A stretch of DNA of 64,000 nt from the IMG/VR virus record IMGVR_UViG_3300028030_000352; one strand, 5' to 3'. The stretch is from an uncultured virus (IMG/VR IMGVR_UViG_3300028030_000352). Lineage: Duplodnaviria; Heunggongvirae; Uroviricota; Caudoviricetes. Positions 1 to 64,000 of the stretch are shown in pieces (position 1 is the stretch's first letter; every line of letters starts with the position of its first letter). Under the pieces are notes generated by a model. That model worked only from the letters and a program-made list of their open reading frames with translations. It was not told the DNA's origin and searched no databases. Both the position numbers and the translations under genes were made by a program.

Positions 1-169
1 ACGAATCGTTAATATTGGAAAAATGATTGATATTGATCCAATTATTGGAATTGATGATATTCTCGATGAGAATGAAATTATTGATGATGTTCTTGTTTTT
101 CTTTCTTTTCTTTATGGTTTTATTCAAATTAGCGTCTATGTTCTACATTCACGAAGTGGTGCCGCCTAG

Positions 170-460
170 CCTGTAAAAATGATTACAGGACAATGACTCC
201 AGAGGTGCCAGTCAGGGAATTTACTCCCTGCTGTGCATCCAAGCATAGCACTTGGTTCATCATACGCTGTGATATGGCAAATGAGCCAACAAGTGATCGC
301 ATTGAACACTTGGGATCTGATTCACAACGGGAACTTGCCCTACGTACAGTCGCTGTCACACCCTCGACGAGGACGGATCGAAGCCTCTTCCGCGCATTTC
401 TGCGATCGAAGACCGGCCCATGCCTGTTACCTGACAAAGCCGAATCTCCAACTAACAATT
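170..460. ncRNA. Putative structured non-coding RNA (GC-rich, multi-hairpin), family unknown
   Basis: GC-richer than flanks; stems cctgtaa/ttacagg (170-189), caggga/tccctg (213-230), tgctgtgc/gcatagca (229-250), ttggttcat/atgagccaa (252-289), aagtg/cactt, cctcg/cgagg, tcttc-cgca/tgcg-gaaga; only short conflicting ORFs. Confidence 0.4.
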
Positions 461-600
461 TTGTTACGGTGTAAAACATCGCAATCTTACACTACATTCG
501 TTATGATGTAATCGTTGATACAGCCTAATAAGAAGGTTAAAGTTATTTTAGATTTTGTATAATGTAAAAAACTTACGAAAATTATACAGGGTCTGGTCAC

Positions 601-1791
601 ATGTTTACAAAAGAAATCGCGTCTGAAGAAGTTGTTCCTAATGGTCCTGCTTTCACCACATATGTCGAAATAAAACCAGGTGAATACTCAGATAGTGATG
701 TATTATCATTTTATACTGTGTTTGAAAATGACATAACATCATTTACGACAACGTATAAATACTCCGGTGAAATAGACCAATTAAAATCAGATTTGTCTAA
801 CTATAATAGCAATACGTTTTTGAATTTATATGCGTGGGTTACAAATAAATCGTTAAATGAAACGATGTCAAAGATTAAAGGAGACAAGGTTAAAGGGGCG
901 ATCGCTTACGCTACGATTAAAAACATAGCGGTAGTTTTTGATTCCATTAAAGAAACTATCAAACAGTATTTGATGTCCAATGATTTTCTTGAATTCGTTC
1001 ATGAGGGATACGCTAAATTTTTTGAGGAAAACAGGGAAATCACCACGATTCAAAGATCGTTCAATGAATTTTCTAGGGAAGCGCTGGCTAAGTTTGGAGT
1101 TACCGGACGGGTCATTGAACAAATTCGAGATTCCCTGATGACCGTTGTGTATGAGCCGATCAAAGTCGAAAAGTCCATACGTGTCGTCGCGAAGGATCTT
1201 GACGTCGATATCGAGGTAAATGAGGAAGCCATAGCGGACATTAGAAGAAAGTTCGATAAAGACTATATCGGTAAGACTAAGGGAATTCTTATTCGTCCAA
1301 TTTTTCACTCTACGGTGACATTTGATGTTACCGTTATGTACGATAACAACGGTGACGTTTCGGATCTTTTCACCGAGCACGTTGTACTGTCATCGGACAC
1401 TGAAAGACAAAACAAGGAATCGATGTCGGCTCTTTTATGGCTAACGAGAAAAAGCGTTGGCGTGTATGATGTTGATATTGATGATGCTACGGCTTCTATG
1501 GCGTCTGAAATTGAAAGAGTTTTGGTTGAGGCGAAGAGAGAAATTACTGAAAAGTTTGATAGGACGTGGGAACCGATATTGCGTATCGTGTCTAAAGCAG
1601 CCGGTGTAGACATAGATAAATATGACGAAATTGTTGAAATGTTAGAGGAAAATCCACTGCTAGATGTGGATATCGACGCATGGACACGCACTTTGATCAA
1701 TATCGATCAGGTAGGGGAAATCAACAAAAAGAAGGTCGTTGATTTTCTTGACAGAATGTTGAAGATTTTAGGAAGTAGGTATGTTCAATAA
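601..1791 (+). CDS. Hypothetical protein (396 aa)
   Basis: Long ORF overlapping the next gene start; no motif recognised. Confidence 0.85.
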   Translation: MFTKEIASEEVVPNGPAFTTYVEIKPGEYSDSDVLSFYTVFENDITSFTTTYKYSGEIDQLKSDLSNYNSNTFLNLYAWVTNKSLNETMSKIKGDKVKGAIAYATIKNIAVVFDSIKETIKQYLMSNDFLEFVHEGYAKFFEENREITTIQRSFNEFSREALAKFGVTGRVIEQIRDSLMTVVYEPIKVEKSIRVVAKDLDVDIEVNEEAIADIRRKFDKDYIGKTKGILIRPIFHSTVTFDVTVMYDNNGDVSDLFTEHVVLSSDTERQNKESMSALLWLTRKSVGVYDVDIDDATASMASEIERVLVEAKREITEKFDRTWEPILRIVSKAAGVDIDKYDEIVEMLEENPLLDVDIDAWTRTLINIDQVGEINKKKVVDFLDRMLKILGSRYVQ

Positions 1792-2218
1792 TGACGCTCC
1801 ATCATTGATAGTTGAAAAACTAAATGATGACATTGAACTCATTGAACAGTTTGCTAAGTGTGAATGCGTAGATAAACTTGACTATATACTTCCTAGATTG
1901 AACGATTTGAACTCGTTAGATTCGTCCGGTCATGATATTCTATATTATTCAATAAAACATCATAACGTGGACCTTTTTGACTACTTATCATCAATGAGTA
2001 GGGTTAATATTTGGAAAAAATATGAACATGGCAGAAACATTTTTCATATTTCTGCCATTCATGATTTTGTTGAAATTCTTTTCAAGTATAATGACATTCT
2101 AGACTATGACTTGAATCAGGTGGACGATGGAAATAACACGCCGCTTGACTTGTCGGACGGTGAGTGCTCATTCAAACGAACGCTGTCCAGACTGCTTGAC
2201 GGTGATAGCTTGTTCTAA
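1781..2218 (+). CDS. Ankyrin-repeat protein
   Basis: Degenerate ankyrin motifs DSSGHDILYYSIKH, GRNIFHISAIH, DDGNNTPLDLS. Confidence 0.75.
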   Translation: MFNNDAPSLIVEKLNDDIELIEQFAKCECVDKLDYILPRLNDLNSLDSSGHDILYYSIKHHNVDLFDYLSSMSRVNIWKKYEHGRNIFHISAIHDFVEILFKYNDILDYDLNQVDDGNNTPLDLSDGECSFKRTLSRLLDGDSLF

Positions 2219-2899
2219 CCGTTGTATCTCTTTTTTCAAGTCATTGATGATTGACGCGGCCTTTATTTGTTCAACGAAATTAAGGCCGTCATATTTAATT
2301 TTAATTTTTGTGTCATTAGACATATATAATTGTAGAAAATATTGATAATACTTTCTATTATATACATTGTAGTGAACGTATATTGAATCATCGAGTTCAA
2401 TGTGTGACAACACTACCATTGTCGTCATAAACAAATTTCGTTCCAGTAGTTCTAAGTTAATGACGTCAGACACGTCATTATGATTAAGGAAATCTACTGT
2501 TATTTCTGCTAGCTGTTTATCAATATCTGACGGTCCATACTTAAAGAACTGTAAAGCTTTTTGCTCTTGCAGTTTCTTATCTATATAAAACCTTGGAGCT
2601 AGAAGCTCTACCACTCCTTTAAATAGTCTTAGAGTTTTGAAGTGATCATTAGGTATATGAATGAGATCTATATATAGATGTTTGTTATCTACCCAAAGTC
2701 GTTCCATAAGCTCGTAGGGAACAGAGCCTTGTTGTTCATAGTATTCAATGACTCTACTAGGAACGACGTGTCTACTTTTATCTGCTACGAACTTATCAAG
2801 TTCTTCACAATGTATACTGATTTTGTCTTTTTTACCGAGTAGAAAACTCTTAGTATTCTTTATGTTTATCCACTTCATTTGGTGTGTTCCCGAATGCAT
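2168..2899 (-). CDS. Hypothetical protein
   Basis: 243-aa ORF; true start may be the internal M of MKWINIK. Confidence 0.7.
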   Translation of the reverse strand: MHSGTHQMKWINIKNTKSFLLGKKDKISIHCEELDKFVADKSRHVVPSRVIEYYEQQGSVPYELMERLWVDNKHLYIDLIHIPNDHFKTLRLFKGVVELLAPRFYIDKKLQEQKALQFFKYGPSDIDKQLAEITVDFLNHNDVSDVINLELLERNLFMTTMVVLSHIELDDSIYVHYNVYNRKYYQYFLQLYMSNDTKIKIKYDGLNFVEQIKAASIINDLKKEIQRLEQAITVKQSGQRSFE

Positions 2900-3251
2900 T
2901 AACCATATAGTATGATACGTATGCGTCTAGTATTACTTTTTCAATATCGTCCTCGCCCATCGTTCTTTCTATTTCTTTCTTTATTATCGTTGAATTTGAC
3001 TCTAAGATCTTCATTTCTTCATTTGTGAGATCTTTCATCAATTTATTCGTTAAACCTTGAAGGTTGTATGATTTCAAAAGTTCGTATTTGATCATATCCA
3101 TGTCTACTGTGAAGTCATCATGGATCGTAAGGTCCACAGACAGAAGCGGTATGTCTTTGTCCGTTAGAATCCATAAATTGATCGAGCACTGATTATTGTG
3201 CACCGTGATTGAAGTGTCCTCGACTATTATTCTTTTACTTAAAATGTCCAT
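2850..3251 (-). CDS. Hypothetical protein
   Basis: 133-aa ORF tiling with neighbour. Confidence 0.7.
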   Translation of the reverse strand: MDILSKRIIVEDTSITVHNNQCSINLWILTDKDIPLLSVDLTIHDDFTVDMDMIKYELLKSYNLQGLTNKLMKDLTNEEMKILESNSTIIKKEIERTMGEDDIEKVILDAYVSYYMVNAFGNTPNEVDKHKEY

Positions 3252-3286
3252 CTAATTTTAGACTACACATGTAATTTTTACTTACA

Positions 3287-3733
3287 ATGAAAACTTGTGA
3301 TAAACTATACACACAAATGATAAGCATTGACCCGATTGAACGACAGGAAAACATGTTCAGTTCGTTCATAAACATTACCGTTTACTGCAGCGGAAAATTT
3401 GCAAACTACCGCGTTTTTAGTGAACGAGAGGGTTTCCATCCACTTGACGGACTTACCGTCGTTGGATACTTGACGGAAATCGGTCGTCTTCACTTAGACG
3501 GTGAATTGAAAATGTTTTTAAGGGACGGAGCTTCTAAAGCTTTGGCGTGGATACTGTATCATACGTTAAAGAACGGTATGGTGTATGATGACGTGGGGCC
3601 GTTCATCGATGACTTTAAACGACGGTTTCCATCGGCGAAAATCGATCTTGAATCAATAATCAATGAAATGCATACGATGAGTCATCATATGGCAAGACAG
3701 CTTACTTCCCGACCCATAGAGATCCGCATTTAG
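3287..3733 (+). CDS. Hypothetical protein
   Basis: 148-aa ORF filling the gap between minus-strand genes. Confidence 0.65.
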   Translation: MKTCDKLYTQMISIDPIERQENMFSSFINITVYCSGKFANYRVFSEREGFHPLDGLTVVGYLTEIGRLHLDGELKMFLRDGASKALAWILYHTLKNGMVYDDVGPFIDDFKRRFPSAKIDLESIINEMHTMSHHMARQLTSRPIEIRI

Positions 3734-4598
3734 TCGGATCCGCTACAAAATCTTGATGGATCCAACAGTATCCATCCATTCCCCACCCTGTACCCCAATG
3801 ATTTCTTACCTTAAAAGCTTCAAGGTCAGGGTCATATCCAACGATAATCATTGAGTGATTCCCTGCGAAGTCTTTAGGGGAAGGCTTTTGTATGACGCCT
3901 TCTTTGTATCTCGTGAAGTTTCCTGGTAGTCTGAAACCCGCTACTACGCCGGGGAAGTTATGAAGCGCTTCTATGACCAAAGAAAGCCTTTTCTGGCCAT
4001 GTGCTTGGATGGAGTGGAATGAACGGAGCGTGTGAAGTCTCGCGTTAGAATAAGCGAGAAGTGACGGTCTTCTCGTCGCTCGTTCCCAGAGTCCATCGAC
4101 AACTTTGTTGTCGTATGGCCAAATTTTCTCTTCAGGAACCCCGAAACGAACGGCGACGTCAAAAACGAACCGATTATAAGTTCCGGATTCCGGATTTCCT
4201 GATTCAGACGGTGACATCATGTGCCTGGCGTTCCACCAGACGAACATTCTAGACAGATCAGGGAAATCATGCGGGGAAATTCCGTGCCGTTTCGCCAGCG
4301 CCGCTTCAACGAAATCGGCTCCGGAATTCGCCGCGCATGATGGTAAGTTGAGTTGATTCGACACGTGTTTGAATTGTGTCGTATTATCGATTATTTTATC
4401 TGTCGGCGACTCAACTTTCAGATTGACGTCAAGACTGAACGGTTTATCCCTTGGATCCTCTTTATCGGGGACCCATCCGAGTTTTGACGGATCGATTTTT
4501 TCAAAATCGTTCGGTTCTTCCCTGAGTTTTAGATCAAATTTTACCCTATTTAAGGTTGGGTTGGTCTTTTTTAAGTGGAATAGCTGAAACAGGCCCAT
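3702..4598 (-). CDS. Papain-like cysteine peptidase (C1 family)
   Basis: Oxyanion Q and catalytic C in NQLNLPSCAAN, His in NHSMIIVGYD, Asn in FKVRNHWGTGWG; GWVPD..DPRD pro-region typical of bacterial C1A. Confidence 0.9.
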   Translation of the reverse strand: MGLFQLFHLKKTNPTLNRVKFDLKLREEPNDFEKIDPSKLGWVPDKEDPRDKPFSLDVNLKVESPTDKIIDNTTQFKHVSNQLNLPSCAANSGADFVEAALAKRHGISPHDFPDLSRMFVWWNARHMMSPSESGNPESGTYNRFVFDVAVRFGVPEEKIWPYDNKVVDGLWERATRRPSLLAYSNARLHTLRSFHSIQAHGQKRLSLVIEALHNFPGVVAGFRLPGNFTRYKEGVIQKPSPKDFAGNHSMIIVGYDPDLEAFKVRNHWGTGWGMDGYCWIHQDFVADPTKCGSLWVGK

Positions 4599-5088
4599 TA
4601 GCTTTACCTCCTACGTAACGTCCATTGTTACTATAAAGAATAGTTTTGCCTTTGATTTCTTGAAATCTTACTTGGCAAATTCTCATGTTTTCATAAAGGA
4701 CTATTGGTCTTACGCACGTAACCTCTAGTGTGTATTGACCACAAAAACCCGGATCCCCATAACCTGCTGTTACGTGGATCGTGAGTCCAAGACGACCGAG
4801 TGTTGATTTTCCATCGATTATCTGGACATAATTGTCTGTGCAGACACGATTCACGGTATGCATGATGTAAAGTTGTCCAGGTTGAAGAACGATCTTATGG
4901 TTGAATTCGTATTCTAATGTTTTGTTTTCTTTGAAAGGATCCAGCAGAACGTCCGGTGCGTACTGTATGACTCGATTCCCAAGTCTTAAATCGATGCTCG
5001 CCGGGTTTATATCTCTTTCAAAAAACGGGTCTATTATTATTCGTTTTGATTGAATCTCTTGTTTAATTTTTGTTCCGGAAATTATCAT
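4546..5088 (-). CDS. dcd: dCTP deaminase
   Basis: INPASIDLRLG, DGKSTLGRLGLTIHVTAGYGDPGFCGQYTLE, RICQV motifs. Confidence 0.92.
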   Translation of the reverse strand: MIISGTKIKQEIQSKRIIIDPFFERDINPASIDLRLGNRVIQYAPDVLLDPFKENKTLEYEFNHKIVLQPGQLYIMHTVNRVCTDNYVQIIDGKSTLGRLGLTIHVTAGYGDPGFCGQYTLEVTCVRPIVLYENMRICQVRFQEIKGKTILYSNNGRYVGGKANGPVSAIPLKKDQPNLK

Positions 5089-5457
5089 ATGTACAATTCA
5101 TACTCTCTTGATGTTTATGGTCAAATATTTACAATACATGAATATGACGAAATTGATTGTGAATGTATCGTATCGAAAGTGAGTGAAATACCTAGGAGTG
5201 TACTTGAGGAAGCTAAGAAAGGGTACATGGCAAATTTCACATCATACATGAAAAATAGTAAATCTATTTTGCTAAAGTGTAAACACTTGCAATGTGAACT
5301 TGATTGTCCAAATCGAAGCGACAAATGTGATATTGAGTGGTCGGTGACTAACGGAAAAACGCTTCCGTCTTGTTGGATGTCAAGCTACGGTTGCTACGAA
5401 CCTGTGCACGCGTTAAGTGTCGGACATCTCGTATTTATCGTTGATGAGAGCCGATAA
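5050..5457 (+). CDS. Hypothetical Cys-rich protein
   Basis: ORF fills the gap between two minus-strand genes; several Cys (CKHLQCELDCPNRSDKC); start uncertain. Confidence 0.5.
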   Translation: MNLLFNFCSGNYHMYNSYSLDVYGQIFTIHEYDEIDCECIVSKVSEIPRSVLEEAKKGYMANFTSYMKNSKSILLKCKHLQCELDCPNRSDKCDIEWSVTNGKTLPSCWMSSYGCYEPVHALSVGHLVFIVDESR

Positions 5458-5994
5458 TCTTTCAAGTGCTTCATCTGTTGCAGATGAAATTACGGATCGT
5501 TTCACGTCAAAGAAGATGTGATCGTATATCATGCAGATTTTTGTATATTCAATGAGTGAGCATTTATCACGTACTCGATAAATCTTTTTATCAACAGCTT
5601 TGAGTTTCTTTTTGATTTTATCGATCGGTGATTGTTTTTTCTCTTCCTCTTCCCCTTTTATATCTAAATCGATTCCGAATCGATTCGCGAGTTGAACTGT
5701 CGCTTGTCCATATGAAATGCTATTGAAGCGTGAGTAAAGAGCTATGCTATCCCAATTTTCCCTACAGACAAAACAGTAAACGTGGCCGCTTCCATCATCC
5801 GGATAGTAGCGGGCCGATGGTTTATTGTCTGGGCCGTGAAATGGACACGGTATTTGCGTCGGTTCATTTTGATTAACGAGCTGTTCTATCGTTGAATGCT
5901 CAGTTAGTGCTTGGAACGCGCTATACTCCCTTTTTATTTTTTCCCTTACCGCTTTCCACTTGCCCTTATCATCGCTTTTAAATTGTTCTATCAT
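5413..5994 (-). CDS. Stand-alone CHC2 zinc-finger protein (DnaG-type zinc-binding domain, no TOPRIM)
   Basis: CPFHGPDNKPSA...YCFVC...DSIALYSRF...ATVQLANRFGI. Confidence 0.85.
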   Translation of the reverse strand: MIEQFKSDDKGKWKAVREKIKREYSAFQALTEHSTIEQLVNQNEPTQIPCPFHGPDNKPSARYYPDDGSGHVYCFVCRENWDSIALYSRFNSISYGQATVQLANRFGIDLDIKGEEEEKKQSPIDKIKKKLKAVDKKIYRVRDKCSLIEYTKICMIYDHIFFDVKRSVISSATDEALERLSALINDKYEMSDT

Positions 5995-6662
5995 TTTGTG
6001 ATCTTGTACATTTTATACAACTTTTCAAATGTTTCATTTGAAAATGTCATATTGTTTGCTAAAATTATCTGTTTTTTATATTCATTACTATTGATTAACA
6101 GGTTCAATTTTTCTAAGAAAGATTCGTAAGTGCGTTTACTGTAGTAGTAAAAATTGTTATAATTGTTATAATGCGGTTCACGAAGTTGAAGTATCTTGTC
6201 CATGATCACATTGAATATCTTATGTGTTCTTTTGTTTAGTAAACCTAAACTTACTGTTAGTTTATAAGGTCTACTGCCTATTGTATATGATATTACAATA
6301 TTATTATCATCACATTCCATACTGTCAAAATGCATTGTTATGAATTTGCCGTTATGTGGTGAGATCTCATCAACATGTGTTACATCGTCTATTCCCTTCA
6401 TATATTCATTGATTGTTCCTGACCTCATGAACTGTTCTATTATTTTATCATGTATAACTTTAGAATCGTTCTTTGATAATTTTATATCATGGGATAGATT
6501 GAATTTGCCCCTTAACACATTAAGTTCACCTTGCATTGGTGAGTATCCACTTATATGATGATCTACAACGTGTCCGTCTACAGTAACGGACACGTCACAC
6601 TTTATACCAACCGCGTCAATCGTATACATAACAGATGGGTTTTTAATAGTAACCTGTATCAT
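5991..6662 (-). CDS. Hypothetical protein with C-terminal motif (LYKMYKITK)
   Basis: 223-aa ORF, ATGA-coupled. Confidence 0.8.
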   Translation of the reverse strand: MIQVTIKNPSVMYTIDAVGIKCDVSVTVDGHVVDHHISGYSPMQGELNVLRGKFNLSHDIKLSKNDSKVIHDKIIEQFMRSGTINEYMKGIDDVTHVDEISPHNGKFITMHFDSMECDDNNIVISYTIGSRPYKLTVSLGLLNKRTHKIFNVIMDKILQLREPHYNNYNNFYYYSKRTYESFLEKLNLLINSNEYKKQIILANNMTFSNETFEKLYKMYKITK

Positions 6663-6994
6663 CGCAAAATGTGATCTGCTATTGTTTCTAGAACATAAGA
6701 CCTGAACTTGTCAGATGCTAGTAGTTTTCTTTCAATTTCTTCCTCAATGAGATCTTTATATACCATGAAGTCTCCGTTGTCTTTTATGTTTACTGATATC
6801 TTATTGTTCACAAGATCGATCTTTGAGAAGAAAAAATTTGGCTTTTGTATATTATCCGTCATAGTGAACGTCTTACCACCGACGTTCACTATGACGGTAA
6901 CTAGCATCGTTCGTTGAATTAGTTTATAATCCTGCGTCCAAATATGATCGTGAATTATTACATCGTTATCATTTTTATCCGTATCATGTTCCAT
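6659..6994 (-). CDS. Hypothetical protein
   Basis: Coupled ORF. Confidence 0.65.
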   Translation of the reverse strand: MEHDTDKNDNDVIIHDHIWTQDYKLIQRTMLVTVIVNVGGKTFTMTDNIQKPNFFFSKIDLVNNKISVNIKDNGDFMVYKDLIEEEIERKLLASDKFRSYVLETIADHILR

Positions 6995-7248
6995 AATTCG
7001 TCCATGTCGATTTTTATTACAGAGTTCGATATCTTGAAATATTGAAGCCTTCTTTCTGTCTTATTTTTATGGAAATCGGCGATGAGTTCGTTCATCTTAT
7101 ACCCGGTTCCCTCTATTATATTATAGGCTTCAGAAGTTACGTCCTTATCATAATATTGGCGAATTAGTTTTCCATTATACAGGAAAACTACATACTTTGA
7201 TTTCTTTGACAGATGCAATATCTTTATATCATGCTTCGAGTAGTTCAT
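6958..7248 (-). CDS. Hypothetical protein
   Basis: Overlapping co-oriented ORF ending MIRIKMITM. Confidence 0.6.
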   Translation of the reverse strand: MNYSKHDIKILHLSKKSKYVVFLYNGKLIRQYYDKDVTSEAYNIIEGTGYKMNELIADFHKNKTERRLQYFKISNSVIKIDMDELWNMIRIKMITM

Positions 7249-7939
7249 CGATTCCTAGAACTCTGTAAATTTCTGGTTTTCTTATTTCTATCTTGTTTTC
7301 TAGGCTATTTACTAGACTTTGGACTTTTTCTTCGAATGAAAAGAATTTGCTATTGATGTTGCCGTAATAGGCTCTAATGATTATCAGGTCGTGAACGAGT
7401 GCTTTAATCTGTTTGTTAACTTCTTCCATGTCAAGAAATTCAACGAGTTTCTTGTTCCAGTTAATGAGCTTTACGTTGTTCACTCTTTCCATGTCATAGA
7501 TGATCCCCGGCTTCCTGACCGTTATCATGTCATCATATGTCATGACTCTGCTAGATTTTAGACTTCCTAGTGTTACGCCTTTTAGCATGTAGTCTACAAA
7601 CTTCTGGTAGGTGAAAAGTCCATCGATTGGTTCTGATATTACCGATCTGACGATCGGATACTGTTCATCGTGCATTAGCTTGATTCGCGATATGTCTACC
7701 GCATACGTGTACTTGAACGTCTTGCCGTGCATTTCGGCTATTATCGCCGCTTGAGGGAAAATTAGCCTGAACGGTTTTTCTGCGTTTTTAGCGACGTTCT
7801 TCTTTTTGTTTATGAAACTGAACTTTACGTTTTCTGGTTTTGCCGTTAGGTTCTTTTCTATTGCCCTCTTTATTATATCCGACGACAGAATATCGTTTCT
7901 TATATCATCATATGACATACCTGAATACGTTTTCCTCAT
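7229..7939 (-). CDS. Hypothetical protein
   Basis: 236-aa coupled ORF. Confidence 0.8.
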   Translation of the reverse strand: MRKTYSGMSYDDIRNDILSSDIIKRAIEKNLTAKPENVKFSFINKKKNVAKNAEKPFRLIFPQAAIIAEMHGKTFKYTYAVDISRIKLMHDEQYPIVRSVISEPIDGLFTYQKFVDYMLKGVTLGSLKSSRVMTYDDMITVRKPGIIYDMERVNNVKLINWNKKLVEFLDMEEVNKQIKALVHDLIIIRAYYGNINSKFFSFEEKVQSLVNSLENKIEIRKPEIYRVLGIDELLEA

Positions 7940-8247
7940 GATGTTTTCCTTTCTAAATTCTTAGCTATGTGGTTAGCTATCAGGTTTGTCACGGTTTTTA
8001 TCGTTCCAACTTCTTGAAGTTTTTGTGATATTGCTTCCTTTATTAAATCCTCGTGTTTTTTGTCTACTCTTAGTGCAACCCAGTCAGAGTGCAGTACCAT
8101 TACCGCGTCGTCTTTTATGATTTCGCCGTTCGACTCTATCTCAATGTCTATGTCTATCGATTTGTGAATTGACATATATGATGTGTACTCCGGGATGTAC
8201 ACGTTAAACTTTGTCACTGTGAAGTTATTTGTTGATTTTTGTGACAT
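7936..8247 (-). CDS. Hypothetical protein
   Basis: Coupled ORF. Confidence 0.65.
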   Translation of the reverse strand: MSQKSTNNFTVTKFNVYIPEYTSYMSIHKSIDIDIEIESNGEIIKDDAVMVLHSDWVALRVDKKHEDLIKEAISQKLQEVGTIKTVTNLIANHIAKNLERKTS

Positions 8248-8590
8248 TGTATATTCGTCTAACTTTTTGTTCTACTTCTTCCCAGTTCAACCACTTGATT
8301 TGAACTTGCTCTTTTGCAAGTTGAATCTCGGACTCTATCGTTGGGTTGTACATGGACGGCACTCGCTCTAATTGTTGCTTTAGTTCGGCTGACTTTTCCT
8401 CGTTAAAAACTACATTGTGAGTTTTAATGAGTTGGCGTTGAACTGTGTCGTAAAGTTGTTCACTGTTTATTTCTTTTGGATGCGAAGCGACTTTCACATC
8501 GCAAGATCTACCATCAATAGTAAACTTCAGTGTCATAACGTTCATTGGATTAATTTCTAGTGATACTCTATCTAGCTCTATGCATTTCAT
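8225..8590 (-). CDS. Hypothetical protein with C-terminal motif (IYNVTKINK)
   Basis: Overlapping co-oriented ORF. Confidence 0.7.
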   Translation of the reverse strand: MKCIELDRVSLEINPMNVMTLKFTIDGRSCDVKVASHPKEINSEQLYDTVQRQLIKTHNVVFNEEKSAELKQQLERVPSMYNPTIESEIQLAKEQVQIKWLNWEEVEQKVRRIYNVTKINK

Positions 8591-8933
8591 TTACTATTAC
8601 CTTTGATATCGATAGCATTATGTAATCTGTGAATTGTTTCGCTGAGAATAAACTAGAGGCGAGTTGAATGTCAAACTGTTCACTGTATCTTGCTGGTAAG
8701 TTTGCTTTTCTTAAGATTTGAATCGGTCTAGTTTTCATTGTTTTGTTAACTAGATCAATTTCTCTAATGATCAGTATATCATAACCTTTTTCATTTCTTG
8801 TAGATAAATGAAGTGGCGTTGAATTCTCTTTATCTTCGATCCTTCCGTCTAGCCTAATATAAAGTCTTTTCAGGAAACTTGTCCCATCATCTACCATAGG
8901 CAGGAGTGTTATCTTTTTTATGATAACCTTCAT
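8568..8933 (-). CDS. Hypothetical protein
   Basis: Coupled ORF. Confidence 0.65.
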   Translation of the reverse strand: MKVIIKKITLLPMVDDGTSFLKRLYIRLDGRIEDKENSTPLHLSTRNEKGYDILIIREIDLVNKTMKTRPIQILRKANLPARYSEQFDIQLASSLFSAKQFTDYIMLSISKVIVNEMHRAR

Positions 8934-9310
8934 CCCATTATCATTCCCAATTTTATGAATTTTCTTAGTTGATCGTCATCAAACTTTACACTTTCAAACC
9001 TCGTCCTGAAGTTTTCTATACCTGCTCCGATCGGATCAGATTCATACTGATCTATCATCGATTTGACGTTTATATCGTATCCGTCCATAACGCTTTCGAC
9101 GTGTTCATATCTTTGTTCTTGGCTTCCATTGATCATTACTGGTGGTATTGGCCACTGGTTGAGTTCTAACCAGTAAACGATTTCTTTTTTGATGCTACGG
9201 TCGTCGTTAATATCCCAGACTCTTACGTTGAGTACGTTACCATTATTCTTTTTTAATCTTATATTGTACTCATCTAGTAAACTGTTATATGTTATTAATA
9301 ATATTTTCAT
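8930..9310 (-). CDS. Hypothetical protein
   Basis: ATGA-coupled ORF ending FIKLGMIMG. Confidence 0.7.
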   Translation of the reverse strand: MKILLITYNSLLDEYNIRLKKNNGNVLNVRVWDINDDRSIKKEIVYWLELNQWPIPPVMINGSQEQRYEHVESVMDGYDINVKSMIDQYESDPIGAGIENFRTRFESVKFDDDQLRKFIKLGMIMG

Positions 9311-9690
9311 TTTATCATTGACATTACGAAAAGTTGTAAAAGATCGTCTTTTTCCATTTCATTTTGCATGAAGCGCGTATGTACCGCGACCTTCATGTTA
9401 ACCCCATTTTCCTTGCAAAGTTTTAACACATGTTTTGAATGAACTACAGACAGTACGTATTTGAAGCCTCTTAGATTCCTGAAAATTTCAAACTCCGCCC
9501 CGTTTGATAGTAGAAACATGACAACAATCGCGAAATTTGTGTTTAGAGTTATATCAGGGGGTTCGCCCATCATCTCCTTCGTTACAAGTTTTGACACTAG
9601 ATCATTGAACTTGATCTCATTGAAACTTCTATAGGTATTATAATCTTCTATTATACTGCGTACGTCAAGATTTTTCCATGGATTTTTCAT
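9307..9690 (-). CDS. Hypothetical protein
   Basis: ATGA-coupled ORF. Confidence 0.7.
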   Translation of the reverse strand: MKNPWKNLDVRSIIEDYNTYRSFNEIKFNDLVSKLVTKEMMGEPPDITLNTNFAIVVMFLLSNGAEFEIFRNLRGFKYVLSVVHSKHVLKLCKENGVNMKVAVHTRFMQNEMEKDDLLQLFVMSMIK

Positions 9691-9695
9691 GGCTT

Positions 9696-10031
9696 CTAAT
9701 TGAAATATTCAACGGATCTTCCCCTAATGTCTACGATATCGATCATAACTCTTTCCGATCTGGATACGAGACGAGACATTCTATCTTCTAAAACGTCTAG
9801 ATTTATTCCTTCTATATTTCCATTATAAAGTGCTACTATTTGTTCATCGAGTTCATTATATTCTTTAATCAATCTTTCAATATCCTTCATGATTTCAATT
9901 CTATTTGTAATAGTTTCCATCATCTTTTTGGGCATCGAAGTGACTAGCATAGTGGCGTATTTGCCGTTTGCCTCCATCTGTTCATTCAATTTTTTTACGT
10001 TATTTACTTTATCTTTCATTTTATCATCCAT
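9696..10031 (-). CDS. Hypothetical coiled-coil protein
   Basis: Overlaps the cas8c stop; helical heptad-like composition. Confidence 0.65.
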   Translation of the reverse strand: MDDKMKDKVNNVKKLNEQMEANGKYATMLVTSMPKKMMETITNRIEIMKDIERLIKEYNELDEQIVALYNGNIEGINLDVLEDRMSRLVSRSERVMIDIVDIRGRSVEYFN

Positions 10032-11388
10032 TTTTTACTACATTTATCATGCCCATAGCACGATATCTTTGTGTGTATCCGGTATTATGGCCTAACGTTA
10101 TGTTGATGGACTTTTTTACGATATGATGCGGGATCGGTCGATCAGCGATAACCGACCGAATGATGTCAGATTCAATTTTAGCGACAACGCGCTTGTCGGA
10201 TTGTCCAACGGGCGGATGAATTGATGCCGCGATAGCGAACAAAGACATGTTAGGATCGCTACCATCTTTCTTTGTTGGAGTTCTCATAAAACCGGGACGC
10301 ACAAGTTTATTGAACTTGATGATCTTTTTTCCAATATTTTTAACATCATCTACGATATAATCTGTGATACCCATACGGGATGCAGATTCAGAAACGAACA
10401 AAAAATGTGCTTTGTTATCGGGAATATTAACAACACTAGTCGTGTAAATCGAAGATAGATAGTCAAAAATATCGGTGGATGAAATACCAAATAGTGCGTT
10501 TTTTGGTTCTTTGTCTACCCAGAACAGGATGTAGTTATCTTTATCGAGATAAAACTTATGCTTTGATTTATTTGCGGTGAAATGTGACAACACCTTCAGA
10601 ACGCTATTTTCGTCATACTCAGTTAAGTTGAGATCCTTGTTTTTGATTCCCCATCCAGAGTCTGTGATTTGATCGTCATTTCCGCCGACGAGTTGGTTAC
10701 GTCCGACCTTGATCGATCCTAGTCGCAAAGCTTGACTCATTTTACGTGAAAACGGTGAAAATACGTCATTTCCGCTTCCCTTAAGCCTATAGTAATTATC
10801 AACAAACCACTGTTTGACCTCTGGAATGTCCATTAAATTATGTTCTACGCCGTTTTCTACGTATACTGGTACGATAAAATCTGAGTGAAGAAAGTTAACG
10901 TCTGTATTATCGGCGTCCAAGTACGTGTGATATGGATCTTTCATGATTGTCCACAGAGCGTACATGTATCGGTTTCCGGTTTGTAAAGCGCACTCCCAAA
11001 CAATGCGTTTATGAAATGCGTGGATACCGCGTTGAGTAGGGCCATCCTTAGAGTAACCTGACTTGAGACCTAGCCTTGACAATACTTGCTCATATTGTGA
11101 TTGAGTGGTGTAATTATATATTGTTGACGGATCAATATATGAGTGAATGTATCCATGCAGAAATGTTGACATATGTTTCGTACCATACGATGTCATAAAT
11201 TTTTTGAATGTCAACATCTTTGTCGGCTTGTTTTTATCCTTAACAGATACAAGACGCCATGAGGGGATCGGACCATTCAAGATGATTACCATCTTGTATG
11301 ATACGTTATTGTTTTCGTGAAATTGGTCATTGAATAAATGACCATTATTGTTATAATATTCGATAATATCTGTTAGTATTTGTGACAT
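10024..11388 (-). CDS. cas8c: Divergent type I-C Cas8c (Csd1) large subunit lacking the C-terminal Cas11 domain
   Basis: Collinear resemblance to Csd1 blocks: ILTDIIEYY, RLGSIKVG..LVGGND, YILFWV, FLFVSESASRMGI, DIIRSVIADRPIP, RAMGMI; AGGAG RBS; CRISPR context. Confidence 0.75.
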   Translation of the reverse strand: MSQILTDIIEYYNNNGHLFNDQFHENNNVSYKMVIILNGPIPSWRLVSVKDKNKPTKMLTFKKFMTSYGTKHMSTFLHGYIHSYIDPSTIYNYTTQSQYEQVLSRLGLKSGYSKDGPTQRGIHAFHKRIVWECALQTGNRYMYALWTIMKDPYHTYLDADNTDVNFLHSDFIVPVYVENGVEHNLMDIPEVKQWFVDNYYRLKGSGNDVFSPFSRKMSQALRLGSIKVGRNQLVGGNDDQITDSGWGIKNKDLNLTEYDENSVLKVLSHFTANKSKHKFYLDKDNYILFWVDKEPKNALFGISSTDIFDYLSSIYTTSVVNIPDNKAHFLFVSESASRMGITDYIVDDVKNIGKKIIKFNKLVRPGFMRTPTKKDGSDPNMSLFAIAASIHPPVGQSDKRVVAKIESDIIRSVIADRPIPHHIVKKSINITLGHNTGYTQRYRAMGMINVVKNG

Positions 11389-11404
11389 ATTTTTCTCCTG
11401 TTTC

Positions 11405-11668
11405 TTAGCAGTTCATACCTTTACGTTTTAGTATTCTTTTTTTGTATTTTTCTAAATGATCACGTAGGTCTGATATCAATGATTTATAGTCACCAATGTC
11501 ATTGGGCATGTCATAAATGGTCATAGTTCCATTATCAGTATATTCAAATTTTGTTACACTACCCTTTTTTGATATAGTGCCATTGAATTTAATATTATTA
11601 ACATAATATCCATTCCTGTATGATGATATACCATCAATGCTGATTATTTTTACTTTGTAACCTTTCAT
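11405..11668 (-). CDS. Hypothetical protein between array 1 and cas8c
   Basis: 87-aa ORF with AAGGA upstream of ATG. Confidence 0.65.
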   Translation of the reverse strand: MKGYKVKIISIDGISSYRNGYYVNNIKFNGTISKKGSVTKFEYTDNGTMTIYDMPNDIGDYKSLISDLRDHLEKYKKRILKRKGMNC

Positions 11669-11694
11669 ATCGTTTCCTTGCCGTGTTGTTGCGT

Positions 11695-12848
11695 GTTGAA
11701 GTCCACAGCCCCCTTAACGGGGGCTGACACAGACGTGACACGAGCAAAGCGAGTGGATTGCGCCGTCAGTTGAAATCCACAGCCCCCTTGACGGGAATTG
11801 ACACCACCTCGAAGTAGATCGTGATGGTCATGACGCTCCCTTGTTGAAATCCACAGCCCCCTTGACGGGGGCTGACACTCTTTCGATGGTCGTGAGGGCG
11901 TCTTCGCCAATGGTGGTTGAAATCCACAGCCCCCTTGACGGGGGCTGACACCTCAGGTCAGACGACGCTAATTGCGTAGTCGACGAAGTTGAAATCCACA
12001 GCCCCCTTGTCGGGGGCTGACACCACGGATCGCGACCAGCGTTGTTGCCTTCGCCCTTCGTTGAAATCCACAGCCACCTTGACGGGGGCTGACACGAATC
12101 GGGAAGTGACGATGAGGAAAATCGTCTTAGGATGTTGAAATCCACAGCCCCCCCCCTTGACTGGGGCTGACACAACGGTCGGTGAGGCGCGGCGCGCCAG
12201 CACCAAGCTCCTGTTGAAATCCACAGCCCCCTTGACGGGGGCTGACACCAGGTGAAGCGACATTTTTCCTGGCATTTCTGCATGCGTTGAAATCCACAGC
12301 CCCCCTTGTCGGGGGCTGACACCGTCCTCAACAGGAGCAGAAGTTCGAATTCACGAACCGAGTTGAAATCCACAGCCCCCCCTTGACGGGGGCTGACACA
12401 CGTAAAAAATGATGCTTTGCAGGCTTTGCGCAACCGGAGTTGAAATCCACAGCCCCCCTTGACGGGGGCTGACACTGAACTACAAATAGTTAAGGGAACG
12501 CTCAAGAAAAGCTTGAAATCCACAGCCCCCCTTGACGGGGGCTGACACAGGACACGCACACTGAGGCGACTTTCACCGACGCTCCTTGAAATCCACAGCC
12601 CCCCTTGACGGGGGCTGACACTCGACGAAGCTCACTTCGTTAGCTCCCTGTAGAAGAGCTTGAAATCCACAGCCCCCCTTGACGGGGGCTGACACCGTCG
12701 TCGAGCGGCAGAGCCCGTGCAGAGCGGAAGGTTGAAATCCACAGCCCCCTCCCCCTTGACGGGGGCTGACACCATTTTCAACGTATTACAAATACGTTGT
12801 TGATAAGATGAAAATCCACAGCCCCCCCCCCTTGACGGGGGCTGACAC
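11695..12848 (-). CRISPR. CRISPR array 1: 16 repeats / 15 spacers, type I-C-like repeat GTGTCAGCCCCCGTCAAGGGGGCTGTGGATTTCAAC
   Basis: Regular 36-bp palindromic repeats with unique ~34-39-bp spacers; leader on the right; many repeats have expanded homopolymer tracts. Confidence 0.98.
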
Positions 12849-13055
12849 AGTATGTATTGGAAATAGCGTTACGAACGTTATTTCCAATGCATCCCTGTGA
12901 GGAGTTATTTTTCTACTGAACTCCTGATCAGTAAAGAAAACTTTTAACGAGTGTTTATTTACTTGTCAAAGATCTATATACTTACTTTACACTCGTTATT
13001 TTTGCGAGCGATCCCAGGAATTTGCGCGCCGTATGATCGCTCGCAAAAAAAGATG
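12849..13055 (-). promoter_or_regulatory. CRISPR leader 1 with sigma70-like promoter (TTGACA-17-TAAAAG, 12969-12941) and three inverted repeats
   Basis: Near-identical to leaders at 17942 and 22945. Confidence 0.85.
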
Positions 13056-15137
13056 TCATACTGTGATGATTACTCCTGTGTTCATGTCGTATGAATCCTT
13101 ATCGATCACTATAATATCAGTTTCATTCACTGTCAGTGTTTCATATTTTAATTTGCTTAATTTTTCTTCAGAAAGTGACACCATGTACGGCGATAATTTT
13201 CTCATCCCTGTCAAAATATTTCCTCCGTTCATGATCTCGTTTAGTATCTTCTCATAATCACCATATGGAACAACGACCGAGATTTCGTCCTTTTTCTCAA
13301 TCACGTGGAACTTTTCACACACATCACCGAATTGCAGTTTCTCCCTTAGTTTTATGATATCATCTGGATCAGTATTATCATAGTACATACTAAAATATTT
13401 GATCAGGTCATTATGACCAAGTGGATTAACATTTCCGGTTTTTATCATACTATATGTTATGCTCGCCTGTTTATCAACTTCATCAGGGATAAAGTATCCT
13501 CCGGTTTTGATTATATACACCATTCCTATTTTATTCGGGTCGTTCTCTCTGTTACATCTTCCCGCGATTTGGTTAATCGATGATAACCCCGCCATGTCTC
13601 TTATCACGACGCCAAAGCTATAGTCCATTCCCGCTTCAACGAGTGATGTTGCAATAACGATCGATTTGTTGTTAATCCTGTCCATCGCGTCAAGTCGATG
13701 TTTAGGACACATGTTAGTCGATAAGTGGATTACGTGATTGTCTGTTGATTCAGCGATTGAATTGTAGATGTTTGCTACTTGCTGTTTACTATTGAATACG
13801 GCCATCAGACCGTCATCATTTATTTTGTCTTTTATGAATTTGATCGTACCATACTCATCTAATTTTTTACCTAAAACTGACTCGTCCCAAACAAACTTTT
13901 TGTGTTGTTTTACAGATTTTACTTTATTACTGATTATGCTTGTTGTATTCGTTATCGGAGGCATAGTAGCAGTAGCAAGTACCACAGAGCTATCAGCAAC
14001 ATCAACCAGGTCCCACAAAGACTGGATAATCGGGCTGTATATATGTCGAGGGAACGTTTGAACCTCATCAAACATAATTACCGAATTTGCCATTCGGTGG
14101 AGTTTTCTAACTTTCCTAGGGGAACATCCGTGTAGAGATTCAAAAAATTGCACATTCGTCGTGATGATAACCGGATAGTCCCATCTTTCAGCGCCCTTTT
14201 TATTCGCCCACATTTTATTCTGATCATCATTAACGTAGGTTGAATAATGCATCAGAACGTTATCTTCACCCAATATGTCCTTGAAAATTTTCGCTGTCTG
14301 TTCAATGAGTGAAATGAATGGCAGTACTAGTATGATTCTGTCTAGGTTATTATGCATCACATGTTGGATCGCGAAAGCTAACGATGCTAACGTTTTTCCA
14401 GATCCGGTTGGGGCGTTAAGAACGTAAAAACCGGTGCCATTTTTCGCTGATTTGATTGAATCAGATAAAACCATGTCTCGGAGCGTTTGTTGCTCTGATT
14501 TACCTGGTTTTCTCAGCGATCTGATATAACGAATTAATGATTTGTATGCATCATGCCAATCGATCTTTCGTTCTTTCGGTGGGTGTCCTGCGAACGTTGC
14601 TGTGTCCGTTCGATCGGCGTCGATAAGGGATGAATACAGCATTCGTATAATAGTGTCATTTTTTGTTCCATCGTGCAATTCTATGCTTGACGGAACAGGA
14701 ACGTCATATTTTGGAATTGCATCCATGTTTATTGCGTCATATGATATTTTATACGCGGTTCCATCTGTTGTTGTGTTTGACATGTTGTGGAGTCCGGTAT
14801 GGTGCCATCCGATCATAGCTTGTGATATCATTAATACTTGTTTGTTATTCACCAATTTAGATACATACATCGATGACACTGGAGCATGATACGTTAATTT
14901 TATATTATCATTTGATACGTTATAATCATATGGAATATGATATGCATCATGGATCTTAGCTTGGAAATATGGGTTATACTTACCCCAATCATGATACATA
15001 CCGATAAAATGTGCTATATCAACATAATCACCTCCCATAAAATTTGACATATAGTGTGAACATAGTGTTGCAACATTTTTGTTATGTTCATGGACTGTTT
15101 GAATTTTGTGTTCGTTATAGTGTGCTATGTATGTCAT
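13056..15137 (-). CDS. cas3: Cas3 HD nuclease-SF2 helicase
   Basis: IAH..EH, YHDWGK, WHHTGL, SSLIDADRTDT; Walker A APTGSGKT, DEVQ, LATAT, QIAGRCNRE. Confidence 0.96.
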   Translation of the reverse strand: MTYIAHYNEHKIQTVHEHNKNVATLCSHYMSNFMGGDYVDIAHFIGMYHDWGKYNPYFQAKIHDAYHIPYDYNVSNDNIKLTYHAPVSSMYVSKLVNNKQVLMISQAMIGWHHTGLHNMSNTTTDGTAYKISYDAINMDAIPKYDVPVPSSIELHDGTKNDTIIRMLYSSLIDADRTDTATFAGHPPKERKIDWHDAYKSLIRYIRSLRKPGKSEQQTLRDMVLSDSIKSAKNGTGFYVLNAPTGSGKTLASLAFAIQHVMHNNLDRIILVLPFISLIEQTAKIFKDILGEDNVLMHYSTYVNDDQNKMWANKKGAERWDYPVIITTNVQFFESLHGCSPRKVRKLHRMANSVIMFDEVQTFPRHIYSPIIQSLWDLVDVADSSVVLATATMPPITNTTSIISNKVKSVKQHKKFVWDESVLGKKLDEYGTIKFIKDKINDDGLMAVFNSKQQVANIYNSIAESTDNHVIHLSTNMCPKHRLDAMDRINNKSIVIATSLVEAGMDYSFGVVIRDMAGLSSINQIAGRCNRENDPNKIGMVYIIKTGGYFIPDEVDKQASITYSMIKTGNVNPLGHNDLIKYFSMYYDNTDPDDIIKLREKLQFGDVCEKFHVIEKKDEISVVVPYGDYEKILNEIMNGGNILTGMRKLSPYMVSLSEEKLSKLKYETLTVNETDIIVIDKDSYDMNTGVIITV

Positions 15138-15178
15138 TTTTTGCTGTGTTGTTGTTATGTGCTGTTGTTTGTTGTTGA

Positions 15179-17941
15179 GTTGAAATCTACAGCCCCATTG
15201 ATAGGGGCTGACACGCGAAGCTGACCGCTGACTAGTGGCTCCAAGTGATATCGTTGAAATCCACAGCCCCCTTGATAGGGGCTGACACTATTTGTGGTAA
15301 CAAATTTTGGACCGGTTTGTAAAATTAGTTGAAATCCACAGCCCCCTTGACGGGGGCTGACACACACCGTCAGATGGAGATTTTGCCCTGATGAATGGCA
15401 GTTGAAATCCACAGCCCCCTTGACGGGGGCTGACACCCGCATCAAACGCCGCCTTTCGGGCCGTTGAGATGAGGTTATGTTGAAATCCACAGCCCCCTTG
15501 ACGGGGGCTGACACTTACAATGTCATCTATTAAAAATTGAATATGTGGAATAAGTTGAAATCCACAGCCCCCTTGACGGGGGCTGACACGGAATTATCGA
15601 AATTAGGAAGTTTAAAAAGTTTTTGCGTTGAAATCCACAGCCCCCTTGACGGGGGCTGACACACACCAACTGCATCAACATCTGTTGACTCATTTAAGAG
15701 TTGAAATCCACAGCCCCCTTGACGGGGGCTGACACTCAAGAGTTGATGGTGAAACTTTATTGGTCGTGAATGGTTGAAATCCACAGCCCCCTTGACGGGG
15801 GCTGACACCAAAATGAACATGGACCATTACGTTGATACGGAATTGGTTGAAATCCACAGCCCCCTTGACGGGGGCTGACACTGCTTTTTGATACGCTGGA
15901 CGTGCCTTACATTTTAGTTGAAATCCACAGCCCCCTTGACGGGGGCTGACACTTGACGAATGTTCCTGGTCGCGTGATTGAGTATGAGGGTGGTTGAAAT
16001 CCACAGCCCCCTTGACGGGGGCTGACACTGCGGTCGAGGAAGAGTCCAATGACATCTTCCCGCCTGTTGAAATCCACAGCCCCCTTGACGGGGGCTGACA
16101 CTCCGACGCGCAGGATATTTTGAACGGTAAAGACGCGGAACCCACGTTGAAATCCACAGCCCCCTTGACGGGGGCTGACACTTAGCTAAGATGAGAAATC
16201 AATCACAAATTGTCATTGACGTTGAAATCCACAGCCCCCTTGACGGGGGCTGACACCACATTGGGTTGATTTTAACCAGGGTAAATATTTTAGTTGAAAT
16301 CCACAGCCCCCTTGACGGGGGCTGACACCCCTGGCCCTTTGGACACTTAGGTGCTATGTTTGGGCCTGTTGAAATCCACAGCCCCCTTGACGGGGGCTGA
16401 CACTGGGAACACCAGGGTAATTTTTCATGAATCGTGGTTGGTTGAAATCCACAGCCCCCTTGACGGGGGCTGACACCACGATGATATATCGGATTTCTGA
16501 ATGTTTCTCCATAATGTTGAAATCCACAGCCCCCTTGACGGGGGCTGACACCTACCTGCTGGAGTGTCGGGTGACCGGATTTTGCTCGTTGAAATCCACA
16601 GCCCCCTTGACGGGGGCTGACACGCCTCCCAAAGTTCCTATGGGCGATTGCCGGGTGATACGTTGAAATCCACAGCCCCCTTGACGGGGGCTGACACGAT
16701 TAGGGAGGGCAGTTACTCTACTCAAATCTGATATTGTTGAAATCCACAGCCCCCTTGACGGGGGCTGACACTTGCTACCTCGTCCCACATGGTCTTGATT
16801 TTTCCATGTTGAAATCCACAGCCCCCTTGACGGGGGCTGACACTTGTCTTTGAATCTCCGAGTAAATGCTCAAATTTTGTCGTTGAAATCCACAGCCCCC
16901 TTGACGGGGGCTGACACTCATTCAAGGACATCTAATCATAGAGATGTACTAGAGTTGAAATCCACAGCCCCCTTGACGGGGGCTGACACACCCGATCTCC
17001 GTATTACGAGAAATTGGACACTCAGACGTTGAAATCCACAGCCCCCTTGACGGGGGCTGACACGCGAATGTTTTCTGATATTGCAAATATGGATATGATG
17101 GGTTGAAATCCACAGCCCCCTTGACGTGGGCTGACACCTATTATAGTTTGTTATTTGTAGGGTATAATAACGAATGGTTGAAATCCACAGCCCCCTTGAC
17201 GGGGGCTGACACCAAACACTCAATTATTGGAACATACAATGTCACTAATGGTTGAAATCCACAGCCCCCTTGACGGGGGCTGACACTACATATCTCGGCG
17301 GGTAACGTATTACTCATGTATCGTTGAAATCCACAGCCCCCTTGACGGGGGCTGACACATTTACATGATGGCAACTGGATGGACTCATATACATGGTTGA
17401 AATCCACAGCCCCCTTGACGGGGGCTGACACATCGATTCGCCGTCGACATCCGTGACGCTATCGGTGAAGTTGAAATCCACAGCCCCCTTGACGGGGGCT
17501 GACACCATTGGCATGCCCTGCTCATATGACCTACCGAGTAGTGTTGAAATCCACAGCCCCCTTGACGGGGGCTGACACCTGGGGCTTCCGTGGGGCCAAA
17601 GAAGTTGGAAACCCGTTGAAATCCACAGCCCCCTTGACGGGGGCTGACACTTTGGTAAATTAGACGAGACAGGTCCAGGTCTATTTGTTGAAATCCACAG
17701 CCCCCTTGACGGGGGCTGACACACAAACCGATAAACAGGCCGAACCAACGGTATCAGCGTTGAAATCCACAGCCCCCTTGACGGGGGCTGACACTCAGAA
17801 AGGTTGAATGACAATGGAAGATGAGACTATTGTTGAAATCCACAGCCCCCTTGACGGGGGCTGACACTATTTTAACCAGAGACAGTTTTATAATATCTGA
17901 CGCTGGTTGAAATCCACAGCCCCCTTGACGGGGGCTGACAC
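15179..17941 (-). CRISPR. CRISPR array 2: 38 repeats / 37 spacers
   Basis: Same 36-bp repeat, nearly invariant; degenerate trailer repeats at 15179 and 15253. Confidence 0.99.
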
Positions 17942-18146
17942 AGTATGTATTGGAAATAGCGTCACGAACGCTATTTCCAATACATCCCTGCGAGGAGTTA
18001 TTTTTCTACTGAACTCCTGATCAGTAAAGAAAGCTTTTAGTGAGTGCTTATTAAGTTATCAAAGATCTATATACTTACTTTACACTCGTTATTTTTGCGA
18101 GCGATCCCCGGAATTTGCGCGTCGTATGATCGCTCGCAAAAATATT
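17942..18146 (-). promoter_or_regulatory. CRISPR leader 2 (TTGATA-17-TAAAAG, 18062-18034)
   Basis: Copy of the shared ~200-bp leader. Confidence 0.85.
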
Positions 18147-18752
18147 TCATACTGTGATGATCATGTCATCGGATACGTTAACCGTTCCATTTTCCATCGT
18201 TGAATGATAAAACACTGGAACTCTATTAACATAATCGATGTGGTGTAGCATCATCCCGAAATCATGACTAACGTCAATCGCGCCGCTATCGTCGTATTCA
18301 CTTACCGATGCGATAAGTTCACGCATGCCTAGGTATGGTGTCCTAAACACCCTCTTGTTTTTGATTCGTCTTTCCGCGATCCCTACCGCTTTCGCCTCAT
18401 TTTCTGATTCGACTGACAGCTCAATCGCGTACTCAACGTCAGTCAACATTGTTGTTTGACGCTGCGTTCTATTTGATTCAATCCCGATCGTTTTTTTGTC
18501 AAATTGACTAGGCTTTTTGATCGCTATTGGTTTAAACTTTAGTTCATTGAACGTCGTCGTCCACTTTCTGATCGGTTTTAGAACGCTAAACTTGTTTACC
18601 TTGTACACAACACCTGGATGCCAGTAGATCGACTCCGCAATTCCGATTAGCGCGGATGGTGTTGGGATATCATACGTGACTCTCGATGCTTTATGCACCG
18701 GATTGCTAAAGCATGCGAATTTCCCCTTTACATTAAACCTTAGATATCTCAT
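18147..18752 (-). CDS. cas5c: Type I-C Cas5 (Cas5c/Cas5d, pre-crRNA processing)
   Basis: GKFACFSNP..K..RVTYDIPTPSA.IGIAESIYWHP, RTQR...LTDVEY, PYLGMRE. Confidence 0.95.
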   Translation of the reverse strand: MRYLRFNVKGKFACFSNPVHKASRVTYDIPTPSALIGIAESIYWHPGVVYKVNKFSVLKPIRKWTTTFNELKFKPIAIKKPSQFDKKTIGIESNRTQRQTTMLTDVEYAIELSVESENEAKAVGIAERRIKNKRVFRTPYLGMRELIASVSEYDDSGAIDVSHDFGMMLHHIDYVNRVPVFYHSTMENGTVNVSDDMIITV

Positions 18753-19708
18753 ACTCGAACAACTTTGTCAGCGAAGCTCTTCGGTGCTTCGAGTTCTGTT
18801 TCGTCAAATTTAACCACTGCTTTTCCATTAACCACGTGAGCGTCAACTCTTGATTCGAAATCGAGTGGATCCATGTCGAACCCATCGGTTCCACAATCAT
18901 GTAAGAACACAAACTTTACGCTAACTTGTGGTCTTGCCGCTGACGCCGATTCCATGTATCCTTTCACTAGAGCGTCGATCATATCATTTACATCTTGTTC
19001 TGTCATTCTTGATACGCTGCACTGACGACCGTTGATCGTAAATGTACCGACGTAGAGTGAATGCCTTACTACTGAAAACTTACCAATTTCGGAGTCCCTT
19101 GCCTCTAATTCAAGTTGTTCTTGTGTCGGGTTCTTGTTTTTCCTTGGTGATGCCTTATTCACCCTTGTGATCGTGTGTTGATCGATTTCAATCGTGTCTG
19201 TTGACAGAGCGTGTGAAAAAACGACCGGACCTCTTACTGATTTGACAAGTCTCTTGTCAATCTCACCGACGTTCAGCACTGAACCAAACATTCTTACTGC
19301 TTGGAATTGGTCAAGGAAGTAATCAGTTAAGCTACCGTCCCCACTGAATGATTGAATTGACTTTGAGATGTTATTTGCTACGAACGTGTTTGACTTGTAT
19401 AGAAGTCGTGCTCCGTTGTGTAGTGCCAGGTAGTCACGGATCTTTCGTTTCACGCTACCGGCGGAGATCATGCCGGTTCCGTCGATTGACCTCGGGTTGT
19501 TTTCGTCATCTGGGTCACCGTTCGGGTTTGAGGCTTTCACTTCAATGATGAACGCTCCGACGTAGTAGTGGTCATTGAACTTGAGCTGCGTTGTTTCGGT
19601 GGTATCGTTCTGGGCTTCCATTGTATCTTCCTTGCTTTCTGTTGTTTCGAGGGTATGTTCGTGTGTATTGGTGGTTTCTGTGGCTTCTTCTGTATTTTCT
19701 GTTGTCAT
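18749..19708 (-). CDS. cas7c: Type I-C Cas7 (Csd2) with acidic N-terminal extension
   Basis: NPNGDPD..N.PR, VKRKIRDY, VRMFGSV, VRGPVVFSHALS. Confidence 0.95.
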   Translation of the reverse strand: MTTENTEEATETTNTHEHTLETTESKEDTMEAQNDTTETTQLKFNDHYYVGAFIIEVKASNPNGDPDDENNPRSIDGTGMISAGSVKRKIRDYLALHNGARLLYKSNTFVANNISKSIQSFSGDGSLTDYFLDQFQAVRMFGSVLNVGEIDKRLVKSVRGPVVFSHALSTDTIEIDQHTITRVNKASPRKNKNPTQEQLELEARDSEIGKFSVVRHSLYVGTFTINGRQCSVSRMTEQDVNDMIDALVKGYMESASAARPQVSVKFVFLHDCGTDGFDMDPLDFESRVDAHVVNGKAVVKFDETELEAPKSFADKVVRV

Positions 19709-19730
19709 TGTTTTAACTCTTTAATGTTTA

Positions 19731-20324
19731 TTATGATATGATATGGACCTCAGGTTCCATGATTCCATTTTGATCGATTAACTTTGACTGCAATACATAC
19801 AAAAGTCTAAGTCTATCCGGTAGATCATACAGTTCACTTTTTACTGATTCATATATCGGACTAGTTGGAAGTGGCAGATTACTTAGTAATTCGATGTCTT
19901 TATCATCTATCACATAGTAACCGTTATCTTCGTCTTCGTTATATTCTTTGGCTTCCCAAATCGGAACTCCTGATTTGGGCTTAATTTTCCCACCACTATA
20001 GACCCATGGTCCCATAGTGTATGCTTGTCTTATTATTCTTATGTTAACAGCAAAAAATGACGTCATATCCATACCATCTAGGTATGATCGGAATGTAATA
20101 TATTCAAATGGTGCGTATCCAATTATATTATATACTTCTTTTTTGCTAGACATGTTTTCAGCATCCATCAAGATTTTTACCGGCCAATCTTCATATACTT
20201 CATAATCCTCAGGGACTCTGTTCCTTCTTAATCTACGAAGTTCACTATTCTTTTTTTGGATTAAAGCTCGTTGGATTCTAATTGTTCGCTCTATTTGTGT
20301 TTCGTGGCTTTTATTGTGATCCAT
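19731..20324 (-). CDS. Hypothetical protein
   Basis: 197-aa ORF directly upstream of cas7. Confidence 0.75.
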   Translation of the reverse strand: MDHNKSHETQIERTIRIQRALIQKKNSELRRLRRNRVPEDYEVYEDWPVKILMDAENMSSKKEVYNIIGYAPFEYITFRSYLDGMDMTSFFAVNIRIIRQAYTMGPWVYSGGKIKPKSGVPIWEAKEYNEDEDNGYYVIDDKDIELLSNLPLPTSPIYESVKSELYDLPDRLRLLYVLQSKLIDQNGIMEPEVHIIS

Positions 20325-20345
20325 GGTATTTTTTAGTAGTTTGAG

Positions 20346-20780
20346 TTATATTTGATAATTATTCGTAAAATAAATAATTGCCAGATGAGTTGAGATTTCT
20401 CTATCAATAGATGCTACAGCGCCCCAATCAATTGCGTCGAGTTTTTTAATTGTACTATCAGGTACTGCGCCATCCATGTACGCATCACATATTCTCATCC
20501 AGTTTTCGACACCACCGACAATGTTAGCCATTTTCATTAGACGAAATGAGTAATGTTGAACTGTTATCTTTCTAGCCGATGATACACGGATAGGATCCCA
20601 TTCATGATTTTTAAGTTGTGCTGCTTCATCTATGATAGACAGTGCTTGCTGTTCTGACTTTATGAAACTCGGTGAAATTGGTATTTCTATTCTATCTGGT
20701 CTTATATTTCTAACGATAGGTTTTTTAACTGTATTACTATAAGACCTATCGATTGAGCATGATCCGTTTCTACACCCCAT
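20346..20780 (-). CDS. Hypothetical protein
   Basis: 144-aa ORF overlapping the upstream gene. Confidence 0.7.
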   Translation of the reverse strand: MGCRNGSCSIDRSYSNTVKKPIVRNIRPDRIEIPISPSFIKSEQQALSIIDEAAQLKNHEWDPIRVSSARKITVQHYSFRLMKMANIVGGVENWMRICDAYMDGAVPDSTIKKLDAIDWGAVASIDREISTHLAIIYFTNNYQI

Positions 20781-21156
20781 TTTCTTTTTCTTCCTTGATC
20801 ACCTTGTAACAGTCGGACACCATCTTATTGATGGAAAGCACGTTGGATTCGTAGCTCAAAAGAAAGTCCATCATTCCCTCTGTGCTAAGAGTCTTTTCTT
20901 TGTTTAGCTGTAGTAGACTCCCTGATAGTTCGGAGATCAGATCAGTCACGATTTTGTTACACCGTGAATGCGTGTATTTAGACAGTCGCTTAGTCTTTTC
21001 TACCTCTTCCAGTGCTCCCACTACCATCTTGTGTACGTTTGATTTACTGTTCTTTCTGACGACGTAAATCTTTTCGTCAACGTTTTGTCTCCTGTTCATG
21101 TCCATGAACACGTATGTTGCCGCCGTTAGCATTCCTAGAATTTGTTCGTATGTCAT
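20770..21156 (-). CDS. cas11: Putative stand-alone Cas11c (small subunit; detached Cas8c C-terminal domain)
   Basis: 128-aa helical protein; ILGMLTAA ~ LGRLFAVLE, CNKIVTDLISEL ~ YEK.I.EI...L, KTLSTEGMMDFLLSYE ~ P..LSL..QG.F.LGYYHQ of the Csd1 C-terminus (by eye). Confidence 0.55.
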   Translation of the reverse strand: MTYEQILGMLTAATYVFMDMNRRQNVDEKIYVVRKNSKSNVHKMVVGALEEVEKTKRLSKYTHSRCNKIVTDLISELSGSLLQLNKEKTLSTEGMMDFLLSYESNVLSINKMVSDCYKVIKEEKENGV

Positions 21157-21158
21157 TA

Positions 21159-21671
21159 TTAGAGTTTTCCTTTTTTGAATTTTATCGCTTGATCCGATAT
21201 CATCTCTGAGAGTTCATCGTATATTACATCAATAATCTTGTTTTTATCAATCAATCTATTTAGCTGTTCAACCTGTTTAAGATCATTGATCACCATCGAA
21301 TGATAATTAAGCATAGAATATACGCCAAAGTCTATTGATTTTTTAGACACGTTAAATGTCTTCACACTAGGCCAGATTTCGTCTAGCATTTTTGTAACGC
21401 TGCCGTATTTTTGTACTATATACCGCGTGATGATCCCGATATACAGTTCATACTGATAACTGTGCACGCTAAGCAGGGACTTATAAACTTCAATCTTTTG
21501 TCCACCTATCATGACTTCAAAATTTCTAGAAAGTGTACGATATCTAGAATCAGGGTTAGGTTCTAAAATTTTGAAACTTTCAATATCTGCGTTCAATGCG
21601 AAGTCAACAAAGTCTAGGACTTGCTTACTTTCCATAACCTGTCTTGTTACTTTATCTATGCTTTTTCCCAT
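21159..21671 (-). CDS. Paralogue family B protein
   Basis: Similar to 60557..61078 (MGK.I.K.T.Q..E) and the other B members; follows a family A gene. Confidence 0.8.
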   Translation of the reverse strand: MGKSIDKVTRQVMESKQVLDFVDFALNADIESFKILEPNPDSRYRTLSRNFEVMIGGQKIEVYKSLLSVHSYQYELYIGIITRYIVQKYGSVTKMLDEIWPSVKTFNVSKKSIDFGVYSMLNYHSMVINDLKQVEQLNRLIDKNKIIDVIYDELSEMISDQAIKFKKGKL

Positions 21672-21675
21672 TTTA

Positions 21676-22230
21676 TCACTGTGAAATTAGCTTCATCTTT
21701 GCTTTCATCAGCGAAAGTTTTTTCAGTTTTTCCGTGTCAATTTTTAGAAATTTGATATCATATCCATAATCATCGGAGATCAGGTTTAGTGCCATTTGGA
21801 CCGTTTCTTCTAAGTCAATATGTGTTACTGTATTTTGTGATGACTGTTCTACTTTATCTCCGATCAGTGATACCATGTACTCGCTGATCGATTTACTAAC
21901 CTTTGACACGTTATCATTGGTTTTTTGAATATTACCAATGGCGTTTTTCCAATCATCGATTACTAACAGTTTCCACTCATTCGTTGTTTTGTATATGTGT
22001 GTTAGTATTCTGCTGGTTATTGAATACTTCAGACCGGTAATTTCATTGCTCAAGTATGGGATCGAGATTTTGTCTCTCCCATCAATTGACGCCATATTGA
22101 TCCCATCAATGTTTATGATTGTTATATCAATATCGTTCACATAGTCTATAATTTCTGGTTTTATGTCTTCATTGAAGACTCTGGACTTCATTAGTCTTTT
22201 ATATACGATTGTATGCTTTATGTCTTTCAT
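21676..22230 (-). CDS. Paralogue family A protein
   Basis: TIVYKRLMKS N-terminal motif. Confidence 0.8.
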   Translation of the reverse strand: MKDIKHTIVYKRLMKSRVFNEDIKPEIIDYVNDIDITIINIDGINMASIDGRDKISIPYLSNEITGLKYSITSRILTHIYKTTNEWKLLVIDDWKNAIGNIQKTNDNVSKVSKSISEYMVSLIGDKVEQSSQNTVTHIDLEETVQMALNLISDDYGYDIKFLKIDTEKLKKLSLMKAKMKLISQ

Positions 22231-22235
22231 TTATA

Positions 22236-22745
22236 TCATCCTGCTATAACCATCATTTTTACTATTCTTATCTGATCGTCTGTTATCTCTTTACCATATC
22301 TTTTTCGTATAATATCCTCTATACTCATTGGCTTCATCGATTCAACGATCTTTTTTGTCATCATCGGACTTATGGTCAGCATGATGAGGTGTTTATGCTT
22401 CACTATTGTCTTAGACTTTTTCTTGAAGTGTTTCTTTAGTAACCTTCTTGCAATATCTAACATCATACTATTTATTGTTTCGCTGTTTATTGAATGGTAT
22501 GATCTTGTATATAAATTCATACTAAATGATTTGTCATTGAATTTATACTTTATGATTGTTGATAATCCGTATGACTTTCTAGTATATTCACATGATATAA
22601 GTTTAAACTTTTCATCAACTTCTGATCTAATATCTTGTATGATATCATAATCAATATCGTCAATATTTTTTGGGAAGTTTAATACATTATTCACATACAT
22701 TATCATGCTTTTTAATAGTTCATTGTTCATATGCTTGTCATTCAT
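22236..22745 (-). CDS. Hypothetical protein
   Basis: 169-aa ORF starting 12 bp after array 3. Confidence 0.75.
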   Translation of the reverse strand: MNDKHMNNELLKSMIMYVNNVLNFPKNIDDIDYDIIQDIRSEVDEKFKLISCEYTRKSYGLSTIIKYKFNDKSFSMNLYTRSYHSINSETINSMMLDIARRLLKKHFKKKSKTIVKHKHLIMLTISPMMTKKIVESMKPMSIEDIIRKRYGKEITDDQIRIVKMMVIAG

Positions 22746-22757
22746 TTATGTGTGTGT

Positions 22758-22944
22758 GTTGAAATCCACAGCCCCCTTGACTGGGGCTGACACTGGCGAC
22801 ATTGTCCTCAAAATACCTGATACCACATAACGTTGAAATCCATAGCCCCCTTGACGTGGGATGACACTTTCATCTATTGACTTTTTTATATCTGAGATTA
22901 TTTTAGTTGAAATCCACAGCCCCCTCCCTGACGGGGGCTGACAT
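22758..22944 (-). CRISPR. CRISPR mini-array 3: 3 degenerate repeats / 2 spacers
   Basis: Repeats at 22758, 22832 and 22906, each mutated relative to consensus; own leader copy. Confidence 0.93.
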
Positions 22945-23153
22945 CGTATGTATTGGAAATAACGTTACGAACGCTATTTCCAATACATCTCTGCGAGGAG
23001 TTATTTTTCTACTGAACTCCTGATCAGTAAAGAAAGCTTTTAGTGAGTGTTTATTTACTTGTCAAAGAAACGTATATTTATTTTACACTCGTTATTTTTG
23101 CGAGTGATCCCTCCACTAAAATCTGTTTATTTTATGATCGCTCGCAAGATATT
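22945..23153 (-). promoter_or_regulatory. CRISPR leader 3 (TTGACA-17-TAAAAG, 23065-23037)
   Basis: Third copy of the leader. Confidence 0.85.
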
Positions 23154-24278
23154 TCATTTCAGTTTTTCATGTGATTCCCACCTTGAAAGTCCACTGTCTA
23201 CCATATCTGTGAGTCTATTTTCGCTTGAAATCTTGTCTCCAAGAATTGTCGCGTTTTTCTTCATTTTTTCTTCATTTACGCTTAACGTTTTCATGACGTT
23301 TGTCATTCGTTTCACGATAAAATGAGTCAAGGTCAATGAATCCACGAGCGCCACTCTTTCAACGGATGAATGCGATATATCTCTTTCATGCCACAAAGCG
23401 ATAGACTCCATTGACGGTGAAACGTACCCTCTGATGAGTCTCGCGAGTCCGGTAACGTTTTCACTCATGATCGGATTTGATTTATGAGGCATCGCGGATG
23501 ATCCGACTTGTTTTTTGTCTTTCATTTCACACACTTCATCCACCTCTGTTCGTTGCAAATGTCGAATCATCAGTGCTAAACGCTCAACATTAGACGCCAC
23601 GATCGCTAAAGTGCTCATCACTAGCGCGTGCCGATCTCTTGAAACGACTTGTGTGGCTATTGGCTCCGGGCTTAGACTAAATTTTGACAGGACAGCACGT
23701 TCAATCTCTGGGCTTATAAATTCATGTGTCCCCACCGCCCCTGAGATTTTCCCGTATGACACTTCCCTTTTCGCGTTTTCAAGCCACTTAGATGACCTCA
23801 TCATCGCGTACATATGACCGGCTAGAACCCTACCGAACGTTATCGGCTTAGCGTGGATCCCATGTGTTCTACCGATCGTTTCAGTATTTTCATATTGTGT
23901 TGATCTTTGGCTTAAATGAAGTATCAGTCCGTCAAGGTCATATTTAATCGTGTCGATGGATTTTGTTATTAAGTAAGAAAGCGCGGTATCTACGACGTCC
24001 GATGATGTCATTCCTCGATGAAGGTAGCTCGCCTTTTCATTTTGAGCCTCTAAATGTTTAAGAAATGCTACAACATCATGTCGCGTTTCTTTTTCTAGTC
24101 TGTTTATTTCGTCTATGTCAATTTTCAGACCTTTTAGTGATTCGTATGTACCACTAGGGACGGTCTTTATTGACTCTAACTCTTTAAGAACTTCAAGTTC
24201 TATCTGGAGCCATGTGTTGTACTTGTTTTCATTTGACCATATACTGGTCATTTCTTTTGTAGTGTATCTGTCTATCAT
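23154..24278 (-). CDS. purB: Adenylosuccinate lyase, C-terminally short
   Basis: MIDRYT..EM..IWS, RHDVVAF, H.GMTSSDVVDTA, GRTHGIHA, SSAMPHKSNP, WHERDISHSSVER. Confidence 0.95.
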   Translation of the reverse strand: MIDRYTTKEMTSIWSNENKYNTWLQIELEVLKELESIKTVPSGTYESLKGLKIDIDEINRLEKETRHDVVAFLKHLEAQNEKASYLHRGMTSSDVVDTALSYLITKSIDTIKYDLDGLILHLSQRSTQYENTETIGRTHGIHAKPITFGRVLAGHMYAMMRSSKWLENAKREVSYGKISGAVGTHEFISPEIERAVLSKFSLSPEPIATQVVSRDRHALVMSTLAIVASNVERLALMIRHLQRTEVDEVCEMKDKKQVGSSAMPHKSNPIMSENVTGLARLIRGYVSPSMESIALWHERDISHSSVERVALVDSLTLTHFIVKRMTNVMKTLSVNEEKMKKNATILGDKISSENRLTDMVDSGLSRWESHEKLK

Positions 24279-24295
24279 ATTGTAACGCTACAAGT

Positions 24296-24880
24296 CTACT
24301 CTAACACTCGTCTTTCGTTCATGTACCTCCATATAAATATGCTTTTTCTCATTTGCTTGAAATAATCATCCGATGCTTTGAATTTGTACATCCAAGCTAA
24401 TTGTCTATATGTGTTTTTACTTTTAATAAATGACAGGTGGATTTTGCTTATTCTGGAACAAGAGATCACCACTCTACTACCGTTTTTCGTAAGATTTATC
24501 ATGTTATAATATCCAGTAATTTTCCCTGTGTCTACATTTCTTACCATAGTAAACTCTTTTTTAGAATAAATTGAGTCTACTTTCGGTATAGCCATTACAC
24601 GTACCGCGTCGTTACCGGAAAATGCGACTTTAGATCCAACTCTACTGACTGATGTGTTACTATATGAACAGAAAAAGAAAACGCCAGGTCTGTCGCTATC
24701 GTCCCTTGCGAACACGTAACCTTTTGTCTTTCCTATTTTTACATTAAACACGCCAAAGTGAAAGCCGGGTATTGCCCTCACTGTGCTTGTCATGATTGAA
24801 CTATCAGCTACGATAGTATTACTTGGTGTTGCGGCTATTGACGCTAAGGCTAACGCGATTGCGAGTATTTGTTTTTTCAT
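24296..24880 (-). CDS. Hypothetical exported protein
   Basis: Signal-peptide-like N-terminus MKKQILAIALALASIAA. Confidence 0.75.
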   Translation of the reverse strand: MKKQILAIALALASIAATPSNTIVADSSIMTSTVRAIPGFHFGVFNVKIGKTKGYVFARDDSDRPGVFFFCSYSNTSVSRVGSKVAFSGNDAVRVMAIPKVDSIYSKKEFTMVRNVDTGKITGYYNMINLTKNGSRVVISCSRISKIHLSFIKSKNTYRQLAWMYKFKASDDYFKQMRKSIFIWRYMNERRVLE

Positions 24881-25356
24881 CTTTTTCCTTCACTTAATTG
24901 TCTTGAGATAGATTCATTCTTTTCTATGATCTTATCAAATTTTGACGTCATGTATGCAAGCATTTTGTTTTTAACAATATCGTGCAGTTTTTCTTTATCG
25001 ATAGAGTATATGATCTGTTCCGGAAGATCAAATGGTGTGTTCATGATCTTCATGGCTTGATATATGTCGGGATATTTATTCTGTGGGTGATTAAATTCAA
25101 TTTTTGAATGTTCATAATATGAGTACCCGCCTTCAAATATATTAAAAAATTCCCTATATATACTATTTAATATTAGTCCCATCATTAGGCCATGATACTC
25201 TATATAATGAAGTAAAGTAGCAACGTTTACATTAAAACTAAATGATAAGTCCCCTGCGTCTATCAATATTTTAGTGTTATCAACATTACTATCTATTTTG
25301 ATTTCATTTACTCTAATATTACATAAAAATTCATGAAATTTTTTGAAGTTTTTCAT
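24877..25356 (-). CDS. Hypothetical protein
   Basis: ATGA-coupled ORF. Confidence 0.75.
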   Translation of the reverse strand: MKNFKKFHEFLCNIRVNEIKIDSNVDNTKILIDAGDLSFSFNVNVATLLHYIEYHGLMMGLILNSIYREFFNIFEGGYSYYEHSKIEFNHPQNKYPDIYQAMKIMNTPFDLPEQIIYSIDKEKLHDIVKNKMLAYMTSKFDKIIEKNESISRQLSEGKR

Positions 25357-25850
25357 TTGCCGATCATCTTAACTCTTGTATATTTCATTGCCATCTCTGC
25401 AGCTTCATTAAAGACGTCATCATCTGAATATAAAAAATGTTCTTTAGCATCCTTTATGACGTTCTCCATTGTTAACTCATAATCAACATAATACATGTTA
25501 TTAAGTACGTTATCTATCCTGTCTTTCAGTCTATCAAATAATAGGTTCTTCAAGTCTGTTTTGATGTCGATCATAAGTTCCATGCTATACGGAATGTTTA
25601 GCTGTTCAGCTACTAGGTCGTATAGTTTACCAATTTGTTTTCTAACGGTGGATGCTATTAGAGCTTCAAGATTATGTAAACTGTCACGTTTATTAGGGAA
25701 GTAAAATTCCTTTGAAAAAGAATCCTCATCGCTTGATACAATAATTACGCAATAGTTTCTACTCATTAACGTGTGTTTGATCTGTATGTTTGACGCTATT
25801 TCATCTAATCGTTCTGACACTATATCATGATAACGTTTTATGTTATTCAT
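25353..25850 (-). CDS. Hypothetical protein with C-terminal motif (YTRVKMIGK)
   Basis: Coupled ORF. Confidence 0.75.
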   Translation of the reverse strand: MNNIKRYHDIVSERLDEIASNIQIKHTLMSRNYCVIIVSSDEDSFSKEFYFPNKRDSLHNLEALIASTVRKQIGKLYDLVAEQLNIPYSMELMIDIKTDLKNLLFDRLKDRIDNVLNNMYYVDYELTMENVIKDAKEHFLYSDDDVFNEAAEMAMKYTRVKMIGK

Positions 25851-26478
25851 TCAATCTTTTTACCTTTTTTAAGTATGCGATAGTATCCACTATGTGTTGT
25901 GGAAGATTACGGTTATATTTAACGATCGATTCTAGAGCCCAAAGTGGATCGTCAAAGTTTGCAATAAACTTATTTAAATATTTATACCCTGTATCAAGCA
26001 TGCATTGTATATTGGATGATTTGTTTATTATGCTCCAATTTGAGATGTCTTGATTGAACGCACTTGCTTTATAGAACATCGCATACATACTTTTTACATT
26101 CGACACGTCCCATCGGCTTAGGTCTTGATCGAATGATTTAGTATTGCTGAACATCAATCTCGTGTCCGTTACGTGACTTACGTTCCACGCGCTTATATCC
26201 TGATTGAACTTTTTACATCCTAGAAACATCCGACCCATATTAGTCACGTTGGACACGTCCCAGTTTCCGATGTTTTGATTGAACGCTTTCGCCCCCTCAA
26301 ACATACTTGCCATGTCTGTTACATTTGAGGTGTCCCACCGGCTAATGTCTTGATTGAATGACTTTTTATTAAGGAAAAGCCATTTCATATCGGTGATGTC
26401 GCTCGTATCCACAAAACGAACGTCGTCATCATTTTTGATCATCTTTTCTAGTTGTTTTTTCGTTACCTTACGGTTCAT
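25843..26478 (-). CDS. DUF285/BspA-type repeat protein
   Basis: 25-aa [20 protein letters not shown] repeats. Confidence 0.92.
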   Translation of the reverse strand: MNRKVTKKQLEKMIKNDDDVRFVDTSDITDMKWLFLNKKSFNQDISRWDTSNVTDMASMFEGAKAFNQNIGNWDVSNVTNMGRMFLGCKKFNQDISAWNVSHVTDTRLMFSNTKSFDQDLSRWDVSNVKSMYAMFYKASAFNQDISNWSIINKSSNIQCMLDTGYKYLNKFIANFDDPLWALESIVKYNRNLPQHIVDTIAYLKKVKRLNE

Positions 26479-26986
26479 CGATAAATTCTAATGTTAATTT
26501 ATATTCTTTTATTATTTTATCGAAAAGCAATTGTTTTGTTGCTCTACGAGCTATGTCTCCGTTATTGTAGAAGTATTGAACAATTTTATAAATTATACTA
26601 TTATCAATGTTGTAGTATTCAAGTATATTATGCATGTTAATTCTTAAATTTTTATGCTTAACATTTTTAATATTTAGTTTTTTGTATATAACTTTATCAA
26701 TTTCATATCCACTGACTCCATGGAATTTTTTGAAATACGCGACAAAAACCTTTCCAGCTACTCTATTGTACAAACCGTGGTCAAATGATTTCCATAGCCC
26801 GACGATATCAACGTGAACGTTAAACTCGTCACCGTTCACCTTTGTTTTGACCACAACACTATATAAATTATCGTCTTTAACATCGATGATTTCAAAATCA
26901 CTGGATTGCAAGAACTTGACAAAATTAACAATGATCTCGTCTTGTAACATTTTGCATAGTGTTCTTTTTATCACATCACCTTTCAT
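26468..26986 (-). CDS. Paralogue family B protein
   Basis: MKGD.IKR....M...EI; follows a family A gene. Confidence 0.8.
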   Translation of the reverse strand: MKGDVIKRTLCKMLQDEIIVNFVKFLQSSDFEIIDVKDDNLYSVVVKTKVNGDEFNVHVDIVGLWKSFDHGLYNRVAGKVFVAYFKKFHGVSGYEIDKVIYKKLNIKNVKHKNLRINMHNILEYYNIDNSIIYKIVQYFYNNGDIARRATKQLLFDKIIKEYKLTLEFIDEP

Positions 26987-27537
26987 TTTGACACTCTTAG
27001 CATTTTTACATATCTATTAATCTCTGGTCGCATTTCGTCTATCATTTGTTTAATAGTCTCGCATTCACTACCGTATATACTCATAACGTTTTGAATCGAT
27101 TTCTCAACGAGTATATCGTGATTTATTAATTTAGTGTTACTAACGCACCACTCGATTTTATCGATCAACGCGTCTATGATCATATGATTAAGCGATTCTA
27201 GAATATTACATATGTTTTTGTTAGTATCTTCTAGATTGCCTAGTATATCATTTCTATTTGACAGTATTATGTCTTTCATATTATCATATTCATCACCGTA
27301 AAAACCTAGAACCATATCAATGATCTTCGATCTTGTATCATATGTGTCATTGGTGTACACATGTTTATACGACATTCTATCGTCATATCTAATGACACAC
27401 ATGGATTCCATGGCCGAGATTTTTCCTACTGTTAGCGTTGTATTTTCTTTTATTTTATTTAGGATCGGCGCTATTTCATTCTCATACAATTTTGATGACA
27501 ATATTGTTTTATAAACTAAAGTTTCTTCTATTTCCAT
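26983..27537 (-). CDS. Paralogue family A protein
   Basis: TLVYKTILSS; ends YVKMLRVSK. Confidence 0.8.
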   Translation of the reverse strand: MEIEETLVYKTILSSKLYENEIAPILNKIKENTTLTVGKISAMESMCVIRYDDRMSYKHVYTNDTYDTRSKIIDMVLGFYGDEYDNMKDIILSNRNDILGNLEDTNKNICNILESLNHMIIDALIDKIEWCVSNTKLINHDILVEKSIQNVMSIYGSECETIKQMIDEMRPEINRYVKMLRVSK

Positions 27538-28256
27538 ATGCGTTTCATCCTCATGTATTCATCAATATGGTCCATGTCAACACCTTTGATATCTTCTACA
27601 AATTTTTTATCAAATATTTCTGTAAGAATCTGTTCATAGTTATAATCTTTTATCAAGTCATGTACATAAGTAAACGATGTCGCATTAGATAGCATGAGTT
27701 GAATGACTTTATCATCAAGATCCCATTTTCCTATGTTTTGATTGAACGATGAAGCGTTCATGAACATACAGCACATGCTTTTTACGTTCGACACGTCCCA
27801 TCGACCAACGTCTTGATTGAATTTAACAGCGTCTTCAAACATCCTACTCATATTATTAACTTTTGATGTGTTCCATGATGTTATATCATCATCAAATGAT
27901 ACTGCACGATTAAACATTCGGCCCATATTAGTTACGTTCGATGTATTCCAATTAGATATATTTTGATTGAACAATGAAGCGTTCATGAACATACAGCACA
28001 TGTTTGTTACGTGGCTCACGTCCCACCGGCTAATGTCTTGATTGAACGATGAAGCATTTTTGAACATACAACACATGTTTGTTACGTGGCTCACGTTCCA
28101 CCGGCTAATGTCTTGATTGAACGTCGCGTTATCATCAAATAGATAAGACATGTCATGGATTTCGCTCGTATCAACAAATCGAACGTCCGAGTTTTGTCTT
28201 ATCATTTTTCTTAATTCTTTTTTCTCCATGGATCTGCTCGATTTTTGTATACACAA
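27528..28256 (-). CDS. DUF285/BspA-type repeat protein
   Basis: DUF285 repeats; likely start at MEKKELRK. Confidence 0.92.
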   Translation of the reverse strand: MCIQKSSRSMEKKELRKMIRQNSDVRFVDTSEIHDMSYLFDDNATFNQDISRWNVSHVTNMCCMFKNASSFNQDISRWDVSHVTNMCCMFMNASLFNQNISNWNTSNVTNMGRMFNRAVSFDDDITSWNTSKVNNMSRMFEDAVKFNQDVGRWDVSNVKSMCCMFMNASSFNQNIGKWDLDDKVIQLMLSNATSFTYVHDLIKDYNYEQILTEIFDKKFVEDIKGVDMDHIDEYMRMKRIWK

Positions 28257-28263
28257 ATGAGTG

Positions 28264-28974
28264 TTATTTATTAATATATTTTAACGCTATGTAGTGTTTA
28301 TATTTTTCTCTCAAGTTTTTGGGGATTGATTTTTCAATTATATTTGCTAGTGGAGCTTCACATAAAGAGTTATTGATCTCATGAATTATCTTGTCTGGGA
28401 TCATAGAGTAGTGTAACCTACTTGAATTGATTAATTTCATCTTACTAATTCTTTTATATGTACTAGGGTCTACATGTTTTAGAATTTGTTTTGAAATTAA
28501 TGAGATGAAATTATCCCCGAGTGGACCACCACCACTACTGTTTATGTAACTTGTCAAAATACTATACGGTTTACCGTTATCTGTAAATTCCAGCTTATAT
28601 CTTGATCCATTATCTGCATTAAACATTGTTATTTTATTGATTGTTATTCTTTTAGCTATTTCATCCCTAATTTCAATAACTTTTGATATATCAGGTAACT
28701 TATTGTCAGAAATGATACTGTCAGCTATATAATCCATGAACACTTTTGACTCTACTATTTGAGAGTAAGCTTTATCAGATAATTTTATCTTATGTCTTAG
28801 ATGGTTACGACCTTCAATCTTTTTTTCTAATTTTCTTTTAGTCAAATGTCCTATGACATTGTAAATTAGTATTTTATCACTTTTCATGCTTTGGTCATAC
28901 TGTACGTTAAGAACAATATGACCATACATGTTAATGGATATTTTATCAACCGAAGTTATTGTTATGTTACTCAT
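28264..28974 (-). CDS. Paralogue family C protein
   Basis: ITIT N-terminus, FTDNG, MIPDKII; ends YIALKYINK. Confidence 0.8.
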   Translation of the reverse strand: MSNITITSVDKISINMYGHIVLNVQYDQSMKSDKILIYNVIGHLTKRKLEKKIEGRNHLRHKIKLSDKAYSQIVESKVFMDYIADSIISDNKLPDISKVIEIRDEIAKRITINKITMFNADNGSRYKLEFTDNGKPYSILTSYINSSGGGPLGDNFISLISKQILKHVDPSTYKRISKMKLINSSRLHYSMIPDKIIHEINNSLCEAPLANIIEKSIPKNLREKYKHYIALKYINK

Positions 28975-29725
28975 TGATCTTTTTCATTCCATACAGTCTT
29001 TTGTATTTATCTCCTGTTCTTCCAGGAAACATCTTACTGAAGTATTCTTTTGCTGTACACTTACGGGTGGACTCGACTATCTCGTGAAGAACACGGTCTG
29101 GAATCATTATATAAAATGACTTTTCTTTTTCTTTATCAACCCTCGACCTTAGTTTTTTATATAGATCGCTGTTCATGTGACTCAAAATTGTATTGAATAC
29201 TGGCGATATAAATAGTGAGTCTACTGGTCGTTTTTCATGATAGTAGATCCATCTTGTCGTTTTTTCAAACGGTTCACCGTTATCGGTGAATTTCACAGTA
29301 TATTTCACATGAAGTCTGTTGCTGTATCGGATTACCTGCTTTACCGAGATTCGTCTATCAATTTCGTCCCTTACCTTAAGAAACTCTGAGATATCGACTT
29401 CATTTTCAAACATTTCGATGTTGTCTACTACAAGTTGTGTCCATTCATCGGATTGTACTAGCTTATCAAATACATGCTTTGGTATTTCAACATTGTATCT
29501 AATGAACCCGTATTTTCTTTGAAGTTGATCATTATCTTCCTTGATTCTATTGAGAGCAGATCGAATTCTTGTTTCCAGTTGTCTTTTTGTTGTGTGATTA
29601 AACGGTCCATATACAACTAAGTTTTCATCGTTTTGTTTACCTTTATAATAAAACTGTATCTTAAGAATCGGGGTTCCATCGAACGTACTTATCATCTTTA
29701 TGTCATAAATGCTTAGTTTATTCAT
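28967..29725 (-). CDS. Paralogue family C protein
   Basis: IPKHVFDKLVQS, FTDNG, MIPDRVL; ends LYGMKKINE. Confidence 0.8.
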   Translation of the reverse strand: MNKLSIYDIKMISTFDGTPILKIQFYYKGKQNDENLVVYGPFNHTTKRQLETRIRSALNRIKEDNDQLQRKYGFIRYNVEIPKHVFDKLVQSDEWTQLVVDNIEMFENEVDISEFLKVRDEIDRRISVKQVIRYSNRLHVKYTVKFTDNGEPFEKTTRWIYYHEKRPVDSLFISPVFNTILSHMNSDLYKKLRSRVDKEKEKSFYIMIPDRVLHEIVESTRKCTAKEYFSKMFPGRTGDKYKRLYGMKKINE

Positions 29726-30431
29726 TGACCTTTTTTACCTTTAACGACGATTCATATTTTTGTGTGTCATCCCACTTAATGAATCGTTTTGTGAATTCTT
29801 CGATTGTTGCTTTTCTTATTGACCAGCTTATCTGATCGATCAATGATAGTGGAAAAATTGACACGGTTTCAGCATAATGTGATTTTATGGATTCAAAGTT
29901 ATATTTATCACAAACGTAGTCTGTGATAGTATCAGTAATTGTTGTCAATATCCTATTATTAATTGATTGAGAGTGTGAATACATCCATTCACTTGTTTTG
30001 TTTATAATTTTTCCGCTGTCTGAAAAAATAATGTCGATGGCTACTCTACCATAGTAATCATATGTTATGATGTCATGTATGTCTATATTATCTTTGATCG
30101 TTTTTCTTAGTTTCAACATATCAGACATTTCAACTTTATAATCGTTGAAGTGTATTTTATCCGTTACGAGTAGTACAAAATCACTTGAGTTTATTAGGTT
30201 ATCAAAAACTTTATTGCTAATTTTTATATCTGATGTTGATAGACTATTACTGGGCAAGACTGTATTACTTAATAAACTTACCATCCTATTTTTTATTCCA
30301 TATATTGATATTTTATCAATGCTAATATCTAGTGGGAAGTCAATACTTGATACGCGACCATTAAACGCGTATTCAGCTCTTATTGTTGAGTTTTCTATGT
30401 TTATTACTGATAACTTAGTTATTGTAATCAT
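29718..30431 (-). CDS. Paralogue family C protein
   Basis: ITITKL, ISNKVFDNLINS; ends LKVKKVNE. Confidence 0.8.
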   Translation of the reverse strand: MITITKLSVINIENSTIRAEYAFNGRVSSIDFPLDISIDKISIYGIKNRMVSLLSNTVLPSNSLSTSDIKISNKVFDNLINSSDFVLLVTDKIHFNDYKVEMSDMLKLRKTIKDNIDIHDIITYDYYGRVAIDIIFSDSGKIINKTSEWMYSHSQSINNRILTTITDTITDYVCDKYNFESIKSHYAETVSIFPLSLIDQISWSIRKATIEEFTKRFIKWDDTQKYESSLKVKKVNE

Positions 30432-31219
30432 CTGTGAACTTTGTTTATTTTTAGTAAACCCCTATACTTTTCCCTTTGATCCTCGGGGAAAACAGTAGAT
30501 ACATATTCATCAATATTTGCGTATCTAATGTTGTTTTTTATATCGTCTAATACGTTATCCGGGACCACTGACATGACATGAAAAACCAATGATTGTCTTG
30601 AACTGAATCTAAGAAACCTACTGAACTGTTTGTCAACAACTCCAATTAATGGTAACGCTACTTGTGTGATTATTGACTTTAGTTGTTCAACGTCATCACT
30701 ATCCCCTGTCCAATCACTTCGCTGTGAATAACTCTTATCGTTGAACGTAAACTTTGTCTCTACGATCATTTTGTGAATCGTGTCTTTCATTGTCTCGTTA
30801 TTGTGATTTCCATATCCATATATGATAACTTCATCGACTGAAACGTCTTTCAATTCGTTTCTTACCCCAGTTATTATATTTAAGTCATTGAAATCAGTGG
30901 ATATACAGGAACGGTTTGATATATACTCCATCCACTCTTCGGAGTTTACTAATTCATCGTAAACTTTGTCTGGAATATTAATGTCAAATTTGTTGTCAAT
31001 GTTAACTTTGATTAGGTGTTCTATTTCATGTTTTTCCATCCATCCAATTAAAGTTAGTGGGACGTCATAAATAGGATCTACACTTCTATTAACAAATTCT
31101 ACTGTAACAGATATGATAAACTTATGATCAGTGATCTTTATGTGTTTCACTACTAATGATGACATGCTACTTGATTGTCCTATGTTAGTTTTGTGAGTGT
31201 ATAGCCCACGGTCGTTCAT
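30428..31219 (-). CDS. Paralogue family C protein
   Basis: IPDKVYDELVNSEEW, VVPDNVL. Confidence 0.8.
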   Translation of the reverse strand: MNDRGLYTHKTNIGQSSSMSSLVVKHIKITDHKFIISVTVEFVNRSVDPIYDVPLTLIGWMEKHEIEHLIKVNIDNKFDINIPDKVYDELVNSEEWMEYISNRSCISTDFNDLNIITGVRNELKDVSVDEVIIYGYGNHNNETMKDTIHKMIVETKFTFNDKSYSQRSDWTGDSDDVEQLKSIITQVALPLIGVVDKQFSRFLRFSSRQSLVFHVMSVVPDNVLDDIKNNIRYANIDEYVSTVFPEDQREKYRGLLKINKVHR

Positions 31220-31473
31220 CTAAACAGGTCCATTGGTTCTGCGATTCTACCGCTGTCACCAATTTCGTATTGATAATAATGATTATAATATGTTATCGAA
31301 TATTGAACGGCAACAATGTCTAGTACAATGAAAAACACTGTCGCGATCGCTCTTTTTGTTTTTGATTTGAACATTAGTATGAAGAATACTTCTGCTGCGA
31401 TTATTAGTATCGGTAGCAGAATAACATATATGATTCCCTTAGCGTCTGTTCCGCTACTTTCTTCTTCTGACAT
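31216..31473 (-). CDS. Small membrane protein (2 predicted TM helices)
   Basis: Two hydrophobic stretches separated by KSKTKR. Confidence 0.7.
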   Translation of the reverse strand: MSEEESSGTDAKGIIYVILLPILIIAAEVFFILMFKSKTKRAIATVFFIVLDIVAVQYSITYYNHYYQYEIGDSGRIAEPMDLFR

Positions 31474-31490
31474 TTTTATCTAGTTCTTTT

Positions 31491-32180
31491 TTATTCATGA
31501 ATTTTTTCAAGTTTGATTTTCCCTGCGATCCCGCTTTTATTGATGTTATCGCTTGCATATTTAAAAATACTATCTATTGAATCTGAGATTGTCAAACTTT
31601 GGACCTTATCATAAACATCTGTGATTATTCTATGGGGAACCATCGCTAACATGTACGTTTCCATCAATCTTTTGTCACAATCTTTTATAAAATACCCTAC
31701 TATGTCACTCATTAGCCCACTAAGTATCCAATAATATAACTTGTTATTAGGTTCTGCTAGAACCCCGTAATTTGATTTGACTGTTCTTTTTATTCCATTA
31801 AATTCATATGTGATGTACATTATGACGTCTGTATCCGGAGTATCGTACATCACTTTTTTTATCTTAACATTTTCATCTATTATATTGTGAACTCTTTCGA
31901 TGTCTAAAATATTAATGCTTGTGTTTTTCATGTTATTGTGATCTTTTATTTTAACCTCAATAAATTCACACACTTGTTTACTTTTAAGAAATTTTTTGAT
32001 GTCTTCTATACTTACTTCATCACATTCCGTTTGTTTTTTGATCTTATACTGAATGTCTAGTACCGACATGTTGTACACAGCGGTGTCAAATTTTACGATT
32101 TGCCTTCTTACACTATGGCTACCTTTACATGTGACTCTAATCCTATCACTTAGAAAAAGTTCTATCTTTACCAGTTTCAT
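31491..32180 (-). CDS. Hypothetical protein (divergent family C-like)
   Basis: YEFNG, MVPHRII; ends KIKLEKIHE. Confidence 0.75.
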   Translation of the reverse strand: MKLVKIELFLSDRIRVTCKGSHSVRRQIVKFDTAVYNMSVLDIQYKIKKQTECDEVSIEDIKKFLKSKQVCEFIEVKIKDHNNMKNTSINILDIERVHNIIDENVKIKKVMYDTPDTDVIMYITYEFNGIKRTVKSNYGVLAEPNNKLYYWILSGLMSDIVGYFIKDCDKRLMETYMLAMVPHRIITDVYDKVQSLTISDSIDSIFKYASDNINKSGIAGKIKLEKIHE

Positions 32181-32638
32181 TTTGTTACTTTGATCGTCTT
32201 AGCCATCCTTTTGACAACTCCTGCCAAGTCATTTGTCATGGTTTTTCCAACAAACTTCCAATTATTTTTCACTTTAATGTGTGACTCAATGAGCTTTCTG
32301 ATTTTAGGTTGAATTACGCCAGACCTTAGGACTTGTTTGAACGTTTGTGGGTCTTTAACCTCCCACGTTTCAACCTTCTTAAAGTTTTCCTTGATCACAT
32401 CGCTGTCTAGTTTTTCAACCTTTTTACCATTTACTGTGAATTGGTTTTTTCTTGTGACATGGACTTGATGCCCATCGTGCTCTAGAACGATCGTCATTGT
32501 GTCATCTGAAAATTTACTTTCGTATTTTTCATCGATCGCTTTTCTAGCTTCTTCAAGCTTTTTCTTTAGCGTATCGATTTCGTTTAGTGTGTTGGCGAAT
32601 GTGCTGGCGAGTTCATCTTTGAATACTGGTTTTGTCAT
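32177..32638 (-). CDS. Hypothetical protein with N-terminal coiled coil
   Basis: ATGA-coupled ORF. Confidence 0.75.
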   Translation of the reverse strand: MTKPVFKDELASTFANTLNEIDTLKKKLEEARKAIDEKYESKFSDDTMTIVLEHDGHQVHVTRKNQFTVNGKKVEKLDSDVIKENFKKVETWEVKDPQTFKQVLRSGVIQPKIRKLIESHIKVKNNWKFVGKTMTNDLAGVVKRMAKTIKVTK

Positions 32639-33153
32639 CTTGTTACTTCCCTTATCATTTCGTCGTACTTATATTCTATGGATTTTAGAATATAAGTTTG
32701 CAACATTTTCTTGATTGTTTGTTCGTTGTTAATGAGATATGACACTGCGTTATTTATCAACGTCATATTACATTTATGATATTCTAAGATATCTTTTACT
32801 CCAAATTTAACCGTGCCACGATTGACACATGTTATTTCGAGTTTATCATAGAGATACAGGAATATTGGATTAACTTGTATATTATTAACCCTCTTAATAT
32901 CTTTCATGTAACTATAGTATATTAACATCATTATACTATTGAAAAGTTGTTTATGATCCGCTATATTTTCATATATTAGAGATAACGACACATCAAATGT
33001 TAACTGTCCGTCATTTATACTAAATTTCGCTGCATACCAGTCATTACGCTCAATGTCAAATTTCCCATCAAGTTCTATGAACTGTATGAAATCTGTTATG
33101 ATTTCATCATTCATCATCATCTCAAGAACTTTTTTCTTTTTTTCACCCTTCAT
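32635..33153 (-). CDS. Paralogue family B protein
   Basis: MKGE..K....MMNDEII. Confidence 0.82.
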   Translation of the reverse strand: MKGEKKKKVLEMMMNDEIITDFIQFIELDGKFDIERNDWYAAKFSINDGQLTFDVSLSLIYENIADHKQLFNSIMMLIYYSYMKDIKRVNNIQVNPIFLYLYDKLEITCVNRGTVKFGVKDILEYHKCNMTLINNAVSYLINNEQTIKKMLQTYILKSIEYKYDEMIREVTR

Positions 33154-33698
33154 TGGCTTATTATTATCATCTTCATGTATTTTTCAATCAGTGGCTCCAT
33201 ATCATCGATTAATTTTAGTGTTCTTTTGTCATTATCTGTATACCTTTTTCTTATTCTATCTGTAGCATCTCTTACCATCACTTCACGGTTTATTGTTTTT
33301 TTATTTATAACGTCATCAATTTTATCAGATAATGCATCAAGGATTATTTTGTTTATTGTTTTGTGAAGCCTACTTATGTTAACTGTGCTAAACTTTAAAT
33401 TACCTAAAACACCGGTATCATATATTATCTTTTTTATATTGAAAGCTTCATGGTTATATAGTTGTAATATGTTTGCATTTATTCTTTTTTTAACATTAGC
33501 ACGATCTGCGTCTATGATCGTTATATGGACCATATTGTTTTCATAGTACATTTCGTATCTAGTTGAGTGATTATATATTTTACTATGAAGTATTGTAGTA
33601 TTCTTCTCTATCCTATTAAGAATATCTGCGATCCCGTTTTTATCAAAATCCGACTTCAATACCCTTTTATACACTAGGGTGTTGTATAGATGTGTCAT
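33150..33698 (-). CDS. Paralogue family A protein
   Basis: NTLVYKRVLKSD; GVLGNLK. Confidence 0.82.
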   Translation of the reverse strand: MTHLYNTLVYKRVLKSDFDKNGIADILNRIEKNTTILHSKIYNHSTRYEMYYENNMVHITIIDADRANVKKRINANILQLYNHEAFNIKKIIYDTGVLGNLKFSTVNISRLHKTINKIILDALSDKIDDVINKKTINREVMVRDATDRIRKRYTDNDKRTLKLIDDMEPLIEKYMKMIIISQ

Positions 33699-34219
33699 TT
33701 TGTTATTTTACGGATCATGTTGTTATACTTATTTTCTACTTCATTGATTATATAACTTTCCATGAGCTTTTTAACCTTATCACTAGATGCTATGATGTTT
33801 TTTACCATTTTGTTTACCGCGGAGCTTTCGCATTTATGATACTTAATGGCGTCATACACTGTAAACTTAACCGATTGTTTGTTAACGTTTTTTATCTCAA
33901 GTTTATCATAGACAATATCAGACATCGTTGTTCTGATTATTCCGTAGTAATTATCTAACATATACTTATATAGTAAGGATCTTAAGACATAATCGAAGAT
34001 TTCCTTTTGATTATCTAGGTCTTCATAAATTGATATGATTGACATAGATAGCACAATATCTTCACCGTTAATATTCGTTTTTATGTTAGCGTTAGCATAA
34101 CTATTTACGTATGTTATCTGCAGTCCATCGCATTCACCGTCAATTAATTTTATGAAACCTGTTACGATTTCACTATTCATCATTTTATCAAACGTTTTTC
34201 TTTTTATGTCGCCTTTCAT
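33695..34219 (-). CDS. Paralogue family B protein
   Basis: MKGDIKRK...MMNSEIV. Confidence 0.82.
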   Translation of the reverse strand: MKGDIKRKTFDKMMNSEIVTGFIKLIDGECDGLQITYVNSYANANIKTNINGEDIVLSMSIISIYEDLDNQKEIFDYVLRSLLYKYMLDNYYGIIRTTMSDIVYDKLEIKNVNKQSVKFTVYDAIKYHKCESSAVNKMVKNIIASSDKVKKLMESYIINEVENKYNNMIRKITK

Positions 34220-34761
34220 TTTGAAACTATTACCATTTTCATATAACTTGTTATGGATCCTTCCATTTCATCAATTAACTCAAGAATTTTGCTATCTCCG
34301 GAAAACGTTTTTCTTACGCCATCTATTGACTCTCTGATAATAATGCTGTTATCCACTTCATCAATTTGTTCGATCGCTTGTTCTATCTTATCCTCAGCTG
34401 CTTGGATAAACAGTTGATTTATTGTTTTTTCGACTCTATATCGGTTTTCTTCTGAGTCTTTTAGATTGCCTAAGACTCCGTTCTTTTTTATTTTTTCTTT
34501 GATGGAAAAAATGTCATACCAATACATTTCTAAGATTAGTTTTTTTAATTCATTTGTTACGTTATTACCATATATTGATATCGTTGAATGTATCATAGTG
34601 TTATTATGATGAACTTCATACCTAACCATAGACGAGTACACTTTGCTATGAAGTATTATCATATTATTTTTTATACCGTCTAGTATTTTTGTTATTTCAT
34701 TTTTATATAGGTCTGATTTCAGTATTCTTTTATACACCAGAGTATTATGTAATCTTGTCAT
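34216..34761 (-). CDS. Paralogue family A protein
   Basis: [19 protein letters not shown]. Confidence 0.82.
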
Positions 34762-35546
34762 TGTGTTATTCTTGTCATTTTTAGATAATAATCTATTTCT
34801 TCAGGATTGATATCCTTTACTTTTTTATACATACCTTTCCCAAGCATTTTTCTTATGTTCTTTTTTACATCACCATTTAATCTCTTTGCTAGTTTATAAA
34901 CATGCATTACTTTAGAGTTTTTAAATATATGATGTATTGTCATTTCTGGATTCAAATTCCAATTTGATAAGTCTTTACTGAATGACAATGCTTTTTCAAA
35001 CATTCCGTACATATTAGTAACGTTAGACACATCCCATCCGCTTATGTCTTGATCGAATGTTATTGCATTATAAAACATGTACTTCATGCTTATTACTTTG
35101 CTCACGTCCCATGATGAAATGTCTTGATTGAAATCTTCTGCTCCATCAAACATGCCTTCCATATTTGTTACACTCGACACGTCCCAGCTACCAATGTCTT
35201 GATTGAATGACCAATTTCCGGCAAACATGTCCTCCATATTTGTTACACTTGACACGTCCCAGCTACCGATGTCTTGATTGAATGTTCTTGCTTCATAAAA
35301 CATGCCTTCCATATTTGTTACACTCGATACATCCCAGCTACCAATGTCTTGATTGAATGATTTCGCCTCGTTGAACATGCTTTCCATGTTTGTTACATTA
35401 GACGTATTCCATCTAGAGATGTCCTGATTGAATGTTTCATGCCCGCAGAACAGGTATGACATGTCGGTGATGCCGCTCGTGTCAACAAAACGAACGTCAT
35501 CATCGTCCTCAATCATTTTTTCTAATTGTCTTCTTGTTACTTTCAT
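34758..35546 (-). CDS. DUF285/BspA-type repeat protein
   Basis: DUF285 repeats; ends YLKMTRITQ. Confidence 0.93.
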
Positions 35547-35583
35547 TGTGTTATTCTTGTTACTTTTATTGTGTTATTCTTGT
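35531..35583. repeat. 23-bp tandem duplication spanning a gene junction
   Basis: ttcttgttacttt[c/t]attgtgtta x2 plus ttcttgt. Confidence 0.85.
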
Positions 35584-36426
35584 CATTTTTAGATATGTTT
35601 CGATATTATCTAATTTTACATCATAATTTGTATATATTCCAAATATTTCTATTAAATTATTGTTTAGTTGTTTTGACATGTAATTCTTCAAAAAACTATA
35701 TACATGTGTAAATGATTCTGCTCCCACGAACATGCTATCCACTTCAACATTACGGTTAATGTTCCAAGATCCTATATCCTGATTGAAAGATTCAGCGTGA
35801 TAAAACATATATTTCATATCCTCAACGTTAGAAGTATCCCAACATCCAATATCTTGATTGAACACTTTTGCTTCGCTAAACATACAACTCATGTTAATAA
35901 CGTTCGATACATTCCAATGTGAGATATCTTGGTTAAAACTGATCGCGTGATCAAACATGTAACTCATATTAGTTACGTTTGACGTATCCCACCCTGAAAT
36001 GTCTTGATTGAACGAATTAGTATTACTGAGCATACTTTCCATACTGGTTACGTTAGAAGTATCCCATGATCCGATATTTCCATTGAACGCTTTTGCCTTA
36101 TCAAACATATAACTCATGTTTGTGACGTTCGATACATTCCAATGTGAGATATCTTGATTGAACAATTCAGCTCCCCGAAACATCCCTTTCATATTTTTTA
36201 CTTTTGATACATCCCAATTGCCGATGGGCTGATTGAATACTTTTGCCCCCCAAAACATATACTCCATATTAGTTACGTTTGACGTATCCCAGCCTGAGAT
36301 GTCTTGATTGAACTCTTTATTATATTTGAAAAGTCCACTCATGTCGGTGATGCCGCTCGTGTCAACAAAACGAACGTCATCACCGTTCGCAATCATTTTT
36401 TCTAGTTGTCTTTTTGTTACTTTCAT
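35566..36426 (-). CDS. DUF285/BspA-type repeat protein
   Basis: DUF285 repeats; ends YLKMTRITQ. Confidence 0.93.
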
Positions 36427-37061
36427 CGTGTTATGTTTATTATTTTTATATAATCATCTAGATTATCAAAATTTATCTCATTTACAACATCAACCCCAAA
36501 AATTCGACTTACATGATCTTTTAACATACTTCTTGATATATAGTTTTTCATAAAATTAGACGCATACGTAAATGCAGTTGCCCTTGTAAACATTTCATCT
36601 AGATCTTTTGTTGTAGACACATCCCACGAAGAGATGTCCTGATTGAATGATGCTGCGTTATAAAACATATAACTCATGTCGTTTATATTTGAAACGTTCC
36701 ATCTAGAGATATCTTGATTGAACAAAATAGCATTATAAAACATATAACTCGTACTTTTTACGTTTGAAACGTCCCATTCGCTCAAGTCTCCATTAAATGC
36801 TGTTGCATTATAAAACATGCAGCACATTTCAGTTACGTTTCTTACGTCCCACCATTCTATGTCTTGATTGAATGCACTAGCTCCATCAAACATCCCAAAC
36901 ATGCTAGTCACGCTAGAAGTATCCCACCTGCTTATATCTTGATTGAACTCTTTATTATCCTTGAAAAGTTCACTCATGTCGGTGATGCCGCTCGTATCTA
37001 TTTCAGTAACGTCTTCACCGTTTTCTATCATTTTATCGAGTTGTTTTCTTGTTACTCTCAT
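36423..37061 (-). CDS. DUF285/BspA-type repeat protein
   Basis: DUF285 repeats. Confidence 0.93.
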   Translation of the reverse strand: MRVTRKQLDKMIENGEDVTEIDTSGITDMSELFKDNKEFNQDISRWDTSSVTSMFGMFDGASAFNQDIEWWDVRNVTEMCCMFYNATAFNGDLSEWDVSNVKSTSYMFYNAILFNQDISRWNVSNINDMSYMFYNAASFNQDISSWDVSTTKDLDEMFTRATAFTYASNFMKNYISRSMLKDHVSRIFGVDVVNEINFDNLDDYIKIINITR

Positions 37062-37696
37062 TTTATTATCTTATGCATTTTTAAATAGTTGTTTAGTGTA
37101 TCCAATCTTACTGTATGAGGGACCCCAATGCCAAATATATTGTTTATAATGTCATACACTAGCGTTTTATGAAAATAATTTTTAATAAATTCCGATGCAT
37201 ACATGAATGACGTGGCTCCATCAAACATAGATTCAACATCAACATCTTTTGATAAATTCCATCTTGAAATGTCTTGATTGAACTCAATTGCTCTATAAAA
37301 CATAAGTTTCATGTCAGTAACGTTCCCTACATCCCATGACCTAATATCCTGATTGAATGCAATAGCATCACTAAACATACTACTCATGTCGGTAACGTTC
37401 CCTACATCCCATGACCTAATGTCTTGATTGAACGTTTTTGCATCATAAAACATTTGATACATAATAGTAACATTACTAACGTCCCAACCTCCAATATCTT
37501 GATTGAACGCGTGTGCTCTATAAAACATATTATGCATATCAGTCACGTTAGAAGTATCCCAGCGTGAAATGTCTTGATTGAATGTTTTATGACGAAAAAA
37601 TAGACTACTCATGTCGGTGATTTCGCTCGTGTCCACAAAACGAACATCCTCACCGTTCGCGATCATTTTATTGAGTTGTTTTCTTGTTACTCTCAT
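37058..37696 (-). CDS. DUF285/BspA-type repeat protein
   Basis: DUF285 repeats. Confidence 0.93.
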   Translation of the reverse strand: MRVTRKQLNKMIANGEDVRFVDTSEITDMSSLFFRHKTFNQDISRWDTSNVTDMHNMFYRAHAFNQDIGGWDVSNVTIMYQMFYDAKTFNQDIRSWDVGNVTDMSSMFSDAIAFNQDIRSWDVGNVTDMKLMFYRAIEFNQDISRWNLSKDVDVESMFDGATSFMYASEFIKNYFHKTLVYDIINNIFGIGVPHTVRLDTLNNYLKMHKIIK

Positions 37697-38415
37697 TTTA
37701 TTATATTAGTCATTTTATGGTATCGCAAAATTCTGTCAGTAAACTTTTCAAGTTTGTATGTCTTCAATTCTTGTTTTAAGTTGCGCTCAACGTTTTTGCT
37801 ACTAATTGCGTTTTCAATGTCGGCTATCACTCTATTAGGTAGATATCTTTCATACCAATCATAAATGTTATTTCCTGCATAATGTTTTTCAATGAATTTT
37901 TTTGAAATACTTTGGACAATTCTATTATCATATCTGTATATAACTCTCAGTTTTTCTTTTTTACCCTTGAATGTATAATTGATATCTATTATCTTGTTTC
38001 CATTTTGTTTATGCATAACAAAACACTCATCGATGATCAGGTGTTTGCTAGCATCTAAGTTTTCATGCTCACCAATTTCTTGTCTTATCAGTTTATCAAA
38101 TTCATGATCAATACCAACAGAAAACTTGTTTCTTTTTGACGTTATATATTTTAGTGATTCATAGAGATGTTTGATGAAATTTGTACTATTTCTCATTTCA
38201 TCATATACTTCATTTTTTAGTATAATATTGCAATCTTTACGTATATTTCTTTTAACTCCATATACGATCGATTTTTTTGTTAGATTTTTTACTTGTTCAA
38301 CTATTCTAAAACTAATTGAGTCAGAACCATCGTTATCAGTATAGTAAGCTTTAATATCAATGGTTAGTCTTTGTCGGTCTATGATAAGCAGTTTTGTTAT
38401 CGTTAGTTCATTCAT
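37693..38415 (-). CDS. Paralogue family C protein
   Basis: Close paralogue of 39193..39921 (EIGEHE.LDA.KHLII.ECFVMHK). Confidence 0.85.
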   Translation of the reverse strand: MNELTITKLLIIDRQRLTIDIKAYYTDNDGSDSISFRIVEQVKNLTKKSIVYGVKRNIRKDCNIILKNEVYDEMRNSTNFIKHLYESLKYITSKRNKFSVGIDHEFDKLIRQEIGEHENLDASKHLIIDECFVMHKQNGNKIIDINYTFKGKKEKLRVIYRYDNRIVQSISKKFIEKHYAGNNIYDWYERYLPNRVIADIENAISSKNVERNLKQELKTYKLEKFTDRILRYHKMTNIIK

Positions 38416-39196
38416 TTATCTTCAACATTTTTAGATAACTATCAATATTTTTTAGATCGATGTCTTTTACTTCTTCATACATCTCATTTCCTAGTAACTT
38501 TTTTATACTTTTTTTTGGGTCTCCATTTATCTTCTTTACTAATTCAGAAATGTGACACATTCCCGAATTCTCAAACATACCAATGACATCTTTAATCTTA
38601 TTTATATTCCATCGTTTTAGACTTTGATTGAACATTTTAGCGCCGTAAAACATGTAACTTACCCACATAACGTTCGACACGTCCCAGTTTGAAATGTCTT
38701 GACTGAACGCGATAGCATCATAAAACATAAAACCCATGTCGATAACGTTTGACGTATTCCAGTTTGAAATGTCTTGATTGAACGCACTAGTACCATGTAA
38801 CATGGACTCCATGCTAGTGACTTTCGATACGTCCCAATTTCCTATGTTTTGATTGAACATTTTAGCGTCATGAAACATGGATCTCATGTTAATCACGTTT
38901 GACGTATTCCAACCAGAAATGTCTTGATTGAAAGCGCTAGCACCGTGTAGCATAAACTCCATGTTGGTCACGTTTGACGTATCCCAACCAGAAATATCTT
39001 GATTGAATGATCTAGCACGATAAAACATGAACTCCATGTCTGTTACATTTGAGGTGTCCCATCGGCTTATGTCTTGATTGAATGTCGTATTTTCATAAAA
39101 TAAATATGACATATAGGTAATTTGTGAAGTGTCAACAAACCGAACGTCTTCACCATTTTTTATCATTTTTTCTAATTGATCACGCGTTACCTTCAT
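38408..39196 (-). CDS. DUF285/BspA-type repeat protein
   Basis: DUF285 repeats; ends YLKMLKINE. Confidence 0.93.
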   Translation of the reverse strand: MKVTRDQLEKMIKNGEDVRFVDTSQITYMSYLFYENTTFNQDISRWDTSNVTDMEFMFYRARSFNQDISGWDTSNVTNMEFMLHGASAFNQDISGWNTSNVINMRSMFHDAKMFNQNIGNWDVSKVTSMESMLHGTSAFNQDISNWNTSNVIDMGFMFYDAIAFSQDISNWDVSNVMWVSYMFYGAKMFNQSLKRWNINKIKDVIGMFENSGMCHISELVKKINGDPKKSIKKLLGNEMYEEVKDIDLKNIDSYLKMLKINE

Positions 39197-39921
39197 CCTG
39201 TTATTTTAGCGATCCTGTAATATTTGATTAGTTTATCAGCGACACTACTGAGTCTATTCGTTTTTAGTGTTTTTCTTAGATCATGCTCAACGTTTTTGTC
39301 GCTGATTGAGTTTTCAATATCTCTAAAAACTCTAATCGGAATATGGACATTGTACCAATCATACGGGTGATGCCTATTATAATATTTTTCAATGAATTTT
39401 TCCGAAAAACTATATAGCATGCTTCTATAATATTTATATGATACCTTTATACTGTCTTTTTTACCTCTAAACGTAAAGTTAACCTCAATGATCTTCATAC
39501 CATCTCGTTTATGCATAACAAAGCATTCATTTATAATTAGGTGTTTATTAGCGTCTAGATCTTCGTGTTCACCGATTTCTTTTCTTACTAGTTCGTCCAG
39601 TTTATAATCAATGCCTATTTTGAATTCATTCTCATTAGACGTAATGTAGTCAAGACAACTGTATAGCTGAGCAATATAGTTCGGATCATCCATCATATCG
39701 CTATAAACTTTATTGCTTATTGTAACAATTGAACCATATAAAGAATGCTTCATGATTATTGCATTTTTAATATCATTTCTTGTTAATTTAATTAGCTGTG
39801 TGTTAATTAGTAAATTGTCAGACTTTTTAACATCATTAGCATCAGTATACTCAACTTCAACGCTTAGTTGATTTATATGTTGTTTTATGACTCTTATCTT
39901 TGTTATTGTTAATTTACCCAT
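39193..39921 (-). CDS. Paralogue family C protein
   Basis: Close paralogue of 37693..38415. Confidence 0.85.
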   Translation of the reverse strand: MGKLTITKIRVIKQHINQLSVEVEYTDANDVKKSDNLLINTQLIKLTRNDIKNAIIMKHSLYGSIVTISNKVYSDMMDDPNYIAQLYSCLDYITSNENEFKIGIDYKLDELVRKEIGEHEDLDANKHLIINECFVMHKRDGMKIIEVNFTFRGKKDSIKVSYKYYRSMLYSFSEKFIEKYYNRHHPYDWYNVHIPIRVFRDIENSISDKNVEHDLRKTLKTNRLSSVADKLIKYYRIAKITG

Positions 39922-39947
39922 ATGCGTTTTCCGTCGTATTTTTAATT

Positions 39948-39995
39948 AGTCAACAGATAATGGTGGTCTGATATGACCACCATTATCTGTTGACT
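39948..39995. terminator. Perfect 21-bp hairpin (terminator or operator candidate)
   Basis: agtcaacagataatggtggtc-tgatat-gaccaccattatctgttgact in an intergenic gap. Confidence 0.6.
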
Positions 39996-40074
39996 TTCTT
40001 ACCCTACTTATTTATAATCAATTATACTATTTATTGTTAGTCATGAACTCTATACTATCATTTAGCTACATTTT

Positions 40075-41196
40075 TCAGTATGTTATATTAAAACGTGAAA
40101 TGTCATGGTTAAACGCTTTCGCACCATAAAACATTTTTCTCATGTTTTTTACGTTTGATACGTCCCAATATGAAATGTCTTGGTTAAACAGTCTTGCCCT
40201 ATTAAACATATGACTCATGTCAGTGACGTTGGAGACGTTCCAATGTGAAATGTCCTGATTAAACGATCTTGCTTTCTCAAACATCCAGCTCATATCAGTA
40301 ACGCTAGACGTATCCCAATCACCAATAGGTTGATTGAATGACTCAGCATCCCAAAACATTTCTCTCATACTGATGACATTACTAACGTCCCAATCACCAA
40401 TAGGCTGATTGAACGACCTTGCAACGCAAAACATTCTTTCCATGTTGATGACATTACTGACGTCCCAATTACCGATAGATTGATTGAACGATTCCGCCAT
40501 CCAAAACATGTAACCCATACCAATAACGTTACTGACGTCCCAATTACCGATAGATTGATTGAACGTGCTAGCTGTACCAAACATGGTAGTCATGTTTTTT
40601 ACTTTTGAAACGTCCCAATCACCAATAGGCTGATTGAACGCGCTTGCTCCCTTAAACATGTGACTCATGTTTTTTACTTTTGAAACGTCCCAATTTCCAA
40701 TTGGTTGATTGAACGCGCTTGCTCCATCAAACATATGGTACATGTTTTTTACTTTTGAAACGTCCCAATTTCCAATTGGTTGATTGAACGCGCTTGCCCC
40801 CTTAAACATTCCTCCTGTGTTGGTGACGTTTGACACGTCCCAACGTGAGATGTCTTGGTTAAAGACTCTTGCTCCATTAAACATGCTCCTCATGTTGGTG
40901 ACGTTTGACACGTCCCACCTAGAAATGTCTTGATTGAACAGTCTTGCCCCTTTAAACATGCTCCTCATGTTGGTGACGTTTGACACGTCCCACCTAGAAA
41001 TGTCTTGGTTAAACAGTCTTGCCCCTTTAAACATGCTCCTCATGTTGGTGACGTTTGACACGTCCCAACGTGAGATGTCTTGGTTAAATACCCGATTGTT
41101 CTTAAATAATCCACTCATATCTGTGATTTGAGACGTATCCACGAAACGAACGTCTTCACCATTAGCGATCATTTTTTCTAGTTGTTGTCGTGTCAT
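40075..41196 (-). CDS. DUF285/BspA-type repeat protein without C-terminal tail
   Basis: About 14 repeats, several near-identical at DNA level. Confidence 0.93.
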
Positions 41197-41203
41197 TATT
41201 ATA

Positions 41204-41632
41204 TTATTCGTTGATCTTTTTTACTTTATTTATTTGTGTCATTTTATAACTTATCTTTTTAAAAGACGATTTGATACTATCCGTTTCAGATTCTGTACTA
41301 TCCGTTTCAGATTCTGTACTATCCGTTTCAGATTCTGTACTATCCGTTTCAGATTCTGTACTATCCGTTTCAGATTCTGTACTATCCGTTTCAGATTCTG
41401 TACTATCCGTTTCAGATTCTGTACCATCCGTTTCAGATTCTGTACTATCCGTTTCAGATTCTGTACCATCCGTTTCAGATTCTGTACCATCCGTTTCAGA
41501 TTCTGTACTATCCGTTTCAGATTCTGTACCATCCGTTTCAGATTCTGTACTACCGTATAATGAATCTATAACTTTGTTTAGTTGATCTATAGCTTCTAGT
41601 AAACCCTGTGTCGCTGCAGTTATTTCGTTCAT
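41204..41632 (-). CDS. Acidic low-complexity repeat protein (TESETD[S/G])x13
   Basis: In-frame 21-bp tandem repeat; ends KVKKINE. Confidence 0.7.
41277..41549. repeat. 21-bp tandem repeat, 13 copies
   Basis: (tccgtttcagattctgtac[t/c]a)n. Confidence 0.97.
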
Positions 41633-41635
41633 TTT

Positions 41636-42079
41636 TTATAGATTCCTGCCAATTTCAAGTATTTCGTCTTTAACAGATTCTAAAATATTATCATTGTTTG
41701 ACAGATTGCATAAAATCCTGACAAGCCCCAAGTTTTTATAAAATTCTTTTAAAATCTCATTAGCTCTGTCCATATCATCGTCATCTACCTCATGGTTTTC
41801 AACACATATTGAAATAATTGTACTTGCCTTATCTGCACTATCTACAGTATACTCTTCCTGAATATAAAATTCATAGTTATCAGCGTCTTCCCTATAATTT
41901 CTTTCTACTTTGTGTGTTACACGACCATCCTTGTAAAACACGATCTCCCCCTCATCAGATTCCCATGATATTCTACCATAGTCTTCATACCTTTCAAAGT
42001 CTTCTGGATCGTGTATCTCGATCTCTACCTTGTCTTCGGATTTGTATATTGATAGTGTTGCTTTATCGTTGTCTGACAT
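41636..42079 (-). CDS. Paralogue family D protein
   Basis: C-terminal half similar to 54409..55005 (NND..L.S...EI.EIG). Confidence 0.75.
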   Translation of the reverse strand: MSDNDKATLSIYKSEDKVEIEIHDPEDFERYEDYGRISWESDEGEIVFYKDGRVTHKVERNYREDADNYEFYIQEEYTVDSADKASTIISICVENHEVDDDDMDRANEILKEFYKNLGLVRILCNLSNNDNILESVKDEILEIGRNL

Positions 42080-42134
42080 TTTGTATTATTCCTTTTTCTC
42101 GTTTTATTAGATTATTTAGTGATTGAACTTATAA

Positions 42135-42773
42135 TCACTGAGTTATTCTTTGCATTTTTAGATACTCATCTACTTTTTCTATGTCTATGGTGTCAGGAAT
42201 CGTGACACACATCATATTATATACATCATCATGTACTGACATTTTATGGAGACAATTTCTTATGAATTGTGATATGTGAAAGAATGAATTCGCTTCGTAA
42301 AACATACATCCAATTTTAGTCACGTTCGACACGTCCCAATTTGAAATGTCTTGATTGAATGCATTTGCGCCGCGAAACATATGACCCATATTAGTCACGT
42401 TCGACACGTCCCAACTGCCAATAGGTTGATTAAACAATTCCGCTCCGCGAAACATATACTCCATGTTGGTAACGTTAGACACATTCCATCTGGAGATGTC
42501 TTGATTGAACGCGCTCGCTCCCCAAAACATTCCTTCCATATTTTTTACGTTCGATGTGTTCCAATCTCCAATGTCACAGTTGAACGCTTTTGCTCCACTA
42601 AACATAGATTGCATGTTTCTTACGTTTGATACGTTCCACCTAGAAATGTCTTGATTGAACGTTCTATTTTTAGAAAACATATAGGACATATTGATGATGC
42701 CGCTAGTATCAACGAACCTGACATCTTTATTACGATCAATCATCCTTTTTAGTTGTTTCCTTGTAACCCTCAC
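42135..42773 (-). CDS. DUF285/BspA-type repeat protein
   Basis: DUF285 repeats; ends YLKMQRITQ. Confidence 0.93.
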   Translation of the reverse strand: MRVTRKQLKRMIDRNKDVRFVDTSGIINMSYMFSKNRTFNQDISRWNVSNVRNMQSMFSGAKAFNCDIGDWNTSNVKNMEGMFWGASAFNQDISRWNVSNVTNMEYMFRGAELFNQPIGSWDVSNVTNMGHMFRGANAFNQDISNWDVSNVTKIGCMFYEANSFFHISQFIRNCLHKMSVHDDVYNMMCVTIPDTIDIEKVDEYLKMQRITQ

Positions 42774-43480
42774 CGAGTTATTTCTCGCATTTTTATTAAG
42801 TTTTCTATATCATGTTGATTCGTATTCTTTATCCTATTATAGAACACGTTATCACAAACTTTTTTTAATACAGAGACAGGATCATCAAATTTTGCAATAA
42901 AATAAAGAATATACTCATACTTCATGTTAGCAAACATGTCATAAACATACCTTGATGATTCAATATGCCATGATGATACATCATGACTAAATGACACCGC
43001 TCCATTAAACATTCCCTCTGTTGATTCTAAATTATTCGTACTCCATTGAGATATGTCGCTGTTAAATAACACGGCATCATGAAACATGTGATCCATGTTT
43101 CTTACGTTTGATACGTCCCAACTGCCAATGTCTTGATTGAATGAAGTACATCCATGGAACATGCATACAGTATCCACAACATTTGACATGTTCCAACTAC
43201 CGATTGGTTGATTGAACGATTTTGCGTCACGAAACATACAGTTCATTGTTTTGACATTGGACACATTCCAGCGTGATATGTCCTGATTAAATACGCTCGC
43301 TCCATGAAACATGTTATTCATGTTTGTAACGTTGCTTGTATCCCACCGGCTTATATCCTGATTGAACGTATCAACAAATTGTATGAGATTTCCCATATCA
43401 CGGATTTCGCTCGTGTCAACGAATCGGACATCCTCTCCGTTTTTAATCATATTTCTTAATTGATTACGTGTTACTTTCAT
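42770..43480 (-). CDS. DUF285/BspA-type repeat protein
   Basis: DUF285 repeats; ends LIKMREITR. Confidence 0.93.
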   Translation of the reverse strand: MKVTRNQLRNMIKNGEDVRFVDTSEIRDMGNLIQFVDTFNQDISRWDTSNVTNMNNMFHGASVFNQDISRWNVSNVKTMNCMFRDAKSFNQPIGSWNMSNVVDTVCMFHGCTSFNQDIGSWDVSNVRNMDHMFHDAVLFNSDISQWSTNNLESTEGMFNGAVSFSHDVSSWHIESSRYVYDMFANMKYEYILYFIAKFDDPVSVLKKVCDNVFYNRIKNTNQHDIENLIKMREITR

Positions 43481-43542
43481 TTACCCTCGATATTTTTTAG
43501 GTATTAATCGACTTTTTCAAGTCGTGTGTATTTTTCGTCGTA

Positions 43543-43628
43543 TTTTTAAGGAAGATATGGCTTGATATAGCCAGGAATATTGTAGAGTGGCAGGAAGATA
43601 TAAAGGAAAGCAAGGAAGAGTATGGTTT
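43543..43628 (+). repeat. ~85-bp intergenic element, copy 1
   Basis: tttttaaggaagatatggcttgatatagcc...agtggcaggaagatataaaggaaagcaaggaagagtat; repeated at 43948. Confidence 0.9.
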
Positions 43629-43645
43629 ACTAACTCATCATATTT

Positions 43646-43888
43646 TTACTCAAAAAGCGGCATGACTAACTTTTCATCTACCGTTACGTTTGAGTTACTG
43701 AACCGTGTTTTTACCTCTGATTTTATTTTATTAATCACCTCACTCGGTTTAAGACTAGACACTGGTTTCCCAAACTCGATTAATTGCGTTATGTTCAATG
43801 TGTCAAGAGTGTAACTAACATCGAGTGATGTACTAGATACGACGACAAGTGCTGTTATTTGTATTGATTTCATTTTTGCAAACTCCAC
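43646..43888 (-). CDS. Small hypothetical protein or gene remnant (resembles a family C N-terminus)
   Basis: MKSIQITAL... 80 aa between the two 85-bp repeats. Confidence 0.45.
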   Translation of the reverse strand: MEFAKMKSIQITALVVVSSTSLDVSYTLDTLNITQLIEFGKPVSSLKPSEVINKIKSEVKTRFSNSNVTVDEKLVMPLFE

Positions 43889-43947
43889 TATTTTACTTTA
43901 CCAAGGTCAAAGTCTTTTCTGGTTTACTGACGTGCTGTTCTTTTTGT

Positions 43948-44032
43948 TTTTTAAGGAAGATATGGCTTGATATAGCCGGACATACTATAAAGTGGCAGGA
44001 AGATATAAAGGAAAGCAAGGAAGAGTATTGTT
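43948..44032 (+). repeat. ~85-bp intergenic element, copy 2
   Basis: Near-identical to 43543..43628. Confidence 0.9.
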
Positions 44033-44034
44033 GT

Positions 44035-44607
44035 TTAAATATACCGGATTCTAACGATGTCCTTTGACTTCGCATGAATTGGAAGTGACACGTCTTTATA
44101 CATAACTTGTTTACCACTAACGGACTTTTTGTTTACTTTCCATTCGTAAACGTAAATGTCCGATCCGTCGAGATAAACTTCATTTAGCATGTCTGCCACT
44201 TGAATGTTATAGGATAAGATATGTCCGATAGCATTGTATGTATTATTATTGAAATCAGGGAATTTCCAATCGATCCAAAGCCACATCATTTCTCTTAAAC
44301 GATCTTTCGTTGTTTCGACGTTATCCAGTAGGATATCAAAACCATATAAAGTAGTTAGAGAAATGATCGCGTCAGATACGGTGGATGAGATGTCTAGCTT
44401 TCTTCGTAGAATTTCAACCAGGAAATTACCGGTGCCGCATGATGGCTCCAAGTAAGTGACGTGGATGTCGTCGGTCCAGGCAAGATCAAGCATATCAGAG
44501 ACTAATTGCGGGGGAGTTAAGACCTCACCGTGATCCTTGACCCGATCCTTAGTCTTTGTCATAAGCGAGCTGTCTATGACACTGGAAACTTGTTTGAAAT
44601 CGGTCAT
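44035..44607 (-). CDS. Short N6-adenine methyltransferase-like protein (SAM-binding half, no NPPY)
   Basis: RVKDHGEVLTP, YLEPSCGTGNFL, LYGFDILLDNV. Confidence 0.85.
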   Translation of the reverse strand: MTDFKQVSSVIDSSLMTKTKDRVKDHGEVLTPPQLVSDMLDLAWTDDIHVTYLEPSCGTGNFLVEILRRKLDISSTVSDAIISLTTLYGFDILLDNVETTKDRLREMMWLWIDWKFPDFNNNTYNAIGHILSYNIQVADMLNEVYLDGSDIYVYEWKVNKKSVSGKQVMYKDVSLPIHAKSKDIVRIRYI

Positions 44608-44608
44608 G

Positions 44609-46282
44609 TTACCATTTTCTTATCATCTTTTCAATATAGTCGATTTCTTCTTGTGTTAAACCGAAATAATTGTACAGATATTTGTCTGTATAATAATGAT
44701 TTGCTGGCATATTAGGGACAAATTGGTAAACTTTACGTGACCCATTTTGTGAAACTTTCTTTAATGACACCATGAATCTGAAAAATCTTGTCCATATATA
44801 TGAAACATGATATTCAGCCTCTTGTTTAGTATCGAATGATTTATTCACTGAATATGTCTCGGAACAAATTGAGTTTGGCTCTGCTATTGTTGGTTTGTAT
44901 ATTACCTGATCATTATACTCACCACTTTTAGTCCCTATTGTTGGTACTAAAACTTTCCATTTATTTATCAAATTATGGTTCTTTTTTATATCTATTTTAT
45001 TTATATATGATGTTCCATTTCTTCTATAAATTTTTATATCATTAGTCGTCATATTATCATGCCATATACCATTTGATCTTATTCCGAATGGTGCGTTTTG
45101 ACTAACTATACTATTATTTTTATTAGTAAATAAGAATTTCCCATTCCATTTGTTAATAACTTTTTCATAGATTGAAATTGATTCATTATTTCTAAATACA
45201 ATTCCTTGATTGAACGGGTCTAACTTTCTATTCATAGTATGTGAATTATTGTCAGCATAATGTGACACAAATTCAACAATATCAGATTGATACTTTTTAT
45301 CAATTAAAAAATAACAAACACCGGCGTTATCGACGTCTGGAAATATTATGCTGGAATCTGGGTAGTCATCTAATCGTTTGATATGTTTATTATTTATCAT
45401 ATATTTTCTAAATTCATCCAAACCTTTCCCACCGGCGAACCACCTATTTGGAATGACCATGATAACATATTGTGAACTTAACTTTATAGCACGTGTTACA
45501 AATTTATGATAAATTGGAGACGCAGATGATTTATGTCCGCCATCAGACACTTGGTATGGAGGATTTCCTATAATTACGTCAAATTTCATATCAACACCCC
45601 CAAAAATAGTTTTAATGTCGTCATGAATGAATGGGTACACGTGTTTGTCATCTTCCTTCATCCCACAGTAAATGCATTTCCCATCTTTACCATAAGTATG
45701 CTTATAGGTCCTATTTACAATGTTTCCAGCATCGTGCTCAAATAGTTTGTCACACATGTCATGCGAATTTGTTTTATCGTTGTAACTTTTATTTACACTA
45801 CATACATTTCCTAATCTATAACCATATCCACTTAAACATTCATCAGTTCCAATATTTCGTTTGCAAGTAATAGTTTTACTGTTACATTTATTTGGATATG
45901 ATCTGCTACATGGTCCATTAAGTATTGGCAGTCTATTACTTGCAAATCTTGTTGCATATACCGTTCTTCTAGTAATTATCTCCGTTTTCGTGGTAATTCC
46001 TATCCCATAAACTTGATTACATAAAATGTGCTTTAATCTTTCACAATCGTTCTCAATGGTTCCCTTGAGTTCTTTATACAGTTTTTTTACAATTTCTCTT
46101 AAAAATACTCCAGATTTTGACCCTGGATCTAAGAATTTTAGATTTTTTAAATTTTTACTTTTCCAAATTTCATCAGGCAGCAGTTTAAGAAGTGTATCTG
46201 CGACATCTGGTTTTGTGAATACTTCATAATCATTCGGACTCTTTAATGTTTCTAATATGTCAATTTCTTTTAATTTTGTCAT
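44609..46282 (-). CDS. Eco57I-type adenine DNA methyltransferase (R-M modification/specificity subunit)
   Basis: EVFT.P, FLDPGSKSGVFL, FDVIIGNPPYQ, IPNRWFAGGKGL, C-terminal YFGLTQEEIDYIE. Confidence 0.9.
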   Translation of the reverse strand: MTKLKEIDILETLKSPNDYEVFTKPDVADTLLKLLPDEIWKSKNLKNLKFLDPGSKSGVFLREIVKKLYKELKGTIENDCERLKHILCNQVYGIGITTKTEIITRRTVYATRFASNRLPILNGPCSRSYPNKCNSKTITCKRNIGTDECLSGYGYRLGNVCSVNKSYNDKTNSHDMCDKLFEHDAGNIVNRTYKHTYGKDGKCIYCGMKEDDKHVYPFIHDDIKTIFGGVDMKFDVIIGNPPYQVSDGGHKSSASPIYHKFVTRAIKLSSQYVIMVIPNRWFAGGKGLDEFRKYMINNKHIKRLDDYPDSSIIFPDVDNAGVCYFLIDKKYQSDIVEFVSHYADNNSHTMNRKLDPFNQGIVFRNNESISIYEKVINKWNGKFLFTNKNNSIVSQNAPFGIRSNGIWHDNMTTNDIKIYRRNGTSYINKIDIKKNHNLINKWKVLVPTIGTKSGEYNDQVIYKPTIAEPNSICSETYSVNKSFDTKQEAEYHVSYIWTRFFRFMVSLKKVSQNGSRKVYQFVPNMPANHYYTDKYLYNYFGLTQEEIDYIEKMIRKW

Positions 46283-48573
46283 TGTATGTACTCAAGTGAT
46301 GATTCCTCACATTTTCTGAACATACTTATTAATTTGTTGAAAGCTGTCTTATTAAATAAACTAGCTTCTACAAGTTCTTTAAACTCGTCTGACGTAATCC
46401 CAGTTGATAATTTAAATAACTTTTTATCACTTGTTTCAATTATGTCATCCATGTTTTTCTCCCTATAATCTGTTATATATAAGAAAATTGGAATATTTTT
46501 AATTAATTCTTCTAACCTTTTCTTAACATCATCTGTTTTTGTTTTTGATCCTTTCTTTTCTTCGTCGTCTCTATCATTATTTTTTGCTTTTTTGTTTTTT
46601 AACCTATTAATATCTTCATTTTTTGAGATGTCATACTTCTTTTTCTTTTTATCATGCTTAGACAATTCAATTTTTTCAATTATATCCATTACATTTTGAT
46701 CTTTAACAATACTTCTTAATGTATCAACTGATCGATTAATTAGATCAGGATTGGACCATGCACGAGACATCATTGATGATGAAATTTCATTTGACGAAAT
46801 TTCAACAATACTATTAAAATCTAATTCTGAAAACTTCCCACTATCATATGAGTAAATTGGCATGAACTCAAGAAACTGTTCAATGTTTTTAACGTAATCA
46901 ACATTTTCATCTTTTTCTGACATTGTTGTGACAAATTTTGATACTAACTCAAGTGATCTATTTACATCAAAATCAATAACATAGCATGTATCTTTCACAG
47001 TATTCATTCCGTCAACCCACGGAGACTGCACCCTAAAGATTGATTGAAAATACATTTCTGGAGCTTTTAGCGATCTAAGCATAAAAAAGTATGTCCATTG
47101 TGGGACTGTTGATCCAATCATCAATCGCCCTGCTGTGATTGTGATTGTTTTATCATTGGTTTCTACAGTTTCGAGCACTGTATCAAGAGCTTGACTGGAT
47201 TGTCCACCTTCGTCACCAGCAATAACTACAACTTTAAAATCCTTAAAGTTTACGTTATTTGTTAGCATGTCCTTCATTGCTTTGGCGGAATCTACTCTAT
47301 CCATAAACCAAACCATGTGAATACCGTTTGGATTATCGAATCTTACAGGCCACCTAGCATTTTCAGTTTTTCCTAGTGATTTATTTGACTTTCCGTAAAT
47401 CATGTTGAGCCAATGCGTTACACTAGTCTCATGCATAAATTTACCATCTTTGGTTTTGAACATCTCAGTCAAGCTAAATTCATCGGTTGATGTCCCGGAT
47501 TTTTCAATGATATCGCCGTCAAGCTCATATACGTACATTTCCATTTTAGGTAAAGCAATGTATGGATTATGATCGCCCGTCCATTCACTTTTGGCTTTTT
47601 GTTCATCGATATAAGACCAACTAAAAATTTGATCCTCCATGAATTCACCATTAGACAACGCTCTAAATGGAGTTCCTGATGAATAAAGTTTCCATTTCCC
47701 ATCTATCGTGTATTGATTAGTGTCTTTTATGTCCCAGTTGAGTTCACCGTCTTCATCAAAAATTTGCTCTGATGTAATATCTGTTGCTTTTTCTCTCCAA
47801 GCTCCAAAGTGATACTCATCAATGATTACTAGATCCCAATCAATCTCCGTTAGTTTTTGATTTCTTTCCTTTAATTCACCATCCTCTTTTTGCAAAAGAT
47901 CTTGAAACGACAAAAAGTAAACAAATGGTCCTTTTACCTCTTTAATATCGATATCGTTATCCTTTGTATAAAATGACCAACCTTTGAAATCAATATGTGA
48001 CATTAGATCCGTTCTCCATGAGTCCATCACTGAAGGAACGTACGTAATCACAATAACTTTTTTAGCTTCAAGACGTTTCGCTAATTGATAAGCTGAAAAT
48101 GTTTTCCCAAAACGCATCTTAGCGTTCCAAAGAAATCTAGATCCGCCGTTCTTAAAATGACCATACGCTTTTTCAACGGCTAGTTCTTGTTCCGCTCTCA
48201 TAGAGAAACTTTTTGTTCTCTCAATGTTGAGTGGTTCGTTTATTGATTTTCCGGACCTAAGATGCGCGATCGCAGCTTTAATTTGATCAATATCGCATCG
48301 TGTCCATTCACTATAACTTACTCGATTTTTTGACTCATTATCTGGGGAATCCTTATGTTTTATACCAGATCCCCTGAAGTTATTTCGTAAAACTCTATGG
48401 ATCTGTTTATCGGTAAAATTAACATCATACCAAGCATCTATAATCTTATATGTTAGATTAGCTGTTCTTACAATGTCATTGATTCTATGTGCAACATCAC
48501 CCTCAGTTTGACCGACTTTAATCAAACCATTGTGTTCTAATGAATAAGGTAGTGTGAATGCGTAAATGTTCAT
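46279..48573 (-). CDS. Restriction-type SF2 (DEAD/ResIII-like) helicase with N-terminal GIY-YIG/T5orf172-like nuclease domain
   Basis: IYAF...LIKVGQT...RI, SEW; WNAKMRFGKT, IIDEYH, SGTPF, YFQSIFRVQSP. Confidence 0.88.
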   Translation of the reverse strand: MNIYAFTLPYSLEHNGLIKVGQTEGDVAHRINDIVRTANLTYKIIDAWYDVNFTDKQIHRVLRNNFRGSGIKHKDSPDNESKNRVSYSEWTRCDIDQIKAAIAHLRSGKSINEPLNIERTKSFSMRAEQELAVEKAYGHFKNGGSRFLWNAKMRFGKTFSAYQLAKRLEAKKVIVITYVPSVMDSWRTDLMSHIDFKGWSFYTKDNDIDIKEVKGPFVYFLSFQDLLQKEDGELKERNQKLTEIDWDLVIIDEYHFGAWREKATDITSEQIFDEDGELNWDIKDTNQYTIDGKWKLYSSGTPFRALSNGEFMEDQIFSWSYIDEQKAKSEWTGDHNPYIALPKMEMYVYELDGDIIEKSGTSTDEFSLTEMFKTKDGKFMHETSVTHWLNMIYGKSNKSLGKTENARWPVRFDNPNGIHMVWFMDRVDSAKAMKDMLTNNVNFKDFKVVVIAGDEGGQSSQALDTVLETVETNDKTITITAGRLMIGSTVPQWTYFFMLRSLKAPEMYFQSIFRVQSPWVDGMNTVKDTCYVIDFDVNRSLELVSKFVTTMSEKDENVDYVKNIEQFLEFMPIYSYDSGKFSELDFNSIVEISSNEISSSMMSRAWSNPDLINRSVDTLRSIVKDQNVMDIIEKIELSKHDKKKKKYDISKNEDINRLKNKKAKNNDRDDEEKKGSKTKTDDVKKRLEELIKNIPIFLYITDYREKNMDDIIETSDKKLFKLSTGITSDEFKELVEASLFNKTAFNKLISMFRKCEESSLEYIQ

Positions 48574-49772
48574 TTATTGTACTCCATTATGTCATTAGGT
48601 GTATTTATGAGATGTGAATTTTTGAATTCATTCCAATTGTGATCTTCTTCATATAACATATGGTTATATCCTTCTATCTCAGTTGACTCAATATCATGTT
48701 TTATTGAACAGTATTTTTTCACTCCATATTTACATCCATACTGCATAAACATAAGTAGCATTTCTTCATAAAATGGATATACACCATAAAATAATAATTC
48801 TTTACTTTTTTCACTGTTTGAATGATTACCGTACATTTTATTTATTTTATCTGAAAGTTTATTAACTAGGTTAACACCATTTATACACGATTTTATACTT
48901 CCTGATTTACAAAATTTCGTATAAAATTTTAAATCATTTCTAATACCATTGATACTATCAGGAATATCAAGATTTTTCCTATCACGAAGAAGTGTACTTA
49001 CATATTCATCATCAATGTATGTATTAGCAAACTTATGCATTGATTCATTTACTTCTTTGTTTGATGCAGCTACTAACGGTATTGATAATTGTATCATAAG
49101 TTGAGCAGCGAAATTTTTATTCATTGGTTTTGTTGATAAAAATAACGATTTTATTATTAATTTTGATCCTAACACTTCGTCTTTTATCACTGAGTCTCCA
49201 TTCATATAATGCACTCCAAGGTTAAGACATGCTGATGCTTGCCCTAAATATGGTTTTTGATGTATGGAACATGCTTTTCTATATAGTCTTACTGAAACTA
49301 GGTTATCCTTATTAACAAATCTTCCCTTCGCATAGTATGTCCCAAGGTCAGCACACGACAAATTGTCACCATAATCACATCCTATCTTATAATATAAAAA
49401 TGACTTTTCATCGTTTACTTTTCGATCATATAAACCAACATCGTATATATTACCGAGTTTTCCACATGCGATTCCATACTTATACTGATAACATAGTTTA
49501 TTTAATATCCCATCCGCTAATTCATAATCTGTATCAACATTATATTGATTTTGATATGTTTCAGCCAATAAGAAGCAACTTTGTTTATTCCCATTTGCAC
49601 AATAAAAATCACATTCACCCCTGTCACGCTTATAACAAACATGTGTGCTATAATCAGTAGTTATTACTGGTTTATTGATAACCGGTTTATTAATAACCGG
49701 TATATTTTTCGCACAAGAGGTTGTGAAGACTAACGATGCAAGTATGATTCCTATTGTCTTTGTTACTTTCAT
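48570..49772 (-). CDS. Sel1-like repeat lipoprotein
   Basis: Lipobox-like FTTS-C after a hydrophobic signal; Cys-containing SLR repeats (ACGKLGNIY.VG, SCADLGTYY.KG, ACLNLGVHY.NG). Confidence 0.85.
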   Translation of the reverse strand: MKVTKTIGIILASLVFTTSCAKNIPVINKPVINKPVITTDYSTHVCYKRDRGECDFYCANGNKQSCFLLAETYQNQYNVDTDYELADGILNKLCYQYKYGIACGKLGNIYDVGLYDRKVNDEKSFLYYKIGCDYGDNLSCADLGTYYAKGRFVNKDNLVSVRLYRKACSIHQKPYLGQASACLNLGVHYMNGDSVIKDEVLGSKLIIKSLFLSTKPMNKNFAAQLMIQLSIPLVAASNKEVNESMHKFANTYIDDEYVSTLLRDRKNLDIPDSINGIRNDLKFYTKFCKSGSIKSCINGVNLVNKLSDKINKMYGNHSNSEKSKELLFYGVYPFYEEMLLMFMQYGCKYGVKKYCSIKHDIESTEIEGYNHMLYEEDHNWNEFKNSHLINTPNDIMEYNK

Positions 49773-49834
49773 TTATATGTTTTTGGTTAGGATTGGTGGT
49801 GGAAGAAGATGAATCAACGGTTATGTATAAATCA

Positions 49835-50395
49835 TTAAGCTAGCATATCAACAATTTTACGTAGTGTATCTTTCATCCCTTTTTCATCATTAAACTTAAG
49901 AGTGACTGTTTTATTGTTAAAGTTAGCCCTAATTGTTGACATTTCTAGTTGTTCATCTGTATCAGGTTGTTCATCTGTATCAGGTTGTTCATCTGTATCA
50001 GGTTGTTCATCTGTATCAGGTTGTTCATCTGTGACGTCTACATGATCAAGACACTTTTCTCTACGTTCAAGCTCTTCTTGAACGTATTTATTCACAATAT
50101 TCACATTTTTTACAACTTCACATTTAAGATCACTGTCCGAAAGTTTTTCCGATAACTGAAAAATCATATTCACTTTATCCTTTACAGATTCTAGCTGTTC
50201 ATCTGTAAGGTGACTATAATTTTGTGAGTCACCTGTCATATTTTTGACATCTTCTGTCAGTGATATCATTTGTTTTATCATTGCAATTTCCTTTTTATTA
50301 TTTAATAGTGTATCACATTCTTTCTCATCGTCTGGCGATGACGTTTTAAAAATAATGTCTAGTTTCTTTTCTAGCTGTTTTTCACTGTTTCTCAT
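49835..50395 (-). CDS. Hypothetical protein with (TDEQPD)n linker
   Basis: 186-aa ORF. Confidence 0.75.
   Translation of the reverse strand: MRNSEKQLEKKLDIIFKTSSPDDEKECDTLLNNKKEIAMIKQMISLTEDVKNMTGDSQNYSHLTDEQLESVKDKVNMIFQLSEKLSDSDLKCEVVKNVNIVNKYVQEELERREKCLDHVDVTDEQPDTDEQPDTDEQPDTDEQPDTDEQLEMSTIRANFNNKTVTLKFNDEKGMKDTLRKIVDMLA
49948..50032. repeat. 18-bp tandem repeat, ~4.7 copies
   Basis: (gttgttcatctgtatcag)n. Confidence 0.95.
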
Positions 50396-50465
50396 TTGTC
50401 TTATTACCCATCTTTTTGTGTTTTACTATTCGTATCAAGTGTTTTATTCTTAAACACTTCTATAC

Positions 50466-51092
50466 TCATTTTGTTATTTGTATCATTTTATCTATCCGTA
50501 TGAAGTATTGTTTATTTTCCTTTAAAAGTTCATTACTTTCAATAATCTTATCCAATATATCTACGGTATCGATTGGTGTATCATCTATTTTGTGCCAAAT
50601 ATTGTGAATACTATCAGACATTAATTCAAGTAACTTTTTATCTGATTTTATTCTTTCTATTATAGATATTATATCATAGTATTTATACAGTTCACTAAAT
50701 ATTTTAATGAACTGTTCATTGTTATATTCACTTATTAGTATTTTACTGTCATCAAGCCACAACTCATTGTTTATCGTATCAATGAATGATCGCTGTGGAT
50801 CGTCCACATATCTAACGATTGACCCGATAACAAATTTTTCTAGTACAACTTCTGAGTCATGTTTATCCACACATAACTTTAATGAAATAGTTATTTTTCC
50901 ATTTCTTTTGTAATATATCGTTCCATAGTGTAATTCTTTATCACACTCTATTACGGAATAATACGTTGGTCTTATACCTACTTCTAACGTGTTATTATTT
51001 AATTCTACTTTAGTTATTACTATGTCAAATTCAGTTCTTTTGTGCCCTATATTCCACTCGGTGTCATTTGTAACTATGAGTTTATCATCCAT
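50466..51092 (-). CDS. Paralogue family D protein
   Basis: Similar to 54409..55005; ends KMIQITK. Confidence 0.78.
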   Translation of the reverse strand: MDDKLIVTNDTEWNIGHKRTEFDIVITKVELNNNTLEVGIRPTYYSVIECDKELHYGTIYYKRNGKITISLKLCVDKHDSEVVLEKFVIGSIVRYVDDPQRSFIDTINNELWLDDSKILISEYNNEQFIKIFSELYKYYDIISIIERIKSDKKLLELMSDSIHNIWHKIDDTPIDTVDILDKIIESNELLKENKQYFIRIDKMIQITK

Positions 51093-51095
51093 ATT

Positions 51096-52265
51096 TCATC
51101 TATTGATCTTCCTCATTTTCATGTAACTATCGATATTATTCAGTCCAATGTTATCAGGTATTTGTACACCTATTATATTTTTCATAACTGTACCTATAAG
51201 TTTACGATTTACATAATTTTTTATGAATTGCGAGAAATATGTAAATGATTCTGCTCCATTAAATATGTCCCCTATGCTATTCACTTTTGACACGTCCCAT
51301 GATGATAAATCTTGATTGAACGCTTTTGCTCCCTTAAACATGCTATTTATATTGGTGACGTTTGATACATTCCAATCTCCAATGGGCTGATTGAACGCGC
51401 TCGTTTCACTAAACATGCTACTCATGTCGATGACGTTTGACACATCCCATTGGCTGATATCTTGATTGAATGCGGTAGCCCAATAAAACATCCAATCCAT
51501 GTTTTTTACACTTGACACATTCCAGTTACTGATATCCTGGTTGAACGCTTTTGCTCCATAAAACATGTAACTCATGTTTGTGACGTTTGACACGTCCCAA
51601 CTTCCGATTGGCTGATCGAATGCTGTGGCCCAATAAAACATATATTCCATGTTTTTTACATTTGACACGTCCCAAGATCCTATGTCTTGGTTAAAAGTAT
51701 CCGCTTCATTAAACATAAAAGACGTATTTCTTACGTTTGACACGTTCCAGTTACCAATATCTTGGTTGAACGATTTTGCTCTATGAAACATGTAACGCAT
51801 ATTTTTTACTTTTGATACGTCCCAATCACCAATGGGCTGATTGAATGCGGTAGCCCCATAAAACATATCTTGCATACTTTTTACTTTTGACACGTCCCAT
51901 CTAGAAATGTCTTGATTGAACGATTCCGCCTGACTAAACATTCCAATTATGTTAATAACATTACTTATGTTCCAAGATCCAATGTCTTGGTTGAACGCTT
52001 TTGCTCCACTAAACATAGATCGCATGTTTTTTACTTTTGACACATTCCACGATCCGATAGGTTGATTGAACGATTTCGCAAATTTAAATATGTTATCCAT
52101 GTTAATAACATTACTTGTATTCCATCTAGAAATGTCTTGATTGAACGCCACGTTACCTTCAAATAAATGGGACATGTCTGTGATGCCTATCGTGTCAACC
52201 TGGGTGACATCATCGCCATTCGCTATCATTTTTTCAAGTTGTTTTCTTGTTACTTTTCTACTCAT
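51096..52265 (-). CDS. DUF285/BspA-type repeat protein
   Basis: About 12 repeats; ends YMKMRKINR. Confidence 0.93.
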
Positions 52266-52977
52266 TGATTTTATTCATTTTTAAATAACTATCCACACTA
52301 TCCAATGGAACGTCCCTCACTTTTTTGTACATTTCATTTCCTAGTAAGTCTTTTATGACTAATTTTATACCAACTTTAGTTTTTTTAATAAACTCATAAA
52401 CATTATGGACACCACAATTTTTAAACATGTAACTCATATTAACGGATGGATTTAGGCTCCAGTTTGATAAATCCTTGTCAAACGTTGTTGCTCCATCAAA
52501 CATTGAACTAAGGGTCATAACATTTTTCACATCCCATGACGAAATGTCTTGATTGAACGTTTTTGCATTTTTAAACATACAACACATATTTGTTACATGA
52601 CTCACGTTCCATTTAGATAAATCCTGATTGAACGTTATTGCCCCATAAAACATTTCCATCATATTAGTAACGTTGGACATGTCCCAATTAGAGATATCTC
52701 CATTGAATGACTTTGCCATCCTAAACATGGCATTCATATATTTAACGTTAGATACGTTCCAACATGATAAATCTTGATTGAACGATTCCGCAAGATTAAA
52801 CATATAGCACATGTCGGTAACGTTCGACACGTTCCATCCTGATATGTCCTGATTGAATGTTTTATTTCCTTCAAATAGATGAGACATGTCGCGAATTCTT
52901 GATGTGTCAACCTGAGTGACATCCTCGCCATTCGCTATCATTTTTTCAAGTTGTTTTCTTGTTACTTTTCTACTCAT
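52258..52977 (-). CDS. DUF285/BspA-type repeat protein
   Basis: DUF285 repeats; ends YLKMNKINE. Confidence 0.93.
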
Positions 52978-53722
52978 TGATTTTATTTATCTTATGGTAT
53001 CTTATTAGTTGTGTCATCATGGTGTCAGATATTTTTCCATTAAGTTGTTTTATAGCCATATTTTCAAAGCTTTGATCTTTAGAAAGTCTTTTGATGTCGT
53101 ATAGGATCGTATCCGGAATGCATCTTTGATTCAGATATTCTTTAACTTTATTCCTATAATGTCTTTTCATGAATGAGTATGAAAACTCTTTAATGAACAG
53201 TGAGATATCATTTATTGTTTTGTTTAGTTCATACTTATTGTTTTTAAATTCATAATATATTATTACCGTTATTTCATTAAATTTTGTTTGTTCTATCAAT
53301 ACCTGATATATTTTGGTATTTTCTTCTATGTCATGTTTTATCATAGATATCGTATCTATATCAATAAAATCAAGGAATTGTCCTTTTACGTGATTATCTC
53401 TAGTTATGTATTGTAATGACCCATAAAGATGTTTTATATAATCATCATCATTGATCATGTTATCATATACTGAATCCGGTATATGCACAGTGCACTTAAG
53501 TTTATTTATCTTTTCTTTTAGTGATATAGTGTGAACAATAGCTTCAATCAGTTTACTTTTGTCTAGACTATCTAGAGATAGACCTAAAGTTTTTGTTAGT
53601 GTTATTACTTCATTATTTCTGTTTAGGTACATAAACCTAAACTTTGTTCTAAATGTTTGAGTGCTAGTTATTTCAATGTGCGTTATATTAAAATGAACTG
53701 GTTTCATAAAATTGTTTAGCAA
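52970..53722 (-). CDS. Paralogue family C protein
   Basis: IPDSVYDNM..D..YIKHLYGSLQYIT; ends YHKINKINE; true start probably MKPVHF. Confidence 0.8.
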   Translation of the reverse strand: MLNNFMKPVHFNITHIEITSTQTFRTKFRFMYLNRNNEVITLTKTLGLSLDSLDKSKLIEAIVHTISLKEKINKLKCTVHIPDSVYDNMINDDDYIKHLYGSLQYITRDNHVKGQFLDFIDIDTISMIKHDIEENTKIYQVLIEQTKFNEITVIIYYEFKNNKYELNKTINDISLFIKEFSYSFMKRHYRNKVKEYLNQRCIPDTILYDIKRLSKDQSFENMAIKQLNGKISDTMMTQLIRYHKINKINE

Positions 53723-54404
53723 GTTCGTTGAATTTACTTATTTTATGTCCATTTAATTTGACCCATAGTTCAAGGCCGAAATAATGACGTATTGCTTCGT
53801 GTGGTTTCCTAAATTTTTTGACGAATCTAGCTATGTCAAAAGATTTTGTTCTGTATAGCATCATACTTGTTTTTTCAACCTTATCTAGATCAAAGTATCG
53901 AACGTCATGATTGAATTTGAATGCATGACTAAACATAAGAGACATGTCTTTTACCTTACTTGTGTCCCAATATGTTACATCATGACTAAATGATCTAGCG
54001 TTATCAAACATTCTTCTCATGCTAGTAACGTTTGATACGTCCCACTCTGGCATGTCTTGATCAAATGCTTCAGCGTGTAAAAACATCCGACTCATATCCG
54101 TGACATTTGACGTGTTCCAACCGGAGATATCTTGATTGAACTTTTCACAAAATGCAAACATACCTGACATGTTTTTAACTTTGCTAGTGTCCCATTTAGA
54201 TAAATCTTGATTGAATTCATACGCATAAACAAACATGTTACTCATATTAGTAACGTTGGACACGTCCCAACGAGAGATGTCTTGATTGAACTTATTCTTA
54301 CCACAAAACAGCTCGCTCATATCAGTGATGCCGCTCGTGTCAACCTGAGTGACATCTTCATCGTTCGCGATCATATTGATTAATTGCTGTCGTGTTACTT
54401 TCAT
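53688..54404 (-). CDS. DUF285/BspA-type repeat protein
   Basis: DUF285 repeats. Confidence 0.92.
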   Translation of the reverse strand: MKVTRQQLINMIANDEDVTQVDTSGITDMSELFCGKNKFNQDISRWDVSNVTNMSNMFVYAYEFNQDLSKWDTSKVKNMSGMFAFCEKFNQDISGWNTSNVTDMSRMFLHAEAFDQDMPEWDVSNVTSMRRMFDNARSFSHDVTYWDTSKVKDMSLMFSHAFKFNHDVRYFDLDKVEKTSMMLYRTKSFDIARFVKKFRKPHEAIRHYFGLELWVKLNGHKISKFNELAKQFYETSSF

Positions 54405-54408
54405 TTTG

Positions 54409-55005
54409 TCATACCGGTAACGTTGTGGTCTTTACCGCATCTAAGAATTTATTTCCGAATTTCTTGACAAGATTATTATCATTCAATATTGTATCAATTA
54501 TCTTTTTAACATAATCACTTCTATCAATTTCAATCTCATTACCGATTTCAATTATTTCTCTTTCTAATGACTTTAATAATTTGTCGTTATTTTTTACTGT
54601 CCCGATCGCTTTAACAACGTCATTGTTTTCATATAGTTTGTTTAATTCTTTCAGTAGTTCTTTCTTAGATTGTTCGTTAAATACAAACTTCGTTTTTGAC
54701 TTATTGTATAAACTAGTAACCATTTGTTCTGCTGATTTAATTGCCTCATCAACGCTATTGGCAAACAGTTCAATTGTATACCTCTTATCTATTGTCTCCA
54801 CACAATCATCATCATCATCGTAGCATCTGATGTTTATCGTATAATAACTAAATTGTACCGTCCCATCTATGCTAAATAAAAGATATCCATAATCGGATAT
54901 CCTACTATATGAGCATTCTTCTTCTTTTTTATAACTAATATTGGCTTTAATTTCTTTATTAGATGATGAAATGGTTGAAGTTACGATATTGTAAATTTTT
55001 AACAT
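54409..55005 (-). CDS. Paralogue family D protein
   Basis: Similar to 41636..42079 and 50466..51092. Confidence 0.78.
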   Translation of the reverse strand: MLKIYNIVTSTISSSNKEIKANISYKKEEECSYSRISDYGYLLFSIDGTVQFSYYTINIRCYDDDDDCVETIDKRYTIELFANSVDEAIKSAEQMVTSLYNKSKTKFVFNEQSKKELLKELNKLYENNDVVKAIGTVKNNDKLLKSLEREIIEIGNEIEIDRSDYVKKIIDTILNDNNLVKKFGNKFLDAVKTTTLPV

Positions 55006-55017
55006 TGTATTACTTTC

Positions 55018-55886
55018 TTATTTACTTATTTTTAGCATTTTTAGATATCCGTCAATCTTCTCAGGATTAATATTTTTAGTTTTTTCATACATATCATTCC
55101 CTAACATTTCCATTATTGTCAAATCAATGTCACCATCTAGCTTTTTCGCTAATTTATGAATGTAACACATTCCGGAGTTTTCAAACATGTCTAAAATATT
55201 CATTATGTTAGATAAGCCCCAACTTGAGACATCATTGTTGAATGAAATTGCCCTACTGAACATTTTTTCATTGTTACAACATTATATGTGTCCCATTTAG
55301 ACAAATCTTGATTGAACGCTTCCGCATTGTTAAACATATAACTCATATTAGTTACACATGAAGTGTCCCAATCTTCAATGGGCTGATTGAACATTTTTGC
55401 CCCGTCAAACATATGACTCATATTTTCTACCATAGATACGTCCCAATCACTAATGGGCTGATTGAACGTTCTTGCCCCGCTAAACATGTAACCCATATCT
55501 TTCACTCTGAATGTGTTCCACCCTGAAATGTCTCCATTAAATGATTTTGTATTACCAAACATATAACTCATATTTTCCACGTTTGACACATCCCATTTGG
55601 ACAAATCTTGATTGAATGACTCAGCACAACAAAACATGCTACTCATATCTTCCACGTTTGAAACATTCCACTTGGAAATATCTTGATTGAACATTATACT
55701 TCCTTCAAACATGTGCTTCATACTTTCAACGTTCGATGTATCCCAATTTGAAATATCCTGATTGAACGTTGTATTATTATAAAACAAGATTGACATGTCA
55801 CGAATTTCGCTTGTGTCTACAAACCGGACGTCCTGACCTCTGTCTATCATCCGGATTAATTCATCTCTTGTTACTTTTTTATCCAT
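55018..55886 (-). pseudogene. DUF285 gene split by a 1-nt deletion in an A-tract (~55263-55268)
   Basis: ORF 55203..55886 derails after TMKK; ORF 55018..55263 resumes MFSRAISFN and ends YLKMLKISK. Confidence 0.8.
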
Positions 55887-56335
55887 GAAAAAATTGACTC
55901 AAATAGATAACTATACGCTATTGTATTTTTTAGATCTTTTGCAATAGATTCGTTTAAATCACTGATTTTATCAAAGTCAAAAACATTAAATGAAGTTCCA
56001 CCTGTAGTTGGTATTGGTATTGCAGGAATACTTGGCAGGTTATTTATTAAAAATTCATATTGATGTTTTACTAATTGTTCTCCCCCTATAAATATACCAA
56101 TTACTACATCATCATTCAATTGTGACTCAATATCATTAACAATTTCTACTCTGTTCATTACGCCAATTTTTTCCGACAAATTAGTCACAAACTGTGTTAT
56201 CGATTCATTATTATTGATGAATACTATGTCAAACTCAGTTTCTTTTACTGAGTAGATCAAATAACGAATCGACTCCCTTATGAGAATTTTATTACTGTTG
56301 TTTATTCCGGATGATACTAATATTTTCTTACTCAT
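55871..56335 (-). CDS. Stand-alone degenerate SLOG-domain protein
   Basis: GIFIGG..V..QYE.......IPIPTTGGTS resembles the SLOG (cluster 3/STALD-like) FIGG...EY...P..STGG motif. Confidence 0.6.
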   Translation of the reverse strand: MSKKILVSSGINNSNKILIRESIRYLIYSVKETEFDIVFINNNESITQFVTNLSEKIGVMNRVEIVNDIESQLNDDVVIGIFIGGEQLVKHQYEFLINNLPSIPAIPIPTTGGTSFNVFDFDKISDLNESIAKDLKNTIAYSYLFESIFSWIKK

Positions 56336-56939
56336 TGATCTTTTTTAAATCGCTCATTTTTATGTATTTATATAGGTCGTCGTTATCTAATGATGCCAAC
56401 GCCGATTTTATGACACTTTTTCTAAATGATTTGTCATTCAAAATGTTTTTTACAGTCTTTTCCCATGACATTAAACTTTCGTATGTCCACGCAGGTACTA
56501 TGTCCATGTCAAATTCGAAAAATTGTTCTGTGTAAGCGATAAGTTCATCCATTGAATTATTACAAATTGCCGGAGATGACAACTTGATCGTTATTTCTTC
56601 TCCGTTATATCTGGCTGTTATGTTTACCATCGTGTCAACTATTTCATAATCTAAAAATCTAGCGTCAACTTTCATGTATTTTTGTTTTTTTGACTCATCT
56701 AAATGATAATCAGCATACTCAATGACTTCCAGTGCTTTATCATTAACTACGCCATTAAATAGATCAATGATTTGATCCATTCTACTATCAAATCCCAACT
56801 CAGATCTCAAATGATACTCCATTTGAGGTCTATCATACTTTGATGAAAGTTTAATTATCTTTCCATCAACATCTATGCTAGCGTTTACTGTCCATGCCCA
56901 TCCGATAGCTTGATCTATCGATACATCTGTTATTTTCAT
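56328..56939 (-). CDS. Hypothetical protein with C-terminal motif (DLKKINE)
   Basis: 203-aa coupled ORF. Confidence 0.8.
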   Translation of the reverse strand: MKITDVSIDQAIGWAWTVNASIDVDGKIIKLSSKYDRPQMEYHLRSELGFDSRMDQIIDLFNGVVNDKALEVIEYADYHLDESKKQKYMKVDARFLDYEIVDTMVNITARYNGEEITIKLSSPAICNNSMDELIAYTEQFFEFDMDIVPAWTYESLMSWEKTVKNILNDKSFRKSVIKSALASLDNDDLYKYIKMSDLKKINE

Positions 56940-56948
56940 TGATTTACC

Positions 56949-57284
56949 CTACGCATTTATCTGTTTTAGCATTATGAGTCTTATCCTATCTTTCAATCTA
57001 TCTGATACATTTATCTGTCCGTTTTTTATCTGTTTTGATAAACTTAGCATCATTGATGCTATGTTAGATTTTGTATTCAGCAGGTCATAGTGTATTTCGT
57101 TATCTATATATTTATCATTCAGAATAATGTCACATTCTACATCACCAATTTCAGGAACTCTTAGTGAAATGTCTACTGACATTTTGTATATTGTGACTGT
57201 TCCGTTAACATATGACACATCTAGGGTATCTCCATTCCATAGTGTGTATGATTCGTCTTCTGATTTTGTGAAGTTTACTATCAT
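56949..57284 (-). CDS. Hypothetical protein
   Basis: Ends IMLKQINA. Confidence 0.7.
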   Translation of the reverse strand: MIVNFTKSEDESYTLWNGDTLDVSYVNGTVTIYKMSVDISLRVPEIGDVECDIILNDKYIDNEIHYDLLNTKSNIASMMLSLSKQIKNGQINVSDRLKDRIRLIMLKQINA

Positions 57285-57314
57285 GTTTGTATTTAGTAAG
57301 TATGCATATAGAAG

Positions 57315-57355
57315 GGATACTACGTGACGTAGATTAAATACGTCACGTAGTATCC
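57315..57355 (-). terminator. Perfect 17-bp hairpin downstream of the K/T-rich gene
   Basis: ggatactacgtgacgta-gattaaa-tacgtcacgtagtatcc. Confidence 0.65.
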
Positions 57356-57369
57356 TCCTATCGTTAGAT

Positions 57370-57639
57370 CTACTTGGACAGTGACTCTAGCAGTCTTTCA
57401 ACCGCTACTTCGATGATCTGTGTCCTCGGTGGAGGAACGGACAGGCCATCCCCAGATTCAGACAGAACAGTTTTTACCTGTTCAACAAGTTTCAGAGTTT
57501 GGAGTGAAACCAAAACCGGCTTCGATTGCCGGGTCTTTTTCGTTGTCTTTTTTGCGGTGGTCTTTTTCGTTGCGGTGGTCTTTTTCGTTGCGGTGGTCTT
57601 TTTCGTTGCGGTGGTCTTTTTCGTAGTTGTAGTTGTCAT
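57370..57639 (-). CDS. Small basic DNA-binding protein: (TKKTTA)n tail plus ribbon-helix-helix-like domain
   Basis: 18-bp repeat encodes a Lys/Thr tail; KPVLVS strand followed by two helices ending RTQIIEVAVERLL. Confidence 0.65.
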   Translation of the reverse strand: MTTTTTKKTTATKKTTATKKTTATKKTTAKKTTKKTRQSKPVLVSLQTLKLVEQVKTVLSESGDGLSVPPPRTQIIEVAVERLLESLSK

Positions 57640-57665
57640 TGTTGTTATCCTGTTTTTTGTTTGTG

Positions 57666-58340
57666 TTATTTTGTTATATCTTTCAGAGCTAGATATCTAC
57701 CGATGCTTTCAACCGGTTCTACAGAGTATAGAAGTTCATAGGCTTGTGCCGATGTTGGCCTGACAGTGGCATTTTTTATTCTATCAATTAATATATCATC
57801 TATGAATATTGATGCTAAATGTTTTATTACGATACCATTTACTACTGTCATCAAGACTGAATCTATTATTGCCTGCCATATCTTTATGTGATAATAGTCC
57901 ATATCATCTATTTTTATTGTACGTGAAAATCTTTCATCTTTATAGGTGGCATCATACTTTACTACAGCGTAATCATTTTTTACTACGAAGTATACTTCAT
58001 TGAATTTTACATCATGAAGTTTCATTATTATTGATATGTAGTATTTACTATTGATGAACGCGTTGTTATCGATATATGAGTCATCTATTTCTTTTGAAAT
58101 TATGTCCAAGTATGATTTGTTTGATCTTGCATGTACTATTACGTCATGGTCTAAAGTTACATCTTCTCTAAATTTTTCTTCTATTGTTCGTTTAAAGTTT
58201 ACAGTAAACGCTACTGTATCAATGTTTATGTCCGCCAGAATGACCGATAATTCATAAACATTTCCATCACGTTCATATTTAAACCAGACTTTATATTTAT
58301 TTCCAATACGTTTGAACTGTGTTAACTCAAGTATTTTCAT
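57666..58340 (-). CDS. Hypothetical protein (family C-like)
   Basis: Ends YLALKDITK. Confidence 0.78.
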   Translation of the reverse strand: MKILELTQFKRIGNKYKVWFKYERDGNVYELSVILADINIDTVAFTVNFKRTIEEKFREDVTLDHDVIVHARSNKSYLDIISKEIDDSYIDNNAFINSKYYISIIMKLHDVKFNEVYFVVKNDYAVVKYDATYKDERFSRTIKIDDMDYYHIKIWQAIIDSVLMTVVNGIVIKHLASIFIDDILIDRIKNATVRPTSAQAYELLYSVEPVESIGRYLALKDITK

Positions 58341-58355
58341 CTCAATTTTTATGTG

Positions 58356-58475
58356 TTGCTGGTAGACACTTAGGTGCCATTCATTTCTTTATTTGCGGTT
58401 TTGACTTTGCCATCTTTTGTGGCGTTTCTTTGACTATAAAAAATCTTCGAATGACACCTAAGTGTCTACCAGCAA
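58356..58475. repeat. 27-bp inverted repeats (1 mismatch) enclosing 66 bp
   Basis: ttgctggtagacacttaggtgccattc ... gaatgacacctaagtgtctaccagcaa. Confidence 0.9.
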
Positions 58476-58482
58476 TATTTTA

Positions 58483-58950
58483 TTACAACAGAATTCTTTT
58501 TAATTGTATGGCTTTTATTATCTTCCTACTTTCTGCTACGGCCATTCCTTTATTCACCCCGTAGCTCCTCATTAGGGCGAACGATTCATTCTTCACAAAA
58601 CGATCTATAAACTTTTGATCAATCTGATCATGGATCTGTTTTGCTACTGATTTTATAATCGATGTTTTATTCTTCATCATATAATACATAACGATCTCTG
58701 TTAGAGAAACCGCCACATGTTTTGGAAAACTTGTCCTCAAATGTTTTGAGATTACCTTATTCACTAAATTGTATACTACATCATTTGGATGTGTGCCACA
58801 TACTTCAATGACAGAGTACACATTACCATATCTTACATATGTTTTGATACAGTATGTTTTATTCTTTTTGAAAAACCTTTTTAACTCTACGTCAATAGGT
58901 ATCTCAAATAGTGGAGCTATCGTGTTAACAATATCTTGTTCTTGAACCAT
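58483..58950 (-). CDS. Hypothetical protein
   Basis: 155-aa ORF. Confidence 0.7.
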   Translation of the reverse strand: MVQEQDIVNTIAPLFEIPIDVELKRFFKKNKTYCIKTYVRYGNVYSVIEVCGTHPNDVVYNLVNKVISKHLRTSFPKHVAVSLTEIVMYYMMKNKTSIIKSVAKQIHDQIDQKFIDRFVKNESFALMRSYGVNKGMAVAESRKIIKAIQLKRILL

Positions 58951-59243
58951 GTTATCGACATCTCCCTTCTTTTAGACGTAAAGTTTATAATTGATTCCCT
59001 TATATGTTCAATGATCTTATCTGAGTTGTTATCTAAAAATTCATTGAACAATTTTTGATCAAGTTTGACATTATAGACTTTGAGCTTTTCTTGGATCTTA
59101 TGATACTCAAAGTTAAACGTGAACTCAGCCACATATGTACTATCAACATTATGTACATGAACGTATACATGATAATCACCGTGTCCATCGGTTATCGCTA
59201 AACTTACAACTTCATTGTTTTGAACGTTCGCGCTTATGATCAT
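58917..59243 (-). CDS. Hypothetical protein
   Basis: ATGA-coupled ORF. Confidence 0.65.
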   Translation of the reverse strand: MIISANVQNNEVVSLAITDGHGDYHVYVHVHNVDSTYVAEFTFNFEYHKIQEKLKVYNVKLDQKLFNEFLDNNSDKIIEHIRESIINFTSKRREMSITWFKNKILLTR

Positions 59244-60061
59244 TGTTTTATCATGTTTATCTTGATAATATCCATCAGTTTATCGTCCGGTAAAGCTTTA
59301 GCCATTTTACTTATGTCCTTTAGCTCCATCATAATTAACTTTCTCATATCTGAGTTTATCGGCTTTATCGCCTTCACAAATTTTTTGAATAGTTTGTTCA
59401 TATTTATACAGTATATAGCATCCTTGTTAATCTTAAAATAAGATACGATAATATTAATCACTCCAGTATAAACTTGTAGCATGTCATAATCATTTATGTT
59501 ATGTCTATATACCACTAGCGATGGTAGTGATAACCTGTCATTATAAGTTGATGATGCGTATCTATCTGTTTTTCCATCCATTGTGATGGAAAATTCATAC
59601 ATTATTGATATTCGATATGATGCACTGTCACGTGCTTTATTTACTACATATATATTAACTGAATGAAATTGTATCGAGTCAAGTTCATTTATAGTTGTTT
59701 TCACACTATGTGGAGTTTCTAACTTTATTGAGTCAGTATAATTTATTAGGTCATTCAATATTTTGTCATTTATATCATTGTTGATGACGTTTAGTTGTTC
59801 ATCAGCTATTGTTTGCGCGATCATCTCTTTAAACTGTTTTTCATTTGAGATGACAATATTTATGTACTCGTTGATAGCGTTTGATATCGGATCAACGATC
59901 ACCAATGAGTATGATGAGTCCATCATCTTGATCATTCCTCTTGATGTATAACCTGTATTGGTTTCAATCTCTACATCAATATTCACGCTAAAGTGATTGA
60001 AACCTATCGCTTCTACATTTAAAATCTTTACTATTAAACTAGTTTTACGCTGCACACACAA
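59240..60061 (-). CDS. Paralogue family E protein
   Basis: Shares NEKQFK.M.A and FSIT..GKT with 61622..62386. Confidence 0.8.
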   Translation of the reverse strand: MCVQRKTSLIVKILNVEAIGFNHFSVNIDVEIETNTGYTSRGMIKMMDSSYSLVIVDPISNAINEYINIVISNEKQFKEMIAQTIADEQLNVINNDINDKILNDLINYTDSIKLETPHSVKTTINELDSIQFHSVNIYVVNKARDSASYRISIMYEFSITMDGKTDRYASSTYNDRLSLPSLVVYRHNINDYDMLQVYTGVINIIVSYFKINKDAIYCINMNKLFKKFVKAIKPINSDMRKLIMMELKDISKMAKALPDDKLMDIIKINMIKQ

Positions 60062-60094
60062 ATCCCCTTTAAATTGAAAAAAGACTGCATAAGT

Positions 60095-60553
60095 CTAAGA
60101 GTTTATCAACGATAACTTATATAGTCTTTTCATTTTATTTATATCACACGGCCCTGGTTTTATGAGTTTAATCGGATCATGGTCTTCATATGTTATCACA
60201 TATCTGTACATCAATAACTGAGATGACCCTACTGTTATCATAAGACCGTCTCTATCAAAAATTATAAGTGGATAATCTGTCGATAATTGAACAAAATCAA
60301 CAGGTTGTATATACATGTCATACATATCTCTAACGTTTACCATGTCATATCTGAATATTAGCTTACCTTCATTACCAACACGTTTTCCGTCCCATGGGAT
60401 ATAATCATATGGTATTCCATTTTTTAGGACTAGATACCTGGTCCTTGAGTATATGTCATTACCGGTTGTTGTATAATCATCATATATTATAGCTAGCATT
60501 ACAACAGTTAGTACTATCACAATGGCTATCATTAAAAAGAATAGTTCATTCAT
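60095..60553 (-). CDS. Hypothetical protein with N-terminal TM helix
   Basis: Hydrophobic residues 4-23; ends LYKLSLINS. Confidence 0.75.
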   Translation of the reverse strand: MNELFFLMIAIVIVLTVVMLAIIYDDYTTTGNDIYSRTRYLVLKNGIPYDYIPWDGKRVGNEGKLIFRYDMVNVRDMYDMYIQPVDFVQLSTDYPLIIFDRDGLMITVGSSQLLMYRYVITYEDHDPIKLIKPGPCDINKMKRLYKLSLINS

Positions 60554-60556
60554 TAT

Positions 60557-61078
60557 TCATTCCAATAGTACGCTAACCTCGTCCACAATCTTTTGTATTA
60601 TGATATCCTCCACAATTCTGGCTGCCGATTGTTTATCAACCATCCCCTTCATTGACTTACTGATTGTTAATGGCAATAAACTAACCCCATGGTATATCAT
60701 TGCATCATATATTGTATATCTGATACTATCAATACTTACGTTATACTTTTTAATGTCATCCCATATATATTTTGGTAACAGTTTTTTAAATTTGCATCCA
60801 TAATGACGTTCAAAGTATGCGTCCACCAATTTTGTTAGTATTATTGAATAACTTGACGTCTTCTGTTCATCAAGAAAGTTACTGGCGTCATACACTAAAA
60901 CTGTGTAACTTCCCATATTTGTATCCACTATTGCGTCTGCGTTAAATAGTGAATAATTATCATCCACTCTTTGTAATTTAATCGACTTTATCTTAACATT
61001 TTTCAAAAAATGAATGGCTTCTAGTGTTAGATTATGCTCTAATGCCTGCTTTGTTATTTTATTTATGTTTTTTCCCAT
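60557..61078 (-). CDS. Paralogue family B protein
   Basis: MGKNINKITKQ; YTIYDAMIYH. Confidence 0.8.
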   Translation of the reverse strand: MGKNINKITKQALEHNLTLEAIHFLKNVKIKSIKLQRVDDNYSLFNADAIVDTNMGSYTVLVYDASNFLDEQKTSSYSIILTKLVDAYFERHYGCKFKKLLPKYIWDDIKKYNVSIDSIRYTIYDAMIYHGVSLLPLTISKSMKGMVDKQSAARIVEDIIIQKIVDEVSVLLE

Positions 61079-61079
61079 G

Positions 61080-61625
61080 TCACCCTAGTATTGTGTTCAT
61101 CTTTACTAACCTATTTGCGGTTTCAATAATTCTATTGTAATTTATATCATTTTTACCTATGGCATATCCGAATCTATTGAATATGCCATATGCTACTGAT
61201 TTTACTAGGATGTCATAATTATCTACACGTACTTCACTATTGACTGCACTATCGATGTTATCTTTTAATGCATTATAAAGCATGTTATAAACTGACTGTT
61301 TTACTGTTTTAGCATTTCTTTCTTTGCTTAGTTTTCCGAAATATCCATTCCAATTTCTTATCATCTTTAATACTATCTCATCGATTTCATCAATATTTGA
61401 TGATGTTACATCATGCTTTATGACTCCATTGTAATACTTTAAGCTTTTTGGAAGTGGAGAATAAAACGATAAACGACCCTCGGATTGAAACACCCTAGTC
61501 TTTCCCATCACGTTATAAAGAGTAAACCTAGTATTTTCCTTGATTTCATTGAATAATGGGGAAAGTTCATTTTTAAATATGTCAGATTTCAGTATTAGTT
61601 TGTAAACCCTTTTATTTTTTATCAT
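61080..61625 (-). CDS. Paralogue family A protein
   Basis: VYKLILKSDIFKNE. Confidence 0.8.
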   Translation of the reverse strand: MIKNKRVYKLILKSDIFKNELSPLFNEIKENTRFTLYNVMGKTRVFQSEGRLSFYSPLPKSLKYYNGVIKHDVTSSNIDEIDEIVLKMIRNWNGYFGKLSKERNAKTVKQSVYNMLYNALKDNIDSAVNSEVRVDNYDILVKSVAYGIFNRFGYAIGKNDINYNRIIETANRLVKMNTILG

Positions 61626-62386
61626 TTATTGATCCTATTTAGTTTAATTGCCGACGCTATTGTATGTACTGGTAACACAGATACTATGAGGTTATCATAT
61701 GGATTGTCTTTACCGATCCAATTTAGCGCCATTTCAATTAGTCTATCACTATCCATGACTATGCTGTCAACAAATTCAGTAAACAGTCTTTTCGTGTCCA
61801 TCATGTACATCATTGTATTACTAATATTTCCCATTGCGAGGATAACTGTCAGTATTTCATAAAATGCATCAATAATTATATCACTGTCTGTTTGCTCTTT
61901 TTTATCAAATAGACTTATTTGTTTATCACCAAATTCTACTCCTAGTTTTTTTGTTTTACCATTGATGGTGATTGAAAAACTATAATCCACGATACTTCTA
62001 TTGTTGTTTACTCTAATAAGATAAACATAGTCCCACTTAATTGAATCAATAATCTTTTGGGATTTATTTACATCATCAATAATTTGTTTTTTATCACTTA
62101 TGCTATCATTAACAATAATGTCCGCATACTTGTCTATAATCATTTTTGCATCAGCAAATTTGGCTACCATACTCTTAAATTGTTTCTCATTATCGATGAA
62201 AACATTATAATTTGACTTTTCACCAGTAACACTATCAATGATTTGCAATTGAGTCATGTATGTACTGACTATTATGGTAGCATTAAGTTTTTTACCTGTC
62301 ACTGCTTTTACTAATGACTTGATTCTTATTTCGTGATCGAAAAACTCTACGTCTTTTACACTCAATACCTCAATTTTTGTTACCAT
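61622..62386 (-). CDS. Paralogue family E protein
   Basis: Similar to 59240..60061; ends IKLNRINK. Confidence 0.8.
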   Translation of the reverse strand: MVTKIEVLSVKDVEFFDHEIRIKSLVKAVTGKKLNATIIVSTYMTQLQIIDSVTGEKSNYNVFIDNEKQFKSMVAKFADAKMIIDKYADIIVNDSISDKKQIIDDVNKSQKIIDSIKWDYVYLIRVNNNRSIVDYSFSITINGKTKKLGVEFGDKQISLFDKKEQTDSDIIIDAFYEILTVILAMGNISNTMMYMMDTKRLFTEFVDSIVMDSDRLIEMALNWIGKDNPYDNLIVSVLPVHTIASAIKLNRINK

Positions 62387-62396
62387 AGCTTCTGCC

Positions 62397-62466
62397 TTCC
62401 TTTATATCTTCCTGGCTTTTCATGTATTCAATGGCTTGACATAGCCTAACATATCATAAAGTGGCA
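62397..62466. repeat. Rearranged third copy of the 85-bp element
   Basis: 62397-62414 is the reverse complement of caggaagatataaaggaa; 62431-62466 atggcttgacatagcc...ataaagtggca is in direct orientation. Confidence 0.8.
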
Positions 62467-62484
62467 AGGGGATACTGTCCTGTG

Positions 62485-63201
62485 TTACGACGATATTTTT
62501 TTCATTGAATAGAGTCTTTTGTATGTTTCCCTTATATTTTTTGGGAATACTCTATTAAAATATTCGTCATTTGTGCTATCACGAAGTGCCTGTTCTATTC
62601 CATAAATTAGATCGTCCGGAACTATCAGGTAAAACAATTTATTATTTCTAAAGTCACCGTATGATTTTAGGGTGTCATATGTATCTCTATCAACATGTTT
62701 TAGTATGGTTGATAAAATCAGCGTTACCGGTGAAACGCTATATTGAAGTATTCCATGTCTGGACCAACCTGTGATCCTTTTGATGGTGTCACCGTTATAC
62801 GTGAATTTTATACTGAATTTTACTAAATTTCCATATCTAAACGCTATGATTTCTTCTATTTTTACTTTTTTACTTAATTTTCGTCTTATTTTAACATATT
62901 CATGAAACTCACTGGAATCTGTGAATTTGCGTATATTACCAAACACATATCCCGTCCAGTGCTCTGACATGATTAACTTTTCATACAGTTTATCGGGAAT
63001 ATGAACACTTTCAAAATAACCGCTATATGACGATTCATTAAGATTTGTTAAAATTGCTTTTTCTAGACTTGACTTCTTCATACTTCCGGTAACGTCAATG
63101 TTAACCGACATATCATGATTTTCACCGTTGTATATAAAACTAATTTCTATTTTTAAATATGATGATGATACGTTATACGCTTTTATGTCAGTGACTATCA
63201 T
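62485..63201 (-). CDS. Paralogue family C protein
   Basis: IPDKLYEKLIMSEHW, FTYNG, IVPDDLI; ends LYSMKKISS. Confidence 0.82.
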   Translation of the reverse strand: MIVTDIKAYNVSSSYLKIEISFIYNGENHDMSVNIDVTGSMKKSSLEKAILTNLNESSYSGYFESVHIPDKLYEKLIMSEHWTGYVFGNIRKFTDSSEFHEYVKIRRKLSKKVKIEEIIAFRYGNLVKFSIKFTYNGDTIKRITGWSRHGILQYSVSPVTLILSTILKHVDRDTYDTLKSYGDFRNNKLFYLIVPDDLIYGIEQALRDSTNDEYFNRVFPKNIRETYKRLYSMKKISS

Positions 63202-64000
63202 GTTTGCACTCTTATCATTCTAAGAAAATCATCGAGACCTCCCAGATTATGCTTCCTTATTGTCATGTTTATATCATACATTTCCCACTCAATGACGTCC
63301 TCTATTATTTCATCACGAGTGTATTTACCGGAAAGTTTGTTTATGAATCTAGAAAGTCTTGTCATACCGGATTCATAGAACATGTTACGAATATGCTCTA
63401 GTTTATCCACTCTCCAGTTACATAGATCCTGGTTAAACGCCATTGCTCTGGCAAACATGCTTTCCATTCTTTCTACGTTAGACACGTCCCAGTTCCCAAT
63501 CGGCTGATTGAAACTTAGTGCCTCACAAAACATAGCATTCATATTATCAACGTTTGATGTGTCCCAATTCCCAATTGGCTGATTGAATGCTGCAGCACTA
63601 TCAAACATGTAACTCATGTCAGTTACTTTACTCGTATTCCAATTCCCAATTGGTTGATTGAAACTGAACGCGTTATTAAACATGTGGTTCATGTCAACTG
63701 TTTTACTTGTGTCCCATCTACTGATGTCTTGATTGAATGATGAAGCATTTTCAAACATCCCATCCATATACTCAACATTCGAAGTATTCCATCTTCCGAT
63801 CGGTTGATTAAACATTCTTGCATCGTTAAACATATGACTCATGTGCACAACGTTCGACGTGTCCCATCGAGAGATATCCTGATTGAAACTGGACGCCCCG
63901 CCGAACATGTCATTCATGTTAGTCACATTAGATGTGTCCCACCTACTGATGTCCTGATTAAAATCAGGTTTTTCGGCAAATAAACAGGACATGTCAGTGA
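63198..64000 (-). CDS. DUF285/BspA-type repeat protein (5' end outside window)
   Basis: DUF285 repeats; ends FLRMIRVQT. Confidence 0.92.
   Translation of the reverse strand, partial: TDMSCLFAEKPDFNQDISRWDTSNVTNMNDMFGGASSFNQDISRWDTSNVVHMSHMFNDARMFNQPIGRWNTSNVEYMDGMFENASSFNQDISRWDTSKTVDMNHMFNNAFSFNQPIGNWNTSKVTDMSYMFDSAAAFNQPIGNWDTSNVDNMNAMFCEALSFNQPIGNWDVSNVERMESMFARAMAFNQDLCNWRVDKLEHIRNMFYESGMTRLSRFINKLSGKYTRDEIIEDVIEWEMYDINMTIRKHNLGGLDDFLRMIRVQT

Follow-up and report, generated by a model that had tools for sequence, protein, structure and literature searches.

In PEP-CTERM/exosortase, LPXTG/sortase, GlyGly-CTERM and the T9SS CTD (PF18962), one short C-terminal signature is carried by many unrelated proteins per genome. 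Also, the encapsulin cargo-loading and microcompartment encapsulation peptides, ~10-18 terminal residues long, dock unrelated cargo to one shell protein, and encapsulin shells have the phage HK97 fold. The T4 capsid targeting sequence (CTS) is a phage-specific short peptide that sends several unrelated proteins to the prohead. Moreover, the SspB XB tail and the ClpX C-motif-2 are basic-hydrophobic C-terminal peptides that dock a binder or a substrate to a hub machine, and the poxvirus ankyrin-repeat/PRANC proteins form a viral multigene family of repeat binders, whose shared short C-terminal module plugs into a common machine.

The tag described here, from a 64,000-nucleotide stretch of an uncultured virus (the window), resembles the genome-wide sorting tags in its spread over many unrelated proteins, and like the PEP-CTERM-type tags it was discovered through its recurrence. 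Public DUF285 homologues often have a T9SS sorting domain (PF18962) where the DUF285 proteins of the window have the tag. However, the tagged proteins match none of the sorting-signal models in Pfam or NCBIfam; they have no C-terminal transmembrane helix and mostly no signal peptide, appear to be cytoplasmic, and come from genes of a mobile element. The tag itself is helical, with 9-12 residues, whereas the T9SS-type domain is a β-sandwich of 70-100 residues. Encapsulin and microcompartment peptides are preceded by flexible linkers and follow other consensus sequences, and no described system resembles this one in the number and kind of its would-be cargo, ~40 proteins of which many contain leucine-rich repeats (LRR). 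The T4 CTS is N-terminal and removed by the prohead protease, whereas this tag is C-terminal. The XB tail and C-motif-2 differ from it in sequence pattern and length, the XB tail also having a long disordered linker before it. Finally, the PRANC domain is F-box-like and has eukaryotic Skp1 as its partner, whereas the type I-C-like Cas genes and 4-nt gene overlaps of the window indicate that the host here is prokaryotic, and the present module spans ~9-12 residues on many families.

Recurrence of the motif at protein ends

The original prediction was that about 40 proteins of the window share a C-terminal peptide. The motif counts rest on 85 curated minus-strand ORFs of the window, a set from which the ORFs within either CRISPR array, those nested in or antisense to others, and the four on the plus strand at 601-5457 were removed. 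Scoring with a leave-one-out 9-residue PSSM, positions being counted from the C terminus, places the pattern Y/Φ-x-K-M/Φ-x-K/R-I/V-x-x-stop in 32 of the 85 (score of at least 6) and weak copies in 8 more (score 2-6), 40 together (Table 1), and recovers every example first quoted, including KVKKINE on the TESETD-repeat protein. The expected enrichment over internal peptides is seen as well: cut-offs of at least 6, 8, 10 and 12 are reached by 32, 27, 25 and 15 of the 85 tails against 23, 7, 3 and 1 of 17,680 internal 9-mers, and 4 of the 7 internal matches of at least 8 lie within 25 residues of a C terminus. Position -3 is the most informative, with a relative entropy of 1.21 bits (I 43, V 10, L 8 among 85), followed by -7 (0.76; K 36 among 85), -6 (0.72; M 22, L 12, I 10, V 10) and -9 (0.69; Y 21), random internal columns giving 0.175 ± 0.05 with a maximum of 0.34. 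In a six-frame scan, a stop codon directly follows 33 of the 39 matches of at least 10, all 33 on the gene strand.

Shuffling residues within the 12-residue tails leaves a summed information of 3.25 ± 0.17 versus 6.81 observed (z = 20.5); therefore, neither composition nor AT-richness accounts for the motif. As controls, the tag occurs in 0 of 46 ORFs of a 26%-GC huge-phage locus and in 5 of 1,142 ORFs of 120 AT-rich viral loci chosen for containing the DNA pattern. The recurrence is thus beyond chance and anchored at the protein end. As had been stated, PurB, Dcd, Cas3/5/7/8c, the papain-like peptidase and the R-M enzymes lack the tag, all scoring negative, and by the PSSM no window ORF with an assigned enzymatic function carries it. 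One DUF285 paralogue has lost the motif, its C-terminal extension being homologous to those of the tagged paralogues and aligning with them column for column.

Table 1. Tagged genes, the DUF285 paralogue with a lost motif, and CRISPR arrays of the window (positions from its first nucleotide)
Coordinates	Strand	Feature	Tail	Score	Remarks
5991..6662	-	tagged singleton family	LYKMYKITK	15.8	
8225..8590	-	tagged singleton	IYNVTKINK	8.5	
11.66-12.56 kb		CRISPR array 1			
15.15-17.81 kb		CRISPR array 2			
21676..22230	-	tagged F1	KAKMKLISQ	9.0	family by BLAST
24296..24880	-	weak	YMNERRVLE	3.6	N terminus signal-peptide-like
25353..25850	-	weak	YTRVKMIGK	2.5	possible distant F1 relative (hhalign 50%)
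25843..26478	-	tagged DUF285	LKKVKRLNE	6.5	PF03382
26983..27537	-	tagged F1	YVKMLRVSK	12.3	
27528..28256	-	tagged DUF285	YMRMKRIWK	13.2	PF03382
28264..28974	-	tagged F2	YIALKYINK	10.0	next gene 7 nt away
28967..29725	-	tagged F2	LYGMKKINE	14.3	
29718..30431	-	tagged F2	SLKVKKVNE	10.4	
30428..31219	-	tagged F2	LLKINKVHR	10.9	second copy, register -3; internal match 252/263
31491..32180	-	tagged singleton	KIKLEKIHE	7.7	17-nt gap
32177..32638	-	weak	MAKTIKVTK	4.2	
33150..33698	-	tagged F1, folded	YMKMIIISQ	15.2	AF2 last helix 158-181
33695..34219	-	weak, F3	NNMIRKITK	3.4	
34216..34761	-	tagged F1	YMKMVIVSK	10.1	
34758..35546	-	tagged DUF285	YLKMTRITQ	21.8	PF03382
35566..36426	-	tagged DUF285	YLKMTRITQ	21.8	
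36423..37061	-	tagged DUF285	YIKIINITR	11.4	
37058..37696	-	tagged DUF285	YLKMHKIIK	14.8	same tail in metagenome contig L125
37693..38415	-	tagged F4 (F2 homologue)	YHKMTNIIK	13.7	hhalign 98%
38408..39196	-	tagged DUF285, folded	YLKMLKINE	20.9	AF2 pLDDT 95; tag in helix 248-261
39193..39921	-	tagged F4	YYRIAKITG	6.3	
41204..41632	-	TESETD acidic-repeat protein	KVKKINE	10.5 terminal; 15.6 at 128/142	two overlapping tag copies
42135..42773	-	tagged DUF285	YLKMQRITQ	18.2	55-nt gap
42770..43480	-	tagged DUF285	LIKMREITR	11.3	
50466..51092	-	tagged singleton	IDKMIQITK	6.7	70-nt gap
51096..52265	-	tagged DUF285	YMKMRKINR	19.0	
52258..52977	-	tagged DUF285	YLKMNKINE	21.2	
52970..53722	-	tagged F4	YHKINKINE	16.2	
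53688..54404	-	DUF285 paralogue, motif lost	…FNELAKQFYETSSF	-17.3	
55018..55263	-	DUF285 gene 3' piece	YLKMLKISK	19.8	split by frame change in A6 run
56328..56939	-	weak	MSDLKKINE	3.3	
56949..57284	-	weak	LIMLKQINA	4.4	
57666..58340	-	tagged singleton	YLALKDITK	11.6	26-nt gap
59240..60061	-	weak, F6	IIKINMIKQ	4.1	
60095..60553	-	tagged singleton	LYKLSLINS	7.2	hydrophobic segment at N terminus
61080..61625	-	weak, F1	LVKMNTILG	4.8	
61622..62386	-	tagged F6	AIKLNRINK	10.6	
62485..63201	-	tagged F2	LYSMKKISS	10.2	98-nt gap

Selection on the amino acid sequence of the tag

Third codon positions in the tag are nearly unconstrained. Between families, nucleotide identity in the tag is 0.51, 0.59 and 0.38 at codon positions 1, 2 and 3, versus 0.32, 0.33 and 0.33 in control codons, and identical residues share the same codon in 524 of 1,023 cases (51.2%), close to the 48.8% expected from codon usage. 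The lysine at -7 is encoded by AAA and AAG in a ratio of 19:6 (background 75:25) and the tyrosine at -9 by TAT and TAC in a ratio of 12:6 (background 68:32), and at -6 and -3 the M/L/V/I exchanges occur via first-position changes. Also, the motif keeps the frame of the upstream gene whatever the overlap or gap, its register following the gene's own stop, with the next start at offsets of -23 to +98 nt from it. Among the 32 tagged genes, the next start is overlapped by 4 nt in 12, by 8 nt in 6 and by 10 or 23 nt in 2, and gaps are of at most 25 nt in 7 and of 26-98 nt in 5. Conservation at the nucleotide level independent of frame, the outcome that would have spoken for a translation-initiation signal, is not seen; the nucleotide PWM gives 48 non-end matches on the gene strand versus ~36 expected from shuffles. 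Thus, the tag is under amino-acid-level selection.

These data bear on whether the last nine codons act at termination and re-initiation, tuning translational coupling along the long co-directional array, either by way of their nascent peptide inside the exit tunnel or by giving a downstream gene that lacks a Shine-Dalgarno sequence an initiation region rich in A and poor in G. Such a role would fit the fixed position of the tag relative to the stop codon, the overlap of 20 of the 32 tagged genes with the next start, and the rarity of Shine-Dalgarno-like 4-mers before genes that follow tagged ones (2 of 27, versus 11 of 31 after untagged genes). Moreover, the tag is 53% A versus 38% in gene interiors, the residues that make it up (K, I, N, M, Y and T) having G-poor codons. 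However, wherever a downstream start is close, third positions at gene ends are A-rich (0.50 versus 0.35), whether or not the gene is tagged; untagged ends near a downstream gene equal tagged ones (0.50 versus 0.51), so this feature is general, and it reflects a real mRNA-level constraint at gene ends that is separate from the tag. Third positions and synonymous codons in the tag are otherwise free, start offsets differ by 4-19 nt with the motif unmoved, in five tagged genes a gap of 26-98 nt precedes the next gene, and neither spacers nor the other reading frames show enrichment of the nucleotide motif. Known bacterial termination-arrest peptides need Pro or other specific last residues. A translational role is therefore improbable.

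Carrier families and predicted structure

BLAST and hhalign sort the 32 strong carriers into 11 sequence families, and one carrier is an intrinsically disordered protein, the TESETD acidic-repeat protein, tagged although it has no folded domain to cap. The claim that the carriers belong to unrelated families holds in part, the 32 making up 11 families and not ~40 independent cases. F2 (family A-type) and F4 (family C-type) are homologous (hhalign 98%); the 25353..25850 protein also matches F1 at 50%. The ORFan families have no relatives among 1.84 billion proteins, and the tag is missing from all 120 public DUF285 homologues compared. The sole outside relative, on metagenome contig L125, has Y, L, K, M, K and I conserved, its only differences being at the variable positions -5, -2 and -1. 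The tag is therefore specific to the element and not to any carrier family, on an evidence base of one 67-kb contig and this 1.26-kb near relative, a shallow comparative depth.

In AlphaFold models of DUF285 and F1 carriers, the tag is the end of a C-terminal helix. In the DUF285 model (38408..39196) the tag helix has a pLDDT of 94-87 and no flexible linker before it, and in the F1 model confidence drops toward the end (pLDDT 70, then 48). The α-helical hydrophobic moment of tagged tails is 0.316, compared with 0.297 for internal 12-mers and 0.361 for untagged tails. Only at 3 residues per turn is the tag amphipathic (0.625 versus an internal 95th percentile of 0.531).

Membrane targeting, one of the functions first proposed, is weakened because α-helical amphipathicity is absent, the moment being at background level. 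A peripheral anchor like the MinD/FtsA membrane-targeting sequences would suit a short, lysine-rich, hydrophobic C-terminal segment predicted to be helical; nevertheless, the moment lies below that of untagged tails, amphipathicity appears only at the 3-residue period, and lipid binding needs no sequence-specific conservation of Tyr and Met, which makes such an anchor very improbable.

A self-degron acting as a timer, through which a host AAA+ protease (ClpXP, Lon or FtsH) keeps the whole accessory repertoire short-lived, would agree with the extreme C-terminal position, with the basic and hydrophobic character (net charge of the last 12 residues +2.2, versus +0.4 in untagged tails) and with the absence of the tag from enzymes that must persist. 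The tag also resembles the ClpX C-motif-2 signals (MuA ...RRKKAI) and the SspB XB tail (...LRVVK). However, it matches no defined degron in sequence, and in two families the models predict it as a helix that continues the folded part of the protein, whereas most degrons lack structure. We consider this reading unlikely, at the level of the translational one.

Somewhat less unlikely, but still a minority reading, is an inherited structural helix with no common reader, the most constrained remnant of a C-terminal helix module spread by duplication and recombination in the tandem array, which would pack on its own domain as a cap or drive self-association in each protein. The well-ordered terminal helices (DUF285 248-261, F1 158-181) point this way, and the hydrophobic positions span more than half of the α-helix circumference, which together with the moment of 0.316 fits a largely buried helix. 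Also, carriers neighbour each other in one tandem array, some families are related as described above, and where hhalign aligns different families best, the aligned part is the C-terminal 13-45 columns. On the other hand, an LRR solenoid, the α/β F1 model and a disordered acidic repeat would need no common cap ending exactly three residues after Ile, and the public DUF285 proteins do without the tag. Moreover, the motif persists although synonymous sites are saturated, which implies a constraint that the carriers share and that still acts, and not recent copying.

A candidate docking label

The reading we prefer, with a probability of about one half, is that the tag is a C-terminal docking (address) peptide acting at the protein level. 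Its pattern, Φ(-9)-x-K(-7)-Φ/M(-6)-x-K/R(-4)-I/V(-3)-x-x-COOH, consists of three Φ-x-basic triplets and ends at the carboxy terminus, and its ~40 carriers in one mobile element are small, mostly ORFan or leucine-rich-repeat accessory proteins of binder type. A single common reader, encoded by the element or by the host, would bind the Tyr/Met/Ile stripe together with the lysines beside it, probably also contacting the free carboxylate, so that the whole repertoire would be gathered at one place or machine. Nonetheless, the DUF285 tag helix, confidently modelled and without a linker before it, looks less like a free linear motif than like an integral part of the structure.

Regarding the destination, the tag may load its carriers into the virion or into some other shell built by the element, by analogy with the encapsulin cargo-loading peptides and the T4 CTS, a tentative proposal of low probability. 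Slightly less probably, it would tether binder domains to a hub, a host AAA+ protease or another, in the manner of the SspB XB tail or the poxvirus ANK-PRANC adaptors, other compartments or secretion making up the remainder. The 64-kb window holds no structural, packaging, terminase or tRNA genes, no genes for a shell, capsid, encapsulin or prohead protease, and no peptide-binding candidate for the tag; its sole Sel1-repeat protein is a lipoprotein and therefore extracytoplasmic. The single contig that encodes the tagged repertoire comes from an uncultured mobile element and may belong to a large phage, and the tag looks like an address or docking label that would be undescribed so far.

Statistical support and distribution of the C-terminal tag

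In the 85 curated minus-strand ORFs (leaving aside those that lie within the CRISPR arrays, those nested in or antisense to others, and four on the plus strand at 601-5457), conservation of the C-terminal columns greatly exceeds that of the internal ones. Counting back from the C-terminus, the relative entropy is 1.21 bits at position -3 (I 43, V 10, and L 8 of 85), 0.76 bits at -7 (K 36), 0.72 bits at -6 (M 22, L 12, I 10, and V 10), and 0.69 bits at -9 (Y 21), being 0.175 ± 0.05 for random internal columns, with a maximum of 0.34. When tails (n = 85) and internal 9-mers (n = 17,680) were scored with a leave-one-out nine-residue matrix, 32 tails and 23 internal 9-mers reached a score of at least 6, 27 and 7 reached 8, 25 and 3 reached 10, and 15 and 1 reached 12. 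Four of the seven internal matches at 8 or more lie within 25 residues of the protein end and correspond to second copies of a periodic motif. With eight more tails scoring between 2 and 6, the 32 strong carriers add up to the roughly 40 tagged proteins that the original prediction had counted, almost half of the genes over 58 kb.

Also, in a six-frame scan, a stop directly follows 33 of the 39 matches scoring at least 10, all 33 being on the gene strand. Shuffling of residues within 12-residue tails abolishes the signal (6.81 observed versus 3.25 ± 0.17, z = 20.5), and therefore the AT-rich composition is not its cause. Column entropy, matrix, scan, and shuffles agree that a C-terminal motif is shared, enriched over its AT-rich background.

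Outside the window, the tag is found on none of 46 ORFs in a huge-phage locus of 26% GC and on 5 of 1,142 ORFs from 120 AT-rich viral loci among the matches listed, these loci having been chosen because they contain the tag's DNA pattern. In four DUF285 loci, taken from viral contigs and from an uncultured phage of 462 kb, no tag is present. A degenerate form of the pattern gives at least 120 single, chance-like matches in viral contigs, with a second tagged ORF in none of those listed. The junction of a tag with a DUF285 start was found in no viral contig and in a single metagenome contig of 1,261 bp, a close relative that, in the searches as run, is the sole outside occurrence of the tag. 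One of its tails matches that of gene 37058 exactly, and in another the differences are limited to the variable positions -5, -2, and -1. Over its length (1-1261), a different DUF285 gene (287 aa) follows the same upstream tail as that of gene 37058, and thus the array has been rearranged between strains.

Searches with the carriers themselves gave a similar picture. A word-index search with family F1 returned only two proteins, both on the window's own contig, and family F2 has no relatives in viral contigs. For the C-terminal extension of the DUF285 proteins (residues 195-262), no relative was found by word-index search or by tblastn against phages. The F2/F4 profile matched just its eight query proteins, plus one weak match, among 1.84 billion representatives; the ESM Atlas gave no usable match, and Foldseek found none for the F1 model in the PDB at E ≤ 0.001. 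The tagged ORFan families match nothing in PHROGs, PADLOC, or NCBIfam. For now, the tag is confined to one metagenomic contig, with little comparative depth.

The window covers nearly the whole of a 67.4-kb contig, about 3.4 kb lying outside it. From about 2.2 kb to the window end, the minus strand carries almost every gene, densely packed and with frequent overlaps of 4 or 8 nt. Genes with an assigned function encode a papain-like peptidase, Dcd, a CHC2 zinc-finger protein, PurB, a divergent type I-C-like set (Cas8c, Cas3, Cas5, and Cas7), a type IIG-like restriction-modification block with a Sel1-repeat lipoprotein, and 16 DUF285/PARCEL repeat proteins; the remaining genes are ORFans. Scans with Pfam, PHROGs, tRNA, and Rfam models found no capsid, tail, terminase, tRNA, or Rfam element within the 64-kb window, and therefore the term phage is an assumption rather than a result. 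A DNA run with the label hydrothermal vent metagenome contains 91% of the words sampled and is a possible source; among RNA runs, none is listed with these words. PurB shows at most 47% identity, to several phyla, and Cas7 just 25-30% to plasmid or phage records.

The two CRISPR arrays lie on either side of cas3, with the Cas8c, Cas5, and Cas7 genes distributed around them, and no Cas1, Cas2, or Cas4 was seen within the window. None of 185,579 species genomes contains an exact copy of their common repeat. Each array adjoins a segment that is probably its leader. The CHC2 protein, with its DnaG-type ribbon, also aligns to the N-terminal portion of PADLOC models that describe DnaG-like defence proteins associated with reverse transcriptases (RT_UG29, E = 2.5e-11).

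Window coordinates of the tagged modules, repeats, and neighboring features
Feature	Coordinates	Description
CHC2 zinc-finger gene	5413-5994	
CRISPR array	11690-12860	36-nt repeat
CRISPR array	15175-17900	same 36-nt repeat
Array-adjoining segments	12827-13007; 17920-18100	181 nt each, 94% identical to each other
F1 + F3/F5 modules	21159-22230; 26468-27537; 32635-33698; 33695-34761; 60557-61625	five copies
F2/F4 genes with duplicated segment	28264-31219; 37693-38415; 39193-39921; 52970-53722; 62485-63201	
Spacer with junction repeat	35546-35572	after gene 35566-36426
Acidic repeat gene	41204-41632	TESETD
Acidic repeat gene	49835-50395	DEQPDT
Sel1-repeat gene and type IIG-like block	44035-49772	GIY-YIG/ResIII helicase-nuclease and Eco57I-type methylase
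Split DUF285 gene	55018-55886	227-aa and 81-aa ORFs
Six-A run in split gene	~55263-55268	one-base frame change

Constraint on the peptide and on the gene junctions

The information content of the tag shows a clear three-base period, with third positions close to background. In cross-family comparisons of carriers, the nucleotide identity is 0.51, 0.59, and 0.38 at the first, second, and third codon positions of the tag, versus 0.32, 0.33, and 0.33 in control codons taken from the same genes. Within the tag, the codons for lysine, tyrosine, and isoleucine follow normal usage (for example, AAA 19 and AAG 6 for K at -7, TAT 12 and TAC 6 for Y at -9). Identical tag residues share their codon in 51.2% of 1,023 comparisons, 48.8% being expected, and therefore the tails are not recent copies of DNA; their silent sites have reached saturation, and the peptide is nonetheless maintained. 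Moreover, a nucleotide matrix built from the tag picks out 82 gene-strand sites. Of these, 34 are in-register gene ends, which leaves 48, near the number that shuffled sequence would give (36).

The next start overlaps the tagged gene by 4 nt in 12 cases, by 8 nt in 6, and by 10 or 23 nt in 2, and follows the remaining 12 after gaps of 3-98 nt. Hence, the distance from the tag to its own stop is constant while start offsets span -23 to +98 nt. The Shine-Dalgarno or initiation region of the downstream gene was rejected as the identity of the tag, given the variable start offset, the frame-bound conservation, and the lack of out-of-frame enrichment. A signal for termination or re-initiation is unlikely. 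Codon positions, codon choice, start offsets, and the nucleotide matrix all support the protein-level signal that the original prediction had favored over frame-independent conservation of the DNA.

A constraint on initiation at the mRNA level nevertheless exists, as follows from two features of the gene ends. Third positions in the last nine codons are A-rich where the next start lies within 20 nt (0.51 and 0.50 versus 0.35 in interiors), tagged and untagged gene ends alike. Also, Shine-Dalgarno-like 4-mers are scarce across minus-strand gene starts, being present in 2 of 27 genes behind tagged genes versus 11 of 31 behind untagged ones. This suggests that the element uses a Shine-Dalgarno-poor, A-rich translational coupling. 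The constraint probably biases the alphabet of the tag towards K, I, N, M, Y, and T, but it does not account for the order of its residues. At one junction, a spacer repeats part of the tag/next-start sequence (…AAAGTAACAAGAATAACACAATGA), which looks like a footprint of slippage or recombination.

Carriers, predicted structure, and known terminal signals

By BLAST clustering, the window proteins group into DUF285 (16 genes, 12 of them strong carriers), F1 (5), F2 (5), F4 (3), F6 (2), and F3 (3 genes with a weak tag or none), the rest being singletons. Profile comparison with hhalign joins F2 with F4 (98%), F3 with F5 (86%), and perhaps F1 with 25353 (50%); no further families join. The 32 strong carriers thus represent 11 families, and at this level the claim of unrelated families stands, although not for all 40 proteins, F2 and F4 being homologous. 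The best alignments between families, all non-significant, again fall on the last 13-45 columns. PF03382, a model of the 26-residue DUF285/PARCEL repeat, matches 16 window proteins (E down to 1e-184), and TIGR02167 matches too. Judged by its homologues, the tag is not a part of the DUF285 family, since none of the 120 best public ones ends in it; moreover, the paralogue 53688 keeps the homologous C-terminal extension and has lost the motif. One carrier consists almost entirely of TESETD acidic repeats. None of the enzymes bears the tag.

The tagged F1 gene is followed directly by an F3 or F5 gene in each copy of a two-gene module, and such a conserved gene order suggests a joint function of the two products. 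Within the F2/F4 proteins, a segment I-P-D-x-V-h-x-x-h-x-N-S is duplicated (alignment columns ~101-114 and ~261-274), and a similar segment lies about 45 residues before the end of the singletons 31491 and 57666. Two proteins carry perfect tandem repeats of an acidic hexapeptide, and only the TESETD one ends in the tag. One DUF285 gene is split; a -1 slip at its A-run would restore the repeat consensus (…VTMKK, then MFSRAISFNNDVSSW…) and a tagged C-terminus, and the split may stem from a sequencing error, mark a pseudogene, or reflect slippage.

The tag is made of three hydrophobic-any-basic triplets up to the carboxy terminus (Y-L-K/M-x-K/I-x-(K)), and many tails also have a hydrophobic residue at -12 and a basic residue at -10. 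In the AlphaFold2 model of the DUF285 carrier 38408 (mean pLDDT 95), the tag lies in the last helix (248-261), after a helix at 227-243, with a pLDDT of 94 and then 87. In that of the F1 carrier 33150 (mean pLDDT 81), it ends a 24-residue terminal helix (158-181), with a pLDDT of 70 and then 48. An inherited structural or self-association helix without any reader would agree with these confident helical models and with carriers arranged in tandem and partly related; it is considered a doubtful explanation. A complex prediction between a DUF285 and an F1 carrier, for a tag-to-tag association, gave no support (score 0.00), a result that speaks neither for nor against such an association.

The tagged tails carry a net charge of +2.2 in the last 12 residues versus +0.4 in untagged ones, and their mean hydrophobicity is -0.14. 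Their moment peaks at 120° per residue, that is, three residues per turn (0.625, above the internal 95th percentile of 0.531). This periodicity fits a helix embraced over more than half of its surface or, alternatively, a bound peptide that is either wound more tightly or extended. As an α-helix, the tails are not amphipathic (0.316 versus 0.297 in internal 12-mers), unlike a MinD-like membrane helix, so that a membrane anchor is very improbable; a MinD/FtsA-type targeting helix was rejected for the same reason.

Cells sort proteins by short terminal address tags, such as those of sortase, exosortase, T9SS, peroxisomal PTS1, and encapsulin cargo. No curated C-terminal sorting model of Pfam or NCBIfam matches the window proteins. 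The T9SS domain is a C-terminal domain of 70-100 residues on carriers with a Sec signal, the tag being far shorter. No match to PF18962 was obtained among 88 window proteins, nor to an NCBIfam sorting domain (TIGR04183 for T9SS) among 30 tagged ones. Hydrophobic N-terminal segments occur on just 3 of 85 proteins (24296, 48570, and 60095), and 60095 is the only strong carrier among them. With no model match and no general Sec signal peptide, a T9SS domain was discarded as the identity of the tag. Many public DUF285 homologues bear PF18962 at their C-terminus. In cellular proteins, an address module routinely accompanies this repeat domain, and the window proteins have a different and much shorter one instead.

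Sortase and exosortase tags combine a signature with a C-terminal transmembrane helix and a basic cluster, whereas the window tag has no terminal transmembrane segment; LPXTG, PEP-CTERM, and GlyGly-CTERM types were rejected, with no NCBIfam match and no hydrophobic 19-mer at tagged C-termini. The T4-type capsid targeting sequence is N-terminal and is cleaved off by a prohead protease, whereas all of the 32 carriers (32 of 32) have the motif at the C-terminus; by its position, this identity was rejected. As for encapsulin cargo-loading peptides, which go with an adjacent or co-encoded HK97-fold shell protein, Pfam and PHROGs show no capsid or encapsulin family in the 64-kb window of the 67.4-kb contig. 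The tag presumably resembles the ClpX C-motif or the SspB XB tail, which bind the N-domain or pore of ClpX through a disordered tail, although the tag is predicted by AlphaFold2 to be helical. A self-degron, by which the tag would mark its own carrier, is improbable. We take encapsulin cargo-loading peptides, the T4 capsid targeting sequence, the SspB XB tail, and poxvirus ANK-PRANC to be functional analogies.

A possible reader and the role of the tag

With a probability of about 0.5, the tag would be a docking or address peptide with one common partner as its reader. This reading follows from a tag that is specific to the element and not to a family, is held by selection at the protein level, ends exactly at the C-terminus, and sits on binder-type and ORFan accessory proteins, with no enzymes. 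The Sel1-repeat protein was discarded as the reader because of its lipoprotein-type signal (…LVFTTSC). This Cys-rich protein overlaps the type IIG-like block by 4 nt.

As for the destination, loading into a virion or shell would be a doubtful candidate, with the tethering of carriers to an AAA+ protease of the host, or to another hub, slightly behind it. The sorting address of a phage effector repertoire, as first proposed, is plausible but unproven. Tentatively, the element may run its own addressing system, in which a dedicated receptor would recognize the nine-residue peptide (Phi-x-K)2-Phi-x-x-COOH and load or tether about 40 binder-type effectors, LRR proteins and ORFans. These would go either into a particle, for injection alongside the DNA, or to an AAA+ machine of the host, where they would act as an array of degradation adaptors.

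In the literature, at the level of listings and abstracts, no description was found of such a tag for the accessory proteome of a phage-like element. Published accounts describe an expansion of DUF285 genes, of unknown role, in a giant algal virus, and one ORF of a jumbo Vibrio phage is annotated as PARCEL.

Finally, if a reader exists, the tag would be a compact, portable targeting tag for engineering. The tag is also a handle on its carriers, a peptide of 9-12 residues being usable as bait or as a reporter fusion. Moreover, it unites ORFans and PARCEL/DUF285 proteins as one functional set.

Follow-up and report, generated by a model that had tools for sequence, protein, structure and literature searches.

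A putative, highly diverged type I-C-like CRISPR-Cas locus with arrays embedded between its cas genes

How are cas genes expressed when CRISPR arrays lie between them, and by what are such arrays filled when no adaptation genes are seen nearby? Both questions are raised by the locus described here, which was analysed in a 64.0-kb stretch (the window) of a 67.4-kb contig. All features of the locus lie on the minus strand, and in the order of transcription they are leader 3 and array 3, six ORFs, cas7, cas5, leader 2 and array 2, cas3, leader 1 and array 1, an 87-aa ORF (ORF87) and a cas8c-like gene. ORF, profile and repeat mapping thus reproduced the layout proposed in the first-pass annotation. 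The cas genes are split by the three arrays into the units cas7-cas5, cas3 and cas8c-like, and the arrangement (array-ORFs-cas7-cas5-array-cas3-array-ORF-cas8c) differs from the operon order of type I-C, namely cas3-cas5-cas8c-cas7-cas4-cas1-cas2 followed by a single array. Judged from its sequence, the locus is a highly diverged, interference-only, type I-C-like CRISPR-Cas system on a mobile element, represented by one contig of an environmental metagenome, and we consider it moderately probable that a real, deeply diverged system of this kind links the expression of its cas genes to its arrays. No related locus was found in the searches made, and the locus is a singleton.

cas3 (13056..15137) encodes a 693-aa protein in which an HD nuclease is fused to an SF2 helicase, as in type I-C, and which matched PADLOC Cas3c (1.9e-155), TIGR01587 (122.1 versus a cut-off of 102.45) and TIGR01596 (68.7 versus 43.45). 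H6, H49-D50, H84, H112-H113, D173/D175/D178, GSGKT and DEVQ were all conserved in an alignment with eight homologues, confirming that the nuclease and helicase motifs are intact, as had been suggested from inspection. The closest relatives of Cas3 are ~32% identical, and those of Cas3 and Cas7 both fall at ~30-34%. cas7 (18749..19708; 319 aa) is Csd2-like and matched Pfam Cas_Cas7 (1.4e-40; 139.9 versus a cut-off of 33.2) and, below its cut-off of 182.25, TIGR02589 (94.1 bits); its best non-self relative shares 33% identity, and among the few matches with names from their sources, Csd2 names outnumber a single Csh2.

cas5 (18147..18752; 201 aa) belongs to the Cas5c family (PADLOC Cas5c, 3.1e-40; TIGR01876, 115.7 bits versus a cut-off of 85), with structure-database matches to PDB 3kg4 (2.3e-27) and 7kha (3.4e-23). 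As is typical of type I-C, this protein occurs without Cas6, for which no match was obtained with PADLOC models (82 ORFs), Pfam (73 ORFs) or PHROGs (83 ORFs). Its active site contains Y43, W44, K121 and A122, so that the catalytic Tyr and Lys are kept and the catalytic His is replaced by Ala. In the accessible text of PMC8524198, the Cas5c triad is given as Tyr-Lys-His with Lys as the sole invariant residue, and the substitutions listed as tolerated are His, Phe, Leu and Tyr, Ala not being among them; SmuCas5c is stated there to cut a pentaloop hairpin at the 3' base of its 7-bp stem. The earlier suggestion that cas messages are released by Cas5c cleavage is consequently weakened by A122, even though Y43 and K121 are present.

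The large-subunit gene is the cas8c-like one (10024..11388; 454 aa). It matched Pfam Cas_Csd1 (PF09709; 1.1e-08, 34.7 bits versus a cut-off of 27) through residues 231-429, which correspond to positions 211-411 of 559 (201 of the 559 positions), and TIGR01863 through residues 323-428, which correspond to positions 331-428 of 588 (22.8 versus a cut-off of 218.65); four PADLOC Cas8c models also matched (1.8e-07 to 7.5e-06). Coverage of the Csd1 profile is confined to its middle, and the protein ends ~130-160 profile positions before the model does, whereas a canonical 577-aa Cas8c spans positions 1-559. A phmmer search of 1.84 billion representatives returned no sequence relatives, and the single-sequence structure prediction (pLDDT 33) was unusable. 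Canonical systems encode the Cas11c small subunit within the 3' portion of their cas8c gene. To judge from profile coverage, the Cas8c-like protein is devoid of this C-terminal, Cas11-bearing part; no substitute was identified. A 111-aa ORF (9696..10031) overlapping the end of cas8c-like by 8 nt, is predicted to form three long helices (AlphaFold2, mean pLDDT 90.2) and gave no match to Cas11; it is a candidate for a separate small subunit. Upstream of cas8c-like, ORF87 (11405..11668) is preceded by an AAGGA ribosome-binding site and matched no Pfam, PADLOC or NCBIfam family. The six ORFs between array 3 and cas7 (19731..22745; 169, 184, 170, 128, 144 and 197 aa) have no Pfam, PADLOC, NCBIfam or PHROG match. 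According to all-against-all blastp and alignments, those of 184 and 170 aa form a two-gene cassette that occurs five times in the window, so that at least two of the six are generic multi-copy genes of the element and are not cas-specific.

An indel-tolerant parse of the arrays gave 57 repeats and 54 unique spacers of 34-44 nt (15 + 37 + 2), the same spacer count as in the first-pass annotation. Array 1 (11695-12848; GC 53%) contains 16 repeats and 15 spacers, array 2 (15179-17941; GC 42%) 38 repeats and 37 unique spacers, and array 3 (22758-22945; GC 30%) 3 degenerate repeats and 2 spacers. The 36-nt repeat matched the window 46 times at up to 3 mismatches (0.00 expected), and its handle-proximal 16 nt 57 times (0.36 expected); all 57 of the latter sites lie within the three arrays, and no solitary repeat was found outside them with this 16-nt part. 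In the predicted fold of the repeat RNA (-18.1 kcal/mol), a stem of 8 bp carries a 5-nt loop and is followed by an 11-nt 3' tail, as in the stem-loop and 11-nt 3' handle of type I-C. In array 2, 35 of the 38 repeats are identical, and two of the three variants are the final two at the trailer end. Many repeats of array 1 carry G-run insertions, and the hairpin is lost in the middle repeat of array 3; the trailer repeats beside cas3, ORF87 and the 169-aa ORF retain a 7-9-bp stem. The searches made found neither relatives of the repeat nor a target for any of the 54 spacers.

Cas1, Cas2 and Cas4, which make up the adaptation module of type I-C, were recognised in none of 73 ORFs with Pfam, none of 82 with PADLOC and none of 83 with PHROGs. 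The description of the system as adaptation-less, made from inspection, thus stands for the window and extends no further. The spacers may have been acquired through Cas1-Cas2-Cas4 acting in trans, supplied by the host or by an unseen part of the same replicon; the search for a host with the same repeat plus cas1, proposed at the outset, yielded no host with a matching repeat. It is possible, though we lean against it, that the replicon carries cas1, cas2 and cas4 at another place or that the contig derives from a cellular chromosome. Just 64.0 of the 67.4 kb is visible, the interference genes are already scattered among unrelated genes, array 2 resembles the product of active, polarised acquisition and the missing host also agrees with this explanation, but 64 kb around the arrays without an adaptation gene argues against it.

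About 80 of the 83 ORFs of at least 100 aa are on one strand and tightly packed, most are ORFans, and there are a few phage-type metabolic genes. Terminase, capsid and portal genes, the hallmarks of Caudoviricetes, were not found with PHROGs (E <= 1e-05, 83 ORFs), and no relatives were found in phage or viral collections. The view that the element is phage-like thus draws support from its one-stranded, dense, ORFan-rich organisation and from a few phage-type metabolic genes, and is weakened by the missing hallmark genes and phage relatives. Phage status is plausible but, with no structural genes present, unproven; hallmark genes could be missing from a partial sequence of a large phage, and the mobile element is most likely such a fragment. 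The sole PHROG matches of the 'tail' category were weak and were to a tandem-repeat ORF.

The three arrays are preceded by leaders of ~200 nt that are copies of one another, with 87% mean column identity in a three-way alignment, and a 33-nt leader core occurs in exact form exactly three times in the window. Every copy begins at the TGA with which the gene upstream ends: leader 1 (12849..13055) at that of cas3, leader 2 (17942..18146) at that of cas5 and leader 3 (22946..23153) at that of a PurB-like gene. The 12 coding bases preceding leader 1 are common to the end of cas5, and the last 15 nt of cas3 and cas5 are identical. Leader 2 contains three hairpins (predicted RNA fold of -96.7 kcal/mol, z = -9.43). 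The locus contains one leader-array cassette in three copies, placed behind three genes. The distance from the last repeat to the next start codon is 12 nt for array 3, 26 nt from array 1 to ORF87 and 41 nt from array 2 to cas3, the last of which had been put at ~40 bp. No terminator-like site was found between the units on the coding strand; of the 11 such sites in 9500-24500, only one is on this strand, and it is inside cas3.

With gaps of 12-41 nt and nothing terminator-like in between, transcription starting in or upstream of the preceding array probably supplies the messages of both cas3 and the ORF87/cas8c-like unit, and array-cas co-transcription would fit this geometry, in which the leaders abut upstream stop codons. 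On the other side, sigma-70-like sites show just a modest excess (58 versus 38.6 +/- 6.5 in shuffles), none being conserved across all three leaders. Cleavage of the repeat hairpins in such transcripts would both produce crRNAs and free the cas mRNAs; the cutting would be done by Cas5, provided that Tyr43 and Lys121 together with Ala122 still give an active enzyme, or otherwise by another RNase. Cascade, composed of Cas7, Cas5 and the Cas8c-like protein, would then act with Cas3 to destroy DNA matching the 54 spacers. More tentatively, and in our view well short of an even chance, the arrays may act as punctuation of one long cas transcript, from which the system's own repeat endonuclease would free the cas3 and cas8c messages. 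Each freed message would have a repeat-derived 5' end and a 3' end made up of the structured leader and the first-repeat hairpin, the amounts of Cas3 and of the large subunit would be set by crRNA processing in a feedback loop, and the block of stop codon, leader and array would be a duplicative cassette that could be inserted behind any gene.

Rather improbable is that the interleaving arose neutrally, as a side effect of recombination between duplicated leader-array cassettes. In that case each cas unit would have a promoter of its own, located for example in the trailer or the last spacers, the arrays would be transcribed separately, and processing and expression would not be functionally linked. 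Duplication by recombination is suggested by the leader copies, which include the upstream stop codon together with 12 more coding bases, and the element is rich in duplicated cassettes and multi-copy gene families, as all-against-all blastp revealed. Promoter-like matches are also numerous in this AT-rich sequence, some of them lying within cas7 or at the cas3 3' end. However, with the next start codon just 12-41 nt from the last repeat, a dedicated promoter would need to overlap the array itself, and the coding strand has no terminator-like site after any array.

That the locus is a decaying, non-working relic, an interference module that has lost its adaptation genes, the Cas11 part and the catalytic His of Cas5, seems improbable. 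A122 of Cas5, the match of the Cas8c-like protein to only ~200 of 559 profile positions, the degenerate repeats in arrays 1 and 3 and the want of a spacer target are all in keeping with decay. On the other hand, the four cas ORFs are all intact, the catalytic motifs of Cas3 are kept despite ~32% identity to its nearest relatives, array 2 has 35 identical repeats, and the G-run insertions of array 1 are confined to the loop, with the 8-bp stem and the 3' tail preserved. An assembly artefact, with the order scrambled by mis-joins at repeats or at the 200-nt leader copies, is very improbable: although the short-read contigs of the sole public run with the locus break within arrays 1 and 2 and none of them covers 16238-17788, the junctions that define the interleaving (degenerate trailer repeat-cas3, cas3-leader 1, cas5-leader 2 and trailer-ORF87) each sit on single contigs of a second assembler, as does the whole of array 3, and any error would at most affect the order of units or spacers and leave the embedding itself standing.

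If arrays do lie inside cas messages, the locus would represent a natural physical coupling of guide-RNA processing with Cas expression. Long arrays (38 repeats) without visible adaptation genes on a mobile element sharpen the question of who fills them, and the locus provides an I-C-like effector that is very divergent and possibly minimal, with a short large subunit and without a recognisable Cas11. As a single metagenomic contig, read from sequence, with neither relatives nor identified targets, it is of limited value.

Coupling of this kind has so far been an idea mainly of engineered operons, in which the Csy4 repeat endonuclease is used to cut polycistronic mRNAs into units. Repeat hairpins placed before coding regions and cut by an endoribonuclease are common to these constructs and to the mechanism proposed here, but the Csy4 case is synthetic, and an array-punctuated natural cas operon is our proposal. 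With canonical type I-C systems (Desulfovibrio vulgaris Cascade, PDB 7kha; MT836695.1), the locus shares an HD-helicase Cas3, a Cas5c-family protein without Cas6, a Csd2-like Cas7, a Csd1-like subunit and a repeat in which an 11-nt 3' tail follows a G+C-rich hairpin. It differs in gene order (cas3-cas5-cas8c-cas7-cas4-cas1 in MT836695.1, cas7-cas5, cas3 and cas8c in separate units here), in the arrays between the interference genes, in the absence of visible adaptation genes, in a large subunit without the C-terminal profile part or sequence relatives, in the replacement of the Cas5 His by Ala, and in Cas3 and Cas7 being only ~30-34% identical to their nearest relatives.

Among systems of mobile elements, the I-C variants of huge phages (Al-Shayeb et al. 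2020, PMC7162821) are likewise, in the accessible text of that paper, without Cas1/Cas2 and Cas6, and their processing protein is Cas5d-like, with changes among its active-site residues. As described there, another helicase replaces Cas3, whereas a genuine HD-helicase Cas3 is present here; phage arrays are compact, with a median of six repeats against 38, 16 and 3; and genomes exceed 200 kb, against 67,428 bp for the present, possibly partial contig. Interleaved arrays are not described for these variants in that text. The type I-F system of Vibrio phage ICP1, as summarised in the consulted portion of PMC11656645, is a phage-borne system of type I, with a nuclease and its own arrays serving inter-element conflict, but it belongs to another subtype and has its own adaptation module and known targets, whereas no target was found here. 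Plasmid type IV-A systems, treated in the same portion, are similarly element-borne without cas1/cas2, and their arrays are filled in trans through host I-E adaptation; they have no Cas3-type shredding nuclease, whereas Cas3 is present here, and the searches for a host sharing the repeat of this locus found none. Phage CRISPR systems without adaptation genes are already known, and the embedded arrays are the new feature of this locus.

The observation that the cas genes and three arrays of a type I-C-like system are interleaved was confirmed: the arrays were parsed, the cas genes were assigned by profiles, and the junctions were found on contigs of a second assembly. The cas genes are all encoded on the minus strand. 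Cas3 (13056-15137) matches the PADLOC Cas3c model at 1.9e-155 and exceeds the cut-offs of both NCBIfam Cas3 domain models, and in an alignment with eight homologues its HD residues (H6, H49-D50, H84, H112-H113, and D173/175/178) and the helicase motifs GSGKT and DEVQ are all kept. Cas5 (18147-18752) scores 115.7 bits against TIGR01876 (cut-off, 85) and matches PDB Cas5c chains at 2e-27 to 3e-23, and Cas7 (18749-19708) was assigned by Pfam (1.4e-40) and falls under the Csd2 equivalog cut-off. The Cas8c-like large subunit (10024-11388) was assigned weakly (Pfam Csd1, 34.7 bits versus a cut-off of 27), with matches to four PADLOC Cas8c models at approximately 1e-6 to 1e-7 and a TIGR01863 score far under the cut-off. 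The closest relatives of Cas3 are 30-34% identical, the named ones mostly belonging to Clostridia, and the closest relative of Cas7 is 33% identical; a phmmer search of the Cas8c-like protein against 1.84 billion representatives returned no relative except itself. Judged from these comparisons, the CRISPR system is very diverged.

The second assembly, generated with a different assembler, was of the single public run found to contain the locus; this run is labelled hydrothermal vent metagenome and is probably the source sample, hence not independent support. Its contigs break within arrays 1 and 2. Single contigs nevertheless join the trailer repeats, cas3, and leader 1 (12986-15357), leader 2, cas5-cas7, and the ORFs (18079-22548), and the array 1 trailer and the genes for ORF87 (an 87-aa ORF between array 1 and cas8c) and the Cas8c-like protein (9000-11871); array 3 also lies on a single contig (22519-23035). 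That cas genes are embedded between arrays is thus not the result of a mis-join. No array variants were found among the second-assembly contigs, and the order of units and spacers rests on the original assembly.

The 36-nt repeat reads GTGTCAGCCCCCGTCAAGGGGGCTGTGGATTTCAAC on the transcribed strand. With up to three mismatches, it has 46 matches in the window (0.00 expected), and its handle-proximal 16 nt have 57 copies (0.36 expected), all 57 of which fall within three clusters, so that the window contains no solitary repeats. An indel-tolerant parse, from which the array boundaries were taken, placed 16 repeats and 15 spacers in array 1 (11695-12848), 38 repeats and 37 spacers in array 2 (15179-17941), and 3 repeats and 2 spacers in array 3 (22758-22945), all on the minus strand. 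The parse yielded 54 spacers, the number previously claimed, which are 34-44 nt long and all unique. Spacer G+C content is 53, 42, and 30% in arrays 1, 2, and 3, respectively (34% in the non-array window), suggesting that the arrays sampled different DNA.

In array 2, 35 repeats are identical and two of the three variant repeats are located at the trailer end, a pattern that looks like the usual picture of growth by polarised acquisition. In array 1, an expanded G-run is present in seven of the eight leader-proximal repeats versus one of the eight distal repeats, and repeats 3-5 have a changed last base in common. Such clustering would be expected if the leader-proximal repeat served as the template for copying, and homopolymer slippage or sequencing error could have contributed to the G-runs. 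According to RNA folding, the insertions sit in the loop, leaving the stem and tail unharmed. Array 3, a mini-array, is degenerate, and its middle repeat has lost the ability to fold.

A leader of approximately 200 nt precedes each array; its three copies show 87% mean column identity, and no other copy exists elsewhere in the window. The leaders start at the TGA of the preceding gene, i.e. a PurB-like gene, cas5, and cas3. Furthermore, the last 15 nt of cas3 (13056-13070) and cas5 (18147-18161) are the same on the minus strand, both proteins ending in IITV followed by the stop. The shared gene ends and TGA starts indicate that the duplicated unit consisted of the end of a gene, a stop codon, a leader, and an array, and the common 15-nt end indicates that the recombination that spread this unit also rewrote the end of either cas3 or cas5. 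The leader RNA is predicted to form three strong hairpins (-96.7 kcal/mol; z = -9.43), none of which is followed by a U-tract.

The gaps between the last repeat of each array and the next gene are short: 12 nt before ORF169 (the first of the six ORFs between array 3 and cas7), 41 nt before cas3 (CA-rich and without a Shine-Dalgarno sequence), and 26 nt in front of ORF87, where an AAGGA site is present. A dedicated promoter of cas3 or of ORF87/cas8c would thus have to sit within an array. In the 9500-24500 region, promoter-like sites are modestly enriched (58 versus 38.6 +/- 6.5 in shuffled sequences), and terminator-like sites show no excess (11 versus 11.7 +/- 3.6), only one of the 11 being on the coding strand, inside cas3. 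No promoter-like site is common to the three leaders; a TTGACA is conserved in them but lacks a good -10 element. The simplest reading of this geometry is that cas3 and ORF87/cas8c would be expressed by transcription reading through from the array or from a point farther upstream. The trailer repeats adjoining the ORFs keep a 7-9-bp stem and an 11-nt tail. The first-pass annotation had proposed that cas mRNAs may be co-transcribed with pre-crRNA and released by Cas5c cleavage; this possible mechanism fits the geometry, although the lack of the catalytic His in Cas5 argues for some caution. Overall, the first-pass interpretation of the locus found partial support.

As described in the relevant part of PMC8524198, the catalytic triad of Cas5c is Tyr-Lys-His, in which Lys is the sole invariant residue. 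Tyr43 and Lys121 are kept in the present Cas5, and the His position is occupied by Ala122. A His residue is found at position 45, adjoining Trp44, and it is conceivable, as a speculation, that it compensates for the lost one.

The Cas8c-like protein aligns to positions 211-411 of the 559-position Pfam profile and positions 331-428 of the 588 of TIGR01863 and stops approximately 25 residues past its profile match, whereas a canonical Cas8c (577 aa) covers positions 1-559, indicating that roughly the last 130-160 profile positions are absent. In canonical I-C systems, the C-terminal part of Cas8c gives rise to the small subunit Cas11c by internal translation. A candidate substitute for this subunit is ORF111, a 111-aa ORF (9696-10031, minus strand) that overlaps the cas8c stop by 8 nt and was modelled by AlphaFold2 as three long helices (pLDDT 90). 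ORF111 produced only noise against Pfam and NCBIfam and only unnamed helical clusters in the protein atlas, and searches with its model (Foldseek and VIA-align) returned only generic coiled coils and designed bundles, with no Cas11 match. The hhalign comparison of ORF111 used a low-diversity Cas8c alignment and was uninformative even with the Cas8c-like protein as the query. Complex prediction for the two proteins (score, 0.00) gave no verdict, and the single-sequence fold of the Cas8c-like protein (pLDDT 33) was unusable.

No family was assigned to the six ORFs between array 3 and cas7 by Pfam, PADLOC, NCBIfam, or PHROGs, and nothing was found in the protein atlas for the last of them (ORF197, 197 aa). 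Two of the ORFs, encoding 184-aa and 170-aa proteins (21676-22230 and 21159-21671), form a two-gene cassette that occurs five times across the window (21159-22230, 26468-27537, 32635-33698, 33695-34761, and 60557-61625), in which a gene for an approximately 184-aa protein is followed by one for an approximately 170-aa protein; the copies are 17-28% identical. At least these two are thus generic element genes and not cas genes. The cassette profile yielded 39 pattern matches in viral_contigs, none of which was confirmed.

The repeat (exact and as two degenerate patterns) had no match in genome_contigs, viral_contigs, or metagenome_contigs, megablast of the locus found no match in the phage collection, and Cas3 peptide patterns found none in viral_contigs. 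A tblastn search of Cas3 against phages identified five records with 22-32% identity, the best of which was rejected as a relative, being a canonical I-C locus that carries cas4 and cas1. The 54 spacers had no match of at least 16 nt beyond chance in the rest of the window and no seeds of at least 12 nt elsewhere in it; two TTC-flanked seed matches of 9 and 10 nt are at chance level, so that nothing points to the mini-array being used for self-regulatory targeting. When arrays 1 and 2 were searched against phages, and array 2 also against plasmids, all matches were at chance level (best E, 0.03-0.2). No non-coding RNA was detected by Rfam or tRNA scanning (0 matches each).

The view of the carrier as phage-like stood in part. 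The window covers 64,000 of the 67,428 bp of the contig, and approximately 80 of its 83 ORFs of at least 100 aa share one strand, with stop and start codons that overlap. For most ORFs, no family could be assigned, and there are several multi-copy families besides a set of 15 DUF285 paralogues (approximately 210-390 aa; within 25843-63992, e.g. 40075-41196 and 51096-52265). A papain-family cysteine peptidase, a dCTP deaminase, and a PurB-like adenylosuccinate lyase (3702-5088 and 23154-24278, minus strand) are encoded along with a primase zinc ribbon and a type IIG-like restriction-modification module, which is split over three ORFs (44035-48573, minus strand) each of which matches a part of a single PADLOC model (1359 positions). 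Phage records, including those of Lak megaphages, contain the best relatives of the 764-aa helicase-like ORF of this module. The one-strand packing, the ORFans, the paralogues, the metabolic, primase, and restriction-modification genes, and the phage matches of the helicase-like ORF fit a fragment of a large phage. These features fall short of proof: among the 83 ORFs, PHROGs detected no terminase, capsid, or portal family, neither plasmid nor integrase functions were found in the window, and the phage collection and viral_contigs yielded no related contig. A phage is on balance the probable carrier. Another mobile element is an unlikely alternative, and a chromosomal island is more doubtful still.

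Several other features of the window were recorded. Various phage records contain genes to which the PurB-like lyase is 41-46% identical. The restriction-modification ORFs encode a 764-aa helicase/ResIII protein with a GIY-YIG-like N-terminus, a 557-aa Eco57I-type methylase, and a 190-aa methylase-like piece. The DUF285 proteins contain a 25-residue repeat, the source of many tandem repeats with a 75-nt period, and also match large phage PHROG families (e.g. phrog_17273). Other tandem repeats, in frame and near-perfect, are located at 41275-41556 (21 nt x 13.5, 97% identity; in an ORF with weak 'tail protein' PHROG matches), 49948-50032 (18 nt x 4.7, 100% identity), and 57552-57624 (18 nt x 4.1, 100% identity). 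A 78-nt intergenic element present at 43949-44026 and 43544-43621 (minus strand; six differences between copies), with a related stretch at 62387-62484, lies on either side of a small region poor in ORFs; it has no relation to the CRISPR leader and may be a promoter or a regulatory element of the mobile element.

CRISPR systems that lack adaptation genes are already established in phages and plasmids. According to the text of PMC7162821, Cas1, Cas2, and Cas4 are missing from almost all huge-phage systems, the median repeat number of phage arrays is six, and a type I-C variant is known that has neither Cas1 nor Cas2 and in which another helicase replaces Cas3; the use of host adaptation in trans has been shown for plasmid type IV-A in the part of PMC11656645 concerned with it. 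A keyword search of the literature, in which the huge-phage paper was covered by its text, returned no description of the embedded-array layout, a result that is not proof of absence. In contrast to the huge-phage systems as the text of PMC7162821 presents them, the present locus has a true Cas3 and long arrays. What is new is the architecture of an element-borne, interference-only type I system, which differs from known element-borne systems in its truncated large subunit and, chiefly, in having arrays embedded between the interference genes and leaders fused to stop codons.
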